A stretch of 64,000 nucleotides of DNA, from NCBI GenBank assembly GCA_965219575.1, contig OZ244779.1, forward strand, positions 32,001-96,000. The letters are read 5' to 3'. Positions 1 through 64,000 of the stretch are shown here, piece after piece (position 1 is the first letter of the stretch; every line of letters starts with the position of its first letter). The position numbers were made by a program, and so were the translations under genes. The notes under the pieces are model-generated. The model searched no databases. It was not told the origin of the DNA and worked only from the letters and a program-made list of their open reading frames with translations. Source of the stretch: Candidatus Oxydemutatoraceae bacterium (lineage in GTDB: Bacteria > Pseudomonadota > Gammaproteobacteria > Poriferisulfidales > Oxydemutatoraceae).

Positions 1-634
1 CAATCAGTGACCGATCGTACTTGCCGAACAGTAGTGCCGAAGATTTTACGCCTATCGCTTTGTCGTCGTGACGATCGGCCATCGCATACATTGTATCGTA
101 AGCAATAGACCAGCAAACACCGGCTGCATATAATAACCAACCCTCTAAAGACGGCAATGCGTTAGTTTGGGCAGTGTACGCCATCGGTATCGCCCAACCA
201 AAAGCCATACCTAGATGCGCTTGGGGCAAAGAATGTATACGCTTCATAAATGGATAAGATATCGCTAAGAACAGTGCAACTATAGACATATATACGGTTA
301 GTCTGTTGGTTTGTATGACCAAAAACAAAGCCAAAACCAATAACACGATAAATAAAATAATCGCTTCCGATGGTGAAACACGACCCGAGGCGATAGGACG
401 ATTTTTAGTTCTGGCAACCAGAGGATCTATTTTTCGATCTACATAGTCGTTGATAACACATCCTGCCGAGCGCATCAGTATCACGCCGGTAATGAATATC
501 AATAATATCCATTGATCGGGAAAACCGCCGGCGGCAAACCACAAAGCCCACAAAGTCGGCCACAACAACAAGTAAATGCCGATTGGGCGGGAAAAACGCA
601 TCAGTATTAAATAATTTTTGATACGCTCACCCAT
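1..634 (-). CDS. ubiA: 4-hydroxybenzoate polyprenyltransferase (3' part runs out of the window)
   Basis: Manual translation from the ATG at 634 gives MGERIKNYLILMRFSRPIGIYLLLWPTLWALW...MRSAGCVINDYVDRKIDPLVARTKNRPIASG, with the UbiA NDxxDRxxD motif. Not in the ORF track because it is truncated. Confidence 0.93.
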   Translation of the reverse strand, partial: MGERIKNYLILMRFSRPIGIYLLLWPTLWALWFAAGGFPDQWILLIFITGVILMRSAGCVINDYVDRKIDPLVARTKNRPIASGRVSPSEAIILFIVLLVLALFLVIQTNRLTVYMSIVALFLAISYPFMKRIHSLPQAHLGMAFGWAIPMAYTAQTNALPSLEGWLLYAAGVCWSIAYDTMYAMADRHDDKAIGVKSSALLFGKYDRSLI

Positions 635-821
635 TATGAAAGTACCATTTTCTACAGTGACACAACCGGCACCGCTGTTAAAAATGTATTAAATGTTCAT
701 ACAACTGCAACAAATACCGTACTACACGGCGTTACACCGACCGGTTCAGAGGATGATTTAATAATCCCTCGCAACGGTTTATGGAATACTTTTTCAATAA
801 CCTTGCTATTTTCGTATGAAG

Positions 822-3041
822 TTATTGATCCGTTCTCTTGGCTTCCTTTCGTTGCGCTCTTCTTTCAGCTAAAAATCTAGCTCTTTTTTCTGCTTTTATG
901 CGGGCTTTTAGTTGTGCTTCCTCTACTGCGTCCATAGCTTGGTATAATTTTTGCAGAATGCTATCTATCCTCTCTTTAGTTTGCCCACTACCCGGGAGAT
1001 TGCTAGCCTCTTCCAATATGGCAATCGCCTCTCTCGGGTTATCCCTACGAATCTCCGAGATCGCTTTAGTAAGTAGTACCGAGGCAGAGTTTGCGCGTGA
1101 AGTCGACCATGCTCCGACCAGCGAGTCGAACTCATCGGTTTTACCCAGTTCTAGATAAACACCCGACAATGCATTCAATACCTGACGCCGGTACGGATAA
1201 TCTTTACGTATTTCCTCGAATAGAGGAAGTGCTTTTTCGTACTCTTGATTTCTATAATAATAATTACCGATATAATACATAGTTCTTTTTCTTATCGGGA
1301 ATTCTTTATAAGATTCCTGCGCTGCTTCAAACGAGGTTTTATAATTACCGGCACTATAATTTGATACAGCCTTAAAGTACAAGTTATCGGACTTATACCA
1401 GATAATCTGGATGGCTAACATGGCAACGGTTACCACCGTCGCTGCGGTGGCACCGGCCATTTTCAAAGCGGGTGAAGGTAAAGCCAAACGATAAAATGTG
1501 CGTTCGCTTGCATCGGACGACTGCCAAACAGCACCGGCGAGTATGCCGACATAAAGCATGGCGATTGCTATAGTAATCGGTTGTTGCAACGGAAAACTGA
1601 CAAATGCATTTGCCGCAATACCTAGAATAGCTATAACGACGGTCATTACCATCACTTGATCTTCTTTTCGAAGTTCGCTTCTAAGTGAAAACACACGCAC
1701 GATGCCGATAAGTGCTGCAAATACCACCCACAACATCAGCAATAGCCCGACTAATCCTAGTTCACATATAAACTCTACATAATCGTTATGCGCATTAATG
1801 TGAAAGAGTGTCTCACCTCTTAATGCAGGGTCAACTGCGTAGGACTCTTGATATTTCGGATAATAAACCATCCAATTACCGATACCTACGCCTAGCAACC
1901 AATGATCTTTGAACATATTATAGGAATTTCTCCACATAATAAGGCGCTGATTCTTAGTTGCATCGTAACTTTTCTTGGCCGATTCAATTAACTTAGAGGC
2001 CGACTCGGCTTGTACTGCACCTCCACGAGGATTCGTGTCTCTATCAATTCCTCCGGTGTTTTTCTCTATAACGGGAACAGTGGAGACAAAAAATTGCGGC
2101 GTGGTATTAACCAATGCGACTGTTACCACGATAAATCCCGCTAAAGCCAATATTTTAGGAAGCCCCCAGTTGTATTTGTGAACCAAGCCGAACTTAAAAT
2201 AAACCAACAGTGGAACTAATATAGCCATTTCAACTATCCAAGAAAACCACGAACCGCGCGTACGACCGTAGAATAAAGCAGCCAGTGCGAGAGCAGAACC
2301 GAGAGCATAAAACCACGATGCTGCAGGCTTACGGCTGTTTATGAAAAGCCCCACACCCAATATCCAAGTCAGAATTAAAAATTCTCCATTCATATTTTTA
2401 TTACCGAATGTAGCTGCAGGCGAGGCATGCTGGGCAACCCAGTCTATAGAAAACAGATACTGTCCGACACCCAATAAAGCGATAAGCACTAAACTACAAA
2501 ACAGGCAAAATATCATCGGGAATATCGAGCGTCTATCGCGTAAACACATCAATGCCAAAAAGAAAATAATAAATCCTGCTCCCCAATCCAATACCTTAAC
2601 TATCGCTTCGTAAAAGTTATGCGCCCAAAACAAAGATAAAACCATCCACAAATAAAAAGCTAGGACGGGAAACAACAGCAACGGGACATGCGGGATCAGG
2701 ATGCCGTCACTTTTATTCTTATACACTAAAAACAAATAAACGGACAAAAATACCAAAGCACCCACCTGCAACATCGATGCCATATAAAGATCGGGATTAT
2801 AGCCGTACGGAGTTTGACCCAGAGGTGCAACGATGGCAACCAATGAAATGAAAACAGAAAGTGCCCATACATAAGATTGAGGTATCTCCGATATTATCTC
2901 TAACTGATTATGTCCCGAGATTGAATTCTCGGTTATGCCACCTGCCGACAAACTTGCTTTTTTATCGAGAGATTTTTGGCTTGTAGGTCTCGACGGGGCC
3001 TTAGTCGCCCCGGTTGCTTTTTTCTTTTTTCTAGTAGCCAT
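822..3041 (-). CDS. O-antigen ligase/Wzy_C family membrane protein with C-terminal TPR repeats
   Basis: Many TM helices; ATFGNKN, RTRGSW, R..MW...GVGIGNW and HINAHNDYVE..ELG motifs; TPR-like helical C-terminus. Confidence 0.8.
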   Translation of the reverse strand: MATRKKKKATGATKAPSRPTSQKSLDKKASLSAGGITENSISGHNQLEIISEIPQSYVWALSVFISLVAIVAPLGQTPYGYNPDLYMASMLQVGALVFLSVYLFLVYKNKSDGILIPHVPLLLFPVLAFYLWMVLSLFWAHNFYEAIVKVLDWGAGFIIFFLALMCLRDRRSIFPMIFCLFCSLVLIALLGVGQYLFSIDWVAQHASPAATFGNKNMNGEFLILTWILGVGLFINSRKPAASWFYALGSALALAALFYGRTRGSWFSWIVEMAILVPLLVYFKFGLVHKYNWGLPKILALAGFIVVTVALVNTTPQFFVSTVPVIEKNTGGIDRDTNPRGGAVQAESASKLIESAKKSYDATKNQRLIMWRNSYNMFKDHWLLGVGIGNWMVYYPKYQESYAVDPALRGETLFHINAHNDYVEFICELGLVGLLLMLWVVFAALIGIVRVFSLRSELRKEDQVMVMTVVIAILGIAANAFVSFPLQQPITIAIAMLYVGILAGAVWQSSDASERTFYRLALPSPALKMAGATAATVVTVAMLAIQIIWYKSDNLYFKAVSNYSAGNYKTSFEAAQESYKEFPIRKRTMYYIGNYYYRNQEYEKALPLFEEIRKDYPYRRQVLNALSGVYLELGKTDEFDSLVGAWSTSRANSASVLLTKAISEIRRDNPREAIAILEEASNLPGSGQTKERIDSILQKLYQAMDAVEEAQLKARIKAEKRARFLAERRAQRKEAKRTDQ

Positions 3042-3189
3042 CCGATTATTTCAAAAAGTAAAAATTAAATGCCTATGATAACACGATATGATGTGGCATG
3101 GAGACAAATAACGCAATGATAGTGGCAGAAGTTAGAGAAGGAAAGTGATGACGCAGATTCTATATATTTATAAAAATCTTGCCGCCCGA

Positions 3190-3276
<87 letters not shown>

Positions 3277-3299
3277 GAAAAACCGTTGCAAAGTTTAAC

Positions 3300-4205
3300 T
3301 CACTTTATTTCGGTTGTTTTTTCCAATACTTCGTCCGTAAAACTTCCCACCACATTTATATCTATAGGGTCGGGCATAGCCTTCTCTAAGGCGGCGAATA
3401 CATTTACTCGGCTTTGCAAATCACCGAGATAGCTTTCGGATTGCACTCTTCCGCGACCTAATACCTGCTCTTGTATATTGATCAGTTCAGTCCCGAGATT
3501 CAAACCGTCTTGAACCCATGCTCTGATTGTATGGTCTTTGTCCGGATGTTTCTCTAGTGCCTCTTTATAAGCTCCGCTACCGGTGCCGTATTGGTTAAAA
3601 TTTTCCGTTGTGTCGAGGAATTTTGACTGCGAGATAGTATTTGCCATCTGCGCAATCTGTGCCGACTGCTTTTTCAAGTTTTCTAAAGACTCGGCAGGCA
3701 TTTTTTGTTTTTCTGCATCGGATAAACCATCAAAAGATACATTATGGGCAAGATTATGAATTGCGGTCGTGCCTCTGCGTATCGCTTTGTCACCCAAAGT
3801 AAAAAATGTAGCAACCTCGTCACTACTTTTCGAGTCGGCTAATCCCACAGCGGCATTCTCTCTAGCGGTTGACATCCCGGTTATGCATGCCGTTAATAAC
3901 ATGTTCGCTTTACCTTCGAGGACAACACCCGCATGAGCAGCAACATTACCGGACGACGATATTCGTTGATTACTGCGCGGTCGCCCTCCGAAACACGATC
4001 CCAATATTCTGAATAAACCGTTACGTTCGCTGCGTGTGGCAGTACGCGCCGCTCTACTGCGTATACTCATTCTCGGAATATTCGGGCTGAGGTTGGCCCT
4101 TATTCCACCGTCGTCGGGAACGGTTCTATTGTCGGGACTATTGCTGCCGGCAACTCGCTCGGCATTAGCTACTTGTTGGGGACGATTGGTTGAATTTACT
4201 ATCAT
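3300..4205 (-). CDS. hypothetical protein with disordered S/N/P/R-rich N-terminus and helical C-terminal domain
   Basis: 301-aa ORF with a GGAGG RBS upstream; no family recognised. Confidence 0.65.
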   Translation of the reverse strand: MIVNSTNRPQQVANAERVAGSNSPDNRTVPDDGGIRANLSPNIPRMSIRSRAARTATRSERNGLFRILGSCFGGRPRSNQRISSSGNVAAHAGVVLEGKANMLLTACITGMSTARENAAVGLADSKSSDEVATFFTLGDKAIRRGTTAIHNLAHNVSFDGLSDAEKQKMPAESLENLKKQSAQIAQMANTISQSKFLDTTENFNQYGTGSGAYKEALEKHPDKDHTIRAWVQDGLNLGTELINIQEQVLGRGRVQSESYLGDLQSRVNVFAALEKAMPDPIDINVVGSFTDEVLEKTTEIK

Positions 4206-4451
4206 AGTAATACCCTCCTACTTTGTGTTTGCTATTCCCAAGCATTATACCATATCTGCAAACCAAACCGTGCCGATGGGTCTAATCTTTGTAGATTAAA
4301 TGTTGACAATGCTGTATACCGACAAGCCAAAACTCGGACAGGCATGTAGGCGGATGCGTATTTTAATGATGCCGACACAATGCCTAAGAACCGATTATAC
4401 GCTCGTATTGCGTTATAATGGGGTTGTCATGTTTACTTTCAGGTGGTCTTG

Positions 4452-4625
4452 ATGAAATATAAAAAATATATGTGCGTAGTGTGTGGCTGGGTTTACGATG
4501 AGGAATACGGCGTGCCGGAGGACGGCATAGAACCCGGAACACGCTGGGATGAAATTCCGTTGAATTGGACTTGCCCGGAATGTGGTGCGCGTAAATCGGA
4601 CTTTGAAATGGTTGAACTGGCTTAA
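4452..4625 (+). CDS. rubredoxin
   Basis: [34 protein letters not shown], two CxxC motifs. Confidence 0.95.
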
Positions 4626-4628
4626 CCG

Positions 4629-5567
4629 ATGTCTATATTAGTTTGCGGTTCCGTTGCCTTCGACAACATCATGGTCTTTAAGGACCGCTTCAGAAATCAT
4701 ATCTTAGCCGATCAGTTGCACATCTTAAATGTTTCCTTTCTGGTTCCCGACATGCAACAACAATACGGCGGCTGCGCAGGAAATATTGCATATAATTTGT
4801 CCTTGCTCGGTTGCGAATCTTATGTGATGGCAACCGTAGGCAAGGATTTCGGAGATTACGATGAATGGATGGATCGTTGCGGTGTGAACCGAGACTACAT
4901 AAAAGTTATTTCGGAAAGCTATACCTCGCGAGCCTTTATCATCACCGATATGGACGACAATCAAATTACCGCATTTCATCCGGGAGCGATGGAGCAATGT
5001 CATATAAACCAAGTGCCTACCGGCGAGGGTATTATCTTGGGAATTATTTCACCCGACGGACGCGAAGGCATGCTTCAACATGCACAACAATTTAAGGAGG
5101 CGAACATCCCGTTTATTTTCGACCCCGGTCAAGGAACACCGATGTTTACGACGGAGGAGCTAGATCACTTTATAGACCAAGCCGATTGGCTGGCGTGCAA
5201 CGATTACGAAGCACAAATGATTTGCGAACGCACCAACAACTCGGTGGAACAGATTGCCGAGCGATTACGGGCTTTTATTGTCACTCAAGGCGATAAAGGC
5301 TCGATGATTTACACCAAGGAAAAGGTGTATACGATTCCCGCGATACCCGCCGGAAAACCTAAAGATCCTACGGGCTGTGGAGACGCTTATAGAGCGGGAT
5401 TACTATACGGCTTATCCAAAAATTTTGATTGGGAAACAACCGGGCGTATCGCATCACTACTGGGAGCTTATAAGGTTGAATATTCAGGCGGACAACAACA
5501 TACTTTTTCCAAAGCAGAATTCAGACAACGTTATGCGGAAGTTTATAGCGGTCATATCGTTTTGTAA
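4629..5567 (+). CDS. PfkB family carbohydrate/nucleoside (adenosine-like) kinase
   Basis: GGCAGNIAY, FDPGQ and DPTGCGDAYRAG PfkB signatures. Confidence 0.88.
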   Translation: MSILVCGSVAFDNIMVFKDRFRNHILADQLHILNVSFLVPDMQQQYGGCAGNIAYNLSLLGCESYVMATVGKDFGDYDEWMDRCGVNRDYIKVISESYTSRAFIITDMDDNQITAFHPGAMEQCHINQVPTGEGIILGIISPDGREGMLQHAQQFKEANIPFIFDPGQGTPMFTTEELDHFIDQADWLACNDYEAQMICERTNNSVEQIAERLRAFIVTQGDKGSMIYTKEKVYTIPAIPAGKPKDPTGCGDAYRAGLLYGLSKNFDWETTGRIASLLGAYKVEYSGGQQHTFSKAEFRQRYAEVYSGHIVL

Positions 5568-5681
5568 ATGATGTCCCTCCCTTGAAGATTGGATCAAACC
5601 CTAACCACCCTAAAACGGAAGCAGTATAATATGATAAAGAACTGAACGATTAAAGTTTATTAAAAGGAGGATTTACGAACC

Positions 5682-7184
5682 ATGTCTATAAGTACCGAAT
5701 TTCATCAAGCAGTCATCTCTTTTACATATTACCTAGCCGCACTTCTGTTTATAGCATTTATTGCGTTCGCAATAATGATAGTCGTTATGTATATAGTCGA
5801 TGTCACTCAGTCGCAGCATACCATCAGAAGAAACTATCCGGTGATAGGACGATTTAGATATTTGTTCGAAAGATTGGGGGAATTTTTTAGACAATATTTC
5901 TTTGCACTGGACCGAGAAGAATTGCCCTTTAATAGAGCCCAGCGAAGTTGGGTTTATCGTGCAGCCAAGAACGAAGATACAACCGTTGGATTCGGATCCA
6001 CCAAAGACTTACGACCGGCCGGCAGTGTTCTTTTTGTTAACTGTCCCTACCCGACACTGGATCGGGATGCGGCCGAAACGAGTACCGTCACAATCGGACC
6101 GAATTGCCCGAACCCGTATAGCACTGCATCGCTGGTCAACATCTCGGGAATGAGCTATGGTGCGATTTCCAAACCAGCGGTACTTGCCTTATCCAAAGGA
6201 GCAAAAATGGCCGGATGTTGGATGAATACCGGAGAGGGCGGGCTCAGTCCTTATCATTTAGAAGGTGGTGCCGATATTGTTTTTCAAATCGGCACCGCTA
6301 AGAACGGTGTGAGAACACTCGACGGTCGGCTGGACGACAAGAAACTTGCCGAGGTCGCAGCGTACCCTCAAGTCAAAATGTTTGAACTCAAACTCAGTCA
6401 AGGTGCAAAACCCGGCAAAGGTGGAATTCTTCCGGCAACTAAGGTAACCGCCGAAATTGCCGAAATACGCGGTATAGAGCAAGGTAAAGATGCGATCAGC
6501 CCCAATCGTCATCCCGAGATAAACAATAATTCCGAACTACTGGATATGCTCAACCATATACGCACCGTAACCGCCAAACCCGTCGGATTTAAGGCAGTGC
6601 TAGGTGCTTACGGATGGCTTTCAACTCTATGCGAGGAAATTATCCAACGCGGCGTAGAATCGGCACCCGACTTTATTACCGTTGACAGTGCCGACGGCGG
6701 AACCGGTGCTGCCCCGATGCCGTTAATCGACGATATGGGCTTACCGCTTCGCGAAAGCCTTGCGATGCTCGTCGATACACTCGAAAAATATAATCTACGC
6801 GACCGAATCAAGGTGATTGCGTCGGGAAAATTGATTACCCCCGCCGATGTTGCTTGGGCATTATGTATCGGCGCGGACTTCGTTGTTTCGGCACGCGGTT
6901 TTATGTTCGCATTAGGGTGCATACAAGCACTGCAATGCAACAAAAATACCTGCCCTACCGGAATCACGACACACGACCTTAAGTACCAAAAGGGCTTGGT
7001 ACCGGAAGACAAAGCAACACGAGTGTTTAATTATGTCAAACGAATTAATTATGAAACCGGAGTCATCGCTCATTCCTGCGGTGTGTCAAACCCACGAGAA
7101 TTAAAACGTTTCCATGCTCGCGTCGTCATGCCGAACGGTTTATCCACCTCACTCAGCGAACTGTACCCGGCAATTAGTGGATGA
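5682..7184 (+). CDS. FMN-binding glutamate synthase family protein (GltB2-like, N-terminal TM)
   Basis: SGMSYGAIS, NTGEGG, ELKLSQGAKPGKGG and GCIQALQCNKNTCPTGITT (3Fe-4S) motifs. Confidence 0.9.
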   Translation: MSISTEFHQAVISFTYYLAALLFIAFIAFAIMIVVMYIVDVTQSQHTIRRNYPVIGRFRYLFERLGEFFRQYFFALDREELPFNRAQRSWVYRAAKNEDTTVGFGSTKDLRPAGSVLFVNCPYPTLDRDAAETSTVTIGPNCPNPYSTASLVNISGMSYGAISKPAVLALSKGAKMAGCWMNTGEGGLSPYHLEGGADIVFQIGTAKNGVRTLDGRLDDKKLAEVAAYPQVKMFELKLSQGAKPGKGGILPATKVTAEIAEIRGIEQGKDAISPNRHPEINNNSELLDMLNHIRTVTAKPVGFKAVLGAYGWLSTLCEEIIQRGVESAPDFITVDSADGGTGAAPMPLIDDMGLPLRESLAMLVDTLEKYNLRDRIKVIASGKLITPADVAWALCIGADFVVSARGFMFALGCIQALQCNKNTCPTGITTHDLKYQKGLVPEDKATRVFNYVKRINYETGVIAHSCGVSNPRELKRFHARVVMPNGLSTSLSELYPAISG

Positions 7185-7745
7185 ATACATTATCTGTGCA
7201 AGTACGGCACCGGTTATTCCCCTCCTCTGGAGGGGTGTTGGACGCAGCGTATCTGCACAAGGTGCAGTGCCGGTACATTCCCCTCCTTCGGAGGGGTGGC
7301 CTATGCATTTTGCAATGCATGCGATTAGCAATCATGTCGAGGTTCTGAACAAAGTCACGCCGATTGACCTACTGGTTCAATCGGCGGTTCTATTCAGCCT
7401 TACGGGGTGGTTGTGTAGTGGGGCTGTTGAAAAAGTATTTCATAGAGTGGTAGGGGCGGACTTGCATGTCCGCCCGTAACGTATCATGTTTGCACGATTA
7501 ACGCGTTCACCCATTAATATTATGGAAACCATTATTTGTTGGCGCAAGCGGTTGGTGTCGTGCAGAACGGTACTTAAGGGCAGACATCAAAATTGCCGAT
7601 TGACCTACCGGTTCAATCGGCGGCTTTATCCTGCCCCTACAGGTGGTTTGCAAATATTCACGGCGCAAAGCGGTTGCAATTTTGCAAACACAGTACTTTT
7701 TCAACAGCCCCGTAGTATCTGCAACGGTTAATTCCCCTCCTACGC
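7185..7745. repeat. nested repeat cluster: CCCCTCC/GGAGGGG hairpin elements plus a MITE (7420-7711) containing two GTAG REPs
   Basis: TIRs GGGGCTGTTGAAAA (7420) and TTTTCAACAGCCCC (ends 7711), flanked by a GTAGT direct repeat; REP GTAGGGGCGGACTTGCATGTCCGCCC at 7450-7475. Confidence 0.88.
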
Positions 7746-7807
7746 ATGTCGGTATGTTCAGCTTATAGTACGGAGACTAGTATACATATAATAATCTATT
7801 TTTCAGG

Positions 7808-8355
7808 ATGCACGATTTATGTAAAAACCCGAGATTAATAGGGCAAGTTCTCTTTGTCGTTTTTCTACTCGTGGTCTTAGGCGCACAAGTTGTGTCGGCA
7901 CAGACAACCTTGCCAGATTGCACTAATTCCTTATTAGACTTGTCCGATTACAATAAAGATGATGGTGATCTTGTAGATCAAGCTGTGGATATTGACAAGG
8001 ACGGCGACGGTTTGATAGAAATCTGTGATTTGGAGGGACTGTACGCATCATAGGAAGTGACAGCGTAGGCAGTTTGGTTGGTTCCAATAGCGGTTCCAGC
8101 ACCAACAGCTATGCGACAGGTTTTGATGATGCCTTATTCGGTGCTTCTGCCGGTTCTCCCACCATCACGAACAGTTCAACGAAAACCGAAATGGAACTGC
8201 AAACACCGACAACGGCAACCGGGATATATAGCGACTGGAGTACCGAAGTATGGGATTTCGGCACTTCGAACGATCTCCCGACACTCAAAGATGTGCCGGA
8301 AATAGAACTTATCCGAATCCGAACCAAAGTGTTTTTAGAGGGTCCCCTCCAATAG
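7808..8355 (+). pseudogene. internally deleted, frameshifted small member of the GLUG-repeat / KVFLEG-tail secreted family
   Basis: ORF 7808-8053 has a signal peptide (VSA|Q) and DIDKDGDGLIEICDLEGL. Another frame from about 8041 continues SVGSLVG..TNSYATG..TATGIYSDWSTEVWDFGT..IRIRTKVFLEGPLQ. All motifs are shared with the giant proteins. Confidence 0.8.
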
Positions 8356-8382
8356 CCTATCCTTTAATATCTATAGCGGTCA

Positions 8383-8826
8383 ATTCCCCTCCTTCGGAGG
8401 GGTGGCAGGCGCAGCCTGACGGGGTGGTCGCGTCGTGGGGCTGTTGAAAAAATACCGTTTTGCACGATTGTAACCGCTTGCGCCATTAAATTTACGATAA
8501 CCACTGAGTTGTAGGGGCAGACTAACATGTCTGCCCTTCAGTACCGTTCTGTACAAACTCAACCGCTTGCGCCATTTGGTTTTGGTTTCCATAAATTGGA
8601 TGAATGAATGTATAAATCATGCCGGCCAACGCGTTACGGGCGGACATGCCAGTCCGCCCCTACGGGTGGTTTGCGAATATTCACGGCGCACAGCGGTTAG
8701 ATTTGTGCGATGTCCACACTTTTTCAACAGCCCCGTCGTGTCTGCATAAGTATAGTGTTGATACATTCCCTTCCACAGGAGAGGAATTGTACGTTTCTGC
8801 ACATTTCCGGTCACTCGGTGGTTCTA
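8383..8826. repeat. hairpin element plus MITE (8437-8734, TSD GTCGT) with an inverted REP pair
   Basis: TIRs at 8437 and ending at 8734; REPs at 8511-8536 and 8638-8663. Confidence 0.88.
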
Positions 8827-10113
8827 TCTTAGAAACGCTTGTTCGGCGGCTTCCAGCGTTTGTTCTAAAACTTCCGCATCGTGTGCTATCGAAACGAAGC
8901 ATGCCTCGTAGGGCGACGGCGGCAAATAAACCCCGGCATCAAGCATGGCATGGAAAAAACGCTTAAACGACTCTCCGTTATCACCCGTTGCGCAATGACG
9001 GGCTTGGCTTAAATTTTCTACTTTTTGCGCCGCACCTAAGAAAAAGCCGAACATAGCCCCCATAGAGTCGCTATAACAGTCCAACCCTGCCTCGGCGGCG
9101 CAATCCGACAAACCTCGGCTCAATGCTTGTGTGGTTTGGGTTACACGCTCAAAGAGACCATCGCTACAAAGCAACTCCAGAGTCTTCAAGCCGGCAGCAA
9201 CAGACACCGGATTACCCGATAGAGTGCCGGCTTGATAAACCGAACCGAGCGGAGCAATATGCTCCATAATTTCTCCGACACCTCCGAAAGCACCTACCGG
9301 CATTCCGCCGCCTATAATTTTTCCTAATACGGTCAAATCGGGCTGAATTTGATAAACAGCCTGCGCACCCCCGATTGCAACCCTGAAGCCACTCATGACC
9401 TCGTCAAAAATCAGTAATGCGCCGTATTGATCACAACATCGACGCAGGGTCTTTAGAAACTCGGTATCCCCCGGCACGAAGTTCATATTGCCGGCAACAG
9501 GCTCGACGATAACAGCGGCAATTTGCTCGCCTATTTGTTCAAACACCGATTGCACCTGTTCCACATCGTTGTAGTTTATCGTCGTGGTCAACGATGCAAA
9601 TCCCACGGGTACCCCGGACGAGTTCGGAACACCTAAGGTCAAAGACCCCGAACCGGCACCGACCAGCATCGCATCGCTATGTCCGTGATAGCAACCGTCA
9701 AACTTGACGACCCGATCGCGCCCGGTATAACCACGTGCCAAGCGTACGGCACTCATCACAGCTTCGCTACCCGAATTAACCAAGCGTAGTAAATCCATAG
9801 AGGGAAAATGCGTTTTGATTTTTTCTGCCAGTCGGGTTTCAATTTCGGTCGAGGCACCGAAGCCTAAGCCGTTTGATGCCGCCCGTGTCACCGCCGCAAT
9901 TACTTCGGGATGGGCGTGTCCCATAATCATAGCCCCCCACGAACCCACATAATCTATATAACGATTACCGTCCTCGTCGTAGAGTCGCGCACCCTCGGCT
10001 TTTTTTATAAAAGGTGGCGTGCCGCCTACCGCTTTGAATGCCCTAACCGGAGAATTGACTCCTCCGGGAATAGACAAACAGGCGCGTCGATATAATGCTT
10101 CGGAGTGTTTCAT
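8824..10113 (-). CDS. hemL: glutamate-1-semialdehyde 2,1-aminomutase
   Basis: IPGGVNSPVRAF, FDEVMSGFRV, LGKIIGGGMPVGAFGG and YQAGTLSGNP motifs. Confidence 0.97.
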   Translation of the reverse strand: MKHSEALYRRACLSIPGGVNSPVRAFKAVGGTPPFIKKAEGARLYDEDGNRYIDYVGSWGAMIMGHAHPEVIAAVTRAASNGLGFGASTEIETRLAEKIKTHFPSMDLLRLVNSGSEAVMSAVRLARGYTGRDRVVKFDGCYHGHSDAMLVGAGSGSLTLGVPNSSGVPVGFASLTTTINYNDVEQVQSVFEQIGEQIAAVIVEPVAGNMNFVPGDTEFLKTLRRCCDQYGALLIFDEVMSGFRVAIGGAQAVYQIQPDLTVLGKIIGGGMPVGAFGGVGEIMEHIAPLGSVYQAGTLSGNPVSVAAGLKTLELLCSDGLFERVTQTTQALSRGLSDCAAEAGLDCYSDSMGAMFGFFLGAAQKVENLSQARHCATGDNGESFKRFFHAMLDAGVYLPPSPYEACFVSIAHDAEVLEQTLEAAEQAFLR

Positions 10114-10215
10114 TGAACCGTCAATTTTGGATAATCGTTATTTATTGAACGATTATTGTAATCTATAATTCGAAGTACCGATGCCAACTTATCACTATAA
10201 AAGGATTAAACAACG

Positions 10216-11007
10216 ATGCGCCTTCAAACACATAACACTTTAGCACCGCTGAGCCACAAAGATAAAAGCATAGTCTATATAGGAGTCATCGCCGTGATGC
10301 TGGTATCGTGGCTTTATCTGCTAAACATGGCAGAGCAACACAGCCGCATGGATATGTCCATGATGAGTATGCCGCAAAGCGATCTCGGGTACAGATCAAC
10401 CCTATACGATTTCTTGATTTTATTCCTAATGTGGTCGGTGATGATGACTGCGATGATGTTGCCCGGTATATTACCCGCGACGACGATATTCGCTGCATTT
10501 AATCAACGAAAAAAAGCACATGCAAAACCTTATGTGAGAACCTATATCTTTGTCATGGCTTATTTAAGTGCATGGATTGCATGTAGCGTATTGTTTGCCC
10601 TTACCCAGTCGAGTTTATCAACGGCGGGGGTGCTGGATAGTGCAATGAAAACGAACAACTCGCTATTGAGCGGTGGCATTTTGATACTCGCCGGTATTTA
10701 TCAGTGGACTCCGCTCAAAGAAGCCTGTCTTAGACAGTGCAGATCGCCGTTCGGCTTTTTTATAGCACGATGGCGCGAAGGGCATTGGGGGGCTATTTAT
10801 ATGGGGTGGCGTTATGGTTTGTTCTGCGTCGGTTGTTGCTGGGCATTGATGGCAATTATGTTTTCGGTAGGCGCAATGAATATCTTATGGATGGCTATAC
10901 TATCCCTATTCGTGTTGTGTGAAAAAATTTTTCCACAAAGCACATTGCTCCGAAATATTGCCGGTATTTTATTGGTGTGTTGGGGAGGTTATTTATTACT
11001 GGGCTGA
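10216..11007 (+). CDS. DUF2182 family predicted metal-binding membrane protein
   Basis: MWSVMMTAMMLP, YQWTPLK.ACL..CRSP and G.FCVGCCWALM...F.VG.MN..WM motifs. Confidence 0.88.
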   Translation: MRLQTHNTLAPLSHKDKSIVYIGVIAVMLVSWLYLLNMAEQHSRMDMSMMSMPQSDLGYRSTLYDFLILFLMWSVMMTAMMLPGILPATTIFAAFNQRKKAHAKPYVRTYIFVMAYLSAWIACSVLFALTQSSLSTAGVLDSAMKTNNSLLSGGILILAGIYQWTPLKEACLRQCRSPFGFFIARWREGHWGAIYMGWRYGLFCVGCCWALMAIMFSVGAMNILWMAILSLFVLCEKIFPQSTLLRNIAGILLVCWGGYLLLG

Positions 11008-11086
11008 TACATAATCGGGTGGCGCATATAGGCCGGTGCGACACTGATGCCAACCCCGATCCATGCGTCATTTGATTAGGGTTTCG

Positions 11087-11095
11087 TGGTATAAT
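11087..11095 (+). promoter_or_regulatory. putative extended -10 promoter of rpoD
   Basis: TGGTATAAT (TGn-TATAAT) about 30 bp upstream of the rpoD start. Confidence 0.4.
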
Positions 11096-11124
11096 CCGTG
11101 TTTCAAATTTGATGCGAGGGAATT

Positions 11125-12912
11125 ATGACTAAATCACTGAAGTCTAAACAATTTAAGTTAAGTAAAGAGATTATTGCCAAAGGCAAGGAACGCGGTTTTC
11201 TGAGTTGTGCCGAACTCAGCGACCATCTACCCAACGATATCGTTGAAGCGGAACAAATCGAAGATATTATTGCGGTACTCACCGAAGCCGGCGTTAAGAT
11301 AGTCGAAAAATTACCCTCCGAAGATGAATTGTTGCTCAACAACGACGAAATAGTTGAAATGCCTGTGGAAGAAGTCGCTAGAGCGTTAACGCATACCAAT
11401 CACGAATTGAGAGGAACAACCGATCCTACCCGTATGTATATGCGTGAAATGGGCGCGGTCAACTTGTTGAACCGCGAAGGAGAAGTGGAAATTGCCAAGC
11501 GTATTGAAGAGGGGATGGATAAGGTACGCTCGGCACTGGGAACTTTCCCACCGGCAATTGCCGTATTGTTGGATATCTATGACAAATATAAAAGTGGCGA
11601 TATCAAAGAGCCTATAGCAACCGGTTTTTGGGAAGAGTGCGAGATTTCGATCGAAGAAACCAAAAAAATGGATAGTATGGAAATGATGGATCCCGACTTC
11701 CAAGAAGAAGCAATTGACACCGAAGATTTAGAGCAACACTTAGCGTTCTTAAAAAGACTTTACAGACGATCTAGATTGAAATCGGTACGCAAGTCGCCGA
11801 AATCGTACTCTAATCTATGCGAAAGAATGTCGGAGTTGTTGCTGGAACTTAATCTTACCCCTTTTGTCAACGAAGCTCTAAATCAAGAATTGAAATCTTA
11901 TAGTAAACGGATCAATACGACAGAGCGTGTGTTATTCGATATTTGTGTTAGAAAGGCGAAGATGCCCAAAAAGTATTTCATAGAGCGCACCAAAGAGAAT
12001 AAAATCGGCTATCTCTTGGGTTTGAGTTTGCTGCGGTCAAAATACGGTAAATCTTTACGCCCCTATAAAGACGCAATATTGCGAGAGCAAAACAAAATGA
12101 TTCAAATCGAAGAAGACACCGGTCTTTCTATCGCCGAAATCAAGAGAATCAATCTTGCCGTCGGTTCTGCAGAAACAAAAGCACGACGTGCCAAAAAAGA
12201 AATGATAGAAGCCAACTTACGATTGGTCATTTCTATCGCTAAAAAATACACCAATCGTGGATTGCATTTTTTAGATCTCATACAAGAGGGTAATATCGGT
12301 TTAATGAAAGCCGTTGATAAATTTGAATATCGTCGCGGCTACAAATTCTCGACATACGCAACTTGGTGGATACGCCAAGCAATCACCCGTTCGATAGCGG
12401 ATCAGGCACGCACGATACGTATCCCGGTACATATGATAGAGACAATCAATAAATTCAACCGCACAACCCGCAAACTCATTCAAGAATTCGGGCGAGAACC
12501 CAAACCTCACGAACTAGCACAGGCTTTGAACATGCCCGAAGATAAAGTGCGCAAGGTAATTAAGGTAACCAAAGAACCGATCTCTTTAGAAACACCGGTA
12601 GGCGACGATAATGATTCTCAACTCGAACAATTTATCAACGACGAGAATACAAAATTGCCCGACGAAAACGCATACAGCGATGCCTTAAAAAACGCTATGG
12701 AAGGTTTGTTGACAGGACTTACTCCCAGAGAAGCACAAGTTTTGAGAATGCGGTTCGGTATCAACATGAATACCGATCACACCTTAGAAGAAGTAGGAAA
12801 ACAGTTCGACGTGACACGAGAAAGAATACGCCAAATAGAAGCAAAAGCACTGAAAAAATTACGGCAACCGTCTAAAGCAGCGTTGCTTCGCAGTTTTCTG
12901 GACACCGATTGA
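11125..12912 (+). CDS. rpoD: RNA polymerase sigma-70 factor
   Basis: Region 1.1, [65 protein letters not shown] and [20 protein letters not shown]. Confidence 0.98.
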
Positions 12913-12979
12913 TAACCGTATTAAAAAATTTGCTATTGCGATAGCATAAGAATAGTTTTATCCTTTAACCTTCATCCAA

Positions 12980-13053
12980 GGGCCTGTAGCTCAGTCGGTC
13001 AGAGCGGGGGACTCATAATCCTTAGGTCGCAGGTTCGAATCCTGCCGGGCCCA
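12980..13053 (+). tRNA. tRNA with CAT anticodon, probably tRNA-Ile2 (lysidine-modified); CCA not encoded
   Basis: GGGCCTGTAGCTCAGTCGGTCAGAGCGGGGGACT-CAT-AATCCTTAGGTCGCAGGTTCGAATCCTGCCGGGCCCA. The position downstream of rpoD matches ileX in gammaproteobacteria. Confidence 0.9.
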
Positions 13054-13054
13054 T

Positions 13055-13414
13055 GGGGCTGTTGAAAAAGTGCGGCATCGTACGAATCCAATCACTTGCG
13101 CCATTTGGTTTTGGTTTCCATAAATTGGATGGATGAATGTATAAATCGTGTAGGCACAACGCGTTACGGGCGGACATGCTAGTCCGCCCCTACGGGTGGT
13201 TTGCAAATATTCACGGCGCAAGCGGTTACGGTTGCACGCTGACGATACTTTTTCAACAGCCCCCCATTTATTCTTTATGATGCTTAGACAGCCGACATGC
13301 TAGTCCGCCCCTACGGGTGGTTTGCAAATATTCACGGCGCAAGCGGTTACGGTTGCACGCTGACGATACTTTTTCAACAGCCCCCCATTTATTCTTTATG
13401 ATGCTTAAACAACC
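13055..13414. repeat. MITE (13055-13263, CCAT duplicated) plus a 121-bp tandem duplication of its right end
   Basis: TIRs as in the other copies; 13173-13293 is repeated at 13294-13414. Confidence 0.88.
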
Positions 13415-14319
13415 GACAATGTCGCCAGACAATCGGTCCATTGCCGCTGGCGATACGCGCCGAAACCCAATAATGTGAATAGTGCTTCCAGTCGATCGGT
13501 GTCGGCTGCACCGAGCTGCGTATTAAAGGTTTCGGGCAATGAAACATCCCTACAAATTGTAGCCAAACGGTGTGATAGTTTTATGGTCTCCGTATACTCC
13601 CTCACCAAACCCTCAATACGCCGAGCCCCACGGATACTAATATCGGAGATACACCCGACCTCGGTCAATAACCGATCGATAGAATTAAAATGACGGATTA
13701 ATTCCGTTGCGGTTTTAGGTCCTATTCCCGGCACACCCGGTATGTTGTCTACGGGATCGCCGGCAATTGCGAGCATGTCGGGGATTTGTTCCGGTAACAC
13801 TCCGAACTTGTCCAATACCCCCTGACAACCTAATTTAAGGTCTTGACCGTAATCCCACCATATATCGTCCCCTTCCAGCAGCTGTGTTAGGTCTTTATCT
13901 CTACTGACGATGACTACCGACTGTCCTCGTTGATGCGCTCGATGAGCCAAAGTGCCGATTAAATCGTCGGCTTCATAGTAGTTCGATGCAATTTCGCTAA
14001 GCCCGATAGCAACTAGAAATTCTCTACACTGCGCAAACTGACTTTTTAATTCTTCGGGAGCGGGATCTCGGTTCGCTTTATAAGGCGGATAAATATCGTT
14101 TCTATACGAGGTATCCAAGCTCTCGTCAAAAGCGAAGACTATATGTGTAGGCTTTACCTCATTGAGCAGTTTTAGCACAAAATCGCAAAAACCGTACACC
14201 GCATTGGCGGGTTGCCCTTCGGTGTTGCAGACGGTGTCGGACAGTGCAAACCAAGATCGAAATACATAAATACTTGCGTCGATCAGATAGAGCCGTGTAT
14301 CGCTATTCATCGGCTTCAA
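13405..14319 (-). CDS. stand-alone 5'-3' exonuclease / flap endonuclease (PolI N-terminal-like)
   Basis: LIDAS.YVFR, YKANR, YEADDLIGT, SRDKDL.Q and GDPVDNIPGVPGIGPKTA (H3TH) motifs. Confidence 0.92.
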   Translation of the reverse strand: MKPMNSDTRLYLIDASIYVFRSWFALSDTVCNTEGQPANAVYGFCDFVLKLLNEVKPTHIVFAFDESLDTSYRNDIYPPYKANRDPAPEELKSQFAQCREFLVAIGLSEIASNYYEADDLIGTLAHRAHQRGQSVVIVSRDKDLTQLLEGDDIWWDYGQDLKLGCQGVLDKFGVLPEQIPDMLAIAGDPVDNIPGVPGIGPKTATELIRHFNSIDRLLTEVGCISDISIRGARRIEGLVREYTETIKLSHRLATICRDVSLPETFNTQLGAADTDRLEALFTLLGFGAYRQRQWTDCLATLSVV

Positions 14320-15146
14320 ATGTTCGGCGTATAAATGTATGCCGAGTCGGGATGCAACAGCTTCATCGTTCTATACGAATGTTGATTATAAACCCAGCCT
14401 GTTACTATCAAACAAAGACCTTTTTCAAAAATTACCGGCACCGCCTCGGTCTCAAAATAAATTTCGTTTTGTTGCGGTATCAAAAAACGAAAACGGTCGG
14501 ACAAATAAAGATATTTTTTATCGCGGTATTTCCTGACCCGTTGTATACAACCCGATACTCGGTTAAAGCCGCTATATTTTAATTTGTCGGCGGCAGTCGG
14601 AGTGAAATAAGGTTCTGCCCAAACACCCTGCTCGGTGCGCCGAGCGTACTGTTCGGCATTGCGATAGCAATCGCGATAACGTAAATTAGGCGGAATACTG
14701 ATCGCAAAACCCAGACCTTCTCGGATGAGCTTCGCACCCACATTGTTGCCTTGCTCGTCAAAGACATGAGCCAACACCCTGCCGTATTTATCATAACGAT
14801 CCTCGTCGTGAACGATGAATGCATGATCGCTATGCAGGTATGCGCGTAGCCGCTCTCGAGCGCGTACGGCTAAAGGTTGATTGGGTCTATCTTTATAGCC
14901 TATCTCCGGTGCATTAATGCCGATAATTCGTATGCGTTTATCGTCGGTCAAGGTCAAGGTGTCGCCGTCGTTGACAAAGCGCACCGATACCCGATGATTC
15001 GGTGTTTGTAATGTACACGAATCCTCTTCGGCACCGGATGCGACGGAAAAACTTAAAATAAAAAGAGAGAAAAATAAAGCGTAGCTTAAACGACGCAATA
15101 CATTAACGATTATATCGTTTGCGGAATTTGTCAACTTGACCGGCAC
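14316..15146 (-). CDS. exported thermonuclease (SNase-like) family protein; true start probably near 15100
   Basis: VNDGDTL, RIRIIGINAPE and DKYGRVLAHV motifs with a hydrophobic signal region. The annotated start overlaps rpmE. Confidence 0.85.
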   Translation of the reverse strand: MPVKLTNSANDIIVNVLRRLSYALFFSLFILSFSVASGAEEDSCTLQTPNHRVSVRFVNDGDTLTLTDDKRIRIIGINAPEIGYKDRPNQPLAVRARERLRAYLHSDHAFIVHDEDRYDKYGRVLAHVFDEQGNNVGAKLIREGLGFAISIPPNLRYRDCYRNAEQYARRTEQGVWAEPYFTPTAADKLKYSGFNRVSGCIQRVRKYRDKKYLYLSDRFRFLIPQQNEIYFETEAVPVIFEKGLCLIVTGWVYNQHSYRTMKLLHPDSAYIYTPNI

Positions 15147-15306
15147 TTTCTAAAATTTTCTGCTTGCCTGTATAAAAGGGATGGCAGGCTGCACAAACCT
15201 CAACCGTCATCTGTTTTTCCGGATAGGTCGAGCGAACCTTATACTTACAACCGCAACTACAAGTCACATCGACATATTTATATTCGGGGTGTATATCTGC
15301 TTTCAT
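15103..15306 (-). CDS. rpmE: 50S ribosomal protein L31 (Zn-binding type)
   Basis: MKADIHPEY...CSCG...VC.ACHPFYTGKQK....GQVDKFRKRY. Confidence 0.96.
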   Translation of the reverse strand: MKADIHPEYKYVDVTCSCGCKYKVRSTYPEKQMTVEVCAACHPFYTGKQKILESAGQVDKFRKRYNR

Positions 15307-15349
15307 CATAAGATTTAGAATTAAATGCGTATCATAGCCGAATCCGAAG

Positions 15350-16537
15350 CTATAGACAAGAGGCATTATCGCGATGATGCGATGTCGGTTTATGAAATAG
15401 TCCGGCTATGCTTTTAACGAGGTGCTCAATATCGGCTTCTCGATGTGCTGCGGACAGCATAATTCTAAGACGAGCCGTCCCATGCGGCACGGTGGGCGGG
15501 CGTATCGCAACAACCAACAAACCCTCCTTGAGTAGAGCATCGCTTAAATCCATTGCCGATTTAGCGTCTCCGACGACGATGCCTTGAATCGCAGTAGTTG
15601 AATCCAAGCAAGGAATTTCATATTCGGCCGCCATGCTTCTGAATAAATTGATATTCCGATGCAGTGTGTTGCGACGGGTATCGTCGGTTTGGATGATTTC
15701 CAAGCTCGCTTGGGTAGCACAAACAACGGGAGGCGGCAGTGCGGTTGTGTAGATATAGGTGCGTGCTTTTTGTATCAAAGCCTCTATTAAATCATCGCTA
15801 CCGGCAACGAAGGCTCCGAAAGCCCCCAAGGCTTTGCCCAAAGTTGCCATCATCACCGGCACTTGTTGTTGGTTCAACCCGAAGTGTTCGAGGCTACCGC
15901 TTCCCGAAGCCCCCAACACACCGAAGCCGTGTGCGTCATCGACAACCAAAGTTGCCGAGTGTTCGGCGCACATATCGGATAACTCGGGCAACGGCGCAAT
16001 GTCTCCACCCATGCTAAACACGGCATCGCTGACGACAATCGCGTCTTTTTTCTCGTGTTTTAGGCTTCGGCGCAGAGATTCGGCATTGCCGTGTGCATAA
16101 CGGTATAAGTTTGCGCGCGACAGTAAAGCAGCATCGACAAGCGATGCATGATTTAGTTTATCTTCGTAAATTGCAGTGTGTCTATCCGCCAATGTTGTCA
16201 ATATGCCCAAATTAGCCATATAACCACCGGAAAATACCAACGCTCGTTCTCTAGAGACAAATTTTGCCAAAGACTCTTCGAGTATTTGATGTGCCTTTGT
16301 ATAGCCGTCAATCAAACAAGAAGCACCGGCACCGGTTCCGTATAGACGCGCGCCCTCCATACAAGCATTCACAACATGGGGATCACTCGCAAGCCCCAAA
16401 TAGTCATTGCTCGAGAAAGATAAGACCTCTTGTCCGTTCCATACGCGTAAAGCCCCCTTACATCCCAAACCGACATGTCTTTTGCGGTAAAGATTGTGTT
16501 TATGTTGATGGGCAATGATAGAATATAGATTTTTCAA
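15350..16537 (-). CDS. bioF: 8-amino-7-oxononanoate synthase
   Basis: FSSNDYLGL, DKLNHASLVD, DDAHGFGVLG, TLGKALG and AIRPPTVP motifs; adjacent to bioB. Confidence 0.95.
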   Translation of the reverse strand: MKNLYSIIAHQHKHNLYRKRHVGLGCKGALRVWNGQEVLSFSSNDYLGLASDPHVVNACMEGARLYGTGAGASCLIDGYTKAHQILEESLAKFVSRERALVFSGGYMANLGILTTLADRHTAIYEDKLNHASLVDAALLSRANLYRYAHGNAESLRRSLKHEKKDAIVVSDAVFSMGGDIAPLPELSDMCAEHSATLVVDDAHGFGVLGASGSGSLEHFGLNQQQVPVMMATLGKALGAFGAFVAGSDDLIEALIQKARTYIYTTALPPPVVCATQASLEIIQTDDTRRNTLHRNINLFRSMAAEYEIPCLDSTTAIQGIVVGDAKSAMDLSDALLKEGLLVVAIRPPTVPHGTARLRIMLSAAHREADIEHLVKSIAGLFHKPTSHHRDNASCL

Positions 16538-16561
16538 CGAGTATCGCCGTTATAAAATGAC

Positions 16562-17530
16562 TTATCCGTGTGCGGAAATTGTTTGCAGATCAAGCCGTTT
16601 GAATAAATCCATATCGCGTTCCGCCTTGGGATTGGCGGTAGTCAATAATTTTTCTCCGTAAAAAACAGAGTTTGCCCCGGCAAAGAAACACAAAGCCTGC
16701 ATTTCTTCGGACATGAATTCACGACCCGCAGAGAGCCGCAACCACGACTTAGGCATTACGATACGCGCAGTTGCGATAGTGCGCACAAACTCTAAACTAT
16801 CCAAGGCTTCCGTGCCGTAGAGCGGTGTGCCCTCCACCTGCACCAATAGATTAATCGGCACCGATTCGGGATGCGTTTCAAGGTTTGCCAGTTGACAAAG
16901 CAACCCGACGCGTTCGGCACGAGACTCACCCATACCGAGTATGCCACCGCAACACACTTTCATACCCGCCGCTTTTACACAGTCTAGCGTCCTAAGCCGT
17001 TCCTCGTAGGTGCGAGTCGTAATAATGTTGCCGTAAAATTCCGGCGAGGTATCCAAATTATGATTGTAATAATCAAGCCCCGCGCTTGCTAATCTACGAG
17101 TTTGTGATTCGCTCAACATACCCAATGTTACACAAGTCTCTAAACCCATAGCCTTGACCGCTTCCACCATTTCCGCAACGCGCTCTAGATTTCTATCGGT
17201 AGGAGACCGCCACGCAGCCCCCATGCAAAATCTATCGGCACCACTCTCTTTAGCGCGCCTCGCTGCCTCGATCACTTCTGCAATATCCAACAAACGCTCG
17301 GGACTCAAGCCGGTATCGTGGCGGATACTTTGCGGACAATATGCGCAATCTTCCGGACATCCTCCTGTTTTAATCGATAACAAAGTGCTGATCTGTATTT
17401 TTTGCGGGTCGTGAAATTGCCTGTGAATACTTTGCGCCTTGAATAAAAGGTCATTGAACGGCATTGCCATCAAAGCCGTTATTTCCTGCCGTTGCCAATC
17501 GTTTCTGAGGCGAGCTTCGTGTTTAGTCAT
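16562..17530 (-). CDS. bioB: biotin synthase
   Basis: [17 protein letters not shown] radical-SAM motif, YYNHNLDTS and RLSAGR. Confidence 0.97.
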
Positions 17531-17602
17531 TAAATGGTTATCCTTGTTGTTTATCAATCGGAATATTCATTATAGGTGAACCTATTATAGGTGCAATTAC
17601 GG

Positions 17603-17991
17603 GGGGCTGTTGAAAAATTATCCACGAACTGTAGGGAAGGTACATTCCCCTCCTGCGGAGGGGAATTAGCTGATGCAGAACCTTGGGAGCTGTTGAAAAA
17701 GTATTCCATAGAGTGGTAGGGGCGGACTTGCATGTCCGCCCGTAACGCGCTGGTTGGCACGATTTATACATTCATTCACCTGATTTATGGAAACCAAAAC
17801 CATACGGCGCAAGCGGTTACGGCTGTGCAGAACAGCACTTAAGGGCAGACACACAGGTCTGCCCCTACAGGTGGTTTGGATAATTATGTGGCGCATAGCG
17901 GTTGAATTCGTGCAGAACAGTACTTTTTCAACAGCCCCCCTTGACAACCACCCCGTCAGGCTTCGCCTGCCACCCCGCCACAGGAGAGGAA
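17603..17991. repeat. repeat cluster: lone TIR at 17603, hairpin elements, and MITE 17686-17938 (TSD CCTTG) with an inverted REP pair
   Basis: REPs at 17716-17741 and 17843-17868; CCTTG at 17681-17685 and 17939-17943. Confidence 0.86.
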
Positions 17992-18012
17992 TGGATGTGT
18001 TATCGATGATCT

Positions 18013-21000
18013 CTATTGTAAAAATCCCTCCAGGAACACTTTGGCTCGGATTCTAATACTTCGCTGTTCTTTACTGCCGGTAGACATTTCGTCGATTATC
18101 GGAGGTTGCGATTCCTCCGACACTTGCCCTTGCAACTCTATTTGCGTCGTATGCTCACTTCTCTTACCCAACCCGTCCACTACGGTAGTCCGCACACGAT
18201 AGGCGGTTCCCGGAGCCGAGTTCGGACCCTCCGGCAGCGTATAACGCATTCCGTTCACGCCTTCTAGTTCGTTGAAGGCATCGGACCCCACCGGACAATG
18301 CTCCCAAACATGCGTCTTCTCTTCAATGCCGTTATCATCGCTGAGCCGGTCGTTGAGTTGCAATACACCATCGGGCAATTCCTCAAGCACCGTCGTGCCG
18401 GTCGTCGGACTGTCTATTTGCAAAATAAGACACACGATTTGTGTCGTGCCGTCGGCATTATTAATTTTCACTTCCAACATCTCTTCCAACGAGTCTTCCA
18501 GATAATCCGCCTCGGGTGTGCCGCTGAACATAAGTCCCGACTCCGATTCGGCGTGATCTAACCAACTCGGCATCCGCATCACCGTATAGCCTTGCATCCC
18601 ATCACTGCTGCCTCTGACCGTATTTCTCGGAATGACATACTCAAACGGCTGATTCATTCCGACTAGCTGCACCGCTACACTTTGCTCGGCACGGGAAATC
18701 GTCAGGTGATAAGTTCTGCTCGCTTGCGACGCAAATTCAACCTGAACCGTAATCATCGTCATACCCGAAGCAGCCAATGAAATCGGGGAACTTTGGTTTC
18801 CGCTTAACACACTCTCGCTAAAGCCGTTATCGCTCATGATGCCGATGTCGGTGACACCGGGCGTAGCGGTCGGAAGCAATTTAATCGTATCCGCCTCGTT
18901 GGCAATCATCAAACGATAATTAAACACTTCGGTATTAAACAGATACGGTATCTCTTCGGTAGTTAATATAGACAAACCCGACAATCCGATCCGTTGATCG
19001 GGCATCAGCGTGCCGGCACCGGATTTAAGGGCAGGATATTGCGTTGCGGTGCCGAAATCCCATACCTCGAGATCCCAGCTACTGTATATACCGGTTGTCG
19101 TCGTCGGAGATTGCAACAGTGCCGTCGTCTTGCCTTCGCCACCGGCACTCTGTGCTCTTTCACTCGTCGTCTTATCCCAGTAGCTAGCGGTGATAGTCGC
19201 ATCTTCACTTTTAACACCCACTAGCCCACCTATGCCTCTTTCCCCTAAATTGCCTTCCACACGACCTACCGCATAGCTATTTATAATACGACCAACATGG
19301 ACACCGGCTAATCCTCCGACACTAAAGTTCGCCCGCACATCGGCAAATGAATAACTATCCCTAATCGTATAGTTTCTTTCATTATTACCCACTAATCCAC
19401 CGACCACATTTACTCCTACTACTTTACCGGTCGCATAACTGTTGACAACGCTACCGCTAATGCCGTTATTGCTACCAATCAAGCCTCCCACAGAGTTATT
19501 GCTTCCTTCTACATTCGCAATCGCATAACTATTGATAATATGACCGTTAGCTCCGATATTGCTCCCCACTAATCCGCCTACGCGACCCAGACCTTTGACA
19601 CTACCAATCGCATGACTACCGGAAACACGGCTGGCTAATAGAGAGCCTACTAAACCACCGACGAAGCTACTAAGATTGGCAGTTCCTATTGCTTCCACAT
19701 AAACTATCGCATAACTGTCGCTAATACTCGAATGCAAACTGCTACCAACTAATCCGCCGGTCTGAGAGTGCCCTATCACATCACCGGTCACATAGCTGTT
19801 ACTAACAATGCCACCGCCGCCCATGCGACCGACTAATCCACCGACCGCACGCCTTCCTCCGATATCCACATCTATTAGTCCGACACCGTTGATTTTAGTG
19901 CCACCACCGGATGCATGACCGAATAAACCTATATCGTTTTCTAGTTCTCTATTAATCATTAGATTGGAAATCGTGTTGTCGTTGCCCTCAAACCTCGTTA
20001 TCAGGCTCAGCGGTTTCCAGCCGGCACCTGTTGTCCAAGTACTCTTGTTAGCAATATCTTGATAATGATCATCGTTGTTGAAATCTAAATCATTGCTCAA
20101 TTCATATCCTCTGCATACACCTTCGCCACAACCTACGGTGCTTTTTATTGCCGATTCATTCTCTCTATAGCCGCTACCGCTCGGCGCATAGCGAATTGCA
20201 TTCAATCCCTCCAAACTGCAAATCTCTATCAAGCCGTCGTCGTCTTGATCTACGTCTGTTGTGCCACAGGATGTTAACGGCAGTGCTTCAATTTCTATAC
20301 TTAATTCAACCGCCGCCGCGCTCGCCGTAAGTGTCCCGCTGTCGTCGGTAGCAGTCAATCGCAGTCTCAACGAACCTGGCTGCAATGCAGTTAATTCAAA
20401 CTCGGCTGTTCTCGTCTCACCGAGATCGGCACCCAGCAATATCCCCGGCGGTTCTACAAGCACTATCTCCGTCATTGTCGGAATCTGCGCTATCGTGAGT
20501 GTGACAATATCCTCTGCATCAACTTCCGATATGACTACCGAGACCCTCGTCGTCTGCCCGGATAGTAGTCTGATAGAACTATTATCACTCGGCACATCTA
20601 TGCTCGGGGCGGTATTCGTTTTCCCTCGATAGGCTGAGAAATCGGATGCAATCTCTTCGCTGTAGCCTTGCCCGTCGGTATAACTCACTATCACGCGATA
20701 CTGGACGATACCGCCGGTATACTTCGGTGCGGTATACGCCTCGCTCGTGCCGGCAGGCACATTCGTCCATGCGGTACCGACACTCTCTCTGCTCTGCCAC
20801 TGATATCCGATAGTGCCGACACCGCCGTCGGGGTCGCCGCTCAAATCTATAGCCGGCGCAGTAAGCACTCTGTCGTTTAGACTCGGCGCGCCCAATGCCG
20901 CAATCTGTCCGTTGTTGCGCTTGGCTATGGTAATTTCTATTTGCCGTGTGATGATGCCCACATAACTACTCGCTTCCAATGTCAACATCGCATTAGCGGT

Positions 21001-24000
21001 GTTCGCATCCGTTGCCACATAATCTTCCGGCATCTCAAGTATCACACTAGCTTGGGTCGTAGTAGTGATGAACAAGGCTTTACCCGATGTTTGCGCCCAG
21101 CGATAACTCAACGGAACATTAATCTCACTATTCTGAGAAGATGCCGTCAGTGTGATGCGCTCACCCTCGGCAACAGCCTCGGTCGGCACACCGATAACCT
21201 CCACGCTTAAACCTTGTAATAAATCTAGCCCTCGATAGGCTAAGAAATCGGATGCAACTTCTTCGTTATAGCCTTGTCCGTCGGTATAATTTACTATCAC
21301 ACGATACTGGATGACATCTCTGGTATACTTTGGCGCGGTATACGCTTCGCTCGTGCCGGCAGGAACATTTATCCATGCGGTTGCGGTGCTTTCTCTGCTT
21401 TGCCATTGATAGCCGATAGTGCCGACACCACCGTCGGGGTCGCCGCTCAAATCTATAGCCGGCGCAGTAAGCACTCTGTCACTTAGACTTGGTGCGCCCA
21501 ATGTCGCAATCTGTCCGTTGTTGCGCTTAGCTATAGTGATTTCTATCTGCCGCGTAATGATGCCCACATAACTACTCGCTTCCAATGTCAACTCTGCATT
21601 AGCGGTGTTCGCATCCGGTGCCACATAATCTTCCGGCACCTCCAGTATCACACTAGCCTGGGTCATAATAGTGATGAACAAGGCTTTACCCGATGTTTGC
21701 GTCCAGCGATAACTCAACGGAACATTAATCTCACTGCCTTGAGAAGATGCCGTCAATGTAATGCGCTCACCTTCGGCAACAGCCTCGGTCGGCACACCGA
21801 TAACCTCCACGCTTAAACCTTGTAATAAATCCAGTCCCTGATAGGCTGAGAAATCGGATGCAACTTCTTCGTTATAGCCTTGCCCGTCGGTATAACTTAC
21901 TATCACACGATACTGGACGATACCTCTGGTATACTTCGGCGCGGTATATATTTCGCTCGTGCCGTCAACTACATTCACCCATGCGGTTCCGGTACTCTCT
22001 CTGCTCTGCCACTGATAGTCGATGCTGCCAATGCCGCCGTCGGGGTCGCCATTCAAATCTATAGTCGGAGCTTCAAGCTCTCTCTCGTTTAGACTCGGTG
22101 CGCCCAATGCCGAAATCCGACCGTTGTTGCGCTTGGCTATGGTTACTATGGTTATCACGACTTGTTGCGCAGTACTACCTACATCGCTAATCACATCCAA
22201 TGCAATTGTTAGATTAACACTGTTTGCATCAGCAGGCACATAATCTTTCGGCACCGCAAGCGTCACACTGCTTCGGGTTGTAGGTTCTATCAGCAAGTCT
22301 CCGTCGGATATTTGTGTCCAGCGATAACTCAACGAGGCACTGCTTTGAGAAGATGCCGTTAGTGTAATGCGTTCACCTTCACCGATAGCACCCGAAGGCA
22401 CACCAACGATTTCCACCTGCGGCATTTGTCTTATACCCGGTTGCTCTTCGGGTTGCTCGGGGATTACTGTATTATCTCTATATTTAAGTACCGGATATTG
22501 CTCAAATGTACCGAAATCCCATACCTCCGAGTCCCAACCATAATAGATCTCGGTTTGAGTGCTTCCCGGAGCTATCGGGGATTGCAGTTGTATGGTCGTT
22601 AAACCCAACCCAAAACCACCGCCGGAAATCCCGCTAACATCTATATCCCAATAACTATTGAAAACACCGCTATTGTTGGGACTGTTAAATCCTAGTATTC
22701 CTCCAACATCGGTAGAACTACCTCTACTAATTCTAGGAACCGTATAGCTATTAGTAATCGTTGCTCCGCCAAAGTTACAACCCACTATGCCACCGATATA
22801 GCTACCGCCTGAAACGCTCACATTCGTATAACTGTTAGTAATCGTGCCGTAGTTGTCGCCGACCAAGCCGCCGACACTATCCCCTCCCATTACTCTACCT
22901 GTGGCATAACTGTTACTAATCACACCTCTACTATTGTGACCGACCAAGCTACCGTTACCCCAGTTCCCCCTAACACTCACATTGATTAAACCGACACCTT
23001 CAATCCGTGCCGGCTCTGCTATTCTTCCGAACAAACCCATTTCACCGCTAGAAGGTCTGTTTATCATCAGATTAGAGATTCTGTATCTGTTAGCCTTAAA
23101 TATCGCAGTAAACGGATTATCCCATGCCCCAATCGGTTGCCAGCCCGATCCCGTCGTCCAAATGACTTTATTAGTCGTTGAACTATAGCTGTCAAAGTCG
23201 TTGAAGTCTAAATTGTTGGCTAGTTCGTACCCTTTACAACCGGTAGCAGGGCAACCTGCAGTAATTTTTGTCTGTAATGTACTCTGTCTATAACCCGTAC
23301 CATCCAACTGATAGCGGATTGCGTTCAATCCCTCCAGATTGCATAGCTCTATCAGACCGTCGTCGTCTTGATCTATATCCATTGCCTCACAGGATGTCGG
23401 GTTTGCTATGCTTATAACCGGTTGAGAGAAATCCTCTCTCTCATAAACCATGGCTTGTGATATAACTTCCTCGCTGTAGCCTTGCCCGTCGGTGTAACTC
23501 ATGATTACGCGATATTGGACAGTGCCGAAAACATTCTCCGGAATGGTATACGCCTCATTTTTGCCGGCGGGCACATTCACCCATGCGGTTCGGCTGCCCT
23601 CTCTGCTTTGCCATTGATAGCCGATAGTGCTACCGCCGCCGTCGGGGTCGTCGCTCAAATCTATAGCCGGGGCAGTAAGTTCTCTTTCGTTCAGACTCGG
23701 TGCGCCCAATGCGGCAATCTTGCCGTTGTTGCGCTTAGCGATGGTGATTACTACCTGTTGTGTAGTACTGCCTACATTGCTAATTACATTCAGCATAATT
23801 GCTAGATTGACGGCACTTGCATCATTAGGCATATAATCTTCCGGCACTTCAATCGTCACACTGCTTAATGTTGTAGGCTCTATCAGCAAGTCTCCGCCTG
23901 ATGTTTGCGACCAGCGGTAACTCAACGGAATGTTGCTTGCATTGCTTGGGGAAGATGCCGTTAGTGTAATGCTATCACCTTCGTCAATAGCACCCGCTGG

Positions 24001-27000
24001 CACACCGGCTATCTGCACTTGTAGCATTTGCGGCACATTCTCAAGCGGTTCTCTACCTTGATTAGGTATCACAGTGCCGTCGCTATATTTAAGCGCAGGG
24101 TATTGTTCGGATGTGCCGAAATCCCACACATCGGTACTCCAGCTTCTGTATATCCCGGTTGCCGTTATAGGTGATTGTAGTTGTGCCGTGGTCTTGCCTG
24201 CGCCGCCACGACCGGCACTCGTCTCACTGCCACTAGTCTCTGTATCCCAATAGCTGTCTGTAACACTACCCCCGTCTCTACCACGACCAACTAAACCTCC
24301 CACATTGTCATTCCCCATAACAAAACCTGTCGCATAGCTGTTCGTGATATCACCATCATTCAAACCAACTAATCCACCTATGGCAAAATAAGAAAAAGCT
24401 CCTGTAACAGAACCCGTCGCATAGCTGTTCATAACACTACCGTATAAACGACCGACTAAACCGCCTACCTCGGCAAACGAAGAAGTCGCCGTAGCAGAAC
24501 CCGTCGCATAGCTACTCGTGATAGCACCATTACTTAAACCAACTAAACCTCCCACATAATCAGCCCCCTTAACGGAACCTTTTGCATAGCTGTTCGTGAT
24601 AATGCTATCACCACGGCCTACTAAACCTCCCACATAAAGATCTCCGGTTACATTTATATTAAGTAGACCAATATTATTGATTTTAGACCGGCGTCCGGTA
24701 TAACCGAACAACCCTATATTAGCGGAGGAGGCTCTGTTAATTATAAGGTTGGCAATGGTATGGCCGCTGCCATCAAAAGTTGCCCCGAAAGCATTAGAAG
24801 AGGAATTTCCGATCGGCGGCCAGCCTGCACCTGTAGTCCATCTGCGTTTGTTTGCCGATGCATTACGATAGCTTGCATCGTCGTTGAAATCCAAATCTCT
24901 GGTTAGCTCATAGCCTTTGCAACCGGTGGCAGGACAACCTAAGGTAATCTTTGTTGCCCCTCCGCTTGCTTTATAGCCCGTGCCGTCCATCTGATAACGC
25001 ATTGCGTTCAATCCTTCCAAGTCGCATATCTCTATCAGACCGTCGTCATCTTGATCTATGTCCGTTGTGCTACAAGATACCAGAACAACTATGCTGACGG
25101 GAATATCTATGCTCTCGTAGACTACGGCTTGTGAGATGATCTCTTCGCTGTAGCCTTGCCCGTCGGTGTAACTCATGACCACACGATACTGGACAGTACC
25201 GAAAACATTCTCCGGAATGGTATACGCCTCGCTCGTGCCGGCAGGCACATTTATCCATGCGGTTGCGGTACTCTCTCTGCTTTGCCATTGATAGCCGATA
25301 GTGCTAACGCCGCCGTCGGGGTCGCCACTCAAATCTATAGCCGGGGCGGTAAGCACCCTCTCGTTCAGACTCGGTGCGCCCAATGCCGCAACCTTGCCAT
25401 TGTTGCGCTTGGCTATGGTGATGACTACTTGTTGTGCAGTACTGCCTACATCGCTAATCACATCCAGCATGATTGCTAGATTAACGGTGTTTGCATCAGC
25501 AGACACATAATCTTCCGGCACCTCAATCGTCACACTGCTTCGGGTTGTAGGCTCTATCAGCAAGTCTCCGTCCGATATTTGTGTCCAGCGATAACGCAAT
25601 GGAATGTTACTCGTATTGTCTGAAGAAGATGCGGTTAGTGTAATGCTATCACCTTCGTTAATAGCACCCGCTGGCACACCAGCAATCTCTACTTGCGACA
25701 TTTGTAGCACATCCTCAGGCTGCACTCTACCTTGATTAGGCATAAATGTGCCGTCGCTATATTTGAGTGCCGGATATTGTTCGGATGTACCGAAATCCCA
25801 TACTTGAGTACTCCAGCTACTATATATCCCGGTTGCCACCGTAAGTGATTGTAGTTCTATCGTAGTCTTACCCTCACCACCGGCACTCGTCATTTGTCCA
25901 CTAGTCCATCTATCCCAATAGCTACTCGTAATGGCATCAGCATCATCATTAAGACCAATTAAACCGCCTATTGAACTAGACCCTGAAACCTCACTCGTCG
26001 CATAGCTGTTCGTGATACTACCACCATAACTATTGCCGACTAAACCGCCTACAGCAGACATTCCTTCAATGGAACCCATTGCATAACTGTCGATGATGCG
26101 ACCATGATTGGAACCGACTAATCCGCCTGCTCCTAGTGCTCCTCCTCTAATCAAAACCACCGCATAGCTATTCGCAATGCTACCATTACTATTCAAACCA
26201 ACCAATCCACCTGTCCTGCCATAATTCCCTCTCACAAAACCCGTCACATAGCTGTTGCTAATCACACCTTGATTATTAAATCCAACTAAACCACCAACTG
26301 CCCAATTCGCACGAACATTCACATTGATTAAACCAACACCATTAATCCTTGCCTGACTTCCTACCCTACCGAAAAGACCAACTTCATTGGTTGTTAAAAA
26401 TCTATCTATATTCAGATTAGAAATAGTATGACTGTTGCCTTCAAAAATCGCATTGAAGGGCGTAGTATTCGTACTGACGGATGACTGATATTGCCTATAC
26501 TCGGCATGTCCTAGCGGTGACCAGCCGTCGCCCGTAGTCCAGACAACCTTGTTAGATGTTGAACTATAGCTGTTAACATCATTAAAGTCTAAATCTCTAG
26601 TGAGCTCATAACCTATGCAACCACCATTGGGACGACAACCCATAGTAATCACCGGCGCAGACTCATTTGCTTTATAGCCCGTGCCGTCTAAGCGATAGCG
26701 GATTGCGTTCAATCCCTCCAAGTCGCATATCTCTATCAGACCGTCGTCGTCTTGGTCTATATCGGTTGTTCCACAGGATGTTAGGCTTGCTATTTCTATA
26801 AGAGAATATCTGCTTTCATAGACTACGGCTTGCGATATAACTTCTTCGCTATAGCCTTGCCCGTCGGTATAACTCACGACCACACGATACTGGACGACAC
26901 CGCCGGTATACTTCGGCGCGGTATACGCCTCGCTCGTGCCGTCAACTACATTCGCCCATGCGGCTTCAGTGCTTTCTCTGCTTTGCCATTGATAGCCGAT

Positions 27001-30000
27001 AGTGCTAACGCCGCCGTCGGGGTCGCCACTCAAATCTATAGCCGGGGCGGTAAGCACCCTCTCGTTCAGACTCGGTGCGCCCAATGCCGCAATCTGCCCG
27101 TTGTTGCGTTTGGCTATGGTCATTACTACTTGTTGTGTGGTGATGCCTACATCACTAACCGCTTTCAATATTAACGTTATATCACTACTGTTTGCATTTG
27201 CCTCAACATAATCTTCCGGCACTTCAAGCCATATCATGCTCAAGGTCGTAGAATCTGTCCGTAAAACTTTGCCCGAGGTTTGCTCCCAGCGATAATGCAG
27301 TGGAATATCATTGCTCATACTGTAATCAGAAAATGCCTCAAGCATAATCTGATTCCCCTCGGCAACAGCATCCGTCGGCACACCGGTTATCTCCACGCCC
27401 AGCTTCTGTGATAAATCCGGTCGCCCTCTAGGCTGATTGGACATCACCGTGCCGTCGCTATATTTAAGTGTCGGATACTGACTGTTGGTGCCGAAATCCC
27501 ACACATCGGTACTCCAGCTACTATATATCCCGGTTGCCACCGTAAGTGATTGTAGTTCTATCGTAGTCTTACCCTCACCACCGGCACTCGTCATTTGTCC
27601 ACTAGTCCATCTATCCCAATAGCTACTCGTAATGGCATCAGCATCATCATTAAGACCAATTAAACCGCCTATTGAACTAGACCCTGAAACCTCACTCGTC
27701 GCATAGCTGTTCGTGATACTACCACCATAACTATTGCCGACTAAACCGCCTACAGCAGACATTCCTTCAATGGAACCCATTGCATAACTGTCGGTGATGC
27801 GACCATGATTGGAACCGACCAATCCACCTGCTCCTAGTGCTCCTCCTCTAATCAAAACCACCGCATAGCTATTCGCAATGCTACCATTACTATTCAAACC
27901 AACCAATCCACCTGTCCTGCCATAATTCCCTCTCACAGAACCCGTCACATAGCTGTTGCTAATCACACCTTGATTATTAAATCCAACTAAACCACCAACT
28001 GCCCAATTCGCACGAACATTCACATTGATTAAACCAACACCATTAATCCTTGCCTGACTTCCTACCCTACCGAACAGACCAACTTCATTGGTTGTTAAAA
28101 ATCTATCTATATTCAGATTAGAAATAGTATGACTGTTGCCTTCAAAAATCGCATTGAAGGGCGTAGTATTCGTACTGACGGATGACTGATATTGCCTATA
28201 CTCGGCATGTCCTAGCGGTGACCAGCCTGCGCCCGTAGTCCAGACAACCTTGTTAGATGTTGAACTATAGCTGTCGTCGTCGTTGAAATCTAAATCTCGG
28301 GTTAGCTCATAACCCGTGCAACCACCATTAAGGCGACAACCTATGGTAATCACTGGCGCAGACTCATGTGCTTTATAGCCCGTGCCGTCCATCTGATTGC
28401 GGATTGCGTTCAGTCCCTCCAAGTTGCATATCTCTATCAGACCGTCGTCGTCTTGGTCTATATCGGTTGTTCCACAGGATGTTAAGCTTGCTATTTCTAT
28501 GAGAGAATATCTGCTCTCGTAGACTATGGCTTGCGAGATAACTTCTTCGCTGTAGCCTTGCCTGTCGGTATAACTCACGACCACGCGATATTGGACAGTA
28601 CCGAAAACATTTCCCGGAATAGTATACGACTCGCTCGTGCCGGCAGGCACATTGACCCATGCGGTTCGGGTAGTTTGGCTGTTCTCTCTACTTTGCCATT
28701 GATAGCCGATAGTGCTAACGCTGCCGTCGGGGTCGCCATTCAAATCTATAGCCGGGGCGGTAAGCACCCTCTCGTTCAGACTCGGCTCACCCAATGCGGT
28801 AATCTGACCGTTGTTGCGCTTGGCTATGGTGATTTCTATCTGCCGTGTAATGTTACCCTCATCACTCATTGCTATCAGCATGACTGCTAAATTGATGGTG
28901 TTTGCATCGGCAGACACATAATCTTCCGGCACCTCAATCGTCACACTGCTTAAAGTTGTAGGTTCTATCAGCAAAGTTCCGCCTGAGGTTTGCGACCAGC
29001 TATAATTCAATGAGATGTCGCTCGCATTGTCTGGAGAAGATGCCGTTAATGTGATTCTATCACCTTCGGCAACAGCACCTGTCGGCACGCCGGCGATCTC
29101 TATTTGTGGCATTTGCGGTATATATAGCGACTCTCTAGGTTGATTGGGCATTACCGTGCCGTCGCTATATCTAAGTGCAGGATATTGCGCGGATGTACCA
29201 AAATCCCATACTTCGGTACTCCAACTTCTATATATCCCAGTTGCCGTCGTGGGTTCTTGTAGTGCTAGTGTTGTTTTACCTCCGCCACCGGCACTCGTCT
29301 CTCGCCCGCTAGTCTGCTTATCCCAGTAGCTGTTCGTGTAAGTGCCTGTACGACGCCAAGGTTTCGTACCAACTAGGCCGCCTATTCTTCTATGCCCTGA
29401 AACAGAACCTGTCGCATAGCTGCTCGTGATAGTACCTCCATAATTATAGCCGACTAAACCGCCTATATCAGAATACCCTTTGGCAGAACCTGTCGCATAG
29501 GTGTTTGTGATGAAACCAGCATCATTGGAACCGACTAAACCGCCTGCTTGATGTCTTCCTGTGACAAAACCCGTCGCATAGCTGCTCGTGATAGTACCTT
29601 CATAATTATAGCCGACTAAACCGCCTATATTATAACGCTGTCCCTTGACAGAACCTGTCGCATAGCTGCTCGTGATAGTACCTTCATGATTATAGCCGAC
29701 TAAACCGCCTATATAATGACCCCCCTCAACAGAACCCGTCGCATAGCTGCTCGTGATAGTACCTTCATAATTATAGCCAACCAAACCGCCCACATCAACA
29801 GCTCCAACCACATCTACATTAAATAAACCAATGTTTCTAATTTTAGATTGCTTCACTACATAACCGAATAAACCAATGTCCATCCACTTCACATTAGTGA
29901 ACCAAGCTCCACGAGTGCGGAGAGAAGTGGGGAGAGATCTGTTAATCATGAGGTTAGAAATGGTATGACCATTGCCGTCAAAGGTTGCCATAAAAGGCCT

Positions 30001-30429
30001 GTTTCTGTTATGGGGGTAGTAGTAACCTAAATTATACCCAATCGGCTCCCAGCCTGCGCCCGTAGTCCAGACAACCTTGTTTGCCGTTGTGTTGTAGCTG
30101 TTGTCGTCGTTGAAATCTAAATCTCGGGTTAGCTCATAACCCGTGCATCCACCATCAAGGCGACAACCCACAGTAATCACCGGCGCAAACTCGCCTGCTT
30201 TATAACCTGTGCCGTCCAACTGATAGCGGATTGCGTTCAGTCCTTCCAAGTCGCATATTTCTATCAGACCGTCGTCGTCTCGGTCTATGTCGGTCAAAGT
30301 GCAGGGTGCCGTTTGTGCCAGAGCAGATTGTGAACCCATAGCAATAGCTGAGGCTACAACCAGTATACAGGAGGCTTGCAGAAATCTGCTTTTGCTTTTA
30401 ACTTTGAAATCAGGAAATGCCGTTTCCAT
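18013..30429 (-). CDS. giant secreted repeat protein (4138 aa): six DxDxDDDGLIE/GLUG beta-solenoid modules, PKD/Ig-like and cadherin-like domains, KVFLEG tail; putative adhesin
   Basis: Signal peptide ending SALA|Q; repeated D(I/V)D(Q/R)DDDGLIE(I/L)C..GYEL..DLDF, GGLVG..I..SYATG.V.G, YxWxQTSG and YQWQ...YTDGQGY.E.V motifs; ends IRIRAKVFLEGFLQ. Confidence 0.85.
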   Translation of the reverse strand: METAFPDFKVKSKSRFLQASCILVVASAIAMGSQSALAQTAPCTLTDIDRDDDGLIEICDLEGLNAIRYQLDGTGYKAGEFAPVITVGCRLDGGCTGYELTRDLDFNDDNSYNTTANKVVWTTGAGWEPIGYNLGYYYPHNRNRPFMATFDGNGHTISNLMINRSLPTSLRTRGAWFTNVKWMDIGLFGYVVKQSKIRNIGLFNVDVVGAVDVGGLVGYNYEGTITSSYATGSVEGGHYIGGLVGYNHEGTITSSYATGSVKGQRYNIGGLVGYNYEGTITSSYATGFVTGRHQAGGLVGSNDAGFITNTYATGSAKGYSDIGGLVGYNYGGTITSSYATGSVSGHRRIGGLVGTKPWRRTGTYTNSYWDKQTSGRETSAGGGGKTTLALQEPTTATGIYRSWSTEVWDFGTSAQYPALRYSDGTVMPNQPRESLYIPQMPQIEIAGVPTGAVAEGDRITLTASSPDNASDISLNYSWSQTSGGTLLIEPTTLSSVTIEVPEDYVSADANTINLAVMLIAMSDEGNITRQIEITIAKRNNGQITALGEPSLNERVLTAPAIDLNGDPDGSVSTIGYQWQSRENSQTTRTAWVNVPAGTSESYTIPGNVFGTVQYRVVVSYTDRQGYSEEVISQAIVYESRYSLIEIASLTSCGTTDIDQDDDGLIEICNLEGLNAIRNQMDGTGYKAHESAPVITIGCRLNGGCTGYELTRDLDFNDDDSYSSTSNKVVWTTGAGWSPLGHAEYRQYQSSVSTNTTPFNAIFEGNSHTISNLNIDRFLTTNEVGLFGRVGSQARINGVGLINVNVRANWAVGGLVGFNNQGVISNSYVTGSVRGNYGRTGGLVGLNSNGSIANSYAVVLIRGGALGAGGLVGSNHGRITDSYAMGSIEGMSAVGGLVGNSYGGSITNSYATSEVSGSSSIGGLIGLNDDADAITSSYWDRWTSGQMTSAGGEGKTTIELQSLTVATGIYSSWSTDVWDFGTNSQYPTLKYSDGTVMSNQPRGRPDLSQKLGVEITGVPTDAVAEGNQIMLEAFSDYSMSNDIPLHYRWEQTSGKVLRTDSTTLSMIWLEVPEDYVEANANSSDITLILKAVSDVGITTQQVVMTIAKRNNGQIAALGAPSLNERVLTAPAIDLSGDPDGGVSTIGYQWQSRESTEAAWANVVDGTSEAYTAPKYTGGVVQYRVVVSYTDGQGYSEEVISQAVVYESRYSLIEIASLTSCGTTDIDQDDDGLIEICDLEGLNAIRYRLDGTGYKANESAPVITMGCRPNGGCIGYELTRDLDFNDVNSYSSTSNKVVWTTGDGWSPLGHAEYRQYQSSVSTNTTPFNAIFEGNSHTISNLNIDRFLTTNEVGLFGRVGSQARINGVGLINVNVRANWAVGGLVGFNNQGVISNSYVTGFVRGNYGRTGGLVGLNSNGSIANSYAVVLIRGGALGAGGLVGSNHGRIIDSYAMGSIEGMSAVGGLVGNSYGGSITNSYATSEVSGSSSIGGLIGLNDDADAITSSYWDRWTSGQMTSAGGEGKTTIELQSLTVATGIYSSWSTQVWDFGTSEQYPALKYSDGTFMPNQGRVQPEDVLQMSQVEIAGVPAGAINEGDSITLTASSSDNTSNIPLRYRWTQISDGDLLIEPTTRSSVTIEVPEDYVSADANTVNLAIMLDVISDVGSTAQQVVITIAKRNNGKVAALGAPSLNERVLTAPAIDLSGDPDGGVSTIGYQWQSRESTATAWINVPAGTSEAYTIPENVFGTVQYRVVMSYTDGQGYSEEIISQAVVYESIDIPVSIVVLVSCSTTDIDQDDDGLIEICDLEGLNAMRYQMDGTGYKASGGATKITLGCPATGCKGYELTRDLDFNDDASYRNASANKRRWTTGAGWPPIGNSSSNAFGATFDGSGHTIANLIINRASSANIGLFGYTGRRSKINNIGLLNINVTGDLYVGGLVGRGDSIITNSYAKGSVKGADYVGGLVGLSNGAITSSYATGSATATSSFAEVGGLVGRLYGSVMNSYATGSVTGAFSYFAIGGLVGLNDGDITNSYATGFVMGNDNVGGLVGRGRDGGSVTDSYWDTETSGSETSAGRGGAGKTTAQLQSPITATGIYRSWSTDVWDFGTSEQYPALKYSDGTVIPNQGREPLENVPQMLQVQIAGVPAGAIDEGDSITLTASSPSNASNIPLSYRWSQTSGGDLLIEPTTLSSVTIEVPEDYMPNDASAVNLAIMLNVISNVGSTTQQVVITIAKRNNGKIAALGAPSLNERELTAPAIDLSDDPDGGGSTIGYQWQSREGSRTAWVNVPAGKNEAYTIPENVFGTVQYRVIMSYTDGQGYSEEVISQAMVYEREDFSQPVISIANPTSCEAMDIDQDDDGLIELCNLEGLNAIRYQLDGTGYRQSTLQTKITAGCPATGCKGYELANNLDFNDFDSYSSTTNKVIWTTGSGWQPIGAWDNPFTAIFKANRYRISNLMINRPSSGEMGLFGRIAEPARIEGVGLINVSVRGNWGNGSLVGHNSRGVISNSYATGRVMGGDSVGGLVGDNYGTITNSYTNVSVSGGSYIGGIVGCNFGGATITNSYTVPRISRGSSTDVGGILGFNSPNNSGVFNSYWDIDVSGISGGGFGLGLTTIQLQSPIAPGSTQTEIYYGWDSEVWDFGTFEQYPVLKYRDNTVIPEQPEEQPGIRQMPQVEIVGVPSGAIGEGERITLTASSQSSASLSYRWTQISDGDLLIEPTTRSSVTLAVPKDYVPADANSVNLTIALDVISDVGSTAQQVVITIVTIAKRNNGRISALGAPSLNERELEAPTIDLNGDPDGGIGSIDYQWQSRESTGTAWVNVVDGTSEIYTAPKYTRGIVQYRVIVSYTDGQGYNEEVASDFSAYQGLDLLQGLSVEVIGVPTEAVAEGERITLTASSQGSEINVPLSYRWTQTSGKALFITIMTQASVILEVPEDYVAPDANTANAELTLEASSYVGIITRQIEITIAKRNNGQIATLGAPSLSDRVLTAPAIDLSGDPDGGVGTIGYQWQSRESTATAWINVPAGTSEAYTAPKYTRDVIQYRVIVNYTDGQGYNEEVASDFLAYRGLDLLQGLSVEVIGVPTEAVAEGERITLTASSQNSEINVPLSYRWAQTSGKALFITTTTQASVILEMPEDYVATDANTANAMLTLEASSYVGIITRQIEITIAKRNNGQIAALGAPSLNDRVLTAPAIDLSGDPDGGVGTIGYQWQSRESVGTAWTNVPAGTSEAYTAPKYTGGIVQYRVIVSYTDGQGYSEEIASDFSAYRGKTNTAPSIDVPSDNSSIRLLSGQTTRVSVVISEVDAEDIVTLTIAQIPTMTEIVLVEPPGILLGADLGETRTAEFELTALQPGSLRLRLTATDDSGTLTASAAAVELSIEIEALPLTSCGTTDVDQDDDGLIEICSLEGLNAIRYAPSGSGYRENESAIKSTVGCGEGVCRGYELSNDLDFNNDDHYQDIANKSTWTTGAGWKPLSLITRFEGNDNTISNLMINRELENDIGLFGHASGGGTKINGVGLIDVDIGGRRAVGGLVGRMGGGGIVSNSYVTGDVIGHSQTGGLVGSSLHSSISDSYAIVYVEAIGTANLSSFVGGLVGSLLASRVSGSHAIGSVKGLGRVGGLVGSNIGANGHIINSYAIANVEGSNNSVGGLIGSNNGISGSVVNSYATGKVVGVNVVGGLVGNNERNYTIRDSYSFADVRANFSVGGLAGVHVGRIINSYAVGRVEGNLGERGIGGLVGVKSEDATITASYWDKTTSERAQSAGGEGKTTALLQSPTTTTGIYSSWDLEVWDFGTATQYPALKSGAGTLMPDQRIGLSGLSILTTEEIPYLFNTEVFNYRLMIANEADTIKLLPTATPGVTDIGIMSDNGFSESVLSGNQSSPISLAASGMTMITVQVEFASQASRTYHLTISRAEQSVAVQLVGMNQPFEYVIPRNTVRGSSDGMQGYTVMRMPSWLDHAESESGLMFSGTPEADYLEDSLEEMLEVKINNADGTTQIVCLILQIDSPTTGTTVLEELPDGVLQLNDRLSDDNGIEEKTHVWEHCPVGSDAFNELEGVNGMRYTLPEGPNSAPGTAYRVRTTVVDGLGKRSEHTTQIELQGQVSEESQPPIIDEMSTGSKEQRSIRIRAKVFLEGFLQ

Positions 30430-30505
30430 AGCAGAGGAGGAAAGGGCTAATGCTAACTGTTCTTTTATTAGACAATCTTTGCAACATGCATTCTCTCCTA
30501 ATCAC

Positions 30506-31108
30506 TTAGTTGGGTTGATATACGAAAGGAGAAGCTAGACCCACGGTCTCGGCACATTGAAACTCCTCGTTATGGCTATAATTGATATATTCGGATTGAT
30601 GAACGGTTGCTGCAAAACCGGGGGCAATCGTTAGCGGATGGTTCTCCACCAACACATGTTTGCCTTCGGCTCCTTCTAGCGCATTTACCTTGACTTCACC
30701 GTAATCGCCGATGTTCATGGTTTTTTGCTTGTCGGTATAAGTGATGTCTACTTTTGCCGAATGTACGCCTTTAATCTCTCCGACCAATCCGGCAATAACC
30801 GCAGGGTGACCTCCGACTGTGCCACCCCAAATCCTCTGTAATGCTTCTGCTTGTTTCGCATCGGCTCGCTCGTCTATGTAAAGCGTGACCTGCCAGCCGC
30901 CTTCGGTCATAAGACCCGGAGCATATAGCCAAAGACCTACATTAAGCCCCGATAAATCCACATCATCCATGTAGCCTTTTTCAATCTGCCAACCCACCAT
31001 CGCGTTACAGAATCCTTGGGTGGGGGGTCTTAAAAATATACAGGGACAGACTAAATCACAGTTGCATGATTCAAAGTATTGACCTTCTAGTTTCCAATCG
31101 TTAGCCAT
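30506..31108 (-). CDS. DUF1326 family protein
   Basis: W.LEGQYFESCNCDLVCPC....PT.G.C, VDLSGLNV and YIDERA...Q.EAL motifs; AGGAGG RBS before the ATG at 31108. Confidence 0.88.
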   Translation of the reverse strand: MANDWKLEGQYFESCNCDLVCPCIFLRPPTQGFCNAMVGWQIEKGYMDDVDLSGLNVGLWLYAPGLMTEGGWQVTLYIDERADAKQAEALQRIWGGTVGGHPAVIAGLVGEIKGVHSAKVDITYTDKQKTMNIGDYGEVKVNALEGAEGKHVLVENHPLTIAPGFAATVHQSEYINYSHNEEFQCAETVGLASPFVYQPN

Positions 31109-31239
31109 CGCAAACCTCCTCCTTACTAAATTCGTTAAATTATACTCTTTTAGGAAAAATTTCGCAACCAAAGTCAGAGCAAAAAACCTCCGCAATCCCT
31201 TTATTTATGCTATGATACGCTCTTTGTGGAGAGATCTTA

Positions 31240-31464
31240 ATGTCTAGAATTTGTCAAATAACGGGGAAAAAGCCCTTGAGCGGTAATAATGTGTCTCATG
31301 CGCATAATAAAACGCGGCGGCGTTTTTTGCCCAACCTGCAAACCCATCGCTTTTGGGTGGAGAGTGAAAAGCGATGGATCAGCTTGCGAGTATCGTCTAA
31401 AGGATTGCGCTTGATTGATAAAAAGGGAATAGACGCAGTCCTCGCCGATATCAAAAAACGATAA
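31240..31464 (+). CDS. rpmB: 50S ribosomal protein L28
   Basis: [33 protein letters not shown]. Confidence 0.97.
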
Positions 31465-31479
31465 GCCAAGGAGATTATA

Positions 31480-31638
31480 ATGCGAGAGAAAATAAAACTT
31501 GTATCCAGTGCCGGTAGCGGCCATTTTTACACCGCAACCAAAAACAAAAAGACCGCAGGCACCAAAAAACTGGAACTGAAAAAATTCGACCCGACCGTCC
31601 GCAAGCATGTAATCTATAAAGAAGCCAAAATCAAGTAA
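31480..31638 (+). CDS. rpmG: 50S ribosomal protein L33
   Basis: Manual translation [52 protein letters not shown]; follows rpmB. Confidence 0.96.
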
Positions 31639-31644
31639 TAACAT

Positions 31645-32195
31645 CGCCTGTTGAAACCATTATTCCCCTCCTCTGAAGGGGAATGTACCGTTTCTACCGT
31701 TCGTGGATACTTTTTCAACAGCAGACACACTGGGGCTGTTGAAAAGGTATTGGTAGCGCAAAAATCCAACCGCTTGCGCCATGAATTTATAATAACCACC
31801 AAGCCGTAGGGGCAGTATAAAGCCGCCGATTGAGCCGGTAGGTCAATCGGCAACTCTGATGTCTGCCCATAAGTACCGTTCTGCACGACACCAACCGCTT
31901 GCGCCAACAAATAATGGTTTCCATAAATTGGATGGATGAATGTATAAATCATGCAGATACGACACAACCACCCCGTCAGGCTGAATAGAACCGCCGATTG
32001 AGCCGGTAGGTCAATCGGCGTCACATTGTGCAGAACCTCAACATGATTGCTAAACGCATGCATTGCAAAGTGCGTAGGCCACCCCTCCGAAGGAGGGGAA
32101 TGTACCGCTCCTACGGTTCATGGATACTTTTTCAACAGCCCCACGCGTATCTGCACGAGTAGTATTGACCCATCCCCCTCCTTCGGAGAGGAATG
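31645..32195. repeat. composite repeat cluster between convergent rpmG and the desaturase gene
   Basis: TIRs at 31732 and ending at 32142; REP with an inserted hairpin at 31805-31868; long hairpin element at 31963-32101. Confidence 0.85.
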
Positions 32196-32210
32196 GTTTG
32201 CCTTTACAGC

Positions 32211-33425
32211 TTAGTATTTTATTTGTGCAACCGACGGTTTGAGTGTATAACCTTGCATCATCTGCGCAAACTCTATAAGCGTCTCAATACCGCTTTGTTC
32301 CGCTTGCCGACACCATTCGCATAGGGCTTCTTTGAGGTTGTGATAATCCTTATGTTTTATCACATACAGCAGTTCGTGCAGTCGGTGTCTAAAATCGCAA
32401 ACCAATTTTAAGGTTTCGTTTTTGAGCATAGCTTCGTTGAGTATTGCGTGTTCGTTAATACTAACATGATTGCGATGTTTGGGCAGAATATGTTTGACGC
32501 GCATTAACATCTGATGACAAGCGTCGTCCGCCTTCGTAAGTTCGGCTTGCAATACCGGCTTCAGCACCTTGTTGACAAATTCGTAGGTCACATGTAGGCG
32601 GCTTTCAAAGAGTGCTTTGGCAGTATCCAAATCGAGATTTTTTTCGGTCTTGTGCTTGCGCGCCGGGATTGGTGCCAAACGCAATATGGTAGCAAGTTTT
32701 AACCGATGTAGTATGCAAATGTAAAACCAGCCTATATCAAACTCCCACCACTTTGCCGACAATTTCGCAGAACTAGGATAAGCATGATGATTATTATGCA
32801 ATTCCTCTCCGCCTATCAAAATACCGAGATTGGAAAAGTTAGTCGAGTAATCGTCGGTAGGATAATTCCTATAACCTCTGAAATGTCCTATGCCGTTGAC
32901 GACACCGGCAGCAAAGAAAGGTATCCACAACATTTGAATTGCCCATATTGCGACCCCGTAAAAACCGAATAGCACAAAGTGCATTGCCAATAATGCCAGA
33001 ACACCGAAATCGCCACGACCGCTATAAAGACTCTTTTCTATAGCATCGTCCGGTGTGCCACGCCCATAGATCTCCATTGTATCGGCATTAGTCGCTTCTT
33101 CGGCATAAAGTTCGGCACCCTGCCATAATACCGAGTATATCCCTTTTACGGTCGGGCTATGCGGGTCGTCGTCGGATTCGCACTTGGCATGGTGCTTGCG
33201 GTGCACCGATACCCACTCTTTGGTTTTCATCCCGGTGGTCAGCCACAACCAAAAACGCATGGCGTGGCACACTGCAGGGTGAAAGTCAACCGCCCGATGC
33301 GCTTGCGAGCGATGCAAGTATAGCGTGACACAAATAATCGTCAAATGGGTTAGGAGTAATGCAACGACTATATATCCCCACCAATCCAACTGCCACAATC
33401 CGTAGCCTGTTAATACATCAAACAT
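32211..33425 (-). CDS. acyl-CoA delta-9 fatty acid desaturase (DesA type)
   Basis: His boxes HRSQAH, HRKHH and HNNHH; KWWEFDIGW. Confidence 0.92.
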   Translation of the reverse strand: MFDVLTGYGLWQLDWWGYIVVALLLTHLTIICVTLYLHRSQAHRAVDFHPAVCHAMRFWLWLTTGMKTKEWVSVHRKHHAKCESDDDPHSPTVKGIYSVLWQGAELYAEEATNADTMEIYGRGTPDDAIEKSLYSGRGDFGVLALLAMHFVLFGFYGVAIWAIQMLWIPFFAAGVVNGIGHFRGYRNYPTDDYSTNFSNLGILIGGEELHNNHHAYPSSAKLSAKWWEFDIGWFYICILHRLKLATILRLAPIPARKHKTEKNLDLDTAKALFESRLHVTYEFVNKVLKPVLQAELTKADDACHQMLMRVKHILPKHRNHVSINEHAILNEAMLKNETLKLVCDFRHRLHELLYVIKHKDYHNLKEALCEWCRQAEQSGIETLIEFAQMMQGYTLKPSVAQIKY

Positions 33426-33619
33426 AACTGCGTAGTATAAACCATATTGCTTGTCATGTGTAGGGGTAGTTTATTCCCCCTCCCTCTGCATGTATTATGC
33501 AGGCAAAATTATCGCGTTTACTCTTGGTTTAGGGAACCGTAATCAGGGTGTGCATGGCGGTTAGAATTTTGCGAGTCATGTTGCGTTTCGGGCGGTTCTA
33601 TCAAATGCAGGCTTAGTCC

Positions 33620-33862
33620 TTACTTCGCTACCATCAACATGACGCTTGCCAAGAACACACCGATAATCGAGGTCATTGCAACGATGCTCCCGATGAATAA
33701 TGCAACGCCCCATTTACCAATGTCTGCACGAAGTTTCGATTGGGCAGCTTTTATTTCCGCTATCTCGGATGTCACCTCGGCCTTAAACTCTGCTATCTCG
33801 GTCTTAAACTCTGTGCGCATGTTAACTATCATTTCGTATAGTTTTTCGTTAGATATCTTCAT
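33620..33862 (-). CDS. small coiled-coil protein with C-terminal TM anchor (DUF1640/CCDC90-like)
   Basis: FKTEIAEFKAEVTSEIAEIKA heptads, then KW plus a hydrophobic helix; AGGAG RBS. Confidence 0.6.
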   Translation of the reverse strand: MKISNEKLYEMIVNMRTEFKTEIAEFKAEVTSEIAEIKAAQSKLRADIGKWGVALFIGSIVAMTSIIGVFLASVMLMVAK

Positions 33863-34165
33863 CTCTTTTCTCCTATTGCTAAATTATAAATAAATACCCT
33901 GCTGAAGCAAGGTTTCGCTACGGATACTAATAGCACAGCGGCATATTGGCGAGATTCGGCAATCCGACGAACGGTAGTAAATATTAGATAGACGGTGTGA
34001 GGTTGTAGGAGGATGGTGCGTTTGGAGTGTACCGATACTGTGCTTGTGCAGACCTGCGGCGACTGTTGAAAAAGTATTGGTAACGCAAAAATCCAACCGC
34101 TTGCGCCAACAAATAATGGTTTCCATAAATTGGATGGATGAATGTATAAATCATGCAGATACGAC

Positions 34166-35266
34166 GGGGCTGTTGAAAAAGTACCGTTCTGCACGAACCC
34201 AACCGCTATGCGCCGAATAATTATCCAACCCACCCGTAGGGGCGGACTAACATGTCCGCCCTAAAGTGCCGTTCTGAACAGCCGCAACCGCTTGCGCCAT
34301 TTGGGTTTGGTTTCCATAAATTAACTGGTGTACGATTTTATTTGTGCAGACGCAACGCATCACAATTCTACACAACGCTACGCCGATTGACCTACTGGTT
34401 CAATCGACAGTTCTGTTTTTCAATAGCCCCATGTCAACCCCTTGCAACTTTATTTTCTGTATTCAATGTATCGGTTGACCATTTCTGTGGGTTATATTTG
34501 ATGTATTTACGGATTTCATGTAAAAATATCTCATTATCGATAATACCATCCCAATAACTGCGCTGCCATAGCTTATTATCGAATCTCTCCCAGCCGTATC
34601 GCTTAACACCACGAATATAATCTGTGGTTGTCATAGTCTTCCACCATCGCACAATACAACTTAAAGATATTTTTTGGTTATCATGCGCAACGATAGAATG
34701 GCATTGTTGCTGCGCTTCTGTAATAGCAATAATAAAATGAATGTGATTCGGCATCACCATGCACTCATCGCATTTTATACCGGCAAACTGATGCTCAATT
34801 TGATAAAACCAAAACCATAGCATATTACCGGCATCATTACATTGCATTTGATTATTGATAATATCGCCGAATAAATATAATTTATTCCGAACACAGATTG
34901 TGACGAAATACATTCCCGGTTGAGCATAGTCGTATCCTTTCAATCGCATAGATTGACGACGGCGAGCATAAGTTTTAGGTTTGACATTTTTGTTTCTCAT
35001 AAATAATCCTTGTGGGTTAAGAATTGAATAGATGTGTATATCAAAAATTTATCAAGATAGTGAGTTTGTCTATTTAGCAATTCGACAGACGGTAGCAAAT
35101 AAACGACGAGTGGTTGTCGTAATTAGGTGGCGCAAGCGGTTGGGTTTGTGCCGAACGGTACTTTAGGGCGGACATGCCAGTCCGCCCCTACGGCTCGGTG
35201 GTTATCGTAAATTCAATGGCGCAAAGCGGTTACGGTTTTGCAGAACAGTATTTTTTCAACAGCCTC
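34166..35266. mobile_element. TIR-bounded element (TSD ACGAC) carrying a RAYT gene between two inverted REPs
   Basis: GGGGCTGTTGAAAA at 34166 and TTTTCAACAGCCTC ending at 35266; ACGAC at 34161-34165 and 35267-35271; REPs at 34236-34261 and 35166-35191. Confidence 0.75.
34434..35000 (-). CDS. REP-associated tyrosine transposase (RAYT/TnpA-REP, IS200-like Y1 HUH)
   Basis: RRQSMRLKGYDY...YFVTIC, VMPNHIHFI (HUH) and LWQRSYWD.II....YIKYNP.KW motifs. Confidence 0.9.
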   Translation of the reverse strand: MRNKNVKPKTYARRRQSMRLKGYDYAQPGMYFVTICVRNKLYLFGDIINNQMQCNDAGNMLWFWFYQIEHQFAGIKCDECMVMPNHIHFIIAITEAQQQCHSIVAHDNQKISLSCIVRWWKTMTTTDYIRGVKRYGWERFDNKLWQRSYWDGIIDNEIFLHEIRKYIKYNPQKWSTDTLNTENKVARG

Positions 35267-35319
35267 ACGACACAACCACCCCGTCAGGCTGCGCCTGCCA
35301 CCCCTCCAGAGGAGGGGAA

Positions 35320-36690
35320 TTAACTTGTACAAGTTCGCACGAAATCGCTAAACCGTTCTGCCCACCGCCCGCACGCATTGCGCTGATGGGTATACGCAGC
35401 CAGTAAATTCTTATAGACGATGCCGTCGCGCCCGTTTCCCAAACCTACACCTCTGGAAACTTTATACGCAGTAGGATAACTTTGTTTCATATCAACAAGA
35501 CGGGAATAATGAAACTCGTGTGCGTGGATCACATGACTCGTGTTGTCCTCGCCTCCCCCACCCCATATCGTCTCGCCGCTTTCGTTCAACTCGACATACC
35601 CTCTGCCTTGCGGTGTTTCGTACATTTGTGTATCGGCATCTATCACGCCGCACATTTCAAAACACCGACCCTGCCAATGAATACTACCGGTCAAATACAT
35701 CAGACCACCACATTCGGCATAGACGGGCATGCGGTCTTCTATCGCCTCGCCGACTGCATGACGTAATGCCCGATTCGCTTCGAGCGCACCCGCTTGGGTT
35801 TCGGGGAAACCGCCGCCGATAAACAAACCGTCAATCGGCGGCAGTCGGCTATCTGTCAGACTATTGATAAAGACTAATTCCGCACCGCAACTTTCGAGTG
35901 TCTCCAAATCATCCGGATAATAAAAGTTAAATGCCGAATCTTTGAACACACCGATACGTATGTCCGCATCGGGCTTTTTGTGTTTACTGCAAGTATGCGC
36001 AAGCGGTGTCGCCTGCGCCGCAAGTCGCATAATCTTTTCCAGATCTATTTGCGGTGCGATACACTCCGATAGGGTTTCAATAAATCGTAATGCGCCGGTT
36101 GCTTCGTTGGCGGGAATAAGACCTAAATGTCGCTCGGGCAGTGATAATGCTTTATCTTTCATAACGGCACCCATTACCGGTATATCGGTGTATCGTTCCA
36201 CCGCAGCGATGAGTTTTGATTGGTGGCGGGAGCCGCCTACTCGATTCAATATCACACCGCCGATGGACAATTCGCGGACAAAATTTTCATAGCCCAATAA
36301 CAATGGGGCAATGCCTCGTGTCATGCCTTCGCAATCGACGACCAACAAGATCGGACAACCGAGTAGTTCGGCAAGTGCCGCATTACTGTCGCTGCCGTCT
36401 AAAGAAATACCGTCGTAGAGACCTTTGTTCGCTTCTATCACTGCGGTTGTTCCCGGCGGCGACTTGTCCGCCACCATCGCAACGATCTCGTCGTTTGATT
36501 GAACATTGAAATCAAGGTTATAACATGTGCCACCCGCCGCTGCGGATAGCCATTGTGGGTCTATATAGTCGGGTCCCTTTTTATAAGGTGTGGGGTTCGC
36601 CGCTCGGGCTTTGAGCAATGCGATTAAGGCGGTGGTGAATATCGTTTTGCCCGACGATTTGTGCGTGGCACTAACGAATAATCTATTCAT
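35320..36690 (-). CDS. cobyrinate a,c-diamide synthase family amidotransferase (CbiA/CobB; possibly DsrN)
   Basis: HKSSGKT, KKGPDYIDP, ERHLGLIP, AFNFYY, GGGFPE, YAECGGLMYL and HEFHYS motifs. Confidence 0.88.
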   Translation of the reverse strand: MNRLFVSATHKSSGKTIFTTALIALLKARAANPTPYKKGPDYIDPQWLSAAAGGTCYNLDFNVQSNDEIVAMVADKSPPGTTAVIEANKGLYDGISLDGSDSNAALAELLGCPILLVVDCEGMTRGIAPLLLGYENFVRELSIGGVILNRVGGSRHQSKLIAAVERYTDIPVMGAVMKDKALSLPERHLGLIPANEATGALRFIETLSECIAPQIDLEKIMRLAAQATPLAHTCSKHKKPDADIRIGVFKDSAFNFYYPDDLETLESCGAELVFINSLTDSRLPPIDGLFIGGGFPETQAGALEANRALRHAVGEAIEDRMPVYAECGGLMYLTGSIHWQGRCFEMCGVIDADTQMYETPQGRGYVELNESGETIWGGGGEDNTSHVIHAHEFHYSRLVDMKQSYPTAYKVSRGVGLGNGRDGIVYKNLLAAYTHQRNACGRWAERFSDFVRTCTS

Positions 36691-38419
36691 ACGCTTGATT
36701 TATTTGATCTTGATAACGTTCAACGACTCGGGCGCGTTTTAGTTTGAGCGTCGGCGTGAGCAAACCGTTTTCAATCGTCCATGGTTCGGTCAAACAAACG
36801 ATGCGGCGTATTTTGGCATAAGCGGGAAAGGCATCCATCAACCGATTGACATGTTTATTCAATGCCGTCCGTAGACGAGTAGACGACAGTTCGGTGTCGG
36901 CAGCCAAGGTCGGGTGTGTCTTTAGATAGTGCGCTATCGCCTCTTGATCAAGCACCAAGAGAGCAATCAAGAATGCACGCCCCTCGCCGTGAACCATCGC
37001 TTGCTGGAATAGTGGATCGTGTACCAGCACATGTTCTATATCGGCGGGGGCGATTTTCTCGCCGTTGCTCAATACAATAATTTCCTTAATTCTGCCGGTA
37101 ATATACAAACGCCCCGCTTGATCCAGTCGCGCTTGGTCGCCGGTGTGCAACCAACCTTCGCCGTCTATAGCCTCGGCGGTTTTATCGGGAAGCCGCCAAT
37201 AACCTTGCATTACATTGGAGCCACGCACTAATAACTCGTCGTTTTCGGAGATTTTAACTTCCACGCCCGGCAATGCCTTGCCGACACTGCCTATGGCAAG
37301 GTCGGGAAAGTTAACCGAAACGACAGGGGAAGATTCGGTCAAACCGTAGCCTTGATAGATCGTCGCACCCAATGCTGCAAACAATTTGGACAATGCCGGA
37401 TCCAACGGTGCGCCGCCGCTAATCGTATAGCGCATACGCCCGCCGAAGACTTGTCTGAGTTTGCTTGCAAACAACAGATCCATAATCGGCCATATCGGCG
37501 CGCTAATCAGTCTTGCAAACAGCGAAGACCTGCGGTACCAGCCGAGTGCCACCGTAAATTCAAATAATTTTTGTATCAACAAAGGGCGTTGCGATAGCGA
37601 TGTCGTCAGACGATCGTACATCTGTTCGTAGAGGCGCGGCACCGAAATAAGTACCGTCGGCTTGATGTCTTGCAAGTCCGATTTGATTTGCTGCAAAGAC
37701 CGAGAAAAAGCGACTTTAGCACCGACCCACATCGTCATATAGTAGCCGGCGGTACGCTCGAAAGAATGAGACAACGGCAAAAAGGACAAAAACAAGTCGT
37801 CGGGGCCGATATTCGCAACGGTTGCTGCCGCTTGCGCATTCTTTAAGATATTGGCGTGAGTGAGCATCACGCCTTTAGGCGGTCCGGTCGTCCCCGAAGT
37901 ATAAATAATAGACGCAAGTGCCTCACCGTCTATCTCGTCGGGGAGCAGCGCATCAGCTTCGGCTTCCCAGTCCGACATACACACACATCGGGGTTCGTTA
38001 TCCACTTTTTTATCTATAGAAACCACACGTTGTAATTCCGGCAAATCATCTAAAACCAAATTCTCAATTCGCGTCGCATCGCTAAATAACAACTTAGCAC
38101 CCGAATCTTTTAAGATATGGGCAACATTGCCGGCATTGTCGTGATTATAAAGCGGCACGGTGATCAATCCGCAACCCAACGCCGCTTGGTCAAACACAAT
38201 CCAGTCTATGCCGTTTGCGAGCATGATCGCAACGCGATCTCCCGCTTGTAAGTTCTCCGACCTGAAACTGTGTTGCATTCGACCTATGCGTTTTGCGATA
38301 TCCTGCCATGTGTATTCGTGCCAAGCGTCGCGTGCTTTGTGCCATTGCAAATAAGCGCATCGGTCGCCCGACACGCGAAGCCGTTCTAAAAACAATCCGT
38401 AGAGACTTTGAGGTTCCAT
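36683..38419 (-). CDS. long-chain fatty acid--CoA ligase (AMP-binding)
   Basis: IIYTSGTTGPPKGVMLTH, YQGYGLTE, GWLHTGD and LTPTLKLKR motifs. Confidence 0.92.
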   Translation of the reverse strand: MEPQSLYGLFLERLRVSGDRCAYLQWHKARDAWHEYTWQDIAKRIGRMQHSFRSENLQAGDRVAIMLANGIDWIVFDQAALGCGLITVPLYNHDNAGNVAHILKDSGAKLLFSDATRIENLVLDDLPELQRVVSIDKKVDNEPRCVCMSDWEAEADALLPDEIDGEALASIIYTSGTTGPPKGVMLTHANILKNAQAAATVANIGPDDLFLSFLPLSHSFERTAGYYMTMWVGAKVAFSRSLQQIKSDLQDIKPTVLISVPRLYEQMYDRLTTSLSQRPLLIQKLFEFTVALGWYRRSSLFARLISAPIWPIMDLLFASKLRQVFGGRMRYTISGGAPLDPALSKLFAALGATIYQGYGLTESSPVVSVNFPDLAIGSVGKALPGVEVKISENDELLVRGSNVMQGYWRLPDKTAEAIDGEGWLHTGDQARLDQAGRLYITGRIKEIIVLSNGEKIAPADIEHVLVHDPLFQQAMVHGEGRAFLIALLVLDQEAIAHYLKTHPTLAADTELSSTRLRTALNKHVNRLMDAFPAYAKIRRIVCLTEPWTIENGLLTPTLKLKRARVVERYQDQINQAYE

Positions 38420-38594
38420 ATTAAGTTTGCCTGTAATGAGACTAATAGTATAAACTTATTTGAACCCCGGATTAACAAATCATTGTTTTATGATATGATG
38501 TTATCCTCTTTACCGGTTGGAAGATTATTATGAAAGAGATAATAACCGAGGGCATTGCAAAATTTCAAAATCAAACATTACGAGGAGTTAAATA

Positions 38595-38825
38595 ATGGAT
38601 ATAGTTTATGAAACCATAAAAAAAATCCCCGGCGTGTCCGATAATGAAGCACACGAGGTTGCATCAAGGCTGGGTAAATCAAGTGATGTTGCTACCAAAG
38701 CCGATTTAGAAAAACTAAAAGCAGAAATGTATGCGCTAAATAATCGTACCATCACCTGGATTTGTGGGTTTATCGTTGCCTATTCTTTAGTGTTGATTGC
38801 ACTAACACAGCTAGTCATTAGTTAA
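38595..38825 (+). CDS. small DUF1640/CCDC90-like head-coiled-coil-TM protein
   Basis: GVSDNEA..DVATKADL, then a C-terminal TM; GAGGAG RBS; paralog at 43086. Confidence 0.65.
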   Translation: MDIVYETIKKIPGVSDNEAHEVASRLGKSSDVATKADLEKLKAEMYALNNRTITWICGFIVAYSLVLIALTQLVIS

Positions 38826-38959
38826 TGAGCGAGGATTGGTATCTCAGCAATCCCATAAACAATTTATGATCTGCGTAGGCAACCGCCTAAAGAGTAATCA
38901 AACAAAGAAATAAAAGCAACGACAGAATGTGATATTCGTAAAACCACGACCTAAGCCAC

Positions 38960-39400
38960 ATAACCGTAGGGGTGGGCATAAACTTGGTGGATAAATGTAT
39001 AAATCGTGCAGACACGCTGCGACCACCCCGTCAGGCTGCGCCTGCCACCCCTCCACAGGAGGGGAATGGACCAACACTATACTCGGGCAGACACGGCGGG
39101 ACTGTTGAAAAAGTGCGGCATCCTACGAATCCAATCACTTGCGCCATTTGGTTTTGGTTTCCATAAATTGGCTGGATGAATGTATCAATCGTGCCGACCA
39201 ACGCGTTACGGGCGGACATGCTAGTCCGCCCCTACATTTTATGAAATACTTTTTCAACAGCCCCACGCTACCACCACCCCATGAAAAGGCTTACATTTTT
39301 TATATATGCTAGGGTTCTGCACAATGTTACGCCGATTGACCTACTGGCTCAATCGGTGGTTCTATTGCGCCTGCCACCCCTCCACAGGAGGGGAATTATG
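38960..39400. repeat. repeat cluster with short MITE 39098-39264 and hairpin elements
   Basis: GGGACTGTTGAAAA and TTTTCAACAGCCCC ends; REP at 39210-39235; CCCCTCCACAGGAGGGG hairpins at about 39047 and 39377. Confidence 0.85.
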
Positions 39401-39430
39401 GTTGTCGTAGATTAGTTGCTTTGATATAGG

Positions 39431-40384
39431 ATGAATAACAGATACGAGCAATTGTACGGTTGGCTGGAACAGAAGTTCGGCCGAGACTCTTTCACCCTGC
39501 AAGCACTCAATAACGACGCAAGTTTCAGGCAGTATTACAGGGTTTTCACAAACGGGGATACATTCATCGCAAGCGATATGCCGCCCGATAAGGAGAACCC
39601 GGTTGCATTTAAGGACATCACAACCCTACTCGCAGATAATCATGTGCGGGTGCCGTTGATACACGCCTGTGATGTTGCCACCGGACTATTCCTGCTAGAC
39701 GATTTCGGCAACACGACTTACCTCGAGGCACTCTCGGCAGACACCGCCGACCCGTTATATCGGCTTGCGATAGACGAGTTGTTGAAAATACAAAGGATTG
39801 AAACGGACACATTGCCGCCTTACGACAGCACCCTGTTGCTCGAAGAGATGCAACTGTTTACCGATTGGTATTGCAAGGTTCATTTAGGCAAGAAACTCAA
39901 CGCAGACGACGAAAAACTCATCGCACAAAGTTTCAATTGTTTGATAGATAATGCGCTGCAACAACCACAAGTTTTCGTACATCGCGACTATCATTCGCGC
40001 AACCTGATGCGCTGTGCCGACCATTCGGTAGGTGTGCTGGATTATCAAGATGCCGTCTTAGGACCTATTACCTACGACCTGGTCTCTTTGCTAAAGGATT
40101 GTTATATAGAATGGCAACCCGCACAACAATTAAAATGGTTACACTATTTTTTGGAGCATACACCGCGGCGATTAGACGAAGCGCAGTTTACACGCTGGTT
40201 TGACTTGATGTGCATACAACGGCATCTAAAAACAACCGGCATTTTTGCTCGCCTCAATCACCGCGACCACAAACCCGCTTATCTGGCCTCTATCCCGAGA
40301 AACCTACGCTACATAAAACAAGCGATTACCAATTATCCCGAACTTGCGGGGTTGCATGAATTCATCGAAGGGCTTGCACAATGA
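39431..40384 (+). CDS. amgK: anomeric MurNAc/GlcNAc kinase (APH-like phosphotransferase)
   Basis: DASFRQYYR and VHRDYHSRNLM..LDYQDAVLGPITYDLVSLLKD motifs; directly upstream of murU. Confidence 0.85.
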   Translation: MNNRYEQLYGWLEQKFGRDSFTLQALNNDASFRQYYRVFTNGDTFIASDMPPDKENPVAFKDITTLLADNHVRVPLIHACDVATGLFLLDDFGNTTYLEALSADTADPLYRLAIDELLKIQRIETDTLPPYDSTLLLEEMQLFTDWYCKVHLGKKLNADDEKLIAQSFNCLIDNALQQPQVFVHRDYHSRNLMRCADHSVGVLDYQDAVLGPITYDLVSLLKDCYIEWQPAQQLKWLHYFLEHTPRRLDEAQFTRWFDLMCIQRHLKTTGIFARLNHRDHKPAYLASIPRNLRYIKQAITNYPELAGLHEFIEGLAQ

Positions 40385-41049
40385 AGGCGATGATCTTGGC
40401 GGCAGGTCAAGGCATGCGCATGCGTCCGTTGACCGAGCGTATTCCCAAAGCATTGATTGAAGTGAACGGTGCGTGCTTGATAGAACACCATCTGATGCGT
40501 ATACGAGACGCCGGTATCACCAATGTCGTCATCAATTTGGGACACTTGGGCGCAATGATAAAAGACACGCTAAAAGACGGTAGTGCCTACGGTGTGCGCA
40601 TCGTTTATTCGGACGAAGGGACGCACACTTTGGAAACCGCCGGCGGCATCGTCAATGCTCTGCCGTTGCTAGGCGACGACCTTTTCTTCGTCATCAATGC
40701 CGATGTCTATACGGATTACCAGATTCATCCGATCACACTCCAAGCACCCATGCAGGCACATTTGATTATGGTGAACAATCCCTCGCATAACCCCGACGGA
40801 GACTTCGGCATAGCCGATGACCGCTTAGTTCATAATGCGGCAACCCAACTCACTTTCAGTGGCATGGGCTATTACACCGTCGCTTTATTCGAAGGGTTGA
40901 AGCCGCAACGCTTACCGTTGCTTAAGGTTCTGCAACCGGCAATCGCGCGCGGTTTGATTAGCGGCGAATATTATCAAGGAAAATGGGTGGATATCGGTAC
41001 AATGGAACGATTAAATTCGCTACTTACCGACACCACTACACCGACATAA
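40381..41049 (+). CDS. murU: N-acetylmuramate alpha-1-phosphate uridylyltransferase
   Basis: MKAMILAAGQGMRMRPLT..IPKAL, LETAGGI and NPSHNPDGDF motifs; coupled to amgK. Confidence 0.87.
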   Translation: MKAMILAAGQGMRMRPLTERIPKALIEVNGACLIEHHLMRIRDAGITNVVINLGHLGAMIKDTLKDGSAYGVRIVYSDEGTHTLETAGGIVNALPLLGDDLFFVINADVYTDYQIHPITLQAPMQAHLIMVNNPSHNPDGDFGIADDRLVHNAATQLTFSGMGYYTVALFEGLKPQRLPLLKVLQPAIARGLISGEYYQGKWVDIGTMERLNSLLTDTTTPT

Positions 41050-41058
41050 GCAACCATC

Positions 41059-41958
41059 GTGAAACATATCATCTCACAATCCGAACGGCATCTCAGCACC
41101 GGAAATTGCCCCGAATGGCTATATAAAGTAGTGCAGGATAATGTTCGCACCGCGCTTGCCGAAGATATGCCGGAGGAAGACCTCAGCACGCGTATGGCAC
41201 AACCTCAAACGACCGGAGCGGCGGTAATCGTATCCAACGAAGCTGCAATAATTGCAGGTCAATTTTGGGTGGACGAAGTGTTTAATCAAATACAAGCCGA
41301 CCTCTCGGTGGAGTGGCACACAAAAGACGGACACGCGGTCAGTGCCGGACAACAGCTCTGCACCATCGGCGGACGGTTGCCGGCGATACTGCACGCAGAA
41401 CGATGCGCATTGAATTTTTTGCAAACACTCTCGGGAACTGCGACCACCGTGGCGCACTATGTGGCACAATTAGGCAAAGCGAACCACACACTCATAGCGG
41501 ATACCCGCAAAACCATCCCCGGCCTCAGATTGGCACAAAAATACGCCGTAGTCTGCGGCGGCGGCATCAATCACCGCCTTGATTTATCCGACGGTGTGCT
41601 ATTAAAAGACAACCATATCGCAATGCACGGATCTGTTGCTCAAGCCGTCGATGCGATACGCAAGCACACACCCGATAAAATCATAGAAGTAGAAGTTCGG
41701 ACACTGCTACAAATAGAGCAAGCACTTGCAGCGGAGGTTGATGTCATCATGCTGGATAACTTTGCATTGAGCGCCATCCCGAAAGCCGTTGCGATAATCT
41801 CGGGCAAAGCCAAAGTAGAAGTATCGGGTAACATAAAACTCCAAGACATCAAGACCATTGCAAGTTATGGGGTAGATTATATTTCCATAGGCGCACTGAG
41901 CAAACATCTACACGCAATAGACATGAGTATGAAAGTCAAACCGCATATAGGGCAATGA
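41059..41958 (+). CDS. nadC: nicotinate-nucleotide pyrophosphorylase (carboxylating)
   Basis: ER.ALNFLQTLSGTAT, DTRKTIPGLR, HR.DLSDGVLLKDNH, EVEV and IMLDNF motifs. Confidence 0.95.
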   Translation: MKHIISQSERHLSTGNCPEWLYKVVQDNVRTALAEDMPEEDLSTRMAQPQTTGAAVIVSNEAAIIAGQFWVDEVFNQIQADLSVEWHTKDGHAVSAGQQLCTIGGRLPAILHAERCALNFLQTLSGTATTVAHYVAQLGKANHTLIADTRKTIPGLRLAQKYAVVCGGGINHRLDLSDGVLLKDNHIAMHGSVAQAVDAIRKHTPDKIIEVEVRTLLQIEQALAAEVDVIMLDNFALSAIPKAVAIISGKAKVEVSGNIKLQDIKTIASYGVDYISIGALSKHLHAIDMSMKVKPHIGQ

Positions 41959-42602
41959 AATATAACTCGCATCGCTTTATAGAATATGCTCTTGAACACG
42001 AGGCAATCAAGCTAGGACAATTCAAACTGAAATCGGGCAGAACAAGCCCTTATTTTTTTAACGCCGGCGTATTCAACGACGGACAGGCTCTATGGGAACT
42101 CGGAAACTTCTACGCGCACACGATTGTTCAATCGGGTATTGATTTTGATATGCTGTTCGGACCGGCGTATAAGGGAATACCCCTAGTTTGCGCAACGGCT
42201 ATTTGCCTACAACAACAGGGCATGCATAAACCGTTTGCTTTCAATCGCAAGGAGGAAAAAACACACGGCGAAGGCGGACACCTGATAGGTGCCCCGCTCA
42301 AGGGGCGTGTCTTGATCGTGGACGATGTCGTGAGTGCCGGCACCGCCGCACGTCACTCGTTGAAATTGATCGAATCCCACGGCGCAAAGGCAGTCGCTTT
42401 CATCGTGTCATTTGACAGACAAGAAAAAGGTCACGGCAATACATCGTCAATTGCCGAGTTGAAAGCACAATTCGGAATTGAGGTGTTATCGGTTGCCACG
42501 CTTAAAGATTTAGTCGCAGTCGTTAAGCAAAACGACCGCTACACGAAGTTTCTGAGCGACCTGACAGCGTATCAAGCACAATACGGTTTTCCCGCAGTTT
42601 AA
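41955..42602 (+). CDS. pyrE: orotate phosphoribosyltransferase
   Basis: FKLKSGRTSPYFFNAG, FGPAYKGIPL, NRKEEKTHGEGG and IVDDVVSAGTA motifs. Confidence 0.97.
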   Translation: MKYNSHRFIEYALEHEAIKLGQFKLKSGRTSPYFFNAGVFNDGQALWELGNFYAHTIVQSGIDFDMLFGPAYKGIPLVCATAICLQQQGMHKPFAFNRKEEKTHGEGGHLIGAPLKGRVLIVDDVVSAGTAARHSLKLIESHGAKAVAFIVSFDRQEKGHGNTSSIAELKAQFGIEVLSVATLKDLVAVVKQNDRYTKFLSDLTAYQAQYGFPAV

Positions 42603-42619
42603 TGTCTGAAAGTATAGTG

Positions 42620-42907
42620 CTGGTACATTCCCCTCCTTTGGAGGGGTGGCCTATGCATTTTGCAATGCATGCGTTTAGCAGTCATGTTGAGGTTCTGAAC
42701 AAAGTCACGCCGATTGACCTGCTGGTTCAATCGGCGGTTCTATTCAGCCTGACGGGGTGGTTGTGTCGTATCTGCATGATTTATACATTCATCCATCCAA
42801 TTTATGGAAACCGTTATTTGTTGGCGCAAGCGGTTGGTGTCGTGCAGAACGGTACTCTAGGGCAGAAATATTAAATTGCCGATTGACCCACCGGCTCAAG
42901 CGGCGGT
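42620..42907. repeat. repeat cluster: long hairpin element with an empty MITE target site, plus a partial REP
   Basis: 42624-42764 is near-identical to 7275-7414; GGGGTGGTTGT-GTCGT-ATCTGCA is uninterrupted. Confidence 0.85.
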
Positions 42908-42967
42908 TTATTGTAGCGAACCTTCCAGAAAAACTTTGTTTCTAACGCAAATAGCCGTGCCGGGGCG
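42908..42967 (-). pseudogene. orphan 3' end of a KVFLEG-tail gene (RPGTAICVRNKVFLEGSLQ-stop)
   Basis: Manual translation; 51/57 nt identical to 44411-44467. There is no ATG start before the upstream in-frame stop at about 43050. Confidence 0.75.
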
Positions 42968-43085
42968 ACTTCGAGTAGCTCGAGGTCGCCCCGGCGACGG
43001 ACACCGGTGGCTTCGGGCACCTGCGTGGTCAACAAATGTTAATATGTGTTATATTTCATATATATCTACATAGGAAAAAATAGAG

Positions 43086-43304
43086 ATGTCAGAAATAGCA
43101 CTTTACGACACATTAAGAAAAATAAACGGAGTATCCGATGCCGAAGCAAAGGAAGCTGTTGCCGATATTGCTAGTTCAAAGGACGTAGCAACTAAAATGG
43201 ATATATCAGAACTAAAGGCGGTGATAGCAAAGCTAGAAACGCGTATGACTTGGAAGCTAGTAGGTATTGGTATAGCGATTATCGGAGTGATTAAATATCT
43301 CTAA
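43086..43304 (+). CDS. small DUF1640/CCDC90-like head-coiled-coil-TM protein
   Basis: LYDTLRKINGVSDAEAKE..DVATKMDI, then a TM; paralog of 38595-38825. Confidence 0.65.
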   Translation: MSEIALYDTLRKINGVSDAEAKEAVADIASSKDVATKMDISELKAVIAKLETRMTWKLVGIGIAIIGVIKYL

Positions 43305-43441
43305 AATAGTCTCAAAACTTTGGCACCGTACACCTTTTTGGGGGGTTTTTCAAGGAGATATAACTAGAGATCCGTGCAGGGTTAGAGAAATTACTTGTTG
43401 GTTTGACAAATTCTCTCACCATTATTTCTTTTGGCGTGATA

Positions 43442-44191
43442 TTAAAGACCCAGCCCCGCTAACAAATCACTTTGAGCAGAACCTGAAACACCTTTTGTAC
43501 TAGCAGCTGCACTCTCTCTAGTGGTTTCTAAACCCCAAGAGTACCAACCATCTCTTTTCACTCTAGCAAAAAGTTCTATTCTCTTTTGAACCGGAAACAT
43601 CTTTTCTATATTCTCTGCAACTTCAATAGGTTTCTCGCTATGCTGTTTTCTAGGACAGTTGATCAATTGTTTAATGTTCCTAGCACCTCTGGGATGAGGA
43701 ATACGACCCCGCTTAAACAATAAACAGAGTTCACAATAAGACATAGTATATTGACCCGGATTGTGTGCCATCTTATCCCACACAAAGGCAACCGTTTTGT
43801 ATTCAAACCCCCATGCTGCTCCGAGTTCAATAGCCTGTTGCAAATGTGGGTTGGTTGTCCACATAAACAATAAACTGTCGTTCTCTGCTATTGATTTTAT
43901 ATCCAGCTTCTTAAGATCGGATGTTTTGATGGTCGGATACTTAAAGTTGGCTGCACTAACAAAAACATCTTTGTTCCAACCCTTGTTGTTTTCAATGGTA
44001 GCGGTTTTATCGAATTGTAATTTTCCGTTGTAATGCCATGGCGGGTCGGCATACAGAATTGAGAATTTCATATCGGGCAGTGGTGGGTAAAATCGCTTAA
44101 GCATATTTACCTTTGTTTTTCTTTTTGCTTTCGCATTGTATATCTCATAACCTGATTTCGCCTCGTTGATTTGTAGATTGTTCATCATCAT
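43442..44191 (-). CDS. MT-A70 family N6-adenine methyltransferase (resembles M.MunI type), orphan
   Basis: ILYADPPW, LLFMWTT, WGFEYKT.AFVWDK, HSEKP and RIELFAR...GWYSWG motifs. Confidence 0.88.
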   Translation of the reverse strand: MMMNNLQINEAKSGYEIYNAKAKRKTKVNMLKRFYPPLPDMKFSILYADPPWHYNGKLQFDKTATIENNKGWNKDVFVSAANFKYPTIKTSDLKKLDIKSIAENDSLLFMWTTNPHLQQAIELGAAWGFEYKTVAFVWDKMAHNPGQYTMSYCELCLLFKRGRIPHPRGARNIKQLINCPRKQHSEKPIEVAENIEKMFPVQKRIELFARVKRDGWYSWGLETTRESAAASTKGVSGSAQSDLLAGLGL

Positions 44192-44682
44192 CTCCTATGC
44201 AGTAAGTTATTTATGAATGTCTCGCACACTTCTACCATGTGCCAACCAGCGTATGTATTATATCCACAAAATGAATGGGTGAATGTGTTCATCATGCAGA
44301 TATGGCGCGACCACATAAGAGGATAAACCTTAGTTTATCCGACCTACATTCTTATGTTGAGGTTCTGCACAAAGTCACGCCACTTGCCCAACTGGAGCAA
44401 GTGGCGGTTCTATTGGAGCGGACCCTCCAGAAAAACCTTGCTTCTAACGCAAATAGCTGTGCCGGGGATAGGTAAAATATCGTTAGGAAAATCCAATTGG
44501 GCATTAGCGGTACTAGAACTGGTGATTCCAATAGTGATTTTTATGGTTTTACACATATCAAAAGAATCACTCAGTGTTAATCGCATAGGCACATTGACGT
44601 TCTCCCAAAATTTAGTACTAATGCTTAAAGTTAGTTTTTCCGATAAACTAGAGAAGTTAAAAACATTACAGGAGAACTTAAC

Positions 44683-44949
44683 ATGAAGAGAAAACGTTTT
44701 AGTGAAGAACAAATCATTAAGGCATTAAAGTCAAATCAAGCCGGCATGAAAGTAATCGATATCTGTCGTGATCTAGGCATCGCCGAACAGACATTTTATC
44801 GCTGGCGCAGCAAGTATAATGGCATGGAAGTGGCAGAAGCTAAACGCCTGCGAGAGCTTGAAGCCGATAATAGCAAGCTCAAGAAGCTATTGGCTGAATC
44901 GGTGATGCAGTGTGAAACACTTAAGGAGGTATTATCAAAAAAGTGGTAA
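44683..44949 (+). CDS. IS3 transposase OrfA
   Basis: MKRKRFSEEQII..L....G.....ICR.LGIAEQTFYRWRSKY HTH; AAAAAAG -1 frameshift motif at 44937-44943. Confidence 0.93.
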   Translation: MKRKRFSEEQIIKALKSNQAGMKVIDICRDLGIAEQTFYRWRSKYNGMEVAEAKRLRELEADNSKLKKLLAESVMQCETLKEVLSKKW

Positions 44950-45767
44950 AGCCGGCGCAACGCAAGCAGATTGTCAAAGATCTAGTGAGCGCGGGTCGGC
45001 ATAGTGAACGCACTGCGTGTGCCCTTGCCAGTATTAGTCGCACTGCATATCGCTATCAGGGCAACCAAGCCGATAAAGATCGTCAACTGGAAGTTGCGTT
45101 ATTGGAGAAGGCAAAGCAATATCCACATTATGGCTATAAGATGTTGCATGCGCTTTTGAAGAGCGAAGGCCGGGTCGTCAATGTGAAGCGTACCTATAGG
45201 CTTTATAAGAAGCTCAGGCTCGAATTGAGAACCAAGAAGCGCAAGAAGCTGTGTCATCCGCGTGGCGTGCCGAAAACACCGGCAACGGTGAATGAGTGCT
45301 GGTCAATGGACTTTGTGCATGACCAGTTTAGCGACGGCAGATGCTTTCGGGTATTGAACATAGTAGATAACTTCAGCCGTGAATGTGTCGGACAGATTGT
45401 TGATGTTTCGATCACCGGTCAACGCGTAGCAAACTATCTATCCGAATTGATAGAATGGCTCGGTGTGAAGCCGGCACGCATCGTCTGCGACAATGGCACC
45501 GAGTTTAGATGCAAGGCGATGTTTCACTGGAGCCGAGATCAGCAGGTGGAATTGGACTTTATCCAACCCGGCAAACCGACCCAGAATGCCTTTGTAGAAA
45601 GTTTCAACGGCAAGTTCCGAGACGGTTGTCTGAACCAGTTCTGGTTTCGTTCAATAAAAGAGGCGAGAGAGATTATAGAAGCCTGGCGAATAGATTATAA
45701 TGAAGTGCGTCCGCACAGCGCATTGGGTTATCAACCCCCAAGTGTATTTGCGGAGGCTATAGCATGA
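44943..45767 (+). CDS. IS3 transposase OrfB (DDE)
   Basis: WSMDFVHD, DNGTEF, PGKPTQNAFVESFNGKFR and YNEVRPHSALGY motifs. Confidence 0.93.
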   Translation: MVKPAQRKQIVKDLVSAGRHSERTACALASISRTAYRYQGNQADKDRQLEVALLEKAKQYPHYGYKMLHALLKSEGRVVNVKRTYRLYKKLRLELRTKKRKKLCHPRGVPKTPATVNECWSMDFVHDQFSDGRCFRVLNIVDNFSRECVGQIVDVSITGQRVANYLSELIEWLGVKPARIVCDNGTEFRCKAMFHWSRDQQVELDFIQPGKPTQNAFVESFNGKFRDGCLNQFWFRSIKEAREIIEAWRIDYNEVRPHSALGYQPPSVFAEAIA

Positions 45768-46224
45768 AAACTAACTTTGTATATGGTAATAAAAATGGGG
45801 TAACGTCAACATCTTGTTGATCATCGGAATCCATGCAGAGTCGGTAAGAAATACCGGCGGAACTAGAAAAGTCAAGGAAACGACCTAAAGAACAGTTAGT
45901 AAGAGGAGGAGTATAATTGCTCTCATCCGCCAAACTCCCTTCGCTGGGACTAACATCCAAAGACTGAATTTGAGTCACTAACACCTCGCTAACCGTGAGT
46001 TGACGGCTTAACTTGACATTGAAATCTATTATGCGCCCCATAGAGGTTCGAGTGGTTTCTACATCTCCTAGGCCAACAAAAACTTGTGCGGAAGCCACAT
46101 TTGCCGAGCAAACGAGCAGTAAGCACAAACCGGCATGGATTAGATAACGTCGTAAGTATTTCATCACCCCAAATTTTTTCATAGCCCACCATTATATCAG
46201 TACGCCAGAACCCAATTTAATAAT

Positions 46225-46399
46225 GATATGGATGAATGTATAAACATAGTACGGATACGACACAACCACCCCGTCAGGCTGAATAGAACCGCCGATTGAA
46301 CCAGTCGGTCAATCGGCGTGACTTTGTGCAGAACCTTAACATGACTGCTAAACGCATACATTGCAAAATCCATAGGCCACCCCTCCACAGGAGGGGAAT
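46225..46399. repeat. long hairpin element with an empty MITE target site, downstream of groL
   Basis: Reverse-complement copy of 42624-42790. Confidence 0.85.
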
Positions 46400-46404
46400 A
46401 AAAT

Positions 46405-46430
46405 AAAAAAGCCCTGCGGAGCAGGGCTTT
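46405..46430 (-). terminator. rho-independent terminator of groESL
   Basis: GCCCTGC-TCC-GCAGGGC followed by TTTTTT on the minus strand. Confidence 0.8.
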
Positions 46431-46456
46431 CTTGTTTAAGCAGATGTTGCTACGGA

Positions 46457-48109
<1,653 letters not shown>

Positions 48110-48120
48110 CTATTGTCGGT

Positions 48121-48411
48121 TTAAGACTCAAGAATAGCCAACACGTCATCTTCACGCATAACGACTATATCTTCTCCGTCCAGCTTGATTTCGGTACCTG
48201 AATACTTACCGAACAAAATCTTATCGCCCTTTTTGAGGGTTAAAGCACGAACCGTGCCGTCATCCAGCAGTTTGCCCTCTCCGACTGCTACGACTTCTCC
48301 TCTCATAGGCTTTTCAGTAGCACTGTCGGGAATGACAATGCCACCAGGGCTTAATTTCTCTTCTTCCGTGCGTTTTACTACGACACGGTCGTGTAAAGGT
48401 CGAATATTCAT
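48121..48411 (-). CDS. groS: co-chaperonin GroES
   Basis: [34 protein letters not shown]. Confidence 0.99.
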
Positions 48412-48490
48412 TCTTCGTAGACTCCTATTTATAATGTTTATTTCAATGATTTTAATTAAGGTATCGCATTTTATACCTAATTAGGCATAG

Positions 48491-48517
48491 ATATAAGGGT
48501 AATCTCTAAAAATTCAA
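48491..48517 (-). promoter_or_regulatory. putative sigma-32 promoter of groESL
   Basis: Minus strand TTGAA-N13-CCCTTATAT resembles the RpoH consensus TTGAA-N13/14-CCCCATNT. Confidence 0.55.
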
Positions 48518-48553
48518 TAAAAAAAGTTAAAAAAATTAAATTGGCGTGCTTGT

Positions 48554-48896
48554 CTATGGTTTCGGGCAATGTGAGACAGCCCTGTGCATGCGGTATAACA
48601 CAACTATCGCAAGCGATAAGAGTAGCAACAGCGAGTAGCCCACAAAACCACCACTGCTACTACGCTTCTTTCATCTCACGCTCCGACAAAAGGTTCTCGT
48701 CGCTGACCGTGAACTCATAATATCCTCTCCCCCCTTCGACATGGGCAACCAATGCCAAATAATCACCCGCTCTAGGGGCAATCCATTCAATGCTCGATAC
48801 ATCGCTGCCACGATAACGCTCACTCCGTTCTATTAAACTCGTCGCGTCGGGATCATATAAGCTCAACTCCGTCACCATTCGGGTATTATCATAGCC
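48554..48896 (-). pseudogene. 3' remnant of a surface protein: PPC-like domain plus frameshifted GlyGly-CTERM-like anchor
   Basis: TELSLYDPD..SSIEWIAPRAGDYLALV...GYYEFTV; the shifted frame 48670-48554 reads KKRSSSGGFVGYSLLLLLSLAIVVLYRMHR. The 5' part is cut by the IS remnant. Confidence 0.7.
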
Positions 48897-49344
48897 TGAC
48901 GTTACCCCATTTTTAGGGCCACCTGCAATGTCAGTTTTCATGCTATTGCCTCCGCAAATACACTCGGAGGTTGATACCTCAATGCGCGGTGCGCACGGAC
49001 TTCATCATAATCTATGCGCCAGTCTTCTATAATCTCTCTGGCCTCTTTTATTGAACGAAACCAGAACTGGCTCAGGCAACCAGCTCGGAACTTGCCGTTG
49101 AAACTTTCTACAAAGGCATTCCGGGTCGGTTTGCCGGGTTGGATAAAGTCCAATTCCACCTGCTGGTCTCGGTTCCAGTGGAACATGGCATTGCATCTAA
49201 ACTCGGTGCCATTGTCGCAGACGATGCGTACCGGCTTTGCGTCGAGCCGTTCTATCAATTAAGTTCTCCTGTAATGTTTTTAACTTCTCTAGTTTATCGG
49301 AAAAACCAACTTAAACATTGGTACTAAATTCGGGGAGAACGTCA
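48897..49344 (-). mobile_element. internally deleted 448-bp derivative of the IS3 element (both ends kept, no TSD)
   Basis: Ends match 44595 and 45808. OrfA and the first part of OrfB are missing (junction GGAGAACTTAA|TTGATAGAA). Flanks AGCC and GTAT differ. Confidence 0.88.
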
Positions 49345-49351
49345 GTATCAT

Positions 49352-52300
49352 TTATTGAAGAGGGCCTTCTAAAAATACTTTGGTGCGAATCCTAAGCAGC
49401 GGACGAGTTGTATAAACACGCTCCGGCGAATAAACCGCTTCGCGATAACCTTGACCATCGGTATAAGTCCCTTTGACGCGAAATAGACTGCCATCCTCTA
49501 CTACAGAGAACCTGTTGCCACCTTCCACCAAAATACTAGAACCCGATATCATGTACCGTATCCCGCCGGCATCGTCGATATTCATCCAATGACTCTCCGA
49601 GGGACAACGCCCTTCATTCCCTTCACAGACTTGCCATTGATACACCACAGTCCCACTAGTGCCTCCGTCGGGATCGTCGGATAATATCATCGCCGTTAAT
49701 GTCGTCCCTCCGCTTACTATTTCTACGGAGATTCGTATCGTTGCAGAACCATTATTTTTCTTCCTCACTTCTACCAATACCGCACTTGTCGTAGCGAGCT
49801 CCCCGTCGCTCACTTCTACCTCCAAATTGAGCGTCGTTCGGGTGGATGCAGCATCTTTTATATAGTCGGGTGGAATGTCGAGTGTTGCCGGGTTGCTATT
49901 GTCATTGCTAAATACCCCGGAATCCTCGCTCCAGCGATACATTAAGTCGTCATAGTTTGCATCACTTGCACTCACGCTAATATTTTGCGTATCGCCTTCA
50001 CCGATCACCTCCGTTGCAGTAGTGCTTGTGATAACCGGTCGTTCATTTGCAACGATATAGGAGTTGGATTGAATAACCACAGACTGTCCTAGATTATCCA
50101 TGATTATTAGGTCTAGTCTATAACTGGTGCCGGTCGCGCGTCCCAATTTATTGTCCGCTATCATATAGGTTCGGCTGGTAGCATCCGTTATAGCAACACC
50201 CTCTCTATACCACCGATAATTCACCCCAACGATATTGTCCGCATCCTCTAGCGTTGAAGTCGCACGCAGTAACCATTTATTGCTATTATCCGGTTCTATG
50301 CGCACACGACCGGTCGGCTTCTTACCAACACGCACCAGCAAAGATACATTGGCGGTTGATCCTCTGCTATCCGTTGCGGTGAATACGACAGTGGCTGTTC
50401 CTGCTATAACACCGGTTAGTGTGAAGGTTATACTCGTATCGGTCGTTATCGTATCGGTTTGTGTCGGTATCACCGATACGATAGTCCGGCTTGATGACCT
50501 CGCCGCCAAAACGACACCATCGCCGACATCAAAATTAGTGTCCGATATCAAAACCATTACTTGCGTGGTGTTGCCCAACCTTATCGCCGGCTGCGGTGCG
50601 GCAATAAGCTCAAGCATCGGGGCTTCGTTCCCTTCGACTGCCACCTCAAACCGTTTTGAGACCTCGGAGTTCGACACACCTCTGCGGTCATTCACCGTCG
50701 CAGTGACTGTCGTAATACCGGCACCGATACCGGTAATCTTAATCGTGCGCGTCGTACCCGCTCCCGCTACACTTACGCTTGCAACTTCGGGTTCATCCGA
50801 TTGAATACCGAATATTAGATCACTTGATATATCGTCGGCATCGGCATCGCTTAGCTCCACACCAAACACAGCCTCTGCCCCTTCTAACAGACTGATACGT
50901 TGCGAAGGTATACCGCTAATCGTCGGCGAATTATTTACACGCTCTCTATGAGTATATCCCGGTGTATCAATCGTTTCGCGATAACCTTGACCATCGGTAT
51001 AAGTCGCTTCTGCACGAAATACACTGATATCTTTTACTATCTGAAATCTACTGCCGCCTTCCAACAAAATACTAGAACCCGATATGATGTACTGTGCTTC
51101 GTTAGCTCCATCAATATCCAGCCAATCATTCGCCGAGGGACAAGAGAATCCGTTCCCTTCACATACCTGCCATTGATACGCCACAGCCTCACCGGTGCCT
51201 CCGTCAGGATCATCGGAGGATACGGTTGCCAGGATTGCCGTATCTCCGTTTATTTCGTCTAGGGAAACTCCTAATCTTGCAAAATCATTATTTTTCTTGT
51301 TCACCACGACCAGTACCGTTCTTGTCGTAAAGAGCTCCCCGTCGTTTACTTCCACCTCCAGATTGAGTATCGTTTGGGTGGATACGGCATCTCTTATATA
51401 GTAGGGTGGAATGCTTAATCTCGCCGGGTTGCTATTCTCATTGCTTAATACCCCGGAGTCCCCAATCCAGCGATACACTAAGTCGTCATAGTTCGGATCA
51501 CTCGCTGTCACGCTAATATCCTGCCTGTCACCCTCACTGATCTCTGCTACAGGAACGGTAATAACAGGTTGTTCATTTGCAACCTCATAGGGGTTCGATC
51601 GAATAACTACCGATTGCCCTAGACTATCCATAACCGTCATTTCTAAACTATAGCTTGTGCCTACGGCGCGTCCATTTCTACTGTCCGGTATCGTATAGGT
51701 CGGGTTGGTAGCATTCGCTATCGCAACACCCTCTCTATACCATTGATAATTTACCTCAACAATGCCGTTCGCATCCTCTACCGTTGAAGCCACACGCAGT
51801 AACCATTGATTACTGCTATCCGGTTCTATGCGCACACCACCGGTCGGCTTCGCATCGACAGACACCAGCAAAGAGACACTATCGGTTGACACGCTCCTAT
51901 CCGTTGCAGTGAATACAATAGTCGCTGTTCCTGCTTTAATACCGCTTAGTGTGAAGGGTACGCTCATATCGGTCGCTATAGGGTCGGTTCTCGTCGGTAT
52001 CACCGATACGATAGATCGGCTTGACGACATCGCCTCCAAAACAACACCATCGCCCACATCAAAATCGGCATCCGACACCAAAACCATTACCTGTGTGGTA
52101 TTGCCCAGCCCTATCGTTCGATTGGGTGCGGCAATAACCTCAAGCATCGGGGCTTCGTTCCCTTCAACCTCCACCTCAAACCGTTCCGAGACTTCGGAGT
52201 TCGACACACCTCTACCATCGTTGACCGTCGCAGTGATGGTCGCAATACCGACACCGATAGCGGTAATCTTAATCGTACGGGTCGTACCCGCTCCTTCTAC

Positions 52301-55300
52301 ATCAACCCTTGCAACTTCGGGTGTGCCGGATTGAATACCGAATACCAGATCGCTAGAAATATCGTCGGCATCGGCATCATTTAGCACTACCTCAAACTCG
52401 GTCTCTGTTCCTTCCAACAACCTAATCCGGCGCGCAGGTAGACCACTAATCGTCGGCGACACATTCACACGCGTTGAATAACTATAGCCTTGCGAATACA
52501 CCGCCTCGCGATAACCTTGACCATCGGTATAAGTCCCTGCTGCGCGAAATAGACTGCCACCTTCTACTAAAGGAAACGCACTGCCACCTTCCACCGAAAT
52601 ACTAGAACCCAATATCATGTATTGTGTTCCGGTAGCGTCGTCAATATCCAGCCAATCATTTGCCGACGGACAGCCCGCTTCATTTCCTGCACAGACTTGC
52701 CATTGATACGCCACAGCCCCATTAATTCCATTGTCGGGATCGTCGGATAATACCATCGTCGTCAATGTCGTCCCTGCGCTTACTATTTCTATGGCGGTTC
52801 CTAATCTCGCCGAACCATTGTTTCTCTTATTCACCACAACCGATAATGTTCTTGTCGTAAAGAGTGCCCCGTCGCTTACTCTCACCTCCAGATTGAGGGT
52901 TGTTCGGGCGGATGCGGCATCTTTTATATAGTCCGGTGGAATACCGAGTGTTGCCGGATTGCTATTGTCATTGCTCAATACCCCGGAATCCTCGCTCCAG
53001 CGATACATTAAGTCGTCATAGTTCGGATCACTCGCACTCACGCTAATGTCCTGCGTATCACCTTCGTTTATCATTTCCGCTCCGGAAACGATAATAACCG
53101 GTCGTTCATTCGCAATCGTATGCGAGTTCGACTGGATAATTACCGATTGTCCTATACTATCCACAACCATCATTTCTAAACTATAGCTTGTGCCTGCAGT
53201 GCGTCCTGCTCTAGTGTCCGGTATCGTATAGGTTTGACTGGTGGCACCCGCTATCGCAACACCATTTCTATACCACCGATAATCTACCTCAACGATACCG
53301 TTCGCATCCTCTATCGTTGAAGCTGCGCGTAGTAACCATTTATCACTGTTATCCGGTTCTATGCGCAAGCTACCGCTCGGTTTTGCATCAATCAATAATG
53401 TGAAGGTCGTCCGTGTGCTGCCGCCTATACCGTCATCGACAAACACGGTCACCATCAAACCTGTCTCGTTCTTGCTTGCATCTCCGATTAGCGGCACACC
53501 GACCAAAGTTCCCGTCGTAGTGATTACGATGCTTTGCGGCAACCCGACTGCGCTATACCTTAATACATCATCGTCGGCATCGGCAAAAAACTCGCTGGTC
53601 TTCAGCTCGAATGCTTCTCCTACCGTTGCCACAACTCGCGACGGCACATTGTCGAACAACACCTGCGGTGGTGTATTGACCCGTACCATAACCTCTGTAT
53701 CGGTACTAACATTCTTACTATCGGTTGCGGTGAATGTAATTGTCGCTTCTCCACTTTGCTTGGCGGTTAGCATGAGGGTGATAATCGTATCGGTCGTTAT
53801 CGTGTCGGTTTGTGTCGGTAGCACCGATACCCTAGATCGGCTTGACGACACCGCCTCCAAAACAACACGATCGCCGACATCAAAATTAGTGTCCGACAGC
53901 AGCACCACGACCTGTGTAGTGTTGCCCAGCCCTATCGTTTGCATAGGTACGGCAATCACCTCAAGCATCGGGGCTTCGTTCCCTTCCACTTCCACCTCAA
54001 ACCGTTCCGAAACCTTGGAGTTTGACACACCTCTATCATCATTGACCGTCGCAGTGATTGTTGCAATACCGGCACCAACACCGGTAATCTTAATCGTACG
54101 GGTCGTACCTGCTCCCGCCACATCAACTCTTGCAACTTCGGGTGTATCGGACCGAACACCGAATACTAGATTGCTAGAAATATCGTCGGCATCGAGATCG
54201 TTTAGCTCCACCTCAAACTCGGCCTCTGTTCCTTCAAACAGCCTGATCCGTTGTGCAGGCAGGCCGCTAATCGTCGGCGACGCATTGACACGCGTTGAAT
54301 AACTATAGCCTTGCGAATACACCTCCTCACGATAACCTTGACCATCGGTATAAGTCCCTTCTACACGAAATAGACTGCCACCCTCTACTAAGGGAAATGT
54401 ACTGCCATCTTCCACCAAAATACTAGAACCCGATATCATATACCGTATCCCGCCGGCATCGTCAATATTCATCCAATGACTCTGCGAAGGACAACGCCCT
54501 TCATTCCCTTCACAGACTTGCCATTGATACACCATAGTCCCACTAGTGCCTCCGTCGGGATCGTCGGATAATATCATCGCCGTTGATGTCGTCCCCCTGC
54601 TTCCTATTTCTACGGAGATTCGTATCGTTGCAGAACCATTATTTTTCTTCCTCACTTCTACCAATACCGCACTTGTCGTAGCGAGCTCCCCGTCGCTCAC
54701 TTCTACCTCCAAATTGAGCGTCGTTCGGGTGGATGCGACATCTTTTATATAGTCGGGTGGAACATTGAGTGTTGCCGGGTTACTATGCTCATTACTCAAT
54801 ATCCCGGAATCCTCGCTCCAGCGATACATTAAGTCGTCATAGTTTGCATCACTCGCACTCACGCTAATATTTTGCGTATCGCCCTCAGCGATCATCTCCG
54901 CTGCAGTAATGCTTGTGATAACCGGTCGTTCATTTGCAATGACATAGAGGTTGGATTCGATAACCACCGATTGTCCCAGGTTATCCATGATTATTAGGTC
55001 TAGTCTATAACTTGTGCCGGTAGCACGCCCCGCTCTATTGTCGGTTATCATATAGGTTCGGCTGGTAGCATCCGTTATAGCGATACTGTTTCTATACCAC
55101 CGATAATTCACCCCAACGATATCGCTTGCATCCGCTATCGTTGAAGTCGAACGCAACAGCCATTTATTAGTGTCGTCCGGTGTTATGCTAACACTGTCGT
55201 TTGGTCGTGCATTAACACGCACCGATAGAGCCACACTACCGCGCAACCCGGCACCGTCCATTACGATGAATGTTATCGCCGCTGTTCCTGCCTTAACACC

Positions 55301-58300
55301 GGTTAATGTAAAGGTTATGCTCGTATCGGTCGTTATCGTATCGGTTTGCGTCGGTACCACCGATACGATAGACCGGCTCGATGACATCGCCTCCAAAACG
55401 ACACGATCGCCGATATCAAAATTAGTGTCCGACACCAACACCACGACCTGTGTGGTGTTGCCCGGCTTTATCGCGAGCTGCGGCGCAATAATAATCTCAA
55501 GCATCGGAGCTTCGTTCCCTTCGACTTCCACCTCAAACTGTTTTGAAACCTCGGAGTTCGACACACCTCTGCCGTCATTCACCGTCGCAGTGACTGTCGC
55601 AATACCGACACCGATAGCGGTAATCTTAATCGTGCGGGTCGTACCTGCTCCCTCTACACTTACGCTTACGACTTCGGGTTCATCCGATTGAATACCGAAT
55701 ATTAGATCACTTGATATATCGTCGGTGTCGGCATCGCTTAGCACTACAACAAACTTGGTCTCGGTTCCTTTGAACAGCCTAATCCGTTGCAAAGGTATAC
55801 CGCTAATCTTCGGCGAATTATTCACACGCTCTCTATGAGTATATCTCGGAGCGTCAATCGTTTCACTATAACCTTGACCATCGGTATAAGTCGCTTCTGC
55901 ACGAAATACACTGCTATCTTTTACTATCTGAAATCTGCTGCCGCCTTCCAACAAAATACTAGAACCCGATATGATGTACTGGGCTTCGGTAGCTCCCTCA
56001 ATATCCAGCCAATCATTCTCCGAAGGACAAAAGAATCCGTTCCCTTCACATACCTGCCATTGATACGCCACAGCCTCACCGGTGCCTCCGTCAGGATCAT
56101 CGGAGGATACGGTTGTCATGATTGCCGTATCTCCGTTTATTTCGTCTAGGGAGAGTCCTAATCTTGCAGAGCCATTATTTTTCTTGTTCACCACGACCAG
56201 TACCGTTCTTGTCGTAAAGAGCTCCCCGTCGCTTACTCCCACCTCCAGATTGAGTATCGTTTGGGTGGATACGGCATCTCTTATATAGTAGGGTGGAATG
56301 CTTAATCTCGCCGGATTGCTATTCTCATTGCTCAATACCCCGGAGTCCCCAATCCAGAGATACATTAAGTCGTCATAGTTCGGATCACTCGCTGTCACGC
56401 TAATGTCCTGCGTATCACCCTCACTGATCATCTTTGCCACAGGAACGGTAATAATCGGTCGTTCATTTGCAACCGTATAGGAGTTTGAGCGAATAACTAC
56501 CGATTGCCCTAGACTATCGATGACCGTCATTTCTAAACTATAGCTTGTGCCTGCGGCGCGTCCCTCTCTATTGTCCGCTATCGTATAGGTCGGGCTGGTA
56601 GCACCCGCTATCGCAACACCCTCTCTATACCATTGATAATTTACCTCAACAATGCCGTTCGCATCCTCTACGATTGCAGTCAATAGCCATTGGTCATCGG
56701 GATCTACACGCACACCACCGGTCGGCTTCGCATCGACAGACACCAGCAAAGAGACACTATCGGTTGACACGCTCCTATCCGTTGCAGTGAATACAATAGT
56801 CGCTGTTCCTGCTTTAATACCGCTTAGTGTGAAGGGTACGCTCATATCGGTCGCTATAGGGTCGGTTCTCGTCGGTATCACCGATACGATAGAGCGGCTT
56901 GACGACATCGCCTCCAAAACCACACGATCGCCGACATCAAAATTAATGTCCGATATCAAAACCATTACCTGTGTGGTGTTGCCCAGCCCTAGTATTTGCT
57001 GTGGGAAAACAATAACCTCAAGCATCGGGGCTTCGTTCCCTTCGACTTCCACCTCAAACCGTTCCGAGACTTCGGAGTTCGACATACCTCTACCATCGTT
57101 GACCGTCGCAGTGATTGTCGTAATACCGACACCGATAGCGGTAATCTTAATCGTACGGGTGGTACCCGCGCCTTCTACATCAACCCTTGCAACTTCGGGT
57201 ATGTCGGATTGAATACCGAATACCAGATCGCTTGATATATCGTCGGCATCGGGATCGTTCAGCTCCACCTCAAACTCGGTCTTTGTTCCTTCCAACAACC
57301 TAATCCGTTGTACGGGTAGTCCGTTAATCGTCGGCGACGCATTGACACGTTTTGAATAACTATAGCCTTGCGAATACACCTCTTCGCGATAGCCCTGACC
57401 ATCGGTATAAGCCCCTTCTACGCGAAATAGACTGCGACCTTCTACTAAAAGAAATAGATCGCCACCTTCCACCGAAATACTAGAACCCAATATCATGTAT
57501 TGTGTTCCGGTGGCGTCGTCAATATCCAACCAATCATTAGCCGACGGACAACCCGCTTCATTTCCTGCACAGACCTGCCATTGATACGCCACAGCCCCAC
57601 TCATTCCATTGTCGGGATCGTCGGATAATACCATCGTCGTCAGTGTCGTCCCTGCGCTTACTATTTCTATGGAGGTTCCTAATCTCGCAGAACCATTGTT
57701 TCTCTTGTTCACCACGACCGATACCGTCCCGGTCGTAGCAAGCTCTCCATCGCTTACTCTCACTTCTAAATTAACTGTTGTCCGAGAGGATACGGCATCT
57801 TGTATATAGTCCGGTGGAATACCGAGTGTTGTCGGATTGCTATTGTCATTGCTCAATACCCCGGAATCCTCGCTCCAGCGATACATTAAGTCGTCATAGT
57901 TCGGATCTCTCGCAATCACGCTAATGTCCTGCGTATCACCTTCGTTTATCATCTCCGCTACAGTAATACTTGTGATAATCGGTCGTTCATTCGCAATCAT
58001 ATAGGAGTTTGATTGGATAACTACCGATTGTTCTATACTATCAATGACCGTCAGTTCTAAACTATAGTTTGTGCCTGCGGCGCGTCCTGCTCTATTGTCC
58101 GGTATCGTATAGGTCGGGCTGGTAGCACTCGCTATCGCAACACCATTCCTATACCACCGATAATTTACCTCAACGATACCGTTCGCATCCTCTACCATTG
58201 CAGTCAACAACCATTGGTCATCGGGATTTACACGCAAGCTACCACTCGGTTTCGCATCAATCAATAGTGTGAAGGTCGTCCGTGTGCTGCCGCCTATACC

Positions 58301-61300
58301 GTCATCGACAGACACGGTCACCATCAAACCTGTCCCGTTCTTGCTTGCATCTCCGATTAGCGGCACACCGACCAAAGTTCCCGTCGTAGTGATTACGATG
58401 CTTTGCGGCAACCCGACTGCGCTATACCTTAATACATCATCGTCGGCATCGGCAAAAAACTCGCTGGTCTTCAGCTCGAATGCTTCTCCTACCGTTGCCA
58501 CAACTCGCGATGGCACATCGTCGGACAACACCTGCGGTGGTGTATTGACCCGTACCATAACCTCTGTATCGGTACTGACATTCTTACTATCGGTTGCGGT
58601 GAATGTAATCGTCGCTTCTCCACTTTGCTCGGCGGTTAGCATGAAGGTTATCATCGTATCGGTCGTTATCGTGTCGGTTTGTGTCGGTAGCACCGATACC
58701 CTAGATCGGCTTGACGACATCGCTTCCAGAACAACACGATCGCCGACATCAAAATTAGTGTCCGACACCAGCACCACGACCTGTGTGGTGTTGCCCAGTC
58801 CTGTCGTTTGCTCGGGTGCGGCAATAACCTCAAGCATCGGGGCTTCGTTCCCTTCGACTTCCACCTCAAACCGTTCCGAAACCTTGGAGTTTGACACACC
58901 TCTATCATCGTTCACCGTCGCAGTGATTGTCGCAATACCGGCACCGATAGCGGTAATCTTAATCGTGCGGGTCGTACCCGCACCTGCCACATCAACCCTT
59001 GCAACTTCGGGTATATCGGACTGAACACCGAATACTAGATTGCCGGAAATATCGTCGGCATCGGCATCATTTATTGTTACATTCAATGTGGTTTCTGTTC
59101 CTTCAAACAGCCTGATCCGTTGCAAAGGTAGACCGCTAATCGTCGGCGACGCATTGACACGCCCTGAATAACTATAGCCTTGCGAATACACCACTTCGCT
59201 ATAGCCCTGACCATCGGTATAAGTTCCTTCTACACGAAATAGACTATCACCCACTACTAAGGGAAGTGTGCTGCCATCTTCCAGCAAAATACTAGAATCC
59301 GATATGATGTATTGTGTTCCGCCGGCGTCGTTAATATTCATCCAATTACTCTCCGATGGACAACGCCCTTCATTCCCTTCACAGACTTGCCATTGATATC
59401 CTACAGCCCCACTAACTCCATTGTCGGGATCGTCGGATAATACCATCACCGCTAATGTCGTCTCTCTGCTTCCTATTTCTATGAGGTTTCCTAAAGTTGC
59501 AGAACCATTGTTCTGCTTGTTGACCACCACCGATACCGTCCCGGTCGTGGCGAGCTCTCCGTCGCTTACTCTCACCTCTAAATTAACTGTTGTTCGGGTG
59601 GATGCGGCATCTTTTATATAGTCCGGTGGAATGCCGAGTATTGCCGGGTTACTATGCTCATTGCTCAATATTCCGGAATCCTCGCTCCAGCGATACATTA
59701 AGTTGTCATAGTTCGGATCACTCGCACTCACGCTAATATTTTGCGTATCGCCTTCACCGATCATCTTCGTTGCAGTAGTGCTTATGATAACCGGCCGTTC
59801 ATTCGCAACTCTAAGCGAGTTGGATTGAATAACTACCGATTGCCCTATACTGTCTATAACCGTCAGTTCTAAGCGATAGCTTGTGCCGGTCGCACGCCCT
59901 TCTCTATTATCCGCTATCATGTAGTTCCGATTGGTGGCATTAGCTATCACAACGCCATTTCTATACCACCGATAATCCACCTCGGCTATACCGTTCGCAT
60001 CCTCTATCGTTGAAGTCGAACCCAATAACCATTTATTGCTGCTATCCGGTTCTATGCGCACACTACCGGTCGGCTTCGCATCGACACGCACCGACACGGT
60101 TTCACTATCGGCCGCCCCTTTGCTATCGATTACAGTAAACCTAACCATTGCAGTACCCCCTCTGACACCTTTCAGCGTAATGCGCTCCGTCTTATTACTA
60201 CTTATTCCGGCAATTTGCCTCGGCTCTACTAACACTTCCGATACCACGGATGATGTTAATAACACCCTATCGCCGGCATCAAAATTATCATCCATCACTT
60301 CGACCGAGATCACTATCCTGTCATCCACCGATATCAATTCGGACAGTGATGTGATTGTAATTTTAGGGGCATCGTTCGTTTCTGTGGTCACCACAAATGT
60401 CGTACTACTTACAGAATCGGCTGAACCTTCACCGTCGTCCACCGACACCGTAATCTCCGACCTACCGATATCCGAACCGGTGAAAACACGAAGTGTACGA
60501 ACTAAACCGCCGCCTTCGGCTATGCTCGCAGTTGCAATGTTGTCGTTGCTAGACTTAACACCGGTCTTGAATTGGGTCGGATCGTCGCCAATACCGACAC
60601 TTAATACGACATTCAAATCTTTCACGGTCTCCGTCAATAATCTGATATCCGATATCGGTTCTATAGGTGCTGTGCGTACGATTTGAAGTTGCCCGGTCAG
60701 CGGTGTGCCGCAATCCGGATCTTCGGCAGTGCCACATGCCGGTTGACTTTGATCAAGTCCTACCGCATATTCAAGCGTCGGGTATTGATCGGTTGCGCTA
60801 AAATCCCAATCGGCAGTACTCCAATCGTAATAAATCTCTGTCACACTATTGCCCGGTTGCGTAGGTATTTGCATCTCTACACTGGTCCTAGAAATGCCAC
60901 CGGCACTTACTACGGTGGGGTTATTGGTTTTATTCCAATAACTTTTTTCAACATGACCGTCCCTATTCTCTCCGATTAGTCCGCCGCTATTGGCATCTCC
61001 TCTTACACGACCTGTCGCATAGCTTTTAGTAACTCTGCCGACACCCGAGTTGTTAGCTAGACCTAGATTAACCCCGACTAATCCACCGACCCCGTCTTTG
61101 CCTCTCACATTACCTTGAGCATAGCTGTTTATAATGGCTCCTCTTGCACTCCATCCGACCAAGCCTCCGATATAGCGATTCGCACCGTCCACATTACCTC
61201 TAGCATAACTATTCGTAATCGTACCCTGAAGATTATTACCGACAAAGCCTCCGACTCCGTTATCGCCTTTTACAAATCCGAGAGCATAACTATTCGTAAT

Positions 61301-64000
61301 AGCTCCTGAATTCCAACCGGCTAAACCCCCCACATCCGCCCTGCCTATAATGCGCTCTCCGGTATAACTATTTGTAATAATCCCGCTATTTTCCCCGGCT
61401 AAGCCACCGACTCTACCGCCCCCGTCCACTTTGACTTCCGCTCTGCTACGCATAATAATCCCGGTATTGTTGTTCCTGCCAACCAGACCACCGACTTCTT
61501 CCTCACCGTTCACATTCCCTTTTGCATAGCTATCGCTGATTGTGCCACCGTCGTTATCACCCACCAAACCACCGACATTCCGACGAAGTCCCACTACCGT
61601 ACTGCTTGAATAACTATCGGAAATCGTCCCACCACGATGCCAACCGACTAATCCTCCCACATCGTACGTGCCACTCCCTCTCACTTGTCCTGTTACATAA
61701 CTACCGATGATAGAACCGCCCTGTTTGTACCCGACTAAGCCACCTACACCTTGATTACCCGAAATATTCACATCTAATAAGCCGACATTTGCTATCTCGG
61801 CATTACTCGCCGTGATACCGAATAAACCAACACCTCTCGCAGCACTACTCCTATCTATTCTTAAGTTAGCAATCGTATGACCCTTTGCATTGAATGTGGC
61901 ATCAAAAGGTGCTTTTGAAGTACCGATCGGTAGCCAACCCGAACCCGTCGTCCAAGCCGTGCCGATAATTCCACTACGATAACTTGTGCTTCGTTCAAAA
62001 TCTAAACTCCGTTTTAGTTCATAGCCCTTACAACCCGCATCGGGACAACCTGTGGTAATCTTATCCGCCGTCTCGTTTTGTCTATAACCGCTACCGTCCA
62101 ACTGATAGCGAATGGCATCCAAACCTTCCAAATCATTTATTTCTATCAAGCCGTTGTTGTCTATATCAACATCTGTTATAAAAATAAATACTTCGGATAT
62201 AAGTACTTGTACATAGCCTTGCCCGTCGGTATAAGCATACTGTACGCGATACTCGGCGTAGGCCGTATCTTCGGGAACACGATACATATTGCCGGTAACA
62301 CCTTCTATGTCTATCCAATCGGCGTTTATATCCGCTCGCCGTTGCCACAAATAACTATTTATCGTGCCGGAACCGTCCGGGTCTGTTGACAAGTCTACTT
62401 CGGGGGCAGTTAATGTTCTATCCGATCGTGTAATAATAGGATCCGACTGTACTGCGGTACCATTATCCGCCTTAGCGATTGTCAATCTTAGGTCTTTAGT
62501 CTCAGTCTTCGTGCCATCGTTGATTTCCAATCTAATCGTAATCTCACGATCATCTTCGGTTTTGCTCAGGGAAAGCTCGGGTATCGGTACATCCAAAACC
62601 GCTTGACTAATTCCTTCCACCGGTAGTAGACGAAGCATTCCCGATACTTGTGTCCATTTATAACGCAATGTACTTTCATCTACATCCCGGGCGGTTGTTC
62701 TCTTTAGTATGATGCGCTCACCCTCGTTAAAAGTTCTATCGTTAAAGGCAAGCGTATATCGGATCAGTACATCATGGGATGTTAGCACTTCAACGGTAGC
62801 CGTAGTAACACCGACAGTGTTCAATGAAATCTCGGAACTCGTAGTACCACTCGGCATCCGTTCTCTGAAACCCCCACTACTTTCAATAATAATATCGGTA
62901 TCAAAGTTCGCAGCAGCCGGGGTCAGACGGATTTGCCTTATGTCGGTCTCGTCTATAACGCGATAACTTAATACTTCGGGCTTAAAGAACGGCGACAATA
63001 TCAAGCTACTCGGCAAACCCAATCGGAGCAACCCGAGACGTTGGTTCGGCTGCAATGTGCCGTCGCTATATTTGAGAGCAGGGTATTGTTCGGATGTGCC
63101 GAAATCCCATACATCGTCATCCCAGCTACTATATATCCCGGTCGATGTCGTGGGCAATTGCAACTCCGAAGTCGTCTTGCCTCTGCCACCGACACTACTC
63201 GCTCTACCGCTGGTCTGCCTATCCCAATAGCTATGTGTAATAACACCTGAACCAGCTGCGTTAAAACCGCCAGCATCGCGTTCCGCTACCACATTGCCGG
63301 TAGCATAGCTATTGGTAATAACACTCAGATGGAATCCGACAAAACCGCCAGCACCGCTTTCCGCTACCACATTGCCGGTGGCATAGCTATTGGTAATACT
63401 ACCATCAGTATCATGAAATCCGACAAAACCGCCACCGTCGTTGCCCGCTGTCACATTGCCGGTAGCATGGCTATTGGTAATAACAGCTGAACTAAATCCA
63501 ACAAAACCGCCAACGGTTTCGCCTCCCCGCACATGACTGGCCGCATAACTATTGGTAATACTGCCTCCTTCAGCCACTCCGATAAAACCGCCAACGGTTT
63601 GTACCGCTGCCACACTGCCGGTAGCATAGCTATCGGTAATAACAGCTGAACTAAATCCAATAAAACCGCCAACGGTTCCTCTCCCTCCCACATGACTGGC
63701 CGCATAACTATTTATAATGCGTGTTCCCTCACTTTGCCCGATAAAACCACCGGTTACTATGTCCCCTTCCACATTGCCGATAGCATGGCTATTTCTAATA
63801 CTACCAACTAAACTAATTCCGATAAAACCACCAACACCTCTGCTTTCCTCACCTCCTTGCACACGGCCGGTCGCATAGCCATTGATAATATTTACATCAT
63901 CAGTACTCCCGATAAAGCCGCCTACTCTTGAGCCTCCTTGCCCTCCCTGCACATTCCCGATAGCATAACTATTCATAATGCGTGTTCCCCCACTTTGCCC
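49352..64000 (-). CDS. giant repeat protein (>4880 aa, 5' end outside the window): GLUG modules, cadherin/Ig/PKD-like arrays, KVFLEG tail; putative adhesin
   Basis: The frame is open to 64000 (GQSGGTRIMNSYA...). It contains GGF(V/I)G/GGLVG repeats, DIDNNGLIEI..GYEL, NxxP.I cadherin-like linkers and YQWQVC..CP..YTDGQGY; ends LRIRTKVFLEGPLQ. Confidence 0.85.
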   Translation of the reverse strand, partial: GQSGGTRIMNSYAIGNVQGGQGGSRVGGFIGSTDDVNIINGYATGRVQGGEESRGVGGFIGISLVGSIRNSHAIGNVEGDIVTGGFIGQSEGTRIINSYAASHVGGRGTVGGFIGFSSAVITDSYATGSVAAVQTVGGFIGVAEGGSITNSYAASHVRGGETVGGFVGFSSAVITNSHATGNVTAGNDGGGFVGFHDTDGSITNSYATGNVVAESGAGGFVGFHLSVITNSYATGNVVAERDAGGFNAAGSGVITHSYWDRQTSGRASSVGGRGKTTSELQLPTTSTGIYSSWDDDVWDFGTSEQYPALKYSDGTLQPNQRLGLLRLGLPSSLILSPFFKPEVLSYRVIDETDIRQIRLTPAAANFDTDIIIESSGGFRERMPSGTTSSEISLNTVGVTTATVEVLTSHDVLIRYTLAFNDRTFNEGERIILKRTTARDVDESTLRYKWTQVSGMLRLLPVEGISQAVLDVPIPELSLSKTEDDREITIRLEINDGTKTETKDLRLTIAKADNGTAVQSDPIITRSDRTLTAPEVDLSTDPDGSGTINSYLWQRRADINADWIDIEGVTGNMYRVPEDTAYAEYRVQYAYTDGQGYVQVLISEVFIFITDVDIDNNGLIEINDLEGLDAIRYQLDGSGYRQNETADKITTGCPDAGCKGYELKRSLDFERSTSYRSGIIGTAWTTGSGWLPIGTSKAPFDATFNAKGHTIANLRIDRSSAARGVGLFGITASNAEIANVGLLDVNISGNQGVGGLVGYKQGGSIIGSYVTGQVRGSGTYDVGGLVGWHRGGTISDSYSSSTVVGLRRNVGGLVGDNDGGTISDSYAKGNVNGEEEVGGLVGRNNNTGIIMRSRAEVKVDGGGRVGGLAGENSGIITNSYTGERIIGRADVGGLAGWNSGAITNSYALGFVKGDNGVGGFVGNNLQGTITNSYARGNVDGANRYIGGLVGWSARGAIINSYAQGNVRGKDGVGGLVGVNLGLANNSGVGRVTKSYATGRVRGDANSGGLIGENRDGHVEKSYWNKTNNPTVVSAGGISRTSVEMQIPTQPGNSVTEIYYDWSTADWDFSATDQYPTLEYAVGLDQSQPACGTAEDPDCGTPLTGQLQIVRTAPIEPISDIRLLTETVKDLNVVLSVGIGDDPTQFKTGVKSSNDNIATASIAEGGGLVRTLRVFTGSDIGRSEITVSVDDGEGSADSVSSTTFVVTTETNDAPKITITSLSELISVDDRIVISVEVMDDNFDAGDRVLLTSSVVSEVLVEPRQIAGISSNKTERITLKGVRGGTAMVRFTVIDSKGAADSETVSVRVDAKPTGSVRIEPDSSNKWLLGSTSTIEDANGIAEVDYRWYRNGVVIANATNRNYMIADNREGRATGTSYRLELTVIDSIGQSVVIQSNSLRVANERPVIISTTATKMIGEGDTQNISVSASDPNYDNLMYRWSEDSGILSNEHSNPAILGIPPDYIKDAASTRTTVNLEVRVSDGELATTGTVSVVVNKQNNGSATLGNLIEIGSRETTLAVMVLSDDPDNGVSGAVGYQWQVCEGNEGRCPSESNWMNINDAGGTQYIISDSSILLEDGSTLPLVVGDSLFRVEGTYTDGQGYSEVVYSQGYSYSGRVNASPTISGLPLQRIRLFEGTETTLNVTINDADADDISGNLVFGVQSDIPEVARVDVAGAGTTRTIKITAIGAGIATITATVNDDRGVSNSKVSERFEVEVEGNEAPMLEVIAAPEQTTGLGNTTQVVVLVSDTNFDVGDRVVLEAMSSSRSRVSVLPTQTDTITTDTMITFMLTAEQSGEATITFTATDSKNVSTDTEVMVRVNTPPQVLSDDVPSRVVATVGEAFELKTSEFFADADDDVLRYSAVGLPQSIVITTTGTLVGVPLIGDASKNGTGLMVTVSVDDGIGGSTRTTFTLLIDAKPSGSLRVNPDDQWLLTAMVEDANGIVEVNYRWYRNGVAIASATSPTYTIPDNRAGRAAGTNYSLELTVIDSIEQSVVIQSNSYMIANERPIITSITVAEMINEGDTQDISVIARDPNYDDLMYRWSEDSGVLSNDNSNPTTLGIPPDYIQDAVSSRTTVNLEVRVSDGELATTGTVSVVVNKRNNGSARLGTSIEIVSAGTTLTTMVLSDDPDNGMSGAVAYQWQVCAGNEAGCPSANDWLDIDDATGTQYMILGSSISVEGGDLFLLVEGRSLFRVEGAYTDGQGYREEVYSQGYSYSKRVNASPTINGLPVQRIRLLEGTKTEFEVELNDPDADDISSDLVFGIQSDIPEVARVDVEGAGTTRTIKITAIGVGITTITATVNDGRGMSNSEVSERFEVEVEGNEAPMLEVIVFPQQILGLGNTTQVMVLISDINFDVGDRVVLEAMSSSRSIVSVIPTRTDPIATDMSVPFTLSGIKAGTATIVFTATDRSVSTDSVSLLVSVDAKPTGGVRVDPDDQWLLTAIVEDANGIVEVNYQWYREGVAIAGATSPTYTIADNREGRAAGTSYSLEMTVIDSLGQSVVIRSNSYTVANERPIITVPVAKMISEGDTQDISVTASDPNYDDLMYLWIGDSGVLSNENSNPARLSIPPYYIRDAVSTQTILNLEVGVSDGELFTTRTVLVVVNKKNNGSARLGLSLDEINGDTAIMTTVSSDDPDGGTGEAVAYQWQVCEGNGFFCPSENDWLDIEGATEAQYIISGSSILLEGGSRFQIVKDSSVFRAEATYTDGQGYSETIDAPRYTHRERVNNSPKISGIPLQRIRLFKGTETKFVVVLSDADTDDISSDLIFGIQSDEPEVVSVSVEGAGTTRTIKITAIGVGIATVTATVNDGRGVSNSEVSKQFEVEVEGNEAPMLEIIIAPQLAIKPGNTTQVVVLVSDTNFDIGDRVVLEAMSSSRSIVSVVPTQTDTITTDTSITFTLTGVKAGTAAITFIVMDGAGLRGSVALSVRVNARPNDSVSITPDDTNKWLLRSTSTIADASDIVGVNYRWYRNSIAITDATSRTYMITDNRAGRATGTSYRLDLIIMDNLGQSVVIESNLYVIANERPVITSITAAEMIAEGDTQNISVSASDANYDDLMYRWSEDSGILSNEHSNPATLNVPPDYIKDVASTRTTLNLEVEVSDGELATTSAVLVEVRKKNNGSATIRISVEIGSRGTTSTAMILSDDPDGGTSGTMVYQWQVCEGNEGRCPSQSHWMNIDDAGGIRYMISGSSILVEDGSTFPLVEGGSLFRVEGTYTDGQGYREEVYSQGYSYSTRVNASPTISGLPAQRIRLFEGTEAEFEVELNDLDADDISSNLVFGVRSDTPEVARVDVAGAGTTRTIKITGVGAGIATITATVNDDRGVSNSKVSERFEVEVEGNEAPMLEVIAVPMQTIGLGNTTQVVVLLSDTNFDVGDRVVLEAVSSSRSRVSVLPTQTDTITTDTIITLMLTAKQSGEATITFTATDSKNVSTDTEVMVRVNTPPQVLFDNVPSRVVATVGEAFELKTSEFFADADDDVLRYSAVGLPQSIVITTTGTLVGVPLIGDASKNETGLMVTVFVDDGIGGSTRTTFTLLIDAKPSGSLRIEPDNSDKWLLRAASTIEDANGIVEVDYRWYRNGVAIAGATSQTYTIPDTRAGRTAGTSYSLEMMVVDSIGQSVIIQSNSHTIANERPVIIVSGAEMINEGDTQDISVSASDPNYDDLMYRWSEDSGVLSNDNSNPATLGIPPDYIKDAASARTTLNLEVRVSDGALFTTRTLSVVVNKRNNGSARLGTAIEIVSAGTTLTTMVLSDDPDNGINGAVAYQWQVCAGNEAGCPSANDWLDIDDATGTQYMILGSSISVEGGSAFPLVEGGSLFRAAGTYTDGQGYREAVYSQGYSYSTRVNVSPTISGLPARRIRLLEGTETEFEVVLNDADADDISSDLVFGIQSGTPEVARVDVEGAGTTRTIKITAIGVGIATITATVNDGRGVSNSEVSERFEVEVEGNEAPMLEVIAAPNRTIGLGNTTQVMVLVSDADFDVGDGVVLEAMSSSRSIVSVIPTRTDPIATDMSVPFTLSGIKAGTATIVFTATDRSVSTDSVSLLVSVDAKPTGGVRIEPDSSNQWLLRVASTVEDANGIVEVNYQWYREGVAIANATNPTYTIPDSRNGRAVGTSYSLEMTVMDSLGQSVVIRSNPYEVANEQPVITVPVAEISEGDRQDISVTASDPNYDDLVYRWIGDSGVLSNENSNPARLSIPPYYIRDAVSTQTILNLEVEVNDGELFTTRTVLVVVNKKNNDFARLGVSLDEINGDTAILATVSSDDPDGGTGEAVAYQWQVCEGNGFSCPSANDWLDIDGANEAQYIISGSSILLEGGSRFQIVKDISVFRAEATYTDGQGYRETIDTPGYTHRERVNNSPTISGIPSQRISLLEGAEAVFGVELSDADADDISSDLIFGIQSDEPEVASVSVAGAGTTRTIKITGIGAGITTVTATVNDRRGVSNSEVSKRFEVAVEGNEAPMLELIAAPQPAIRLGNTTQVMVLISDTNFDVGDGVVLAARSSSRTIVSVIPTQTDTITTDTSITFTLTGVIAGTATVVFTATDSRGSTANVSLLVRVGKKPTGRVRIEPDNSNKWLLRATSTLEDADNIVGVNYRWYREGVAITDATSRTYMIADNKLGRATGTSYRLDLIIMDNLGQSVVIQSNSYIVANERPVITSTTATEVIGEGDTQNISVSASDANYDDLMYRWSEDSGVFSNDNSNPATLDIPPDYIKDAASTRTTLNLEVEVSDGELATTSAVLVEVRKKNNGSATIRISVEIVSGGTTLTAMILSDDPDGGTSGTVVYQWQVCEGNEGRCPSESHWMNIDDAGGIRYMISGSSILVEGGNRFSVVEDGSLFRVKGTYTDGQGYREAVYSPERVYTTRPLLRIRTKVFLEGPLQ

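Follow-up and report, generated by a model that had tools for sequence, protein, structure and literature searches.

A lineage-restricted C-terminal peptide on signal-peptide proteins of Candidatus Oxydemutatoraceae that looks like a tag without described counterpart

Five loci in a 64,000-nucleotide stretch of DNA from a Candidatus Oxydemutatoraceae bacterium (the window) end in the same 14-residue peptide, [ILV]x[IVL]RxKVFLEGxLQ, with the stop codon immediately after it. This tail is a terminal, lineage-restricted tag on signal-peptide proteins and is selected at the peptide level. It looks like a C-terminal peptide that has no described counterpart. That the tail acts as a docking or sorting signal at all, and which machine would read it, we infer. 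[quoted passage not shown]

The tailed loci of the window

A degenerate DNA pattern for KVFLEGxLQ followed by a stop codon matched five times in the window, vs 0.00 matches expected, and none of 100 dinucleotide-preserving shuffles of the window gave a match. The five loci are:

7808..8355, plus strand: frame-shifted remnant of a tailed paralogue family of 424-476 codons; tail IRIRTKVFLEGPLQ; 14-mer then stop at 8311-8355
18013..30429, minus strand: intact tailed gene, 4,138 aa; tail IRIRAKVFLEGFLQ at 18016-18057, stop codon at 18013-18015; 14-mer then stop at 18013-18057
42908..43048, minus strand: 46-codon remnant that comprises the tail region only, with no start codon and no N-terminus; tail ICVRNKVFLEGSLQ; 14-mer then stop at 42908-42952
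44410..44724, minus strand: 104-codon open reading frame (ORF), a remnant with no signal peptide and no N-terminus; tail ICVRSKVFLEGPLQ; 14-mer then stop at 44410-44454
49352..64000, minus strand: giant tailed gene that runs to the window edge; tail LRIRTKVFLEGPLQ at 49355-49396; 14-mer then stop at 49352-49396

The five terminal 14-mers of one type that an earlier note on this DNA had described were all recovered, each with the stop codon directly behind it. When the loci were aligned with their flanks, the likeness at the DNA level was limited to about 45 nt 5' of the stop. Downstream of the five stops we found repeat elements or sequence without mutual similarity.

Two of the five loci are intact genes and the other three are gene remnants. 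The 4,138-aa protein has a signal peptide, an acidic DxDxDDDGLIEICDL motif, 12 GLUG stretches, and PKD and cadherin-like domains. The giant at 49352 contains GLUG, Big_9 and Ig domains and is 5,348 codons long in the genome, more than 4,880 aa of which lie inside the window. In the remnant at 7808-8355 the signal peptide and the acidic motif are encoded in the frame 7808-8053, while the final ca. 95 residues including the tail occupy another frame (8074-8355), and a middle part of ca. 250 residues is deleted. Since the two frames match residues 15-129 and 381-476 of a 476-codon paralogue, the locus is an internally deleted and frame-shifted remnant. The sequence from 7700 to 8400 recurred without any difference in contigs of four public runs from two studies (the source sample is possibly among them), so the remnant is not an obvious assembly slip. 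The ORF at 44410 matched only the last 61 residues of a 190-codon paralogue, which belongs to a small tailed family of 170-199 aa, and is flanked by an MT-A70 methylase gene (43442-44191) and an IS3-type transposase (44943-45767).

These gene structures modify two statements of the earlier note. Its size range of 184 aa to more than 4,880 aa for the tailed proteins is right at the giant end, but the 184-aa protein dissolves into the two frames of the remnant. Three visible N-termini had been described as Sec signal peptides, of which those at 7808 and 30429 are signal-peptide-like, whereas the third protein, the giant, starts at window coordinate 65398 and therefore outside the window. The remaining genes of the window are housekeeping genes (bioB, bioF, nucleases, DUF1326, cobB-like, acyl-CoA synthetase, nadC, rpoD and groEL), and in agreement with the note no candidate machinery was found among these neighbours.

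Tails across the genome

The source genome is complete (2,369,097 bp, 47% GC) and was scanned in six frames with the core pattern [KR][VIL][FLY]L[EQ]G. The core occurred 56 times, of which 48 were in ORFs that stop 2-5 codons further on, and 44 of these 48 ORFs stop exactly three codons past the glycine. The tailed ORFs range from 28 to 16,069 codons, with 20 of at least 1,000, ten of at least 4,000 and five of at least 10,000 codons. Seven of the 48 are shorter than 130 codons and appear remnant-like. By a crude gene call, 17.9% of all coded residues (130,359 of 728,770) sit in 42 tailed genes.

A sequence logo of 43 tails had invariant F, L, E and G positions and nothing conserved upstream of position -15. 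The other frequent residues were Q(-1) in 41 tails, L(-2) in 40, V(-8) in 39, K(-9) in 38, R(-11) in 36 and P(-3) in 33, so that the end of the tail follows the pattern F-L-E-G, x-L-x, stop. Hydrophobic or small residues predominate at positions -14, -12, -10, -8 and -6, and basic ones at -13, -11 and -9. The consensus reads as a predicted amphipathic edge strand with a Gly-Pro or Gly-Ala break behind it.

The stop codons of the tailed ORFs were TAG (22), TAA (22) and TGA (4). The 44 tails compared at the nucleotide level were 44 distinct 42-nt sequences in which every synonymous codon family was used. Third-position identity was 0.53 where the tail residue is the same, and Leu(-6) is encoded by six codons. 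Because no two of the tail DNA versions are the same, selection acts on the peptide. The synonymous variation pointed out for the window loci is therefore found throughout the genome, and the description of a protein-level C-terminal motif on otherwise different Sec-signal proteins is borne out as well.

These data weigh heavily on the explanation that the tail has no signal function, being either a cassette at the gene end that recombination has spread from one adhesin gene to another or a feature of the mRNA end with a translational or regulatory role. Tail-bearing 3' remnants are frequent, as the three in the window and the short ORFs of the genome illustrate, and many stops are flanked by miniature transposon arrays, as a mobile cassette would predict. 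Against it stand the distinctness of all 44 nucleotide versions with all synonymous codons in use, the absence of similarity downstream of the stops, the retention of the peptide in genomes of 47% and of 60-62% GC, and the invariance of the tail in a family of which the bodies share ca. 50% identity. We consider this explanation very improbable. The family in question consists of the small tailed proteins of 170-199 aa, of which 17 members from a public protein collection had a mean identity of 51%. Its invariant columns fall within the signal peptide, on the tail residues K, V, F, L, E, G, L and Q, and on three single positions in the body. A look-up of a small tailed protein in a protein atlas gave no usable match.

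A signal-peptide-like N-terminus was called for 35 of 42 tailed genes vs 300 of 1,410 other genes, using a simple and crude heuristic and comparison genes of at least 150 aa. By this heuristic measure tailed genes are enriched in signal peptides, which was one of the checks proposed earlier. At least two of the seven tailed genes lacking a signal-peptide call are heuristic failures or truncated genes. An acidic motif of the DxDxDDDGLIE(I/L)C(D/Y)L type directly follows the signal peptide in 17 of the 48 tailed ORFs.

Distribution among genomes and public proteins

Using a relaxed DNA pattern, we detected the tail in eight of the 19 family genomes; with the pattern reversed as a control, a single match was obtained overall. 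All five genomes of the window's genus carried it, with 43, 26, 20, 19 and 15 matches, as did three of five genomes of a second genus, with 12, 11 and 7 matches. The same pattern found no tail in the nine genomes of four other genera of the family. In the second genus, which has a GC content of 60-62% vs 47%, tailed proteins with lengths from 1,158 to over 3,300 aa carry the ending ..RFRIR[VI]FLEGALQ or ..RMRIKVFLEGALN. The final residue of the tail is species-specific and can be Q, R, E or N. A role of the terminal glutamine as cross-linking residue was ruled out on this basis, as other species end in R, E or N.

Among 401 sampled genomes of the class, more than one match was obtained only in the source genome (G000) and in G007 of the second genus, and six other genomes had one match each vs five control matches. 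A 38-bit pattern was run over 185,579 species genomes and returned 61 stretches, 58 of them in six metagenome-assembled genomes: three of Candidatus Porisulfidus sp., one of Candidatus Oxydemutatoraceae bacterium and two labeled 'uncultured Chromatiales'. The other three stretches were singletons in unrelated phyla, where ca. 4 chance matches were estimated; two of the three were translated with their flanks and had no upstream R-x-R pattern. Among the 185,579 species genomes the tail is thus confined to Candidatus Porisulfidus and one other Ca. Oxydemutatoraceae lineage. A scan of JGI metagenomes gave nine stretches, one of which looks like a real tail.

The position of the motif in public proteins was examined with a 30-column profile built from 70 tails without C-terminal anchoring, which was searched against 1.84 billion protein representatives (E up to 0.001). 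Of the 110 proteins matched, 106 end exactly three residues past the glycine. Two others end one or two residues short and the last two continue for 22 and 44 residues. The possibility that the motif is mostly internal, raised earlier as a check, can accordingly be dismissed for the public matches.

Comparison with known C-terminal signals

When 12 tailed or tail-containing proteins were scanned with Pfam and NCBIfam, the matches were all to domains of the body (GLUG, Big_9, cadherin-like, Calx-beta, PKD, Ig, FGE-sulfatase, LRR and fn3), and no model covered the tail. NCBIfam sorting signals were absent from 10 proteins even at E up to 1. Four spellings of the motif were not found in ca. 8.4 million full texts. 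The tail therefore matches none of the Pfam or NCBIfam sorting signals with which the earlier note had asked for a comparison. The note's claim that the established routes do not fit is likewise upheld, with no transmembrane (TM) helix, terminal aromatic residue, RTX or TPS context being present.

The differences from the individual routes are as follows. Tripartite sorting signals consist of a motif, a TM helix and a basic cluster. Those of the PEP-CTERM/exosortase, GlyGly-CTERM/rhombosortase and LPXTG/sortase systems resemble the tail in being short, lineage-restricted and common to many secreted proteins, but the tail lacks a hydrophobic helix and the protein ends three residues past the glycine (44 of 48). 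The β-signal of autotransporters and outer-membrane proteins (OMP) has a terminal aromatic residue, whereas the last residue of the tail is Q in 41 of 43 cases. Two-partner secretion requires a TPS domain and a TpsB partner, and this genome has a single Omp85-family protein. Cargo of the type I secretion system (T1SS, RTX) has no signal peptide, unlike the 35 of 42 tailed genes with signal-peptide-like N-termini, and the Pfam scans of the 12 proteins found no RTX family.

The likeness to the C-terminal domain (CTD) of the type IX secretion system (T9SS) that had been proposed is valid as a concept only. T9SS CTDs are folded domains of ca. 70-100 residues in Bacteroidota. They also are C-terminal marks on Sec-exported, often giant, adhesin-like proteins, but the tail has just 14 conserved residues and occurs in a gammaproteobacterium. 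The T9SS type A and B models had no Pfam or NCBIfam match in the scanned tailed proteins. A search for SprA (PF14349) gave no match in the genome and matched in no control genome either.

A closer parallel is the 12-residue C-terminal plug of PilC/PilY1 from type 4a pili, which docks on the minor pilin PilK by β-strand augmentation, as described in a preprint (Denic et al. 2026, 10.64898/2026.09.18.752573). The plug resembles the tail in being short (12 vs 14 residues), in forming the very C-terminal end of large non-pilin adhesins that carry a signal peptide, and in the low model confidence obtained when the protein is folded alone. The differences concern cargo and conservation. The PilY1 plug is found on one or two cargo proteins, while the tail occurs on ca. 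48 unrelated cargo proteins per genome and is near-invariant across genera. Since the sequences of PilY1-type plugs are reportedly poorly conserved from one system to another (Denic et al. 2026, 10.64898/2026.09.18.752573), the near-invariance of the tail in two genera counts against a plug-like docking. The PilY1 β-propeller (PF05567, IPR008707) was detected in none of the 19 family genomes, with E up to 1 in G000, in a search for which the controls also lacked a match over the threshold. It was also absent from the Pfam scans of the 12 tailed or tail-containing proteins, including the two giants of the window. A pattern in which tailed proteins replace PilY1 was rejected, with PF05567 in none of the 19 genomes by a search that gave no match in its controls either.

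A second published case involves the other terminus. According to Nguyen et al. 2023 (PMC10120004), the Sec-exported proteins TcpF and CofJ of type 4b pilus systems carry a short, disordered N-terminal export signal that brings about their exit through a secretin, the signal of TcpF docking on the tip minor pilin TcpB. That signal belongs to the N-terminus of one cargo and is removed upon secretion, whereas the tail is C-terminal and borne by dozens of cargo proteins. One internal copy of the tail stands immediately after a signal peptide. Overall, the tag fails to show the defining features of the PilY1 plug, T9SS CTD, tripartite, autotransporter/OMP and T1SS families. By analogy, it would seem to behave most like a PilY1 plug or a sorting tag.

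Candidate machines for tail recognition

The genome encodes one Omp85-family protein, one TolC, four secretins and three ATPases of the T2SS-E type. With a single Omp85-family protein there is no TpsB or TamA, and the four secretins are the only evident wide outer-membrane conduits for Sec-exported cargo. This inventory points to secretin-based machines rather than to a new barrel translocase.

The T2SS is complete, with GspC, GspD, GspA, GspB and GspE encoded at one locus and GspF to GspN at another, the latter being adjoined by a small tailed gene. System C comprises a PilN/PilP/secretin/ATPase set, with T4a-type minor pilins elsewhere in the genome; PilY1 was not found by the search with the unvalidated control. 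System D is a compact type IV filament system made up of a secretin, three small proteins, an ATPase, a pilin, a platform protein and a 298-aa minor pilin. After it come hfq, gloB and then a 5,772-aa giant with a degenerate tail.

The distribution of these components over the 19 family genomes was compared with that of the tail. GspK and full-length GspC were present in all 19 genomes. The first protein of system D occurred in 15, including all eight genomes with the tail, and its minor pilin in 14, including seven of these eight; the exception is the incomplete genome G018. A system C protein was found in 14 of the 19 genomes and in one of the five second-genus genomes. A PilX-like minor pilin was present in 10 of 19 genomes, among them all five of genus g1; the search of the five genomes of the second genus (g4), including its three tail-bearing ones, yielded none, and minor pilins diverge fast. 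Only the T2SS and system D were detected in every tail-bearing genome. None of the tested machines shares the distribution of the tail, as the T2SS occurs in all 19 genomes and system D also in tail-less ones.

The co-occurring machinery that the earlier note had expected phylogenetic profiling to reveal did not emerge, since no gene tested in the 19 genomes tracks the tail. A reader protein was not found among the tested machines. Of the proposed sorting address read by an outer-membrane translocase, the C-terminal motif on Sec proteins stands; for the translocase, neither a reader nor a gene of matching distribution was found. An all-against-all comparison of the neighbors of tailed genes in G000 gave no recurrent family, only spurious ORFs of repeat elements and a few small unrelated groups. 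On inspection, the neighbors of seven tail sites in G007 were mostly housekeeping genes and none was recurrent. A link to a pilW-pilX-pilE-like cluster was discarded, as a tailed gene lies just downstream of it in G000 and not in G001-G004. The C-terminal 499 residues of a G007 giant had no homologue in five tail-less genomes. Because such relatives lack the tested giant adhesin, having lost cargo along with the tail, whether or not a genome has the tail is scarcely informative about the reader.

The lack of a dedicated gene that tracks the tail is also what would be expected if its partner were a universal component of the envelope. Strands in which basic and hydrophobic residues alternate bind lipid A, and certain T2SS products remain attached to LPS. 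The tail could thus be a cationic amphipathic strand that holds cargo non-covalently on LPS or an abundant outer-membrane component after general export, e.g. by the T2SS. Its basic/hydrophobic alternation, with R(-11) in 36 of 43 and K(-9) in 38 of 43 tails and I, I, V and L on the other face, agrees with such surface retention. The invariant F-L-E-G and the fixed end, three residues past the glycine in 44 of 48 genomic and 106 of 110 public cases, suggest a specific protein contact over electrostatics, and we regard retention on these grounds as unlikely.

Internal and extended copies

Several copies of the motif deviate from the usual position. The motif immediately follows the signal peptide in a 1,368-aa protein with two FGE-sulfatase domains and is located at ca. 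residue 294 in two paralogous fn3/LRR proteins; in all three genes a Gly-rich linker comes after it. Another internal copy is found at residue 727 of a 974-codon ORF, with leucine-rich-repeat-like sequence past the motif as judged by eye, whereas its paralogue T15 has the tail at the end. Five more ORFs extend past the usual end, by 2-5 residues in four of the 48 cases or by 7. A free carboxylate at fixed distance is therefore usual, not obligatory. Such flexible placement is easier to reconcile with a module for strand addition than with recognition of a free carboxylate.

Recognition of the latter kind would be expected from a periplasmic PDZ-type reader, either the C-terminal PDZ-like domain of GspC acting in T2SS substrate selection or a C-terminal-processing or quality-control protease. 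The GspC protein, full length in all 19 family genomes, gave a weak PDZ_2 match (E 0.0044, residues 249-301), and the terminal position of the tail is strict. Moreover, EpsC's PDZ domain is needed to secrete one Vibrio cholerae substrate, as stated by Shannon et al. 2025. The same study places the PDZ-dependent information of V. cholerae in an Ig fold and not in a linear tail (Shannon et al. 2025). In addition, the last residue of the tail is polar and differs between species (Q, R, E, N), the conserved residues sit further inside, and extensions of 2-5 residues as well as internal copies occur. A PDZ-type reader thus appears improbable.

Structure prediction and proposed docking mechanism

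An AlphaFold2 model of a 179-aa tailed protein, calculated with a 17-row alignment, had a mean pLDDT of 61.8. The β-sandwich body reached pLDDT values of ca. 70-77, whereas residues 160-179 were below 50 apart from two isolated residues. With such values the tail shows no confident packing against the rest of its protein. Likewise for the PilC plug when PilC is modeled alone, according to Denic et al. 2026 (10.64898/2026.09.18.752573), confidence is low.

An unpacked strand with one hydrophobic face next to a body predicted with moderate confidence is also compatible with an assembly tag, in which the tail would serve as donor strand for the β-sandwich of another tailed protein, giving fibers or a matrix. 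Six small β-sandwich paralogues bear the tail, and these proteins of 170-199 aa could be the acceptors. The basic faces of the strands would repel each other, however, and it is hardly probable that the tail has this function.

We prefer docking of the tail on an envelope machine by strand addition since secretins are the sole evident wide conduits and two cases of docking by a terminal segment have been published. The tag would mark the entire Sec-exported adhesin arsenal for one shared envelope partner. Export by Sec would come first, leaving the tail otherwise disordered until it adds as an edge strand to a component of the T2SS or of system D. The docked cargo might then be pushed through the secretin and/or kept displayed on the surface. 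How a 16,000-residue protein would pass through a secretin is left unexplained by this mechanism. A complex prediction of GspK/GspI/GspJ with the last 45 residues of a tailed protein gave no answer (score 0.00) and weighs neither way.

Implications

It is rather doubtful whether the tail amounts to a linear and transferable signal for export and display by a machine of the type II secretion or type IV filament kind. If it does, one 14-residue strand would load ca. 48 adhesins of up to 1.7 MDa on a single secretin apparatus in a symbiont with a 2.4-Mb genome, and the tail would be the first sequence-defined targeting signal with many cargo proteins for the class of secretin-based machines. A portable tag could also serve to display cargo on cell surfaces.

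Substrate choice by type II secretion and related filament machines is described as poorly defined (Shannon et al. 2025; PMC10120004). A short conserved tag on about a fifth of the coded protein mass would make this question testable at the level of peptides. The tag furthermore defines the probable host-contact arsenal of an abundant lineage of sponge symbionts. Since the tryptic end peptide after Lys(-9) is common to all tails with the consensus ending (Pro occupies -3 in 33 of 43), it provides a handle for metaproteomics.

N-terminal features of tailed proteins

Directly after the signal peptide, 17 of the 48 ORFs that end in the 14-residue tail genome-wide carry an acidic motif of the type DxDxDDDGLIE(I/L)C(D/Y)L, and both tailed giants of the window (18013-30429 and 49352-64000) are among its bearers. 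It resembles a loop of the calcium-binding or dockerin type. Inspection by eye showed that in many tailed proteins across the genome the signal peptide ends in ..A-Q; the mature proteins may therefore often start with Gln. In the small family of tailed paralogues (170-199 aa) the signal peptide is conserved to nearly the same degree as the tail.

The tail motif was also found at an N-terminal position, in the following protein of G000, the genome that holds the window:

1796419-1800540 (locus L011), 1,368-aa protein with two FGE-sulfatase domains

Here the motif lies immediately behind the signal peptide and is followed by a Gly-rich linker. The gene is flanked on either side by a tailed giant.

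Secretin loci and their neighbors

Two regions of G000 that contain a secretin gene are listed here:

1222786-1249732 (loci L029 and L031), compact type IV filament gene set and downstream genes

2264621-2272230, locus of a 585-aa secretin

The filament set encodes a secretin, three small proteins, an ATPase, a pilin, a platform protein and a minor pilin of 298 aa. Behind it lie hfq, gloB and then the gene of a 5,772-aa giant with a degenerate tail (..RVFPEGLLL). A similar neighborhood occurs in G007, a tail-bearing genome of a second genus in the same family, with a tailed giant, hfq and gloB and, some 15 kb beyond them, the filament set. The gene of the 585-aa secretin adjoins a series of small acidic ORFs and of proteins of 436-708 aa. 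The locus resembles those of type III secretion, with the secretin domain as its sole confirmed component.

The tail in metagenome data

The scan of JGI metagenomes gave a single plausible tail, at locus L151 on a contig of 59% GC from an organism without assignment. The C-terminus reads ..VRSKVFLEGPLP-stop, with a variant last residue.

Repeats and insertion sequences in the window

The intergenic gaps are full of repeat elements, at 8360-8700, at 7480-7770 and behind several stop codons. These elements yield spurious ORFs with recurring peptides, which make up a 46-member 'family' among the neighbors of tailed genes. One further ORF of the window is composite:

32211-33425, minus strand, 404-aa ORF with a fatty-acid desaturase domain and an ISL3 transposase fragment

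Here an insertion sequence has probably interrupted a gene or become joined to it.
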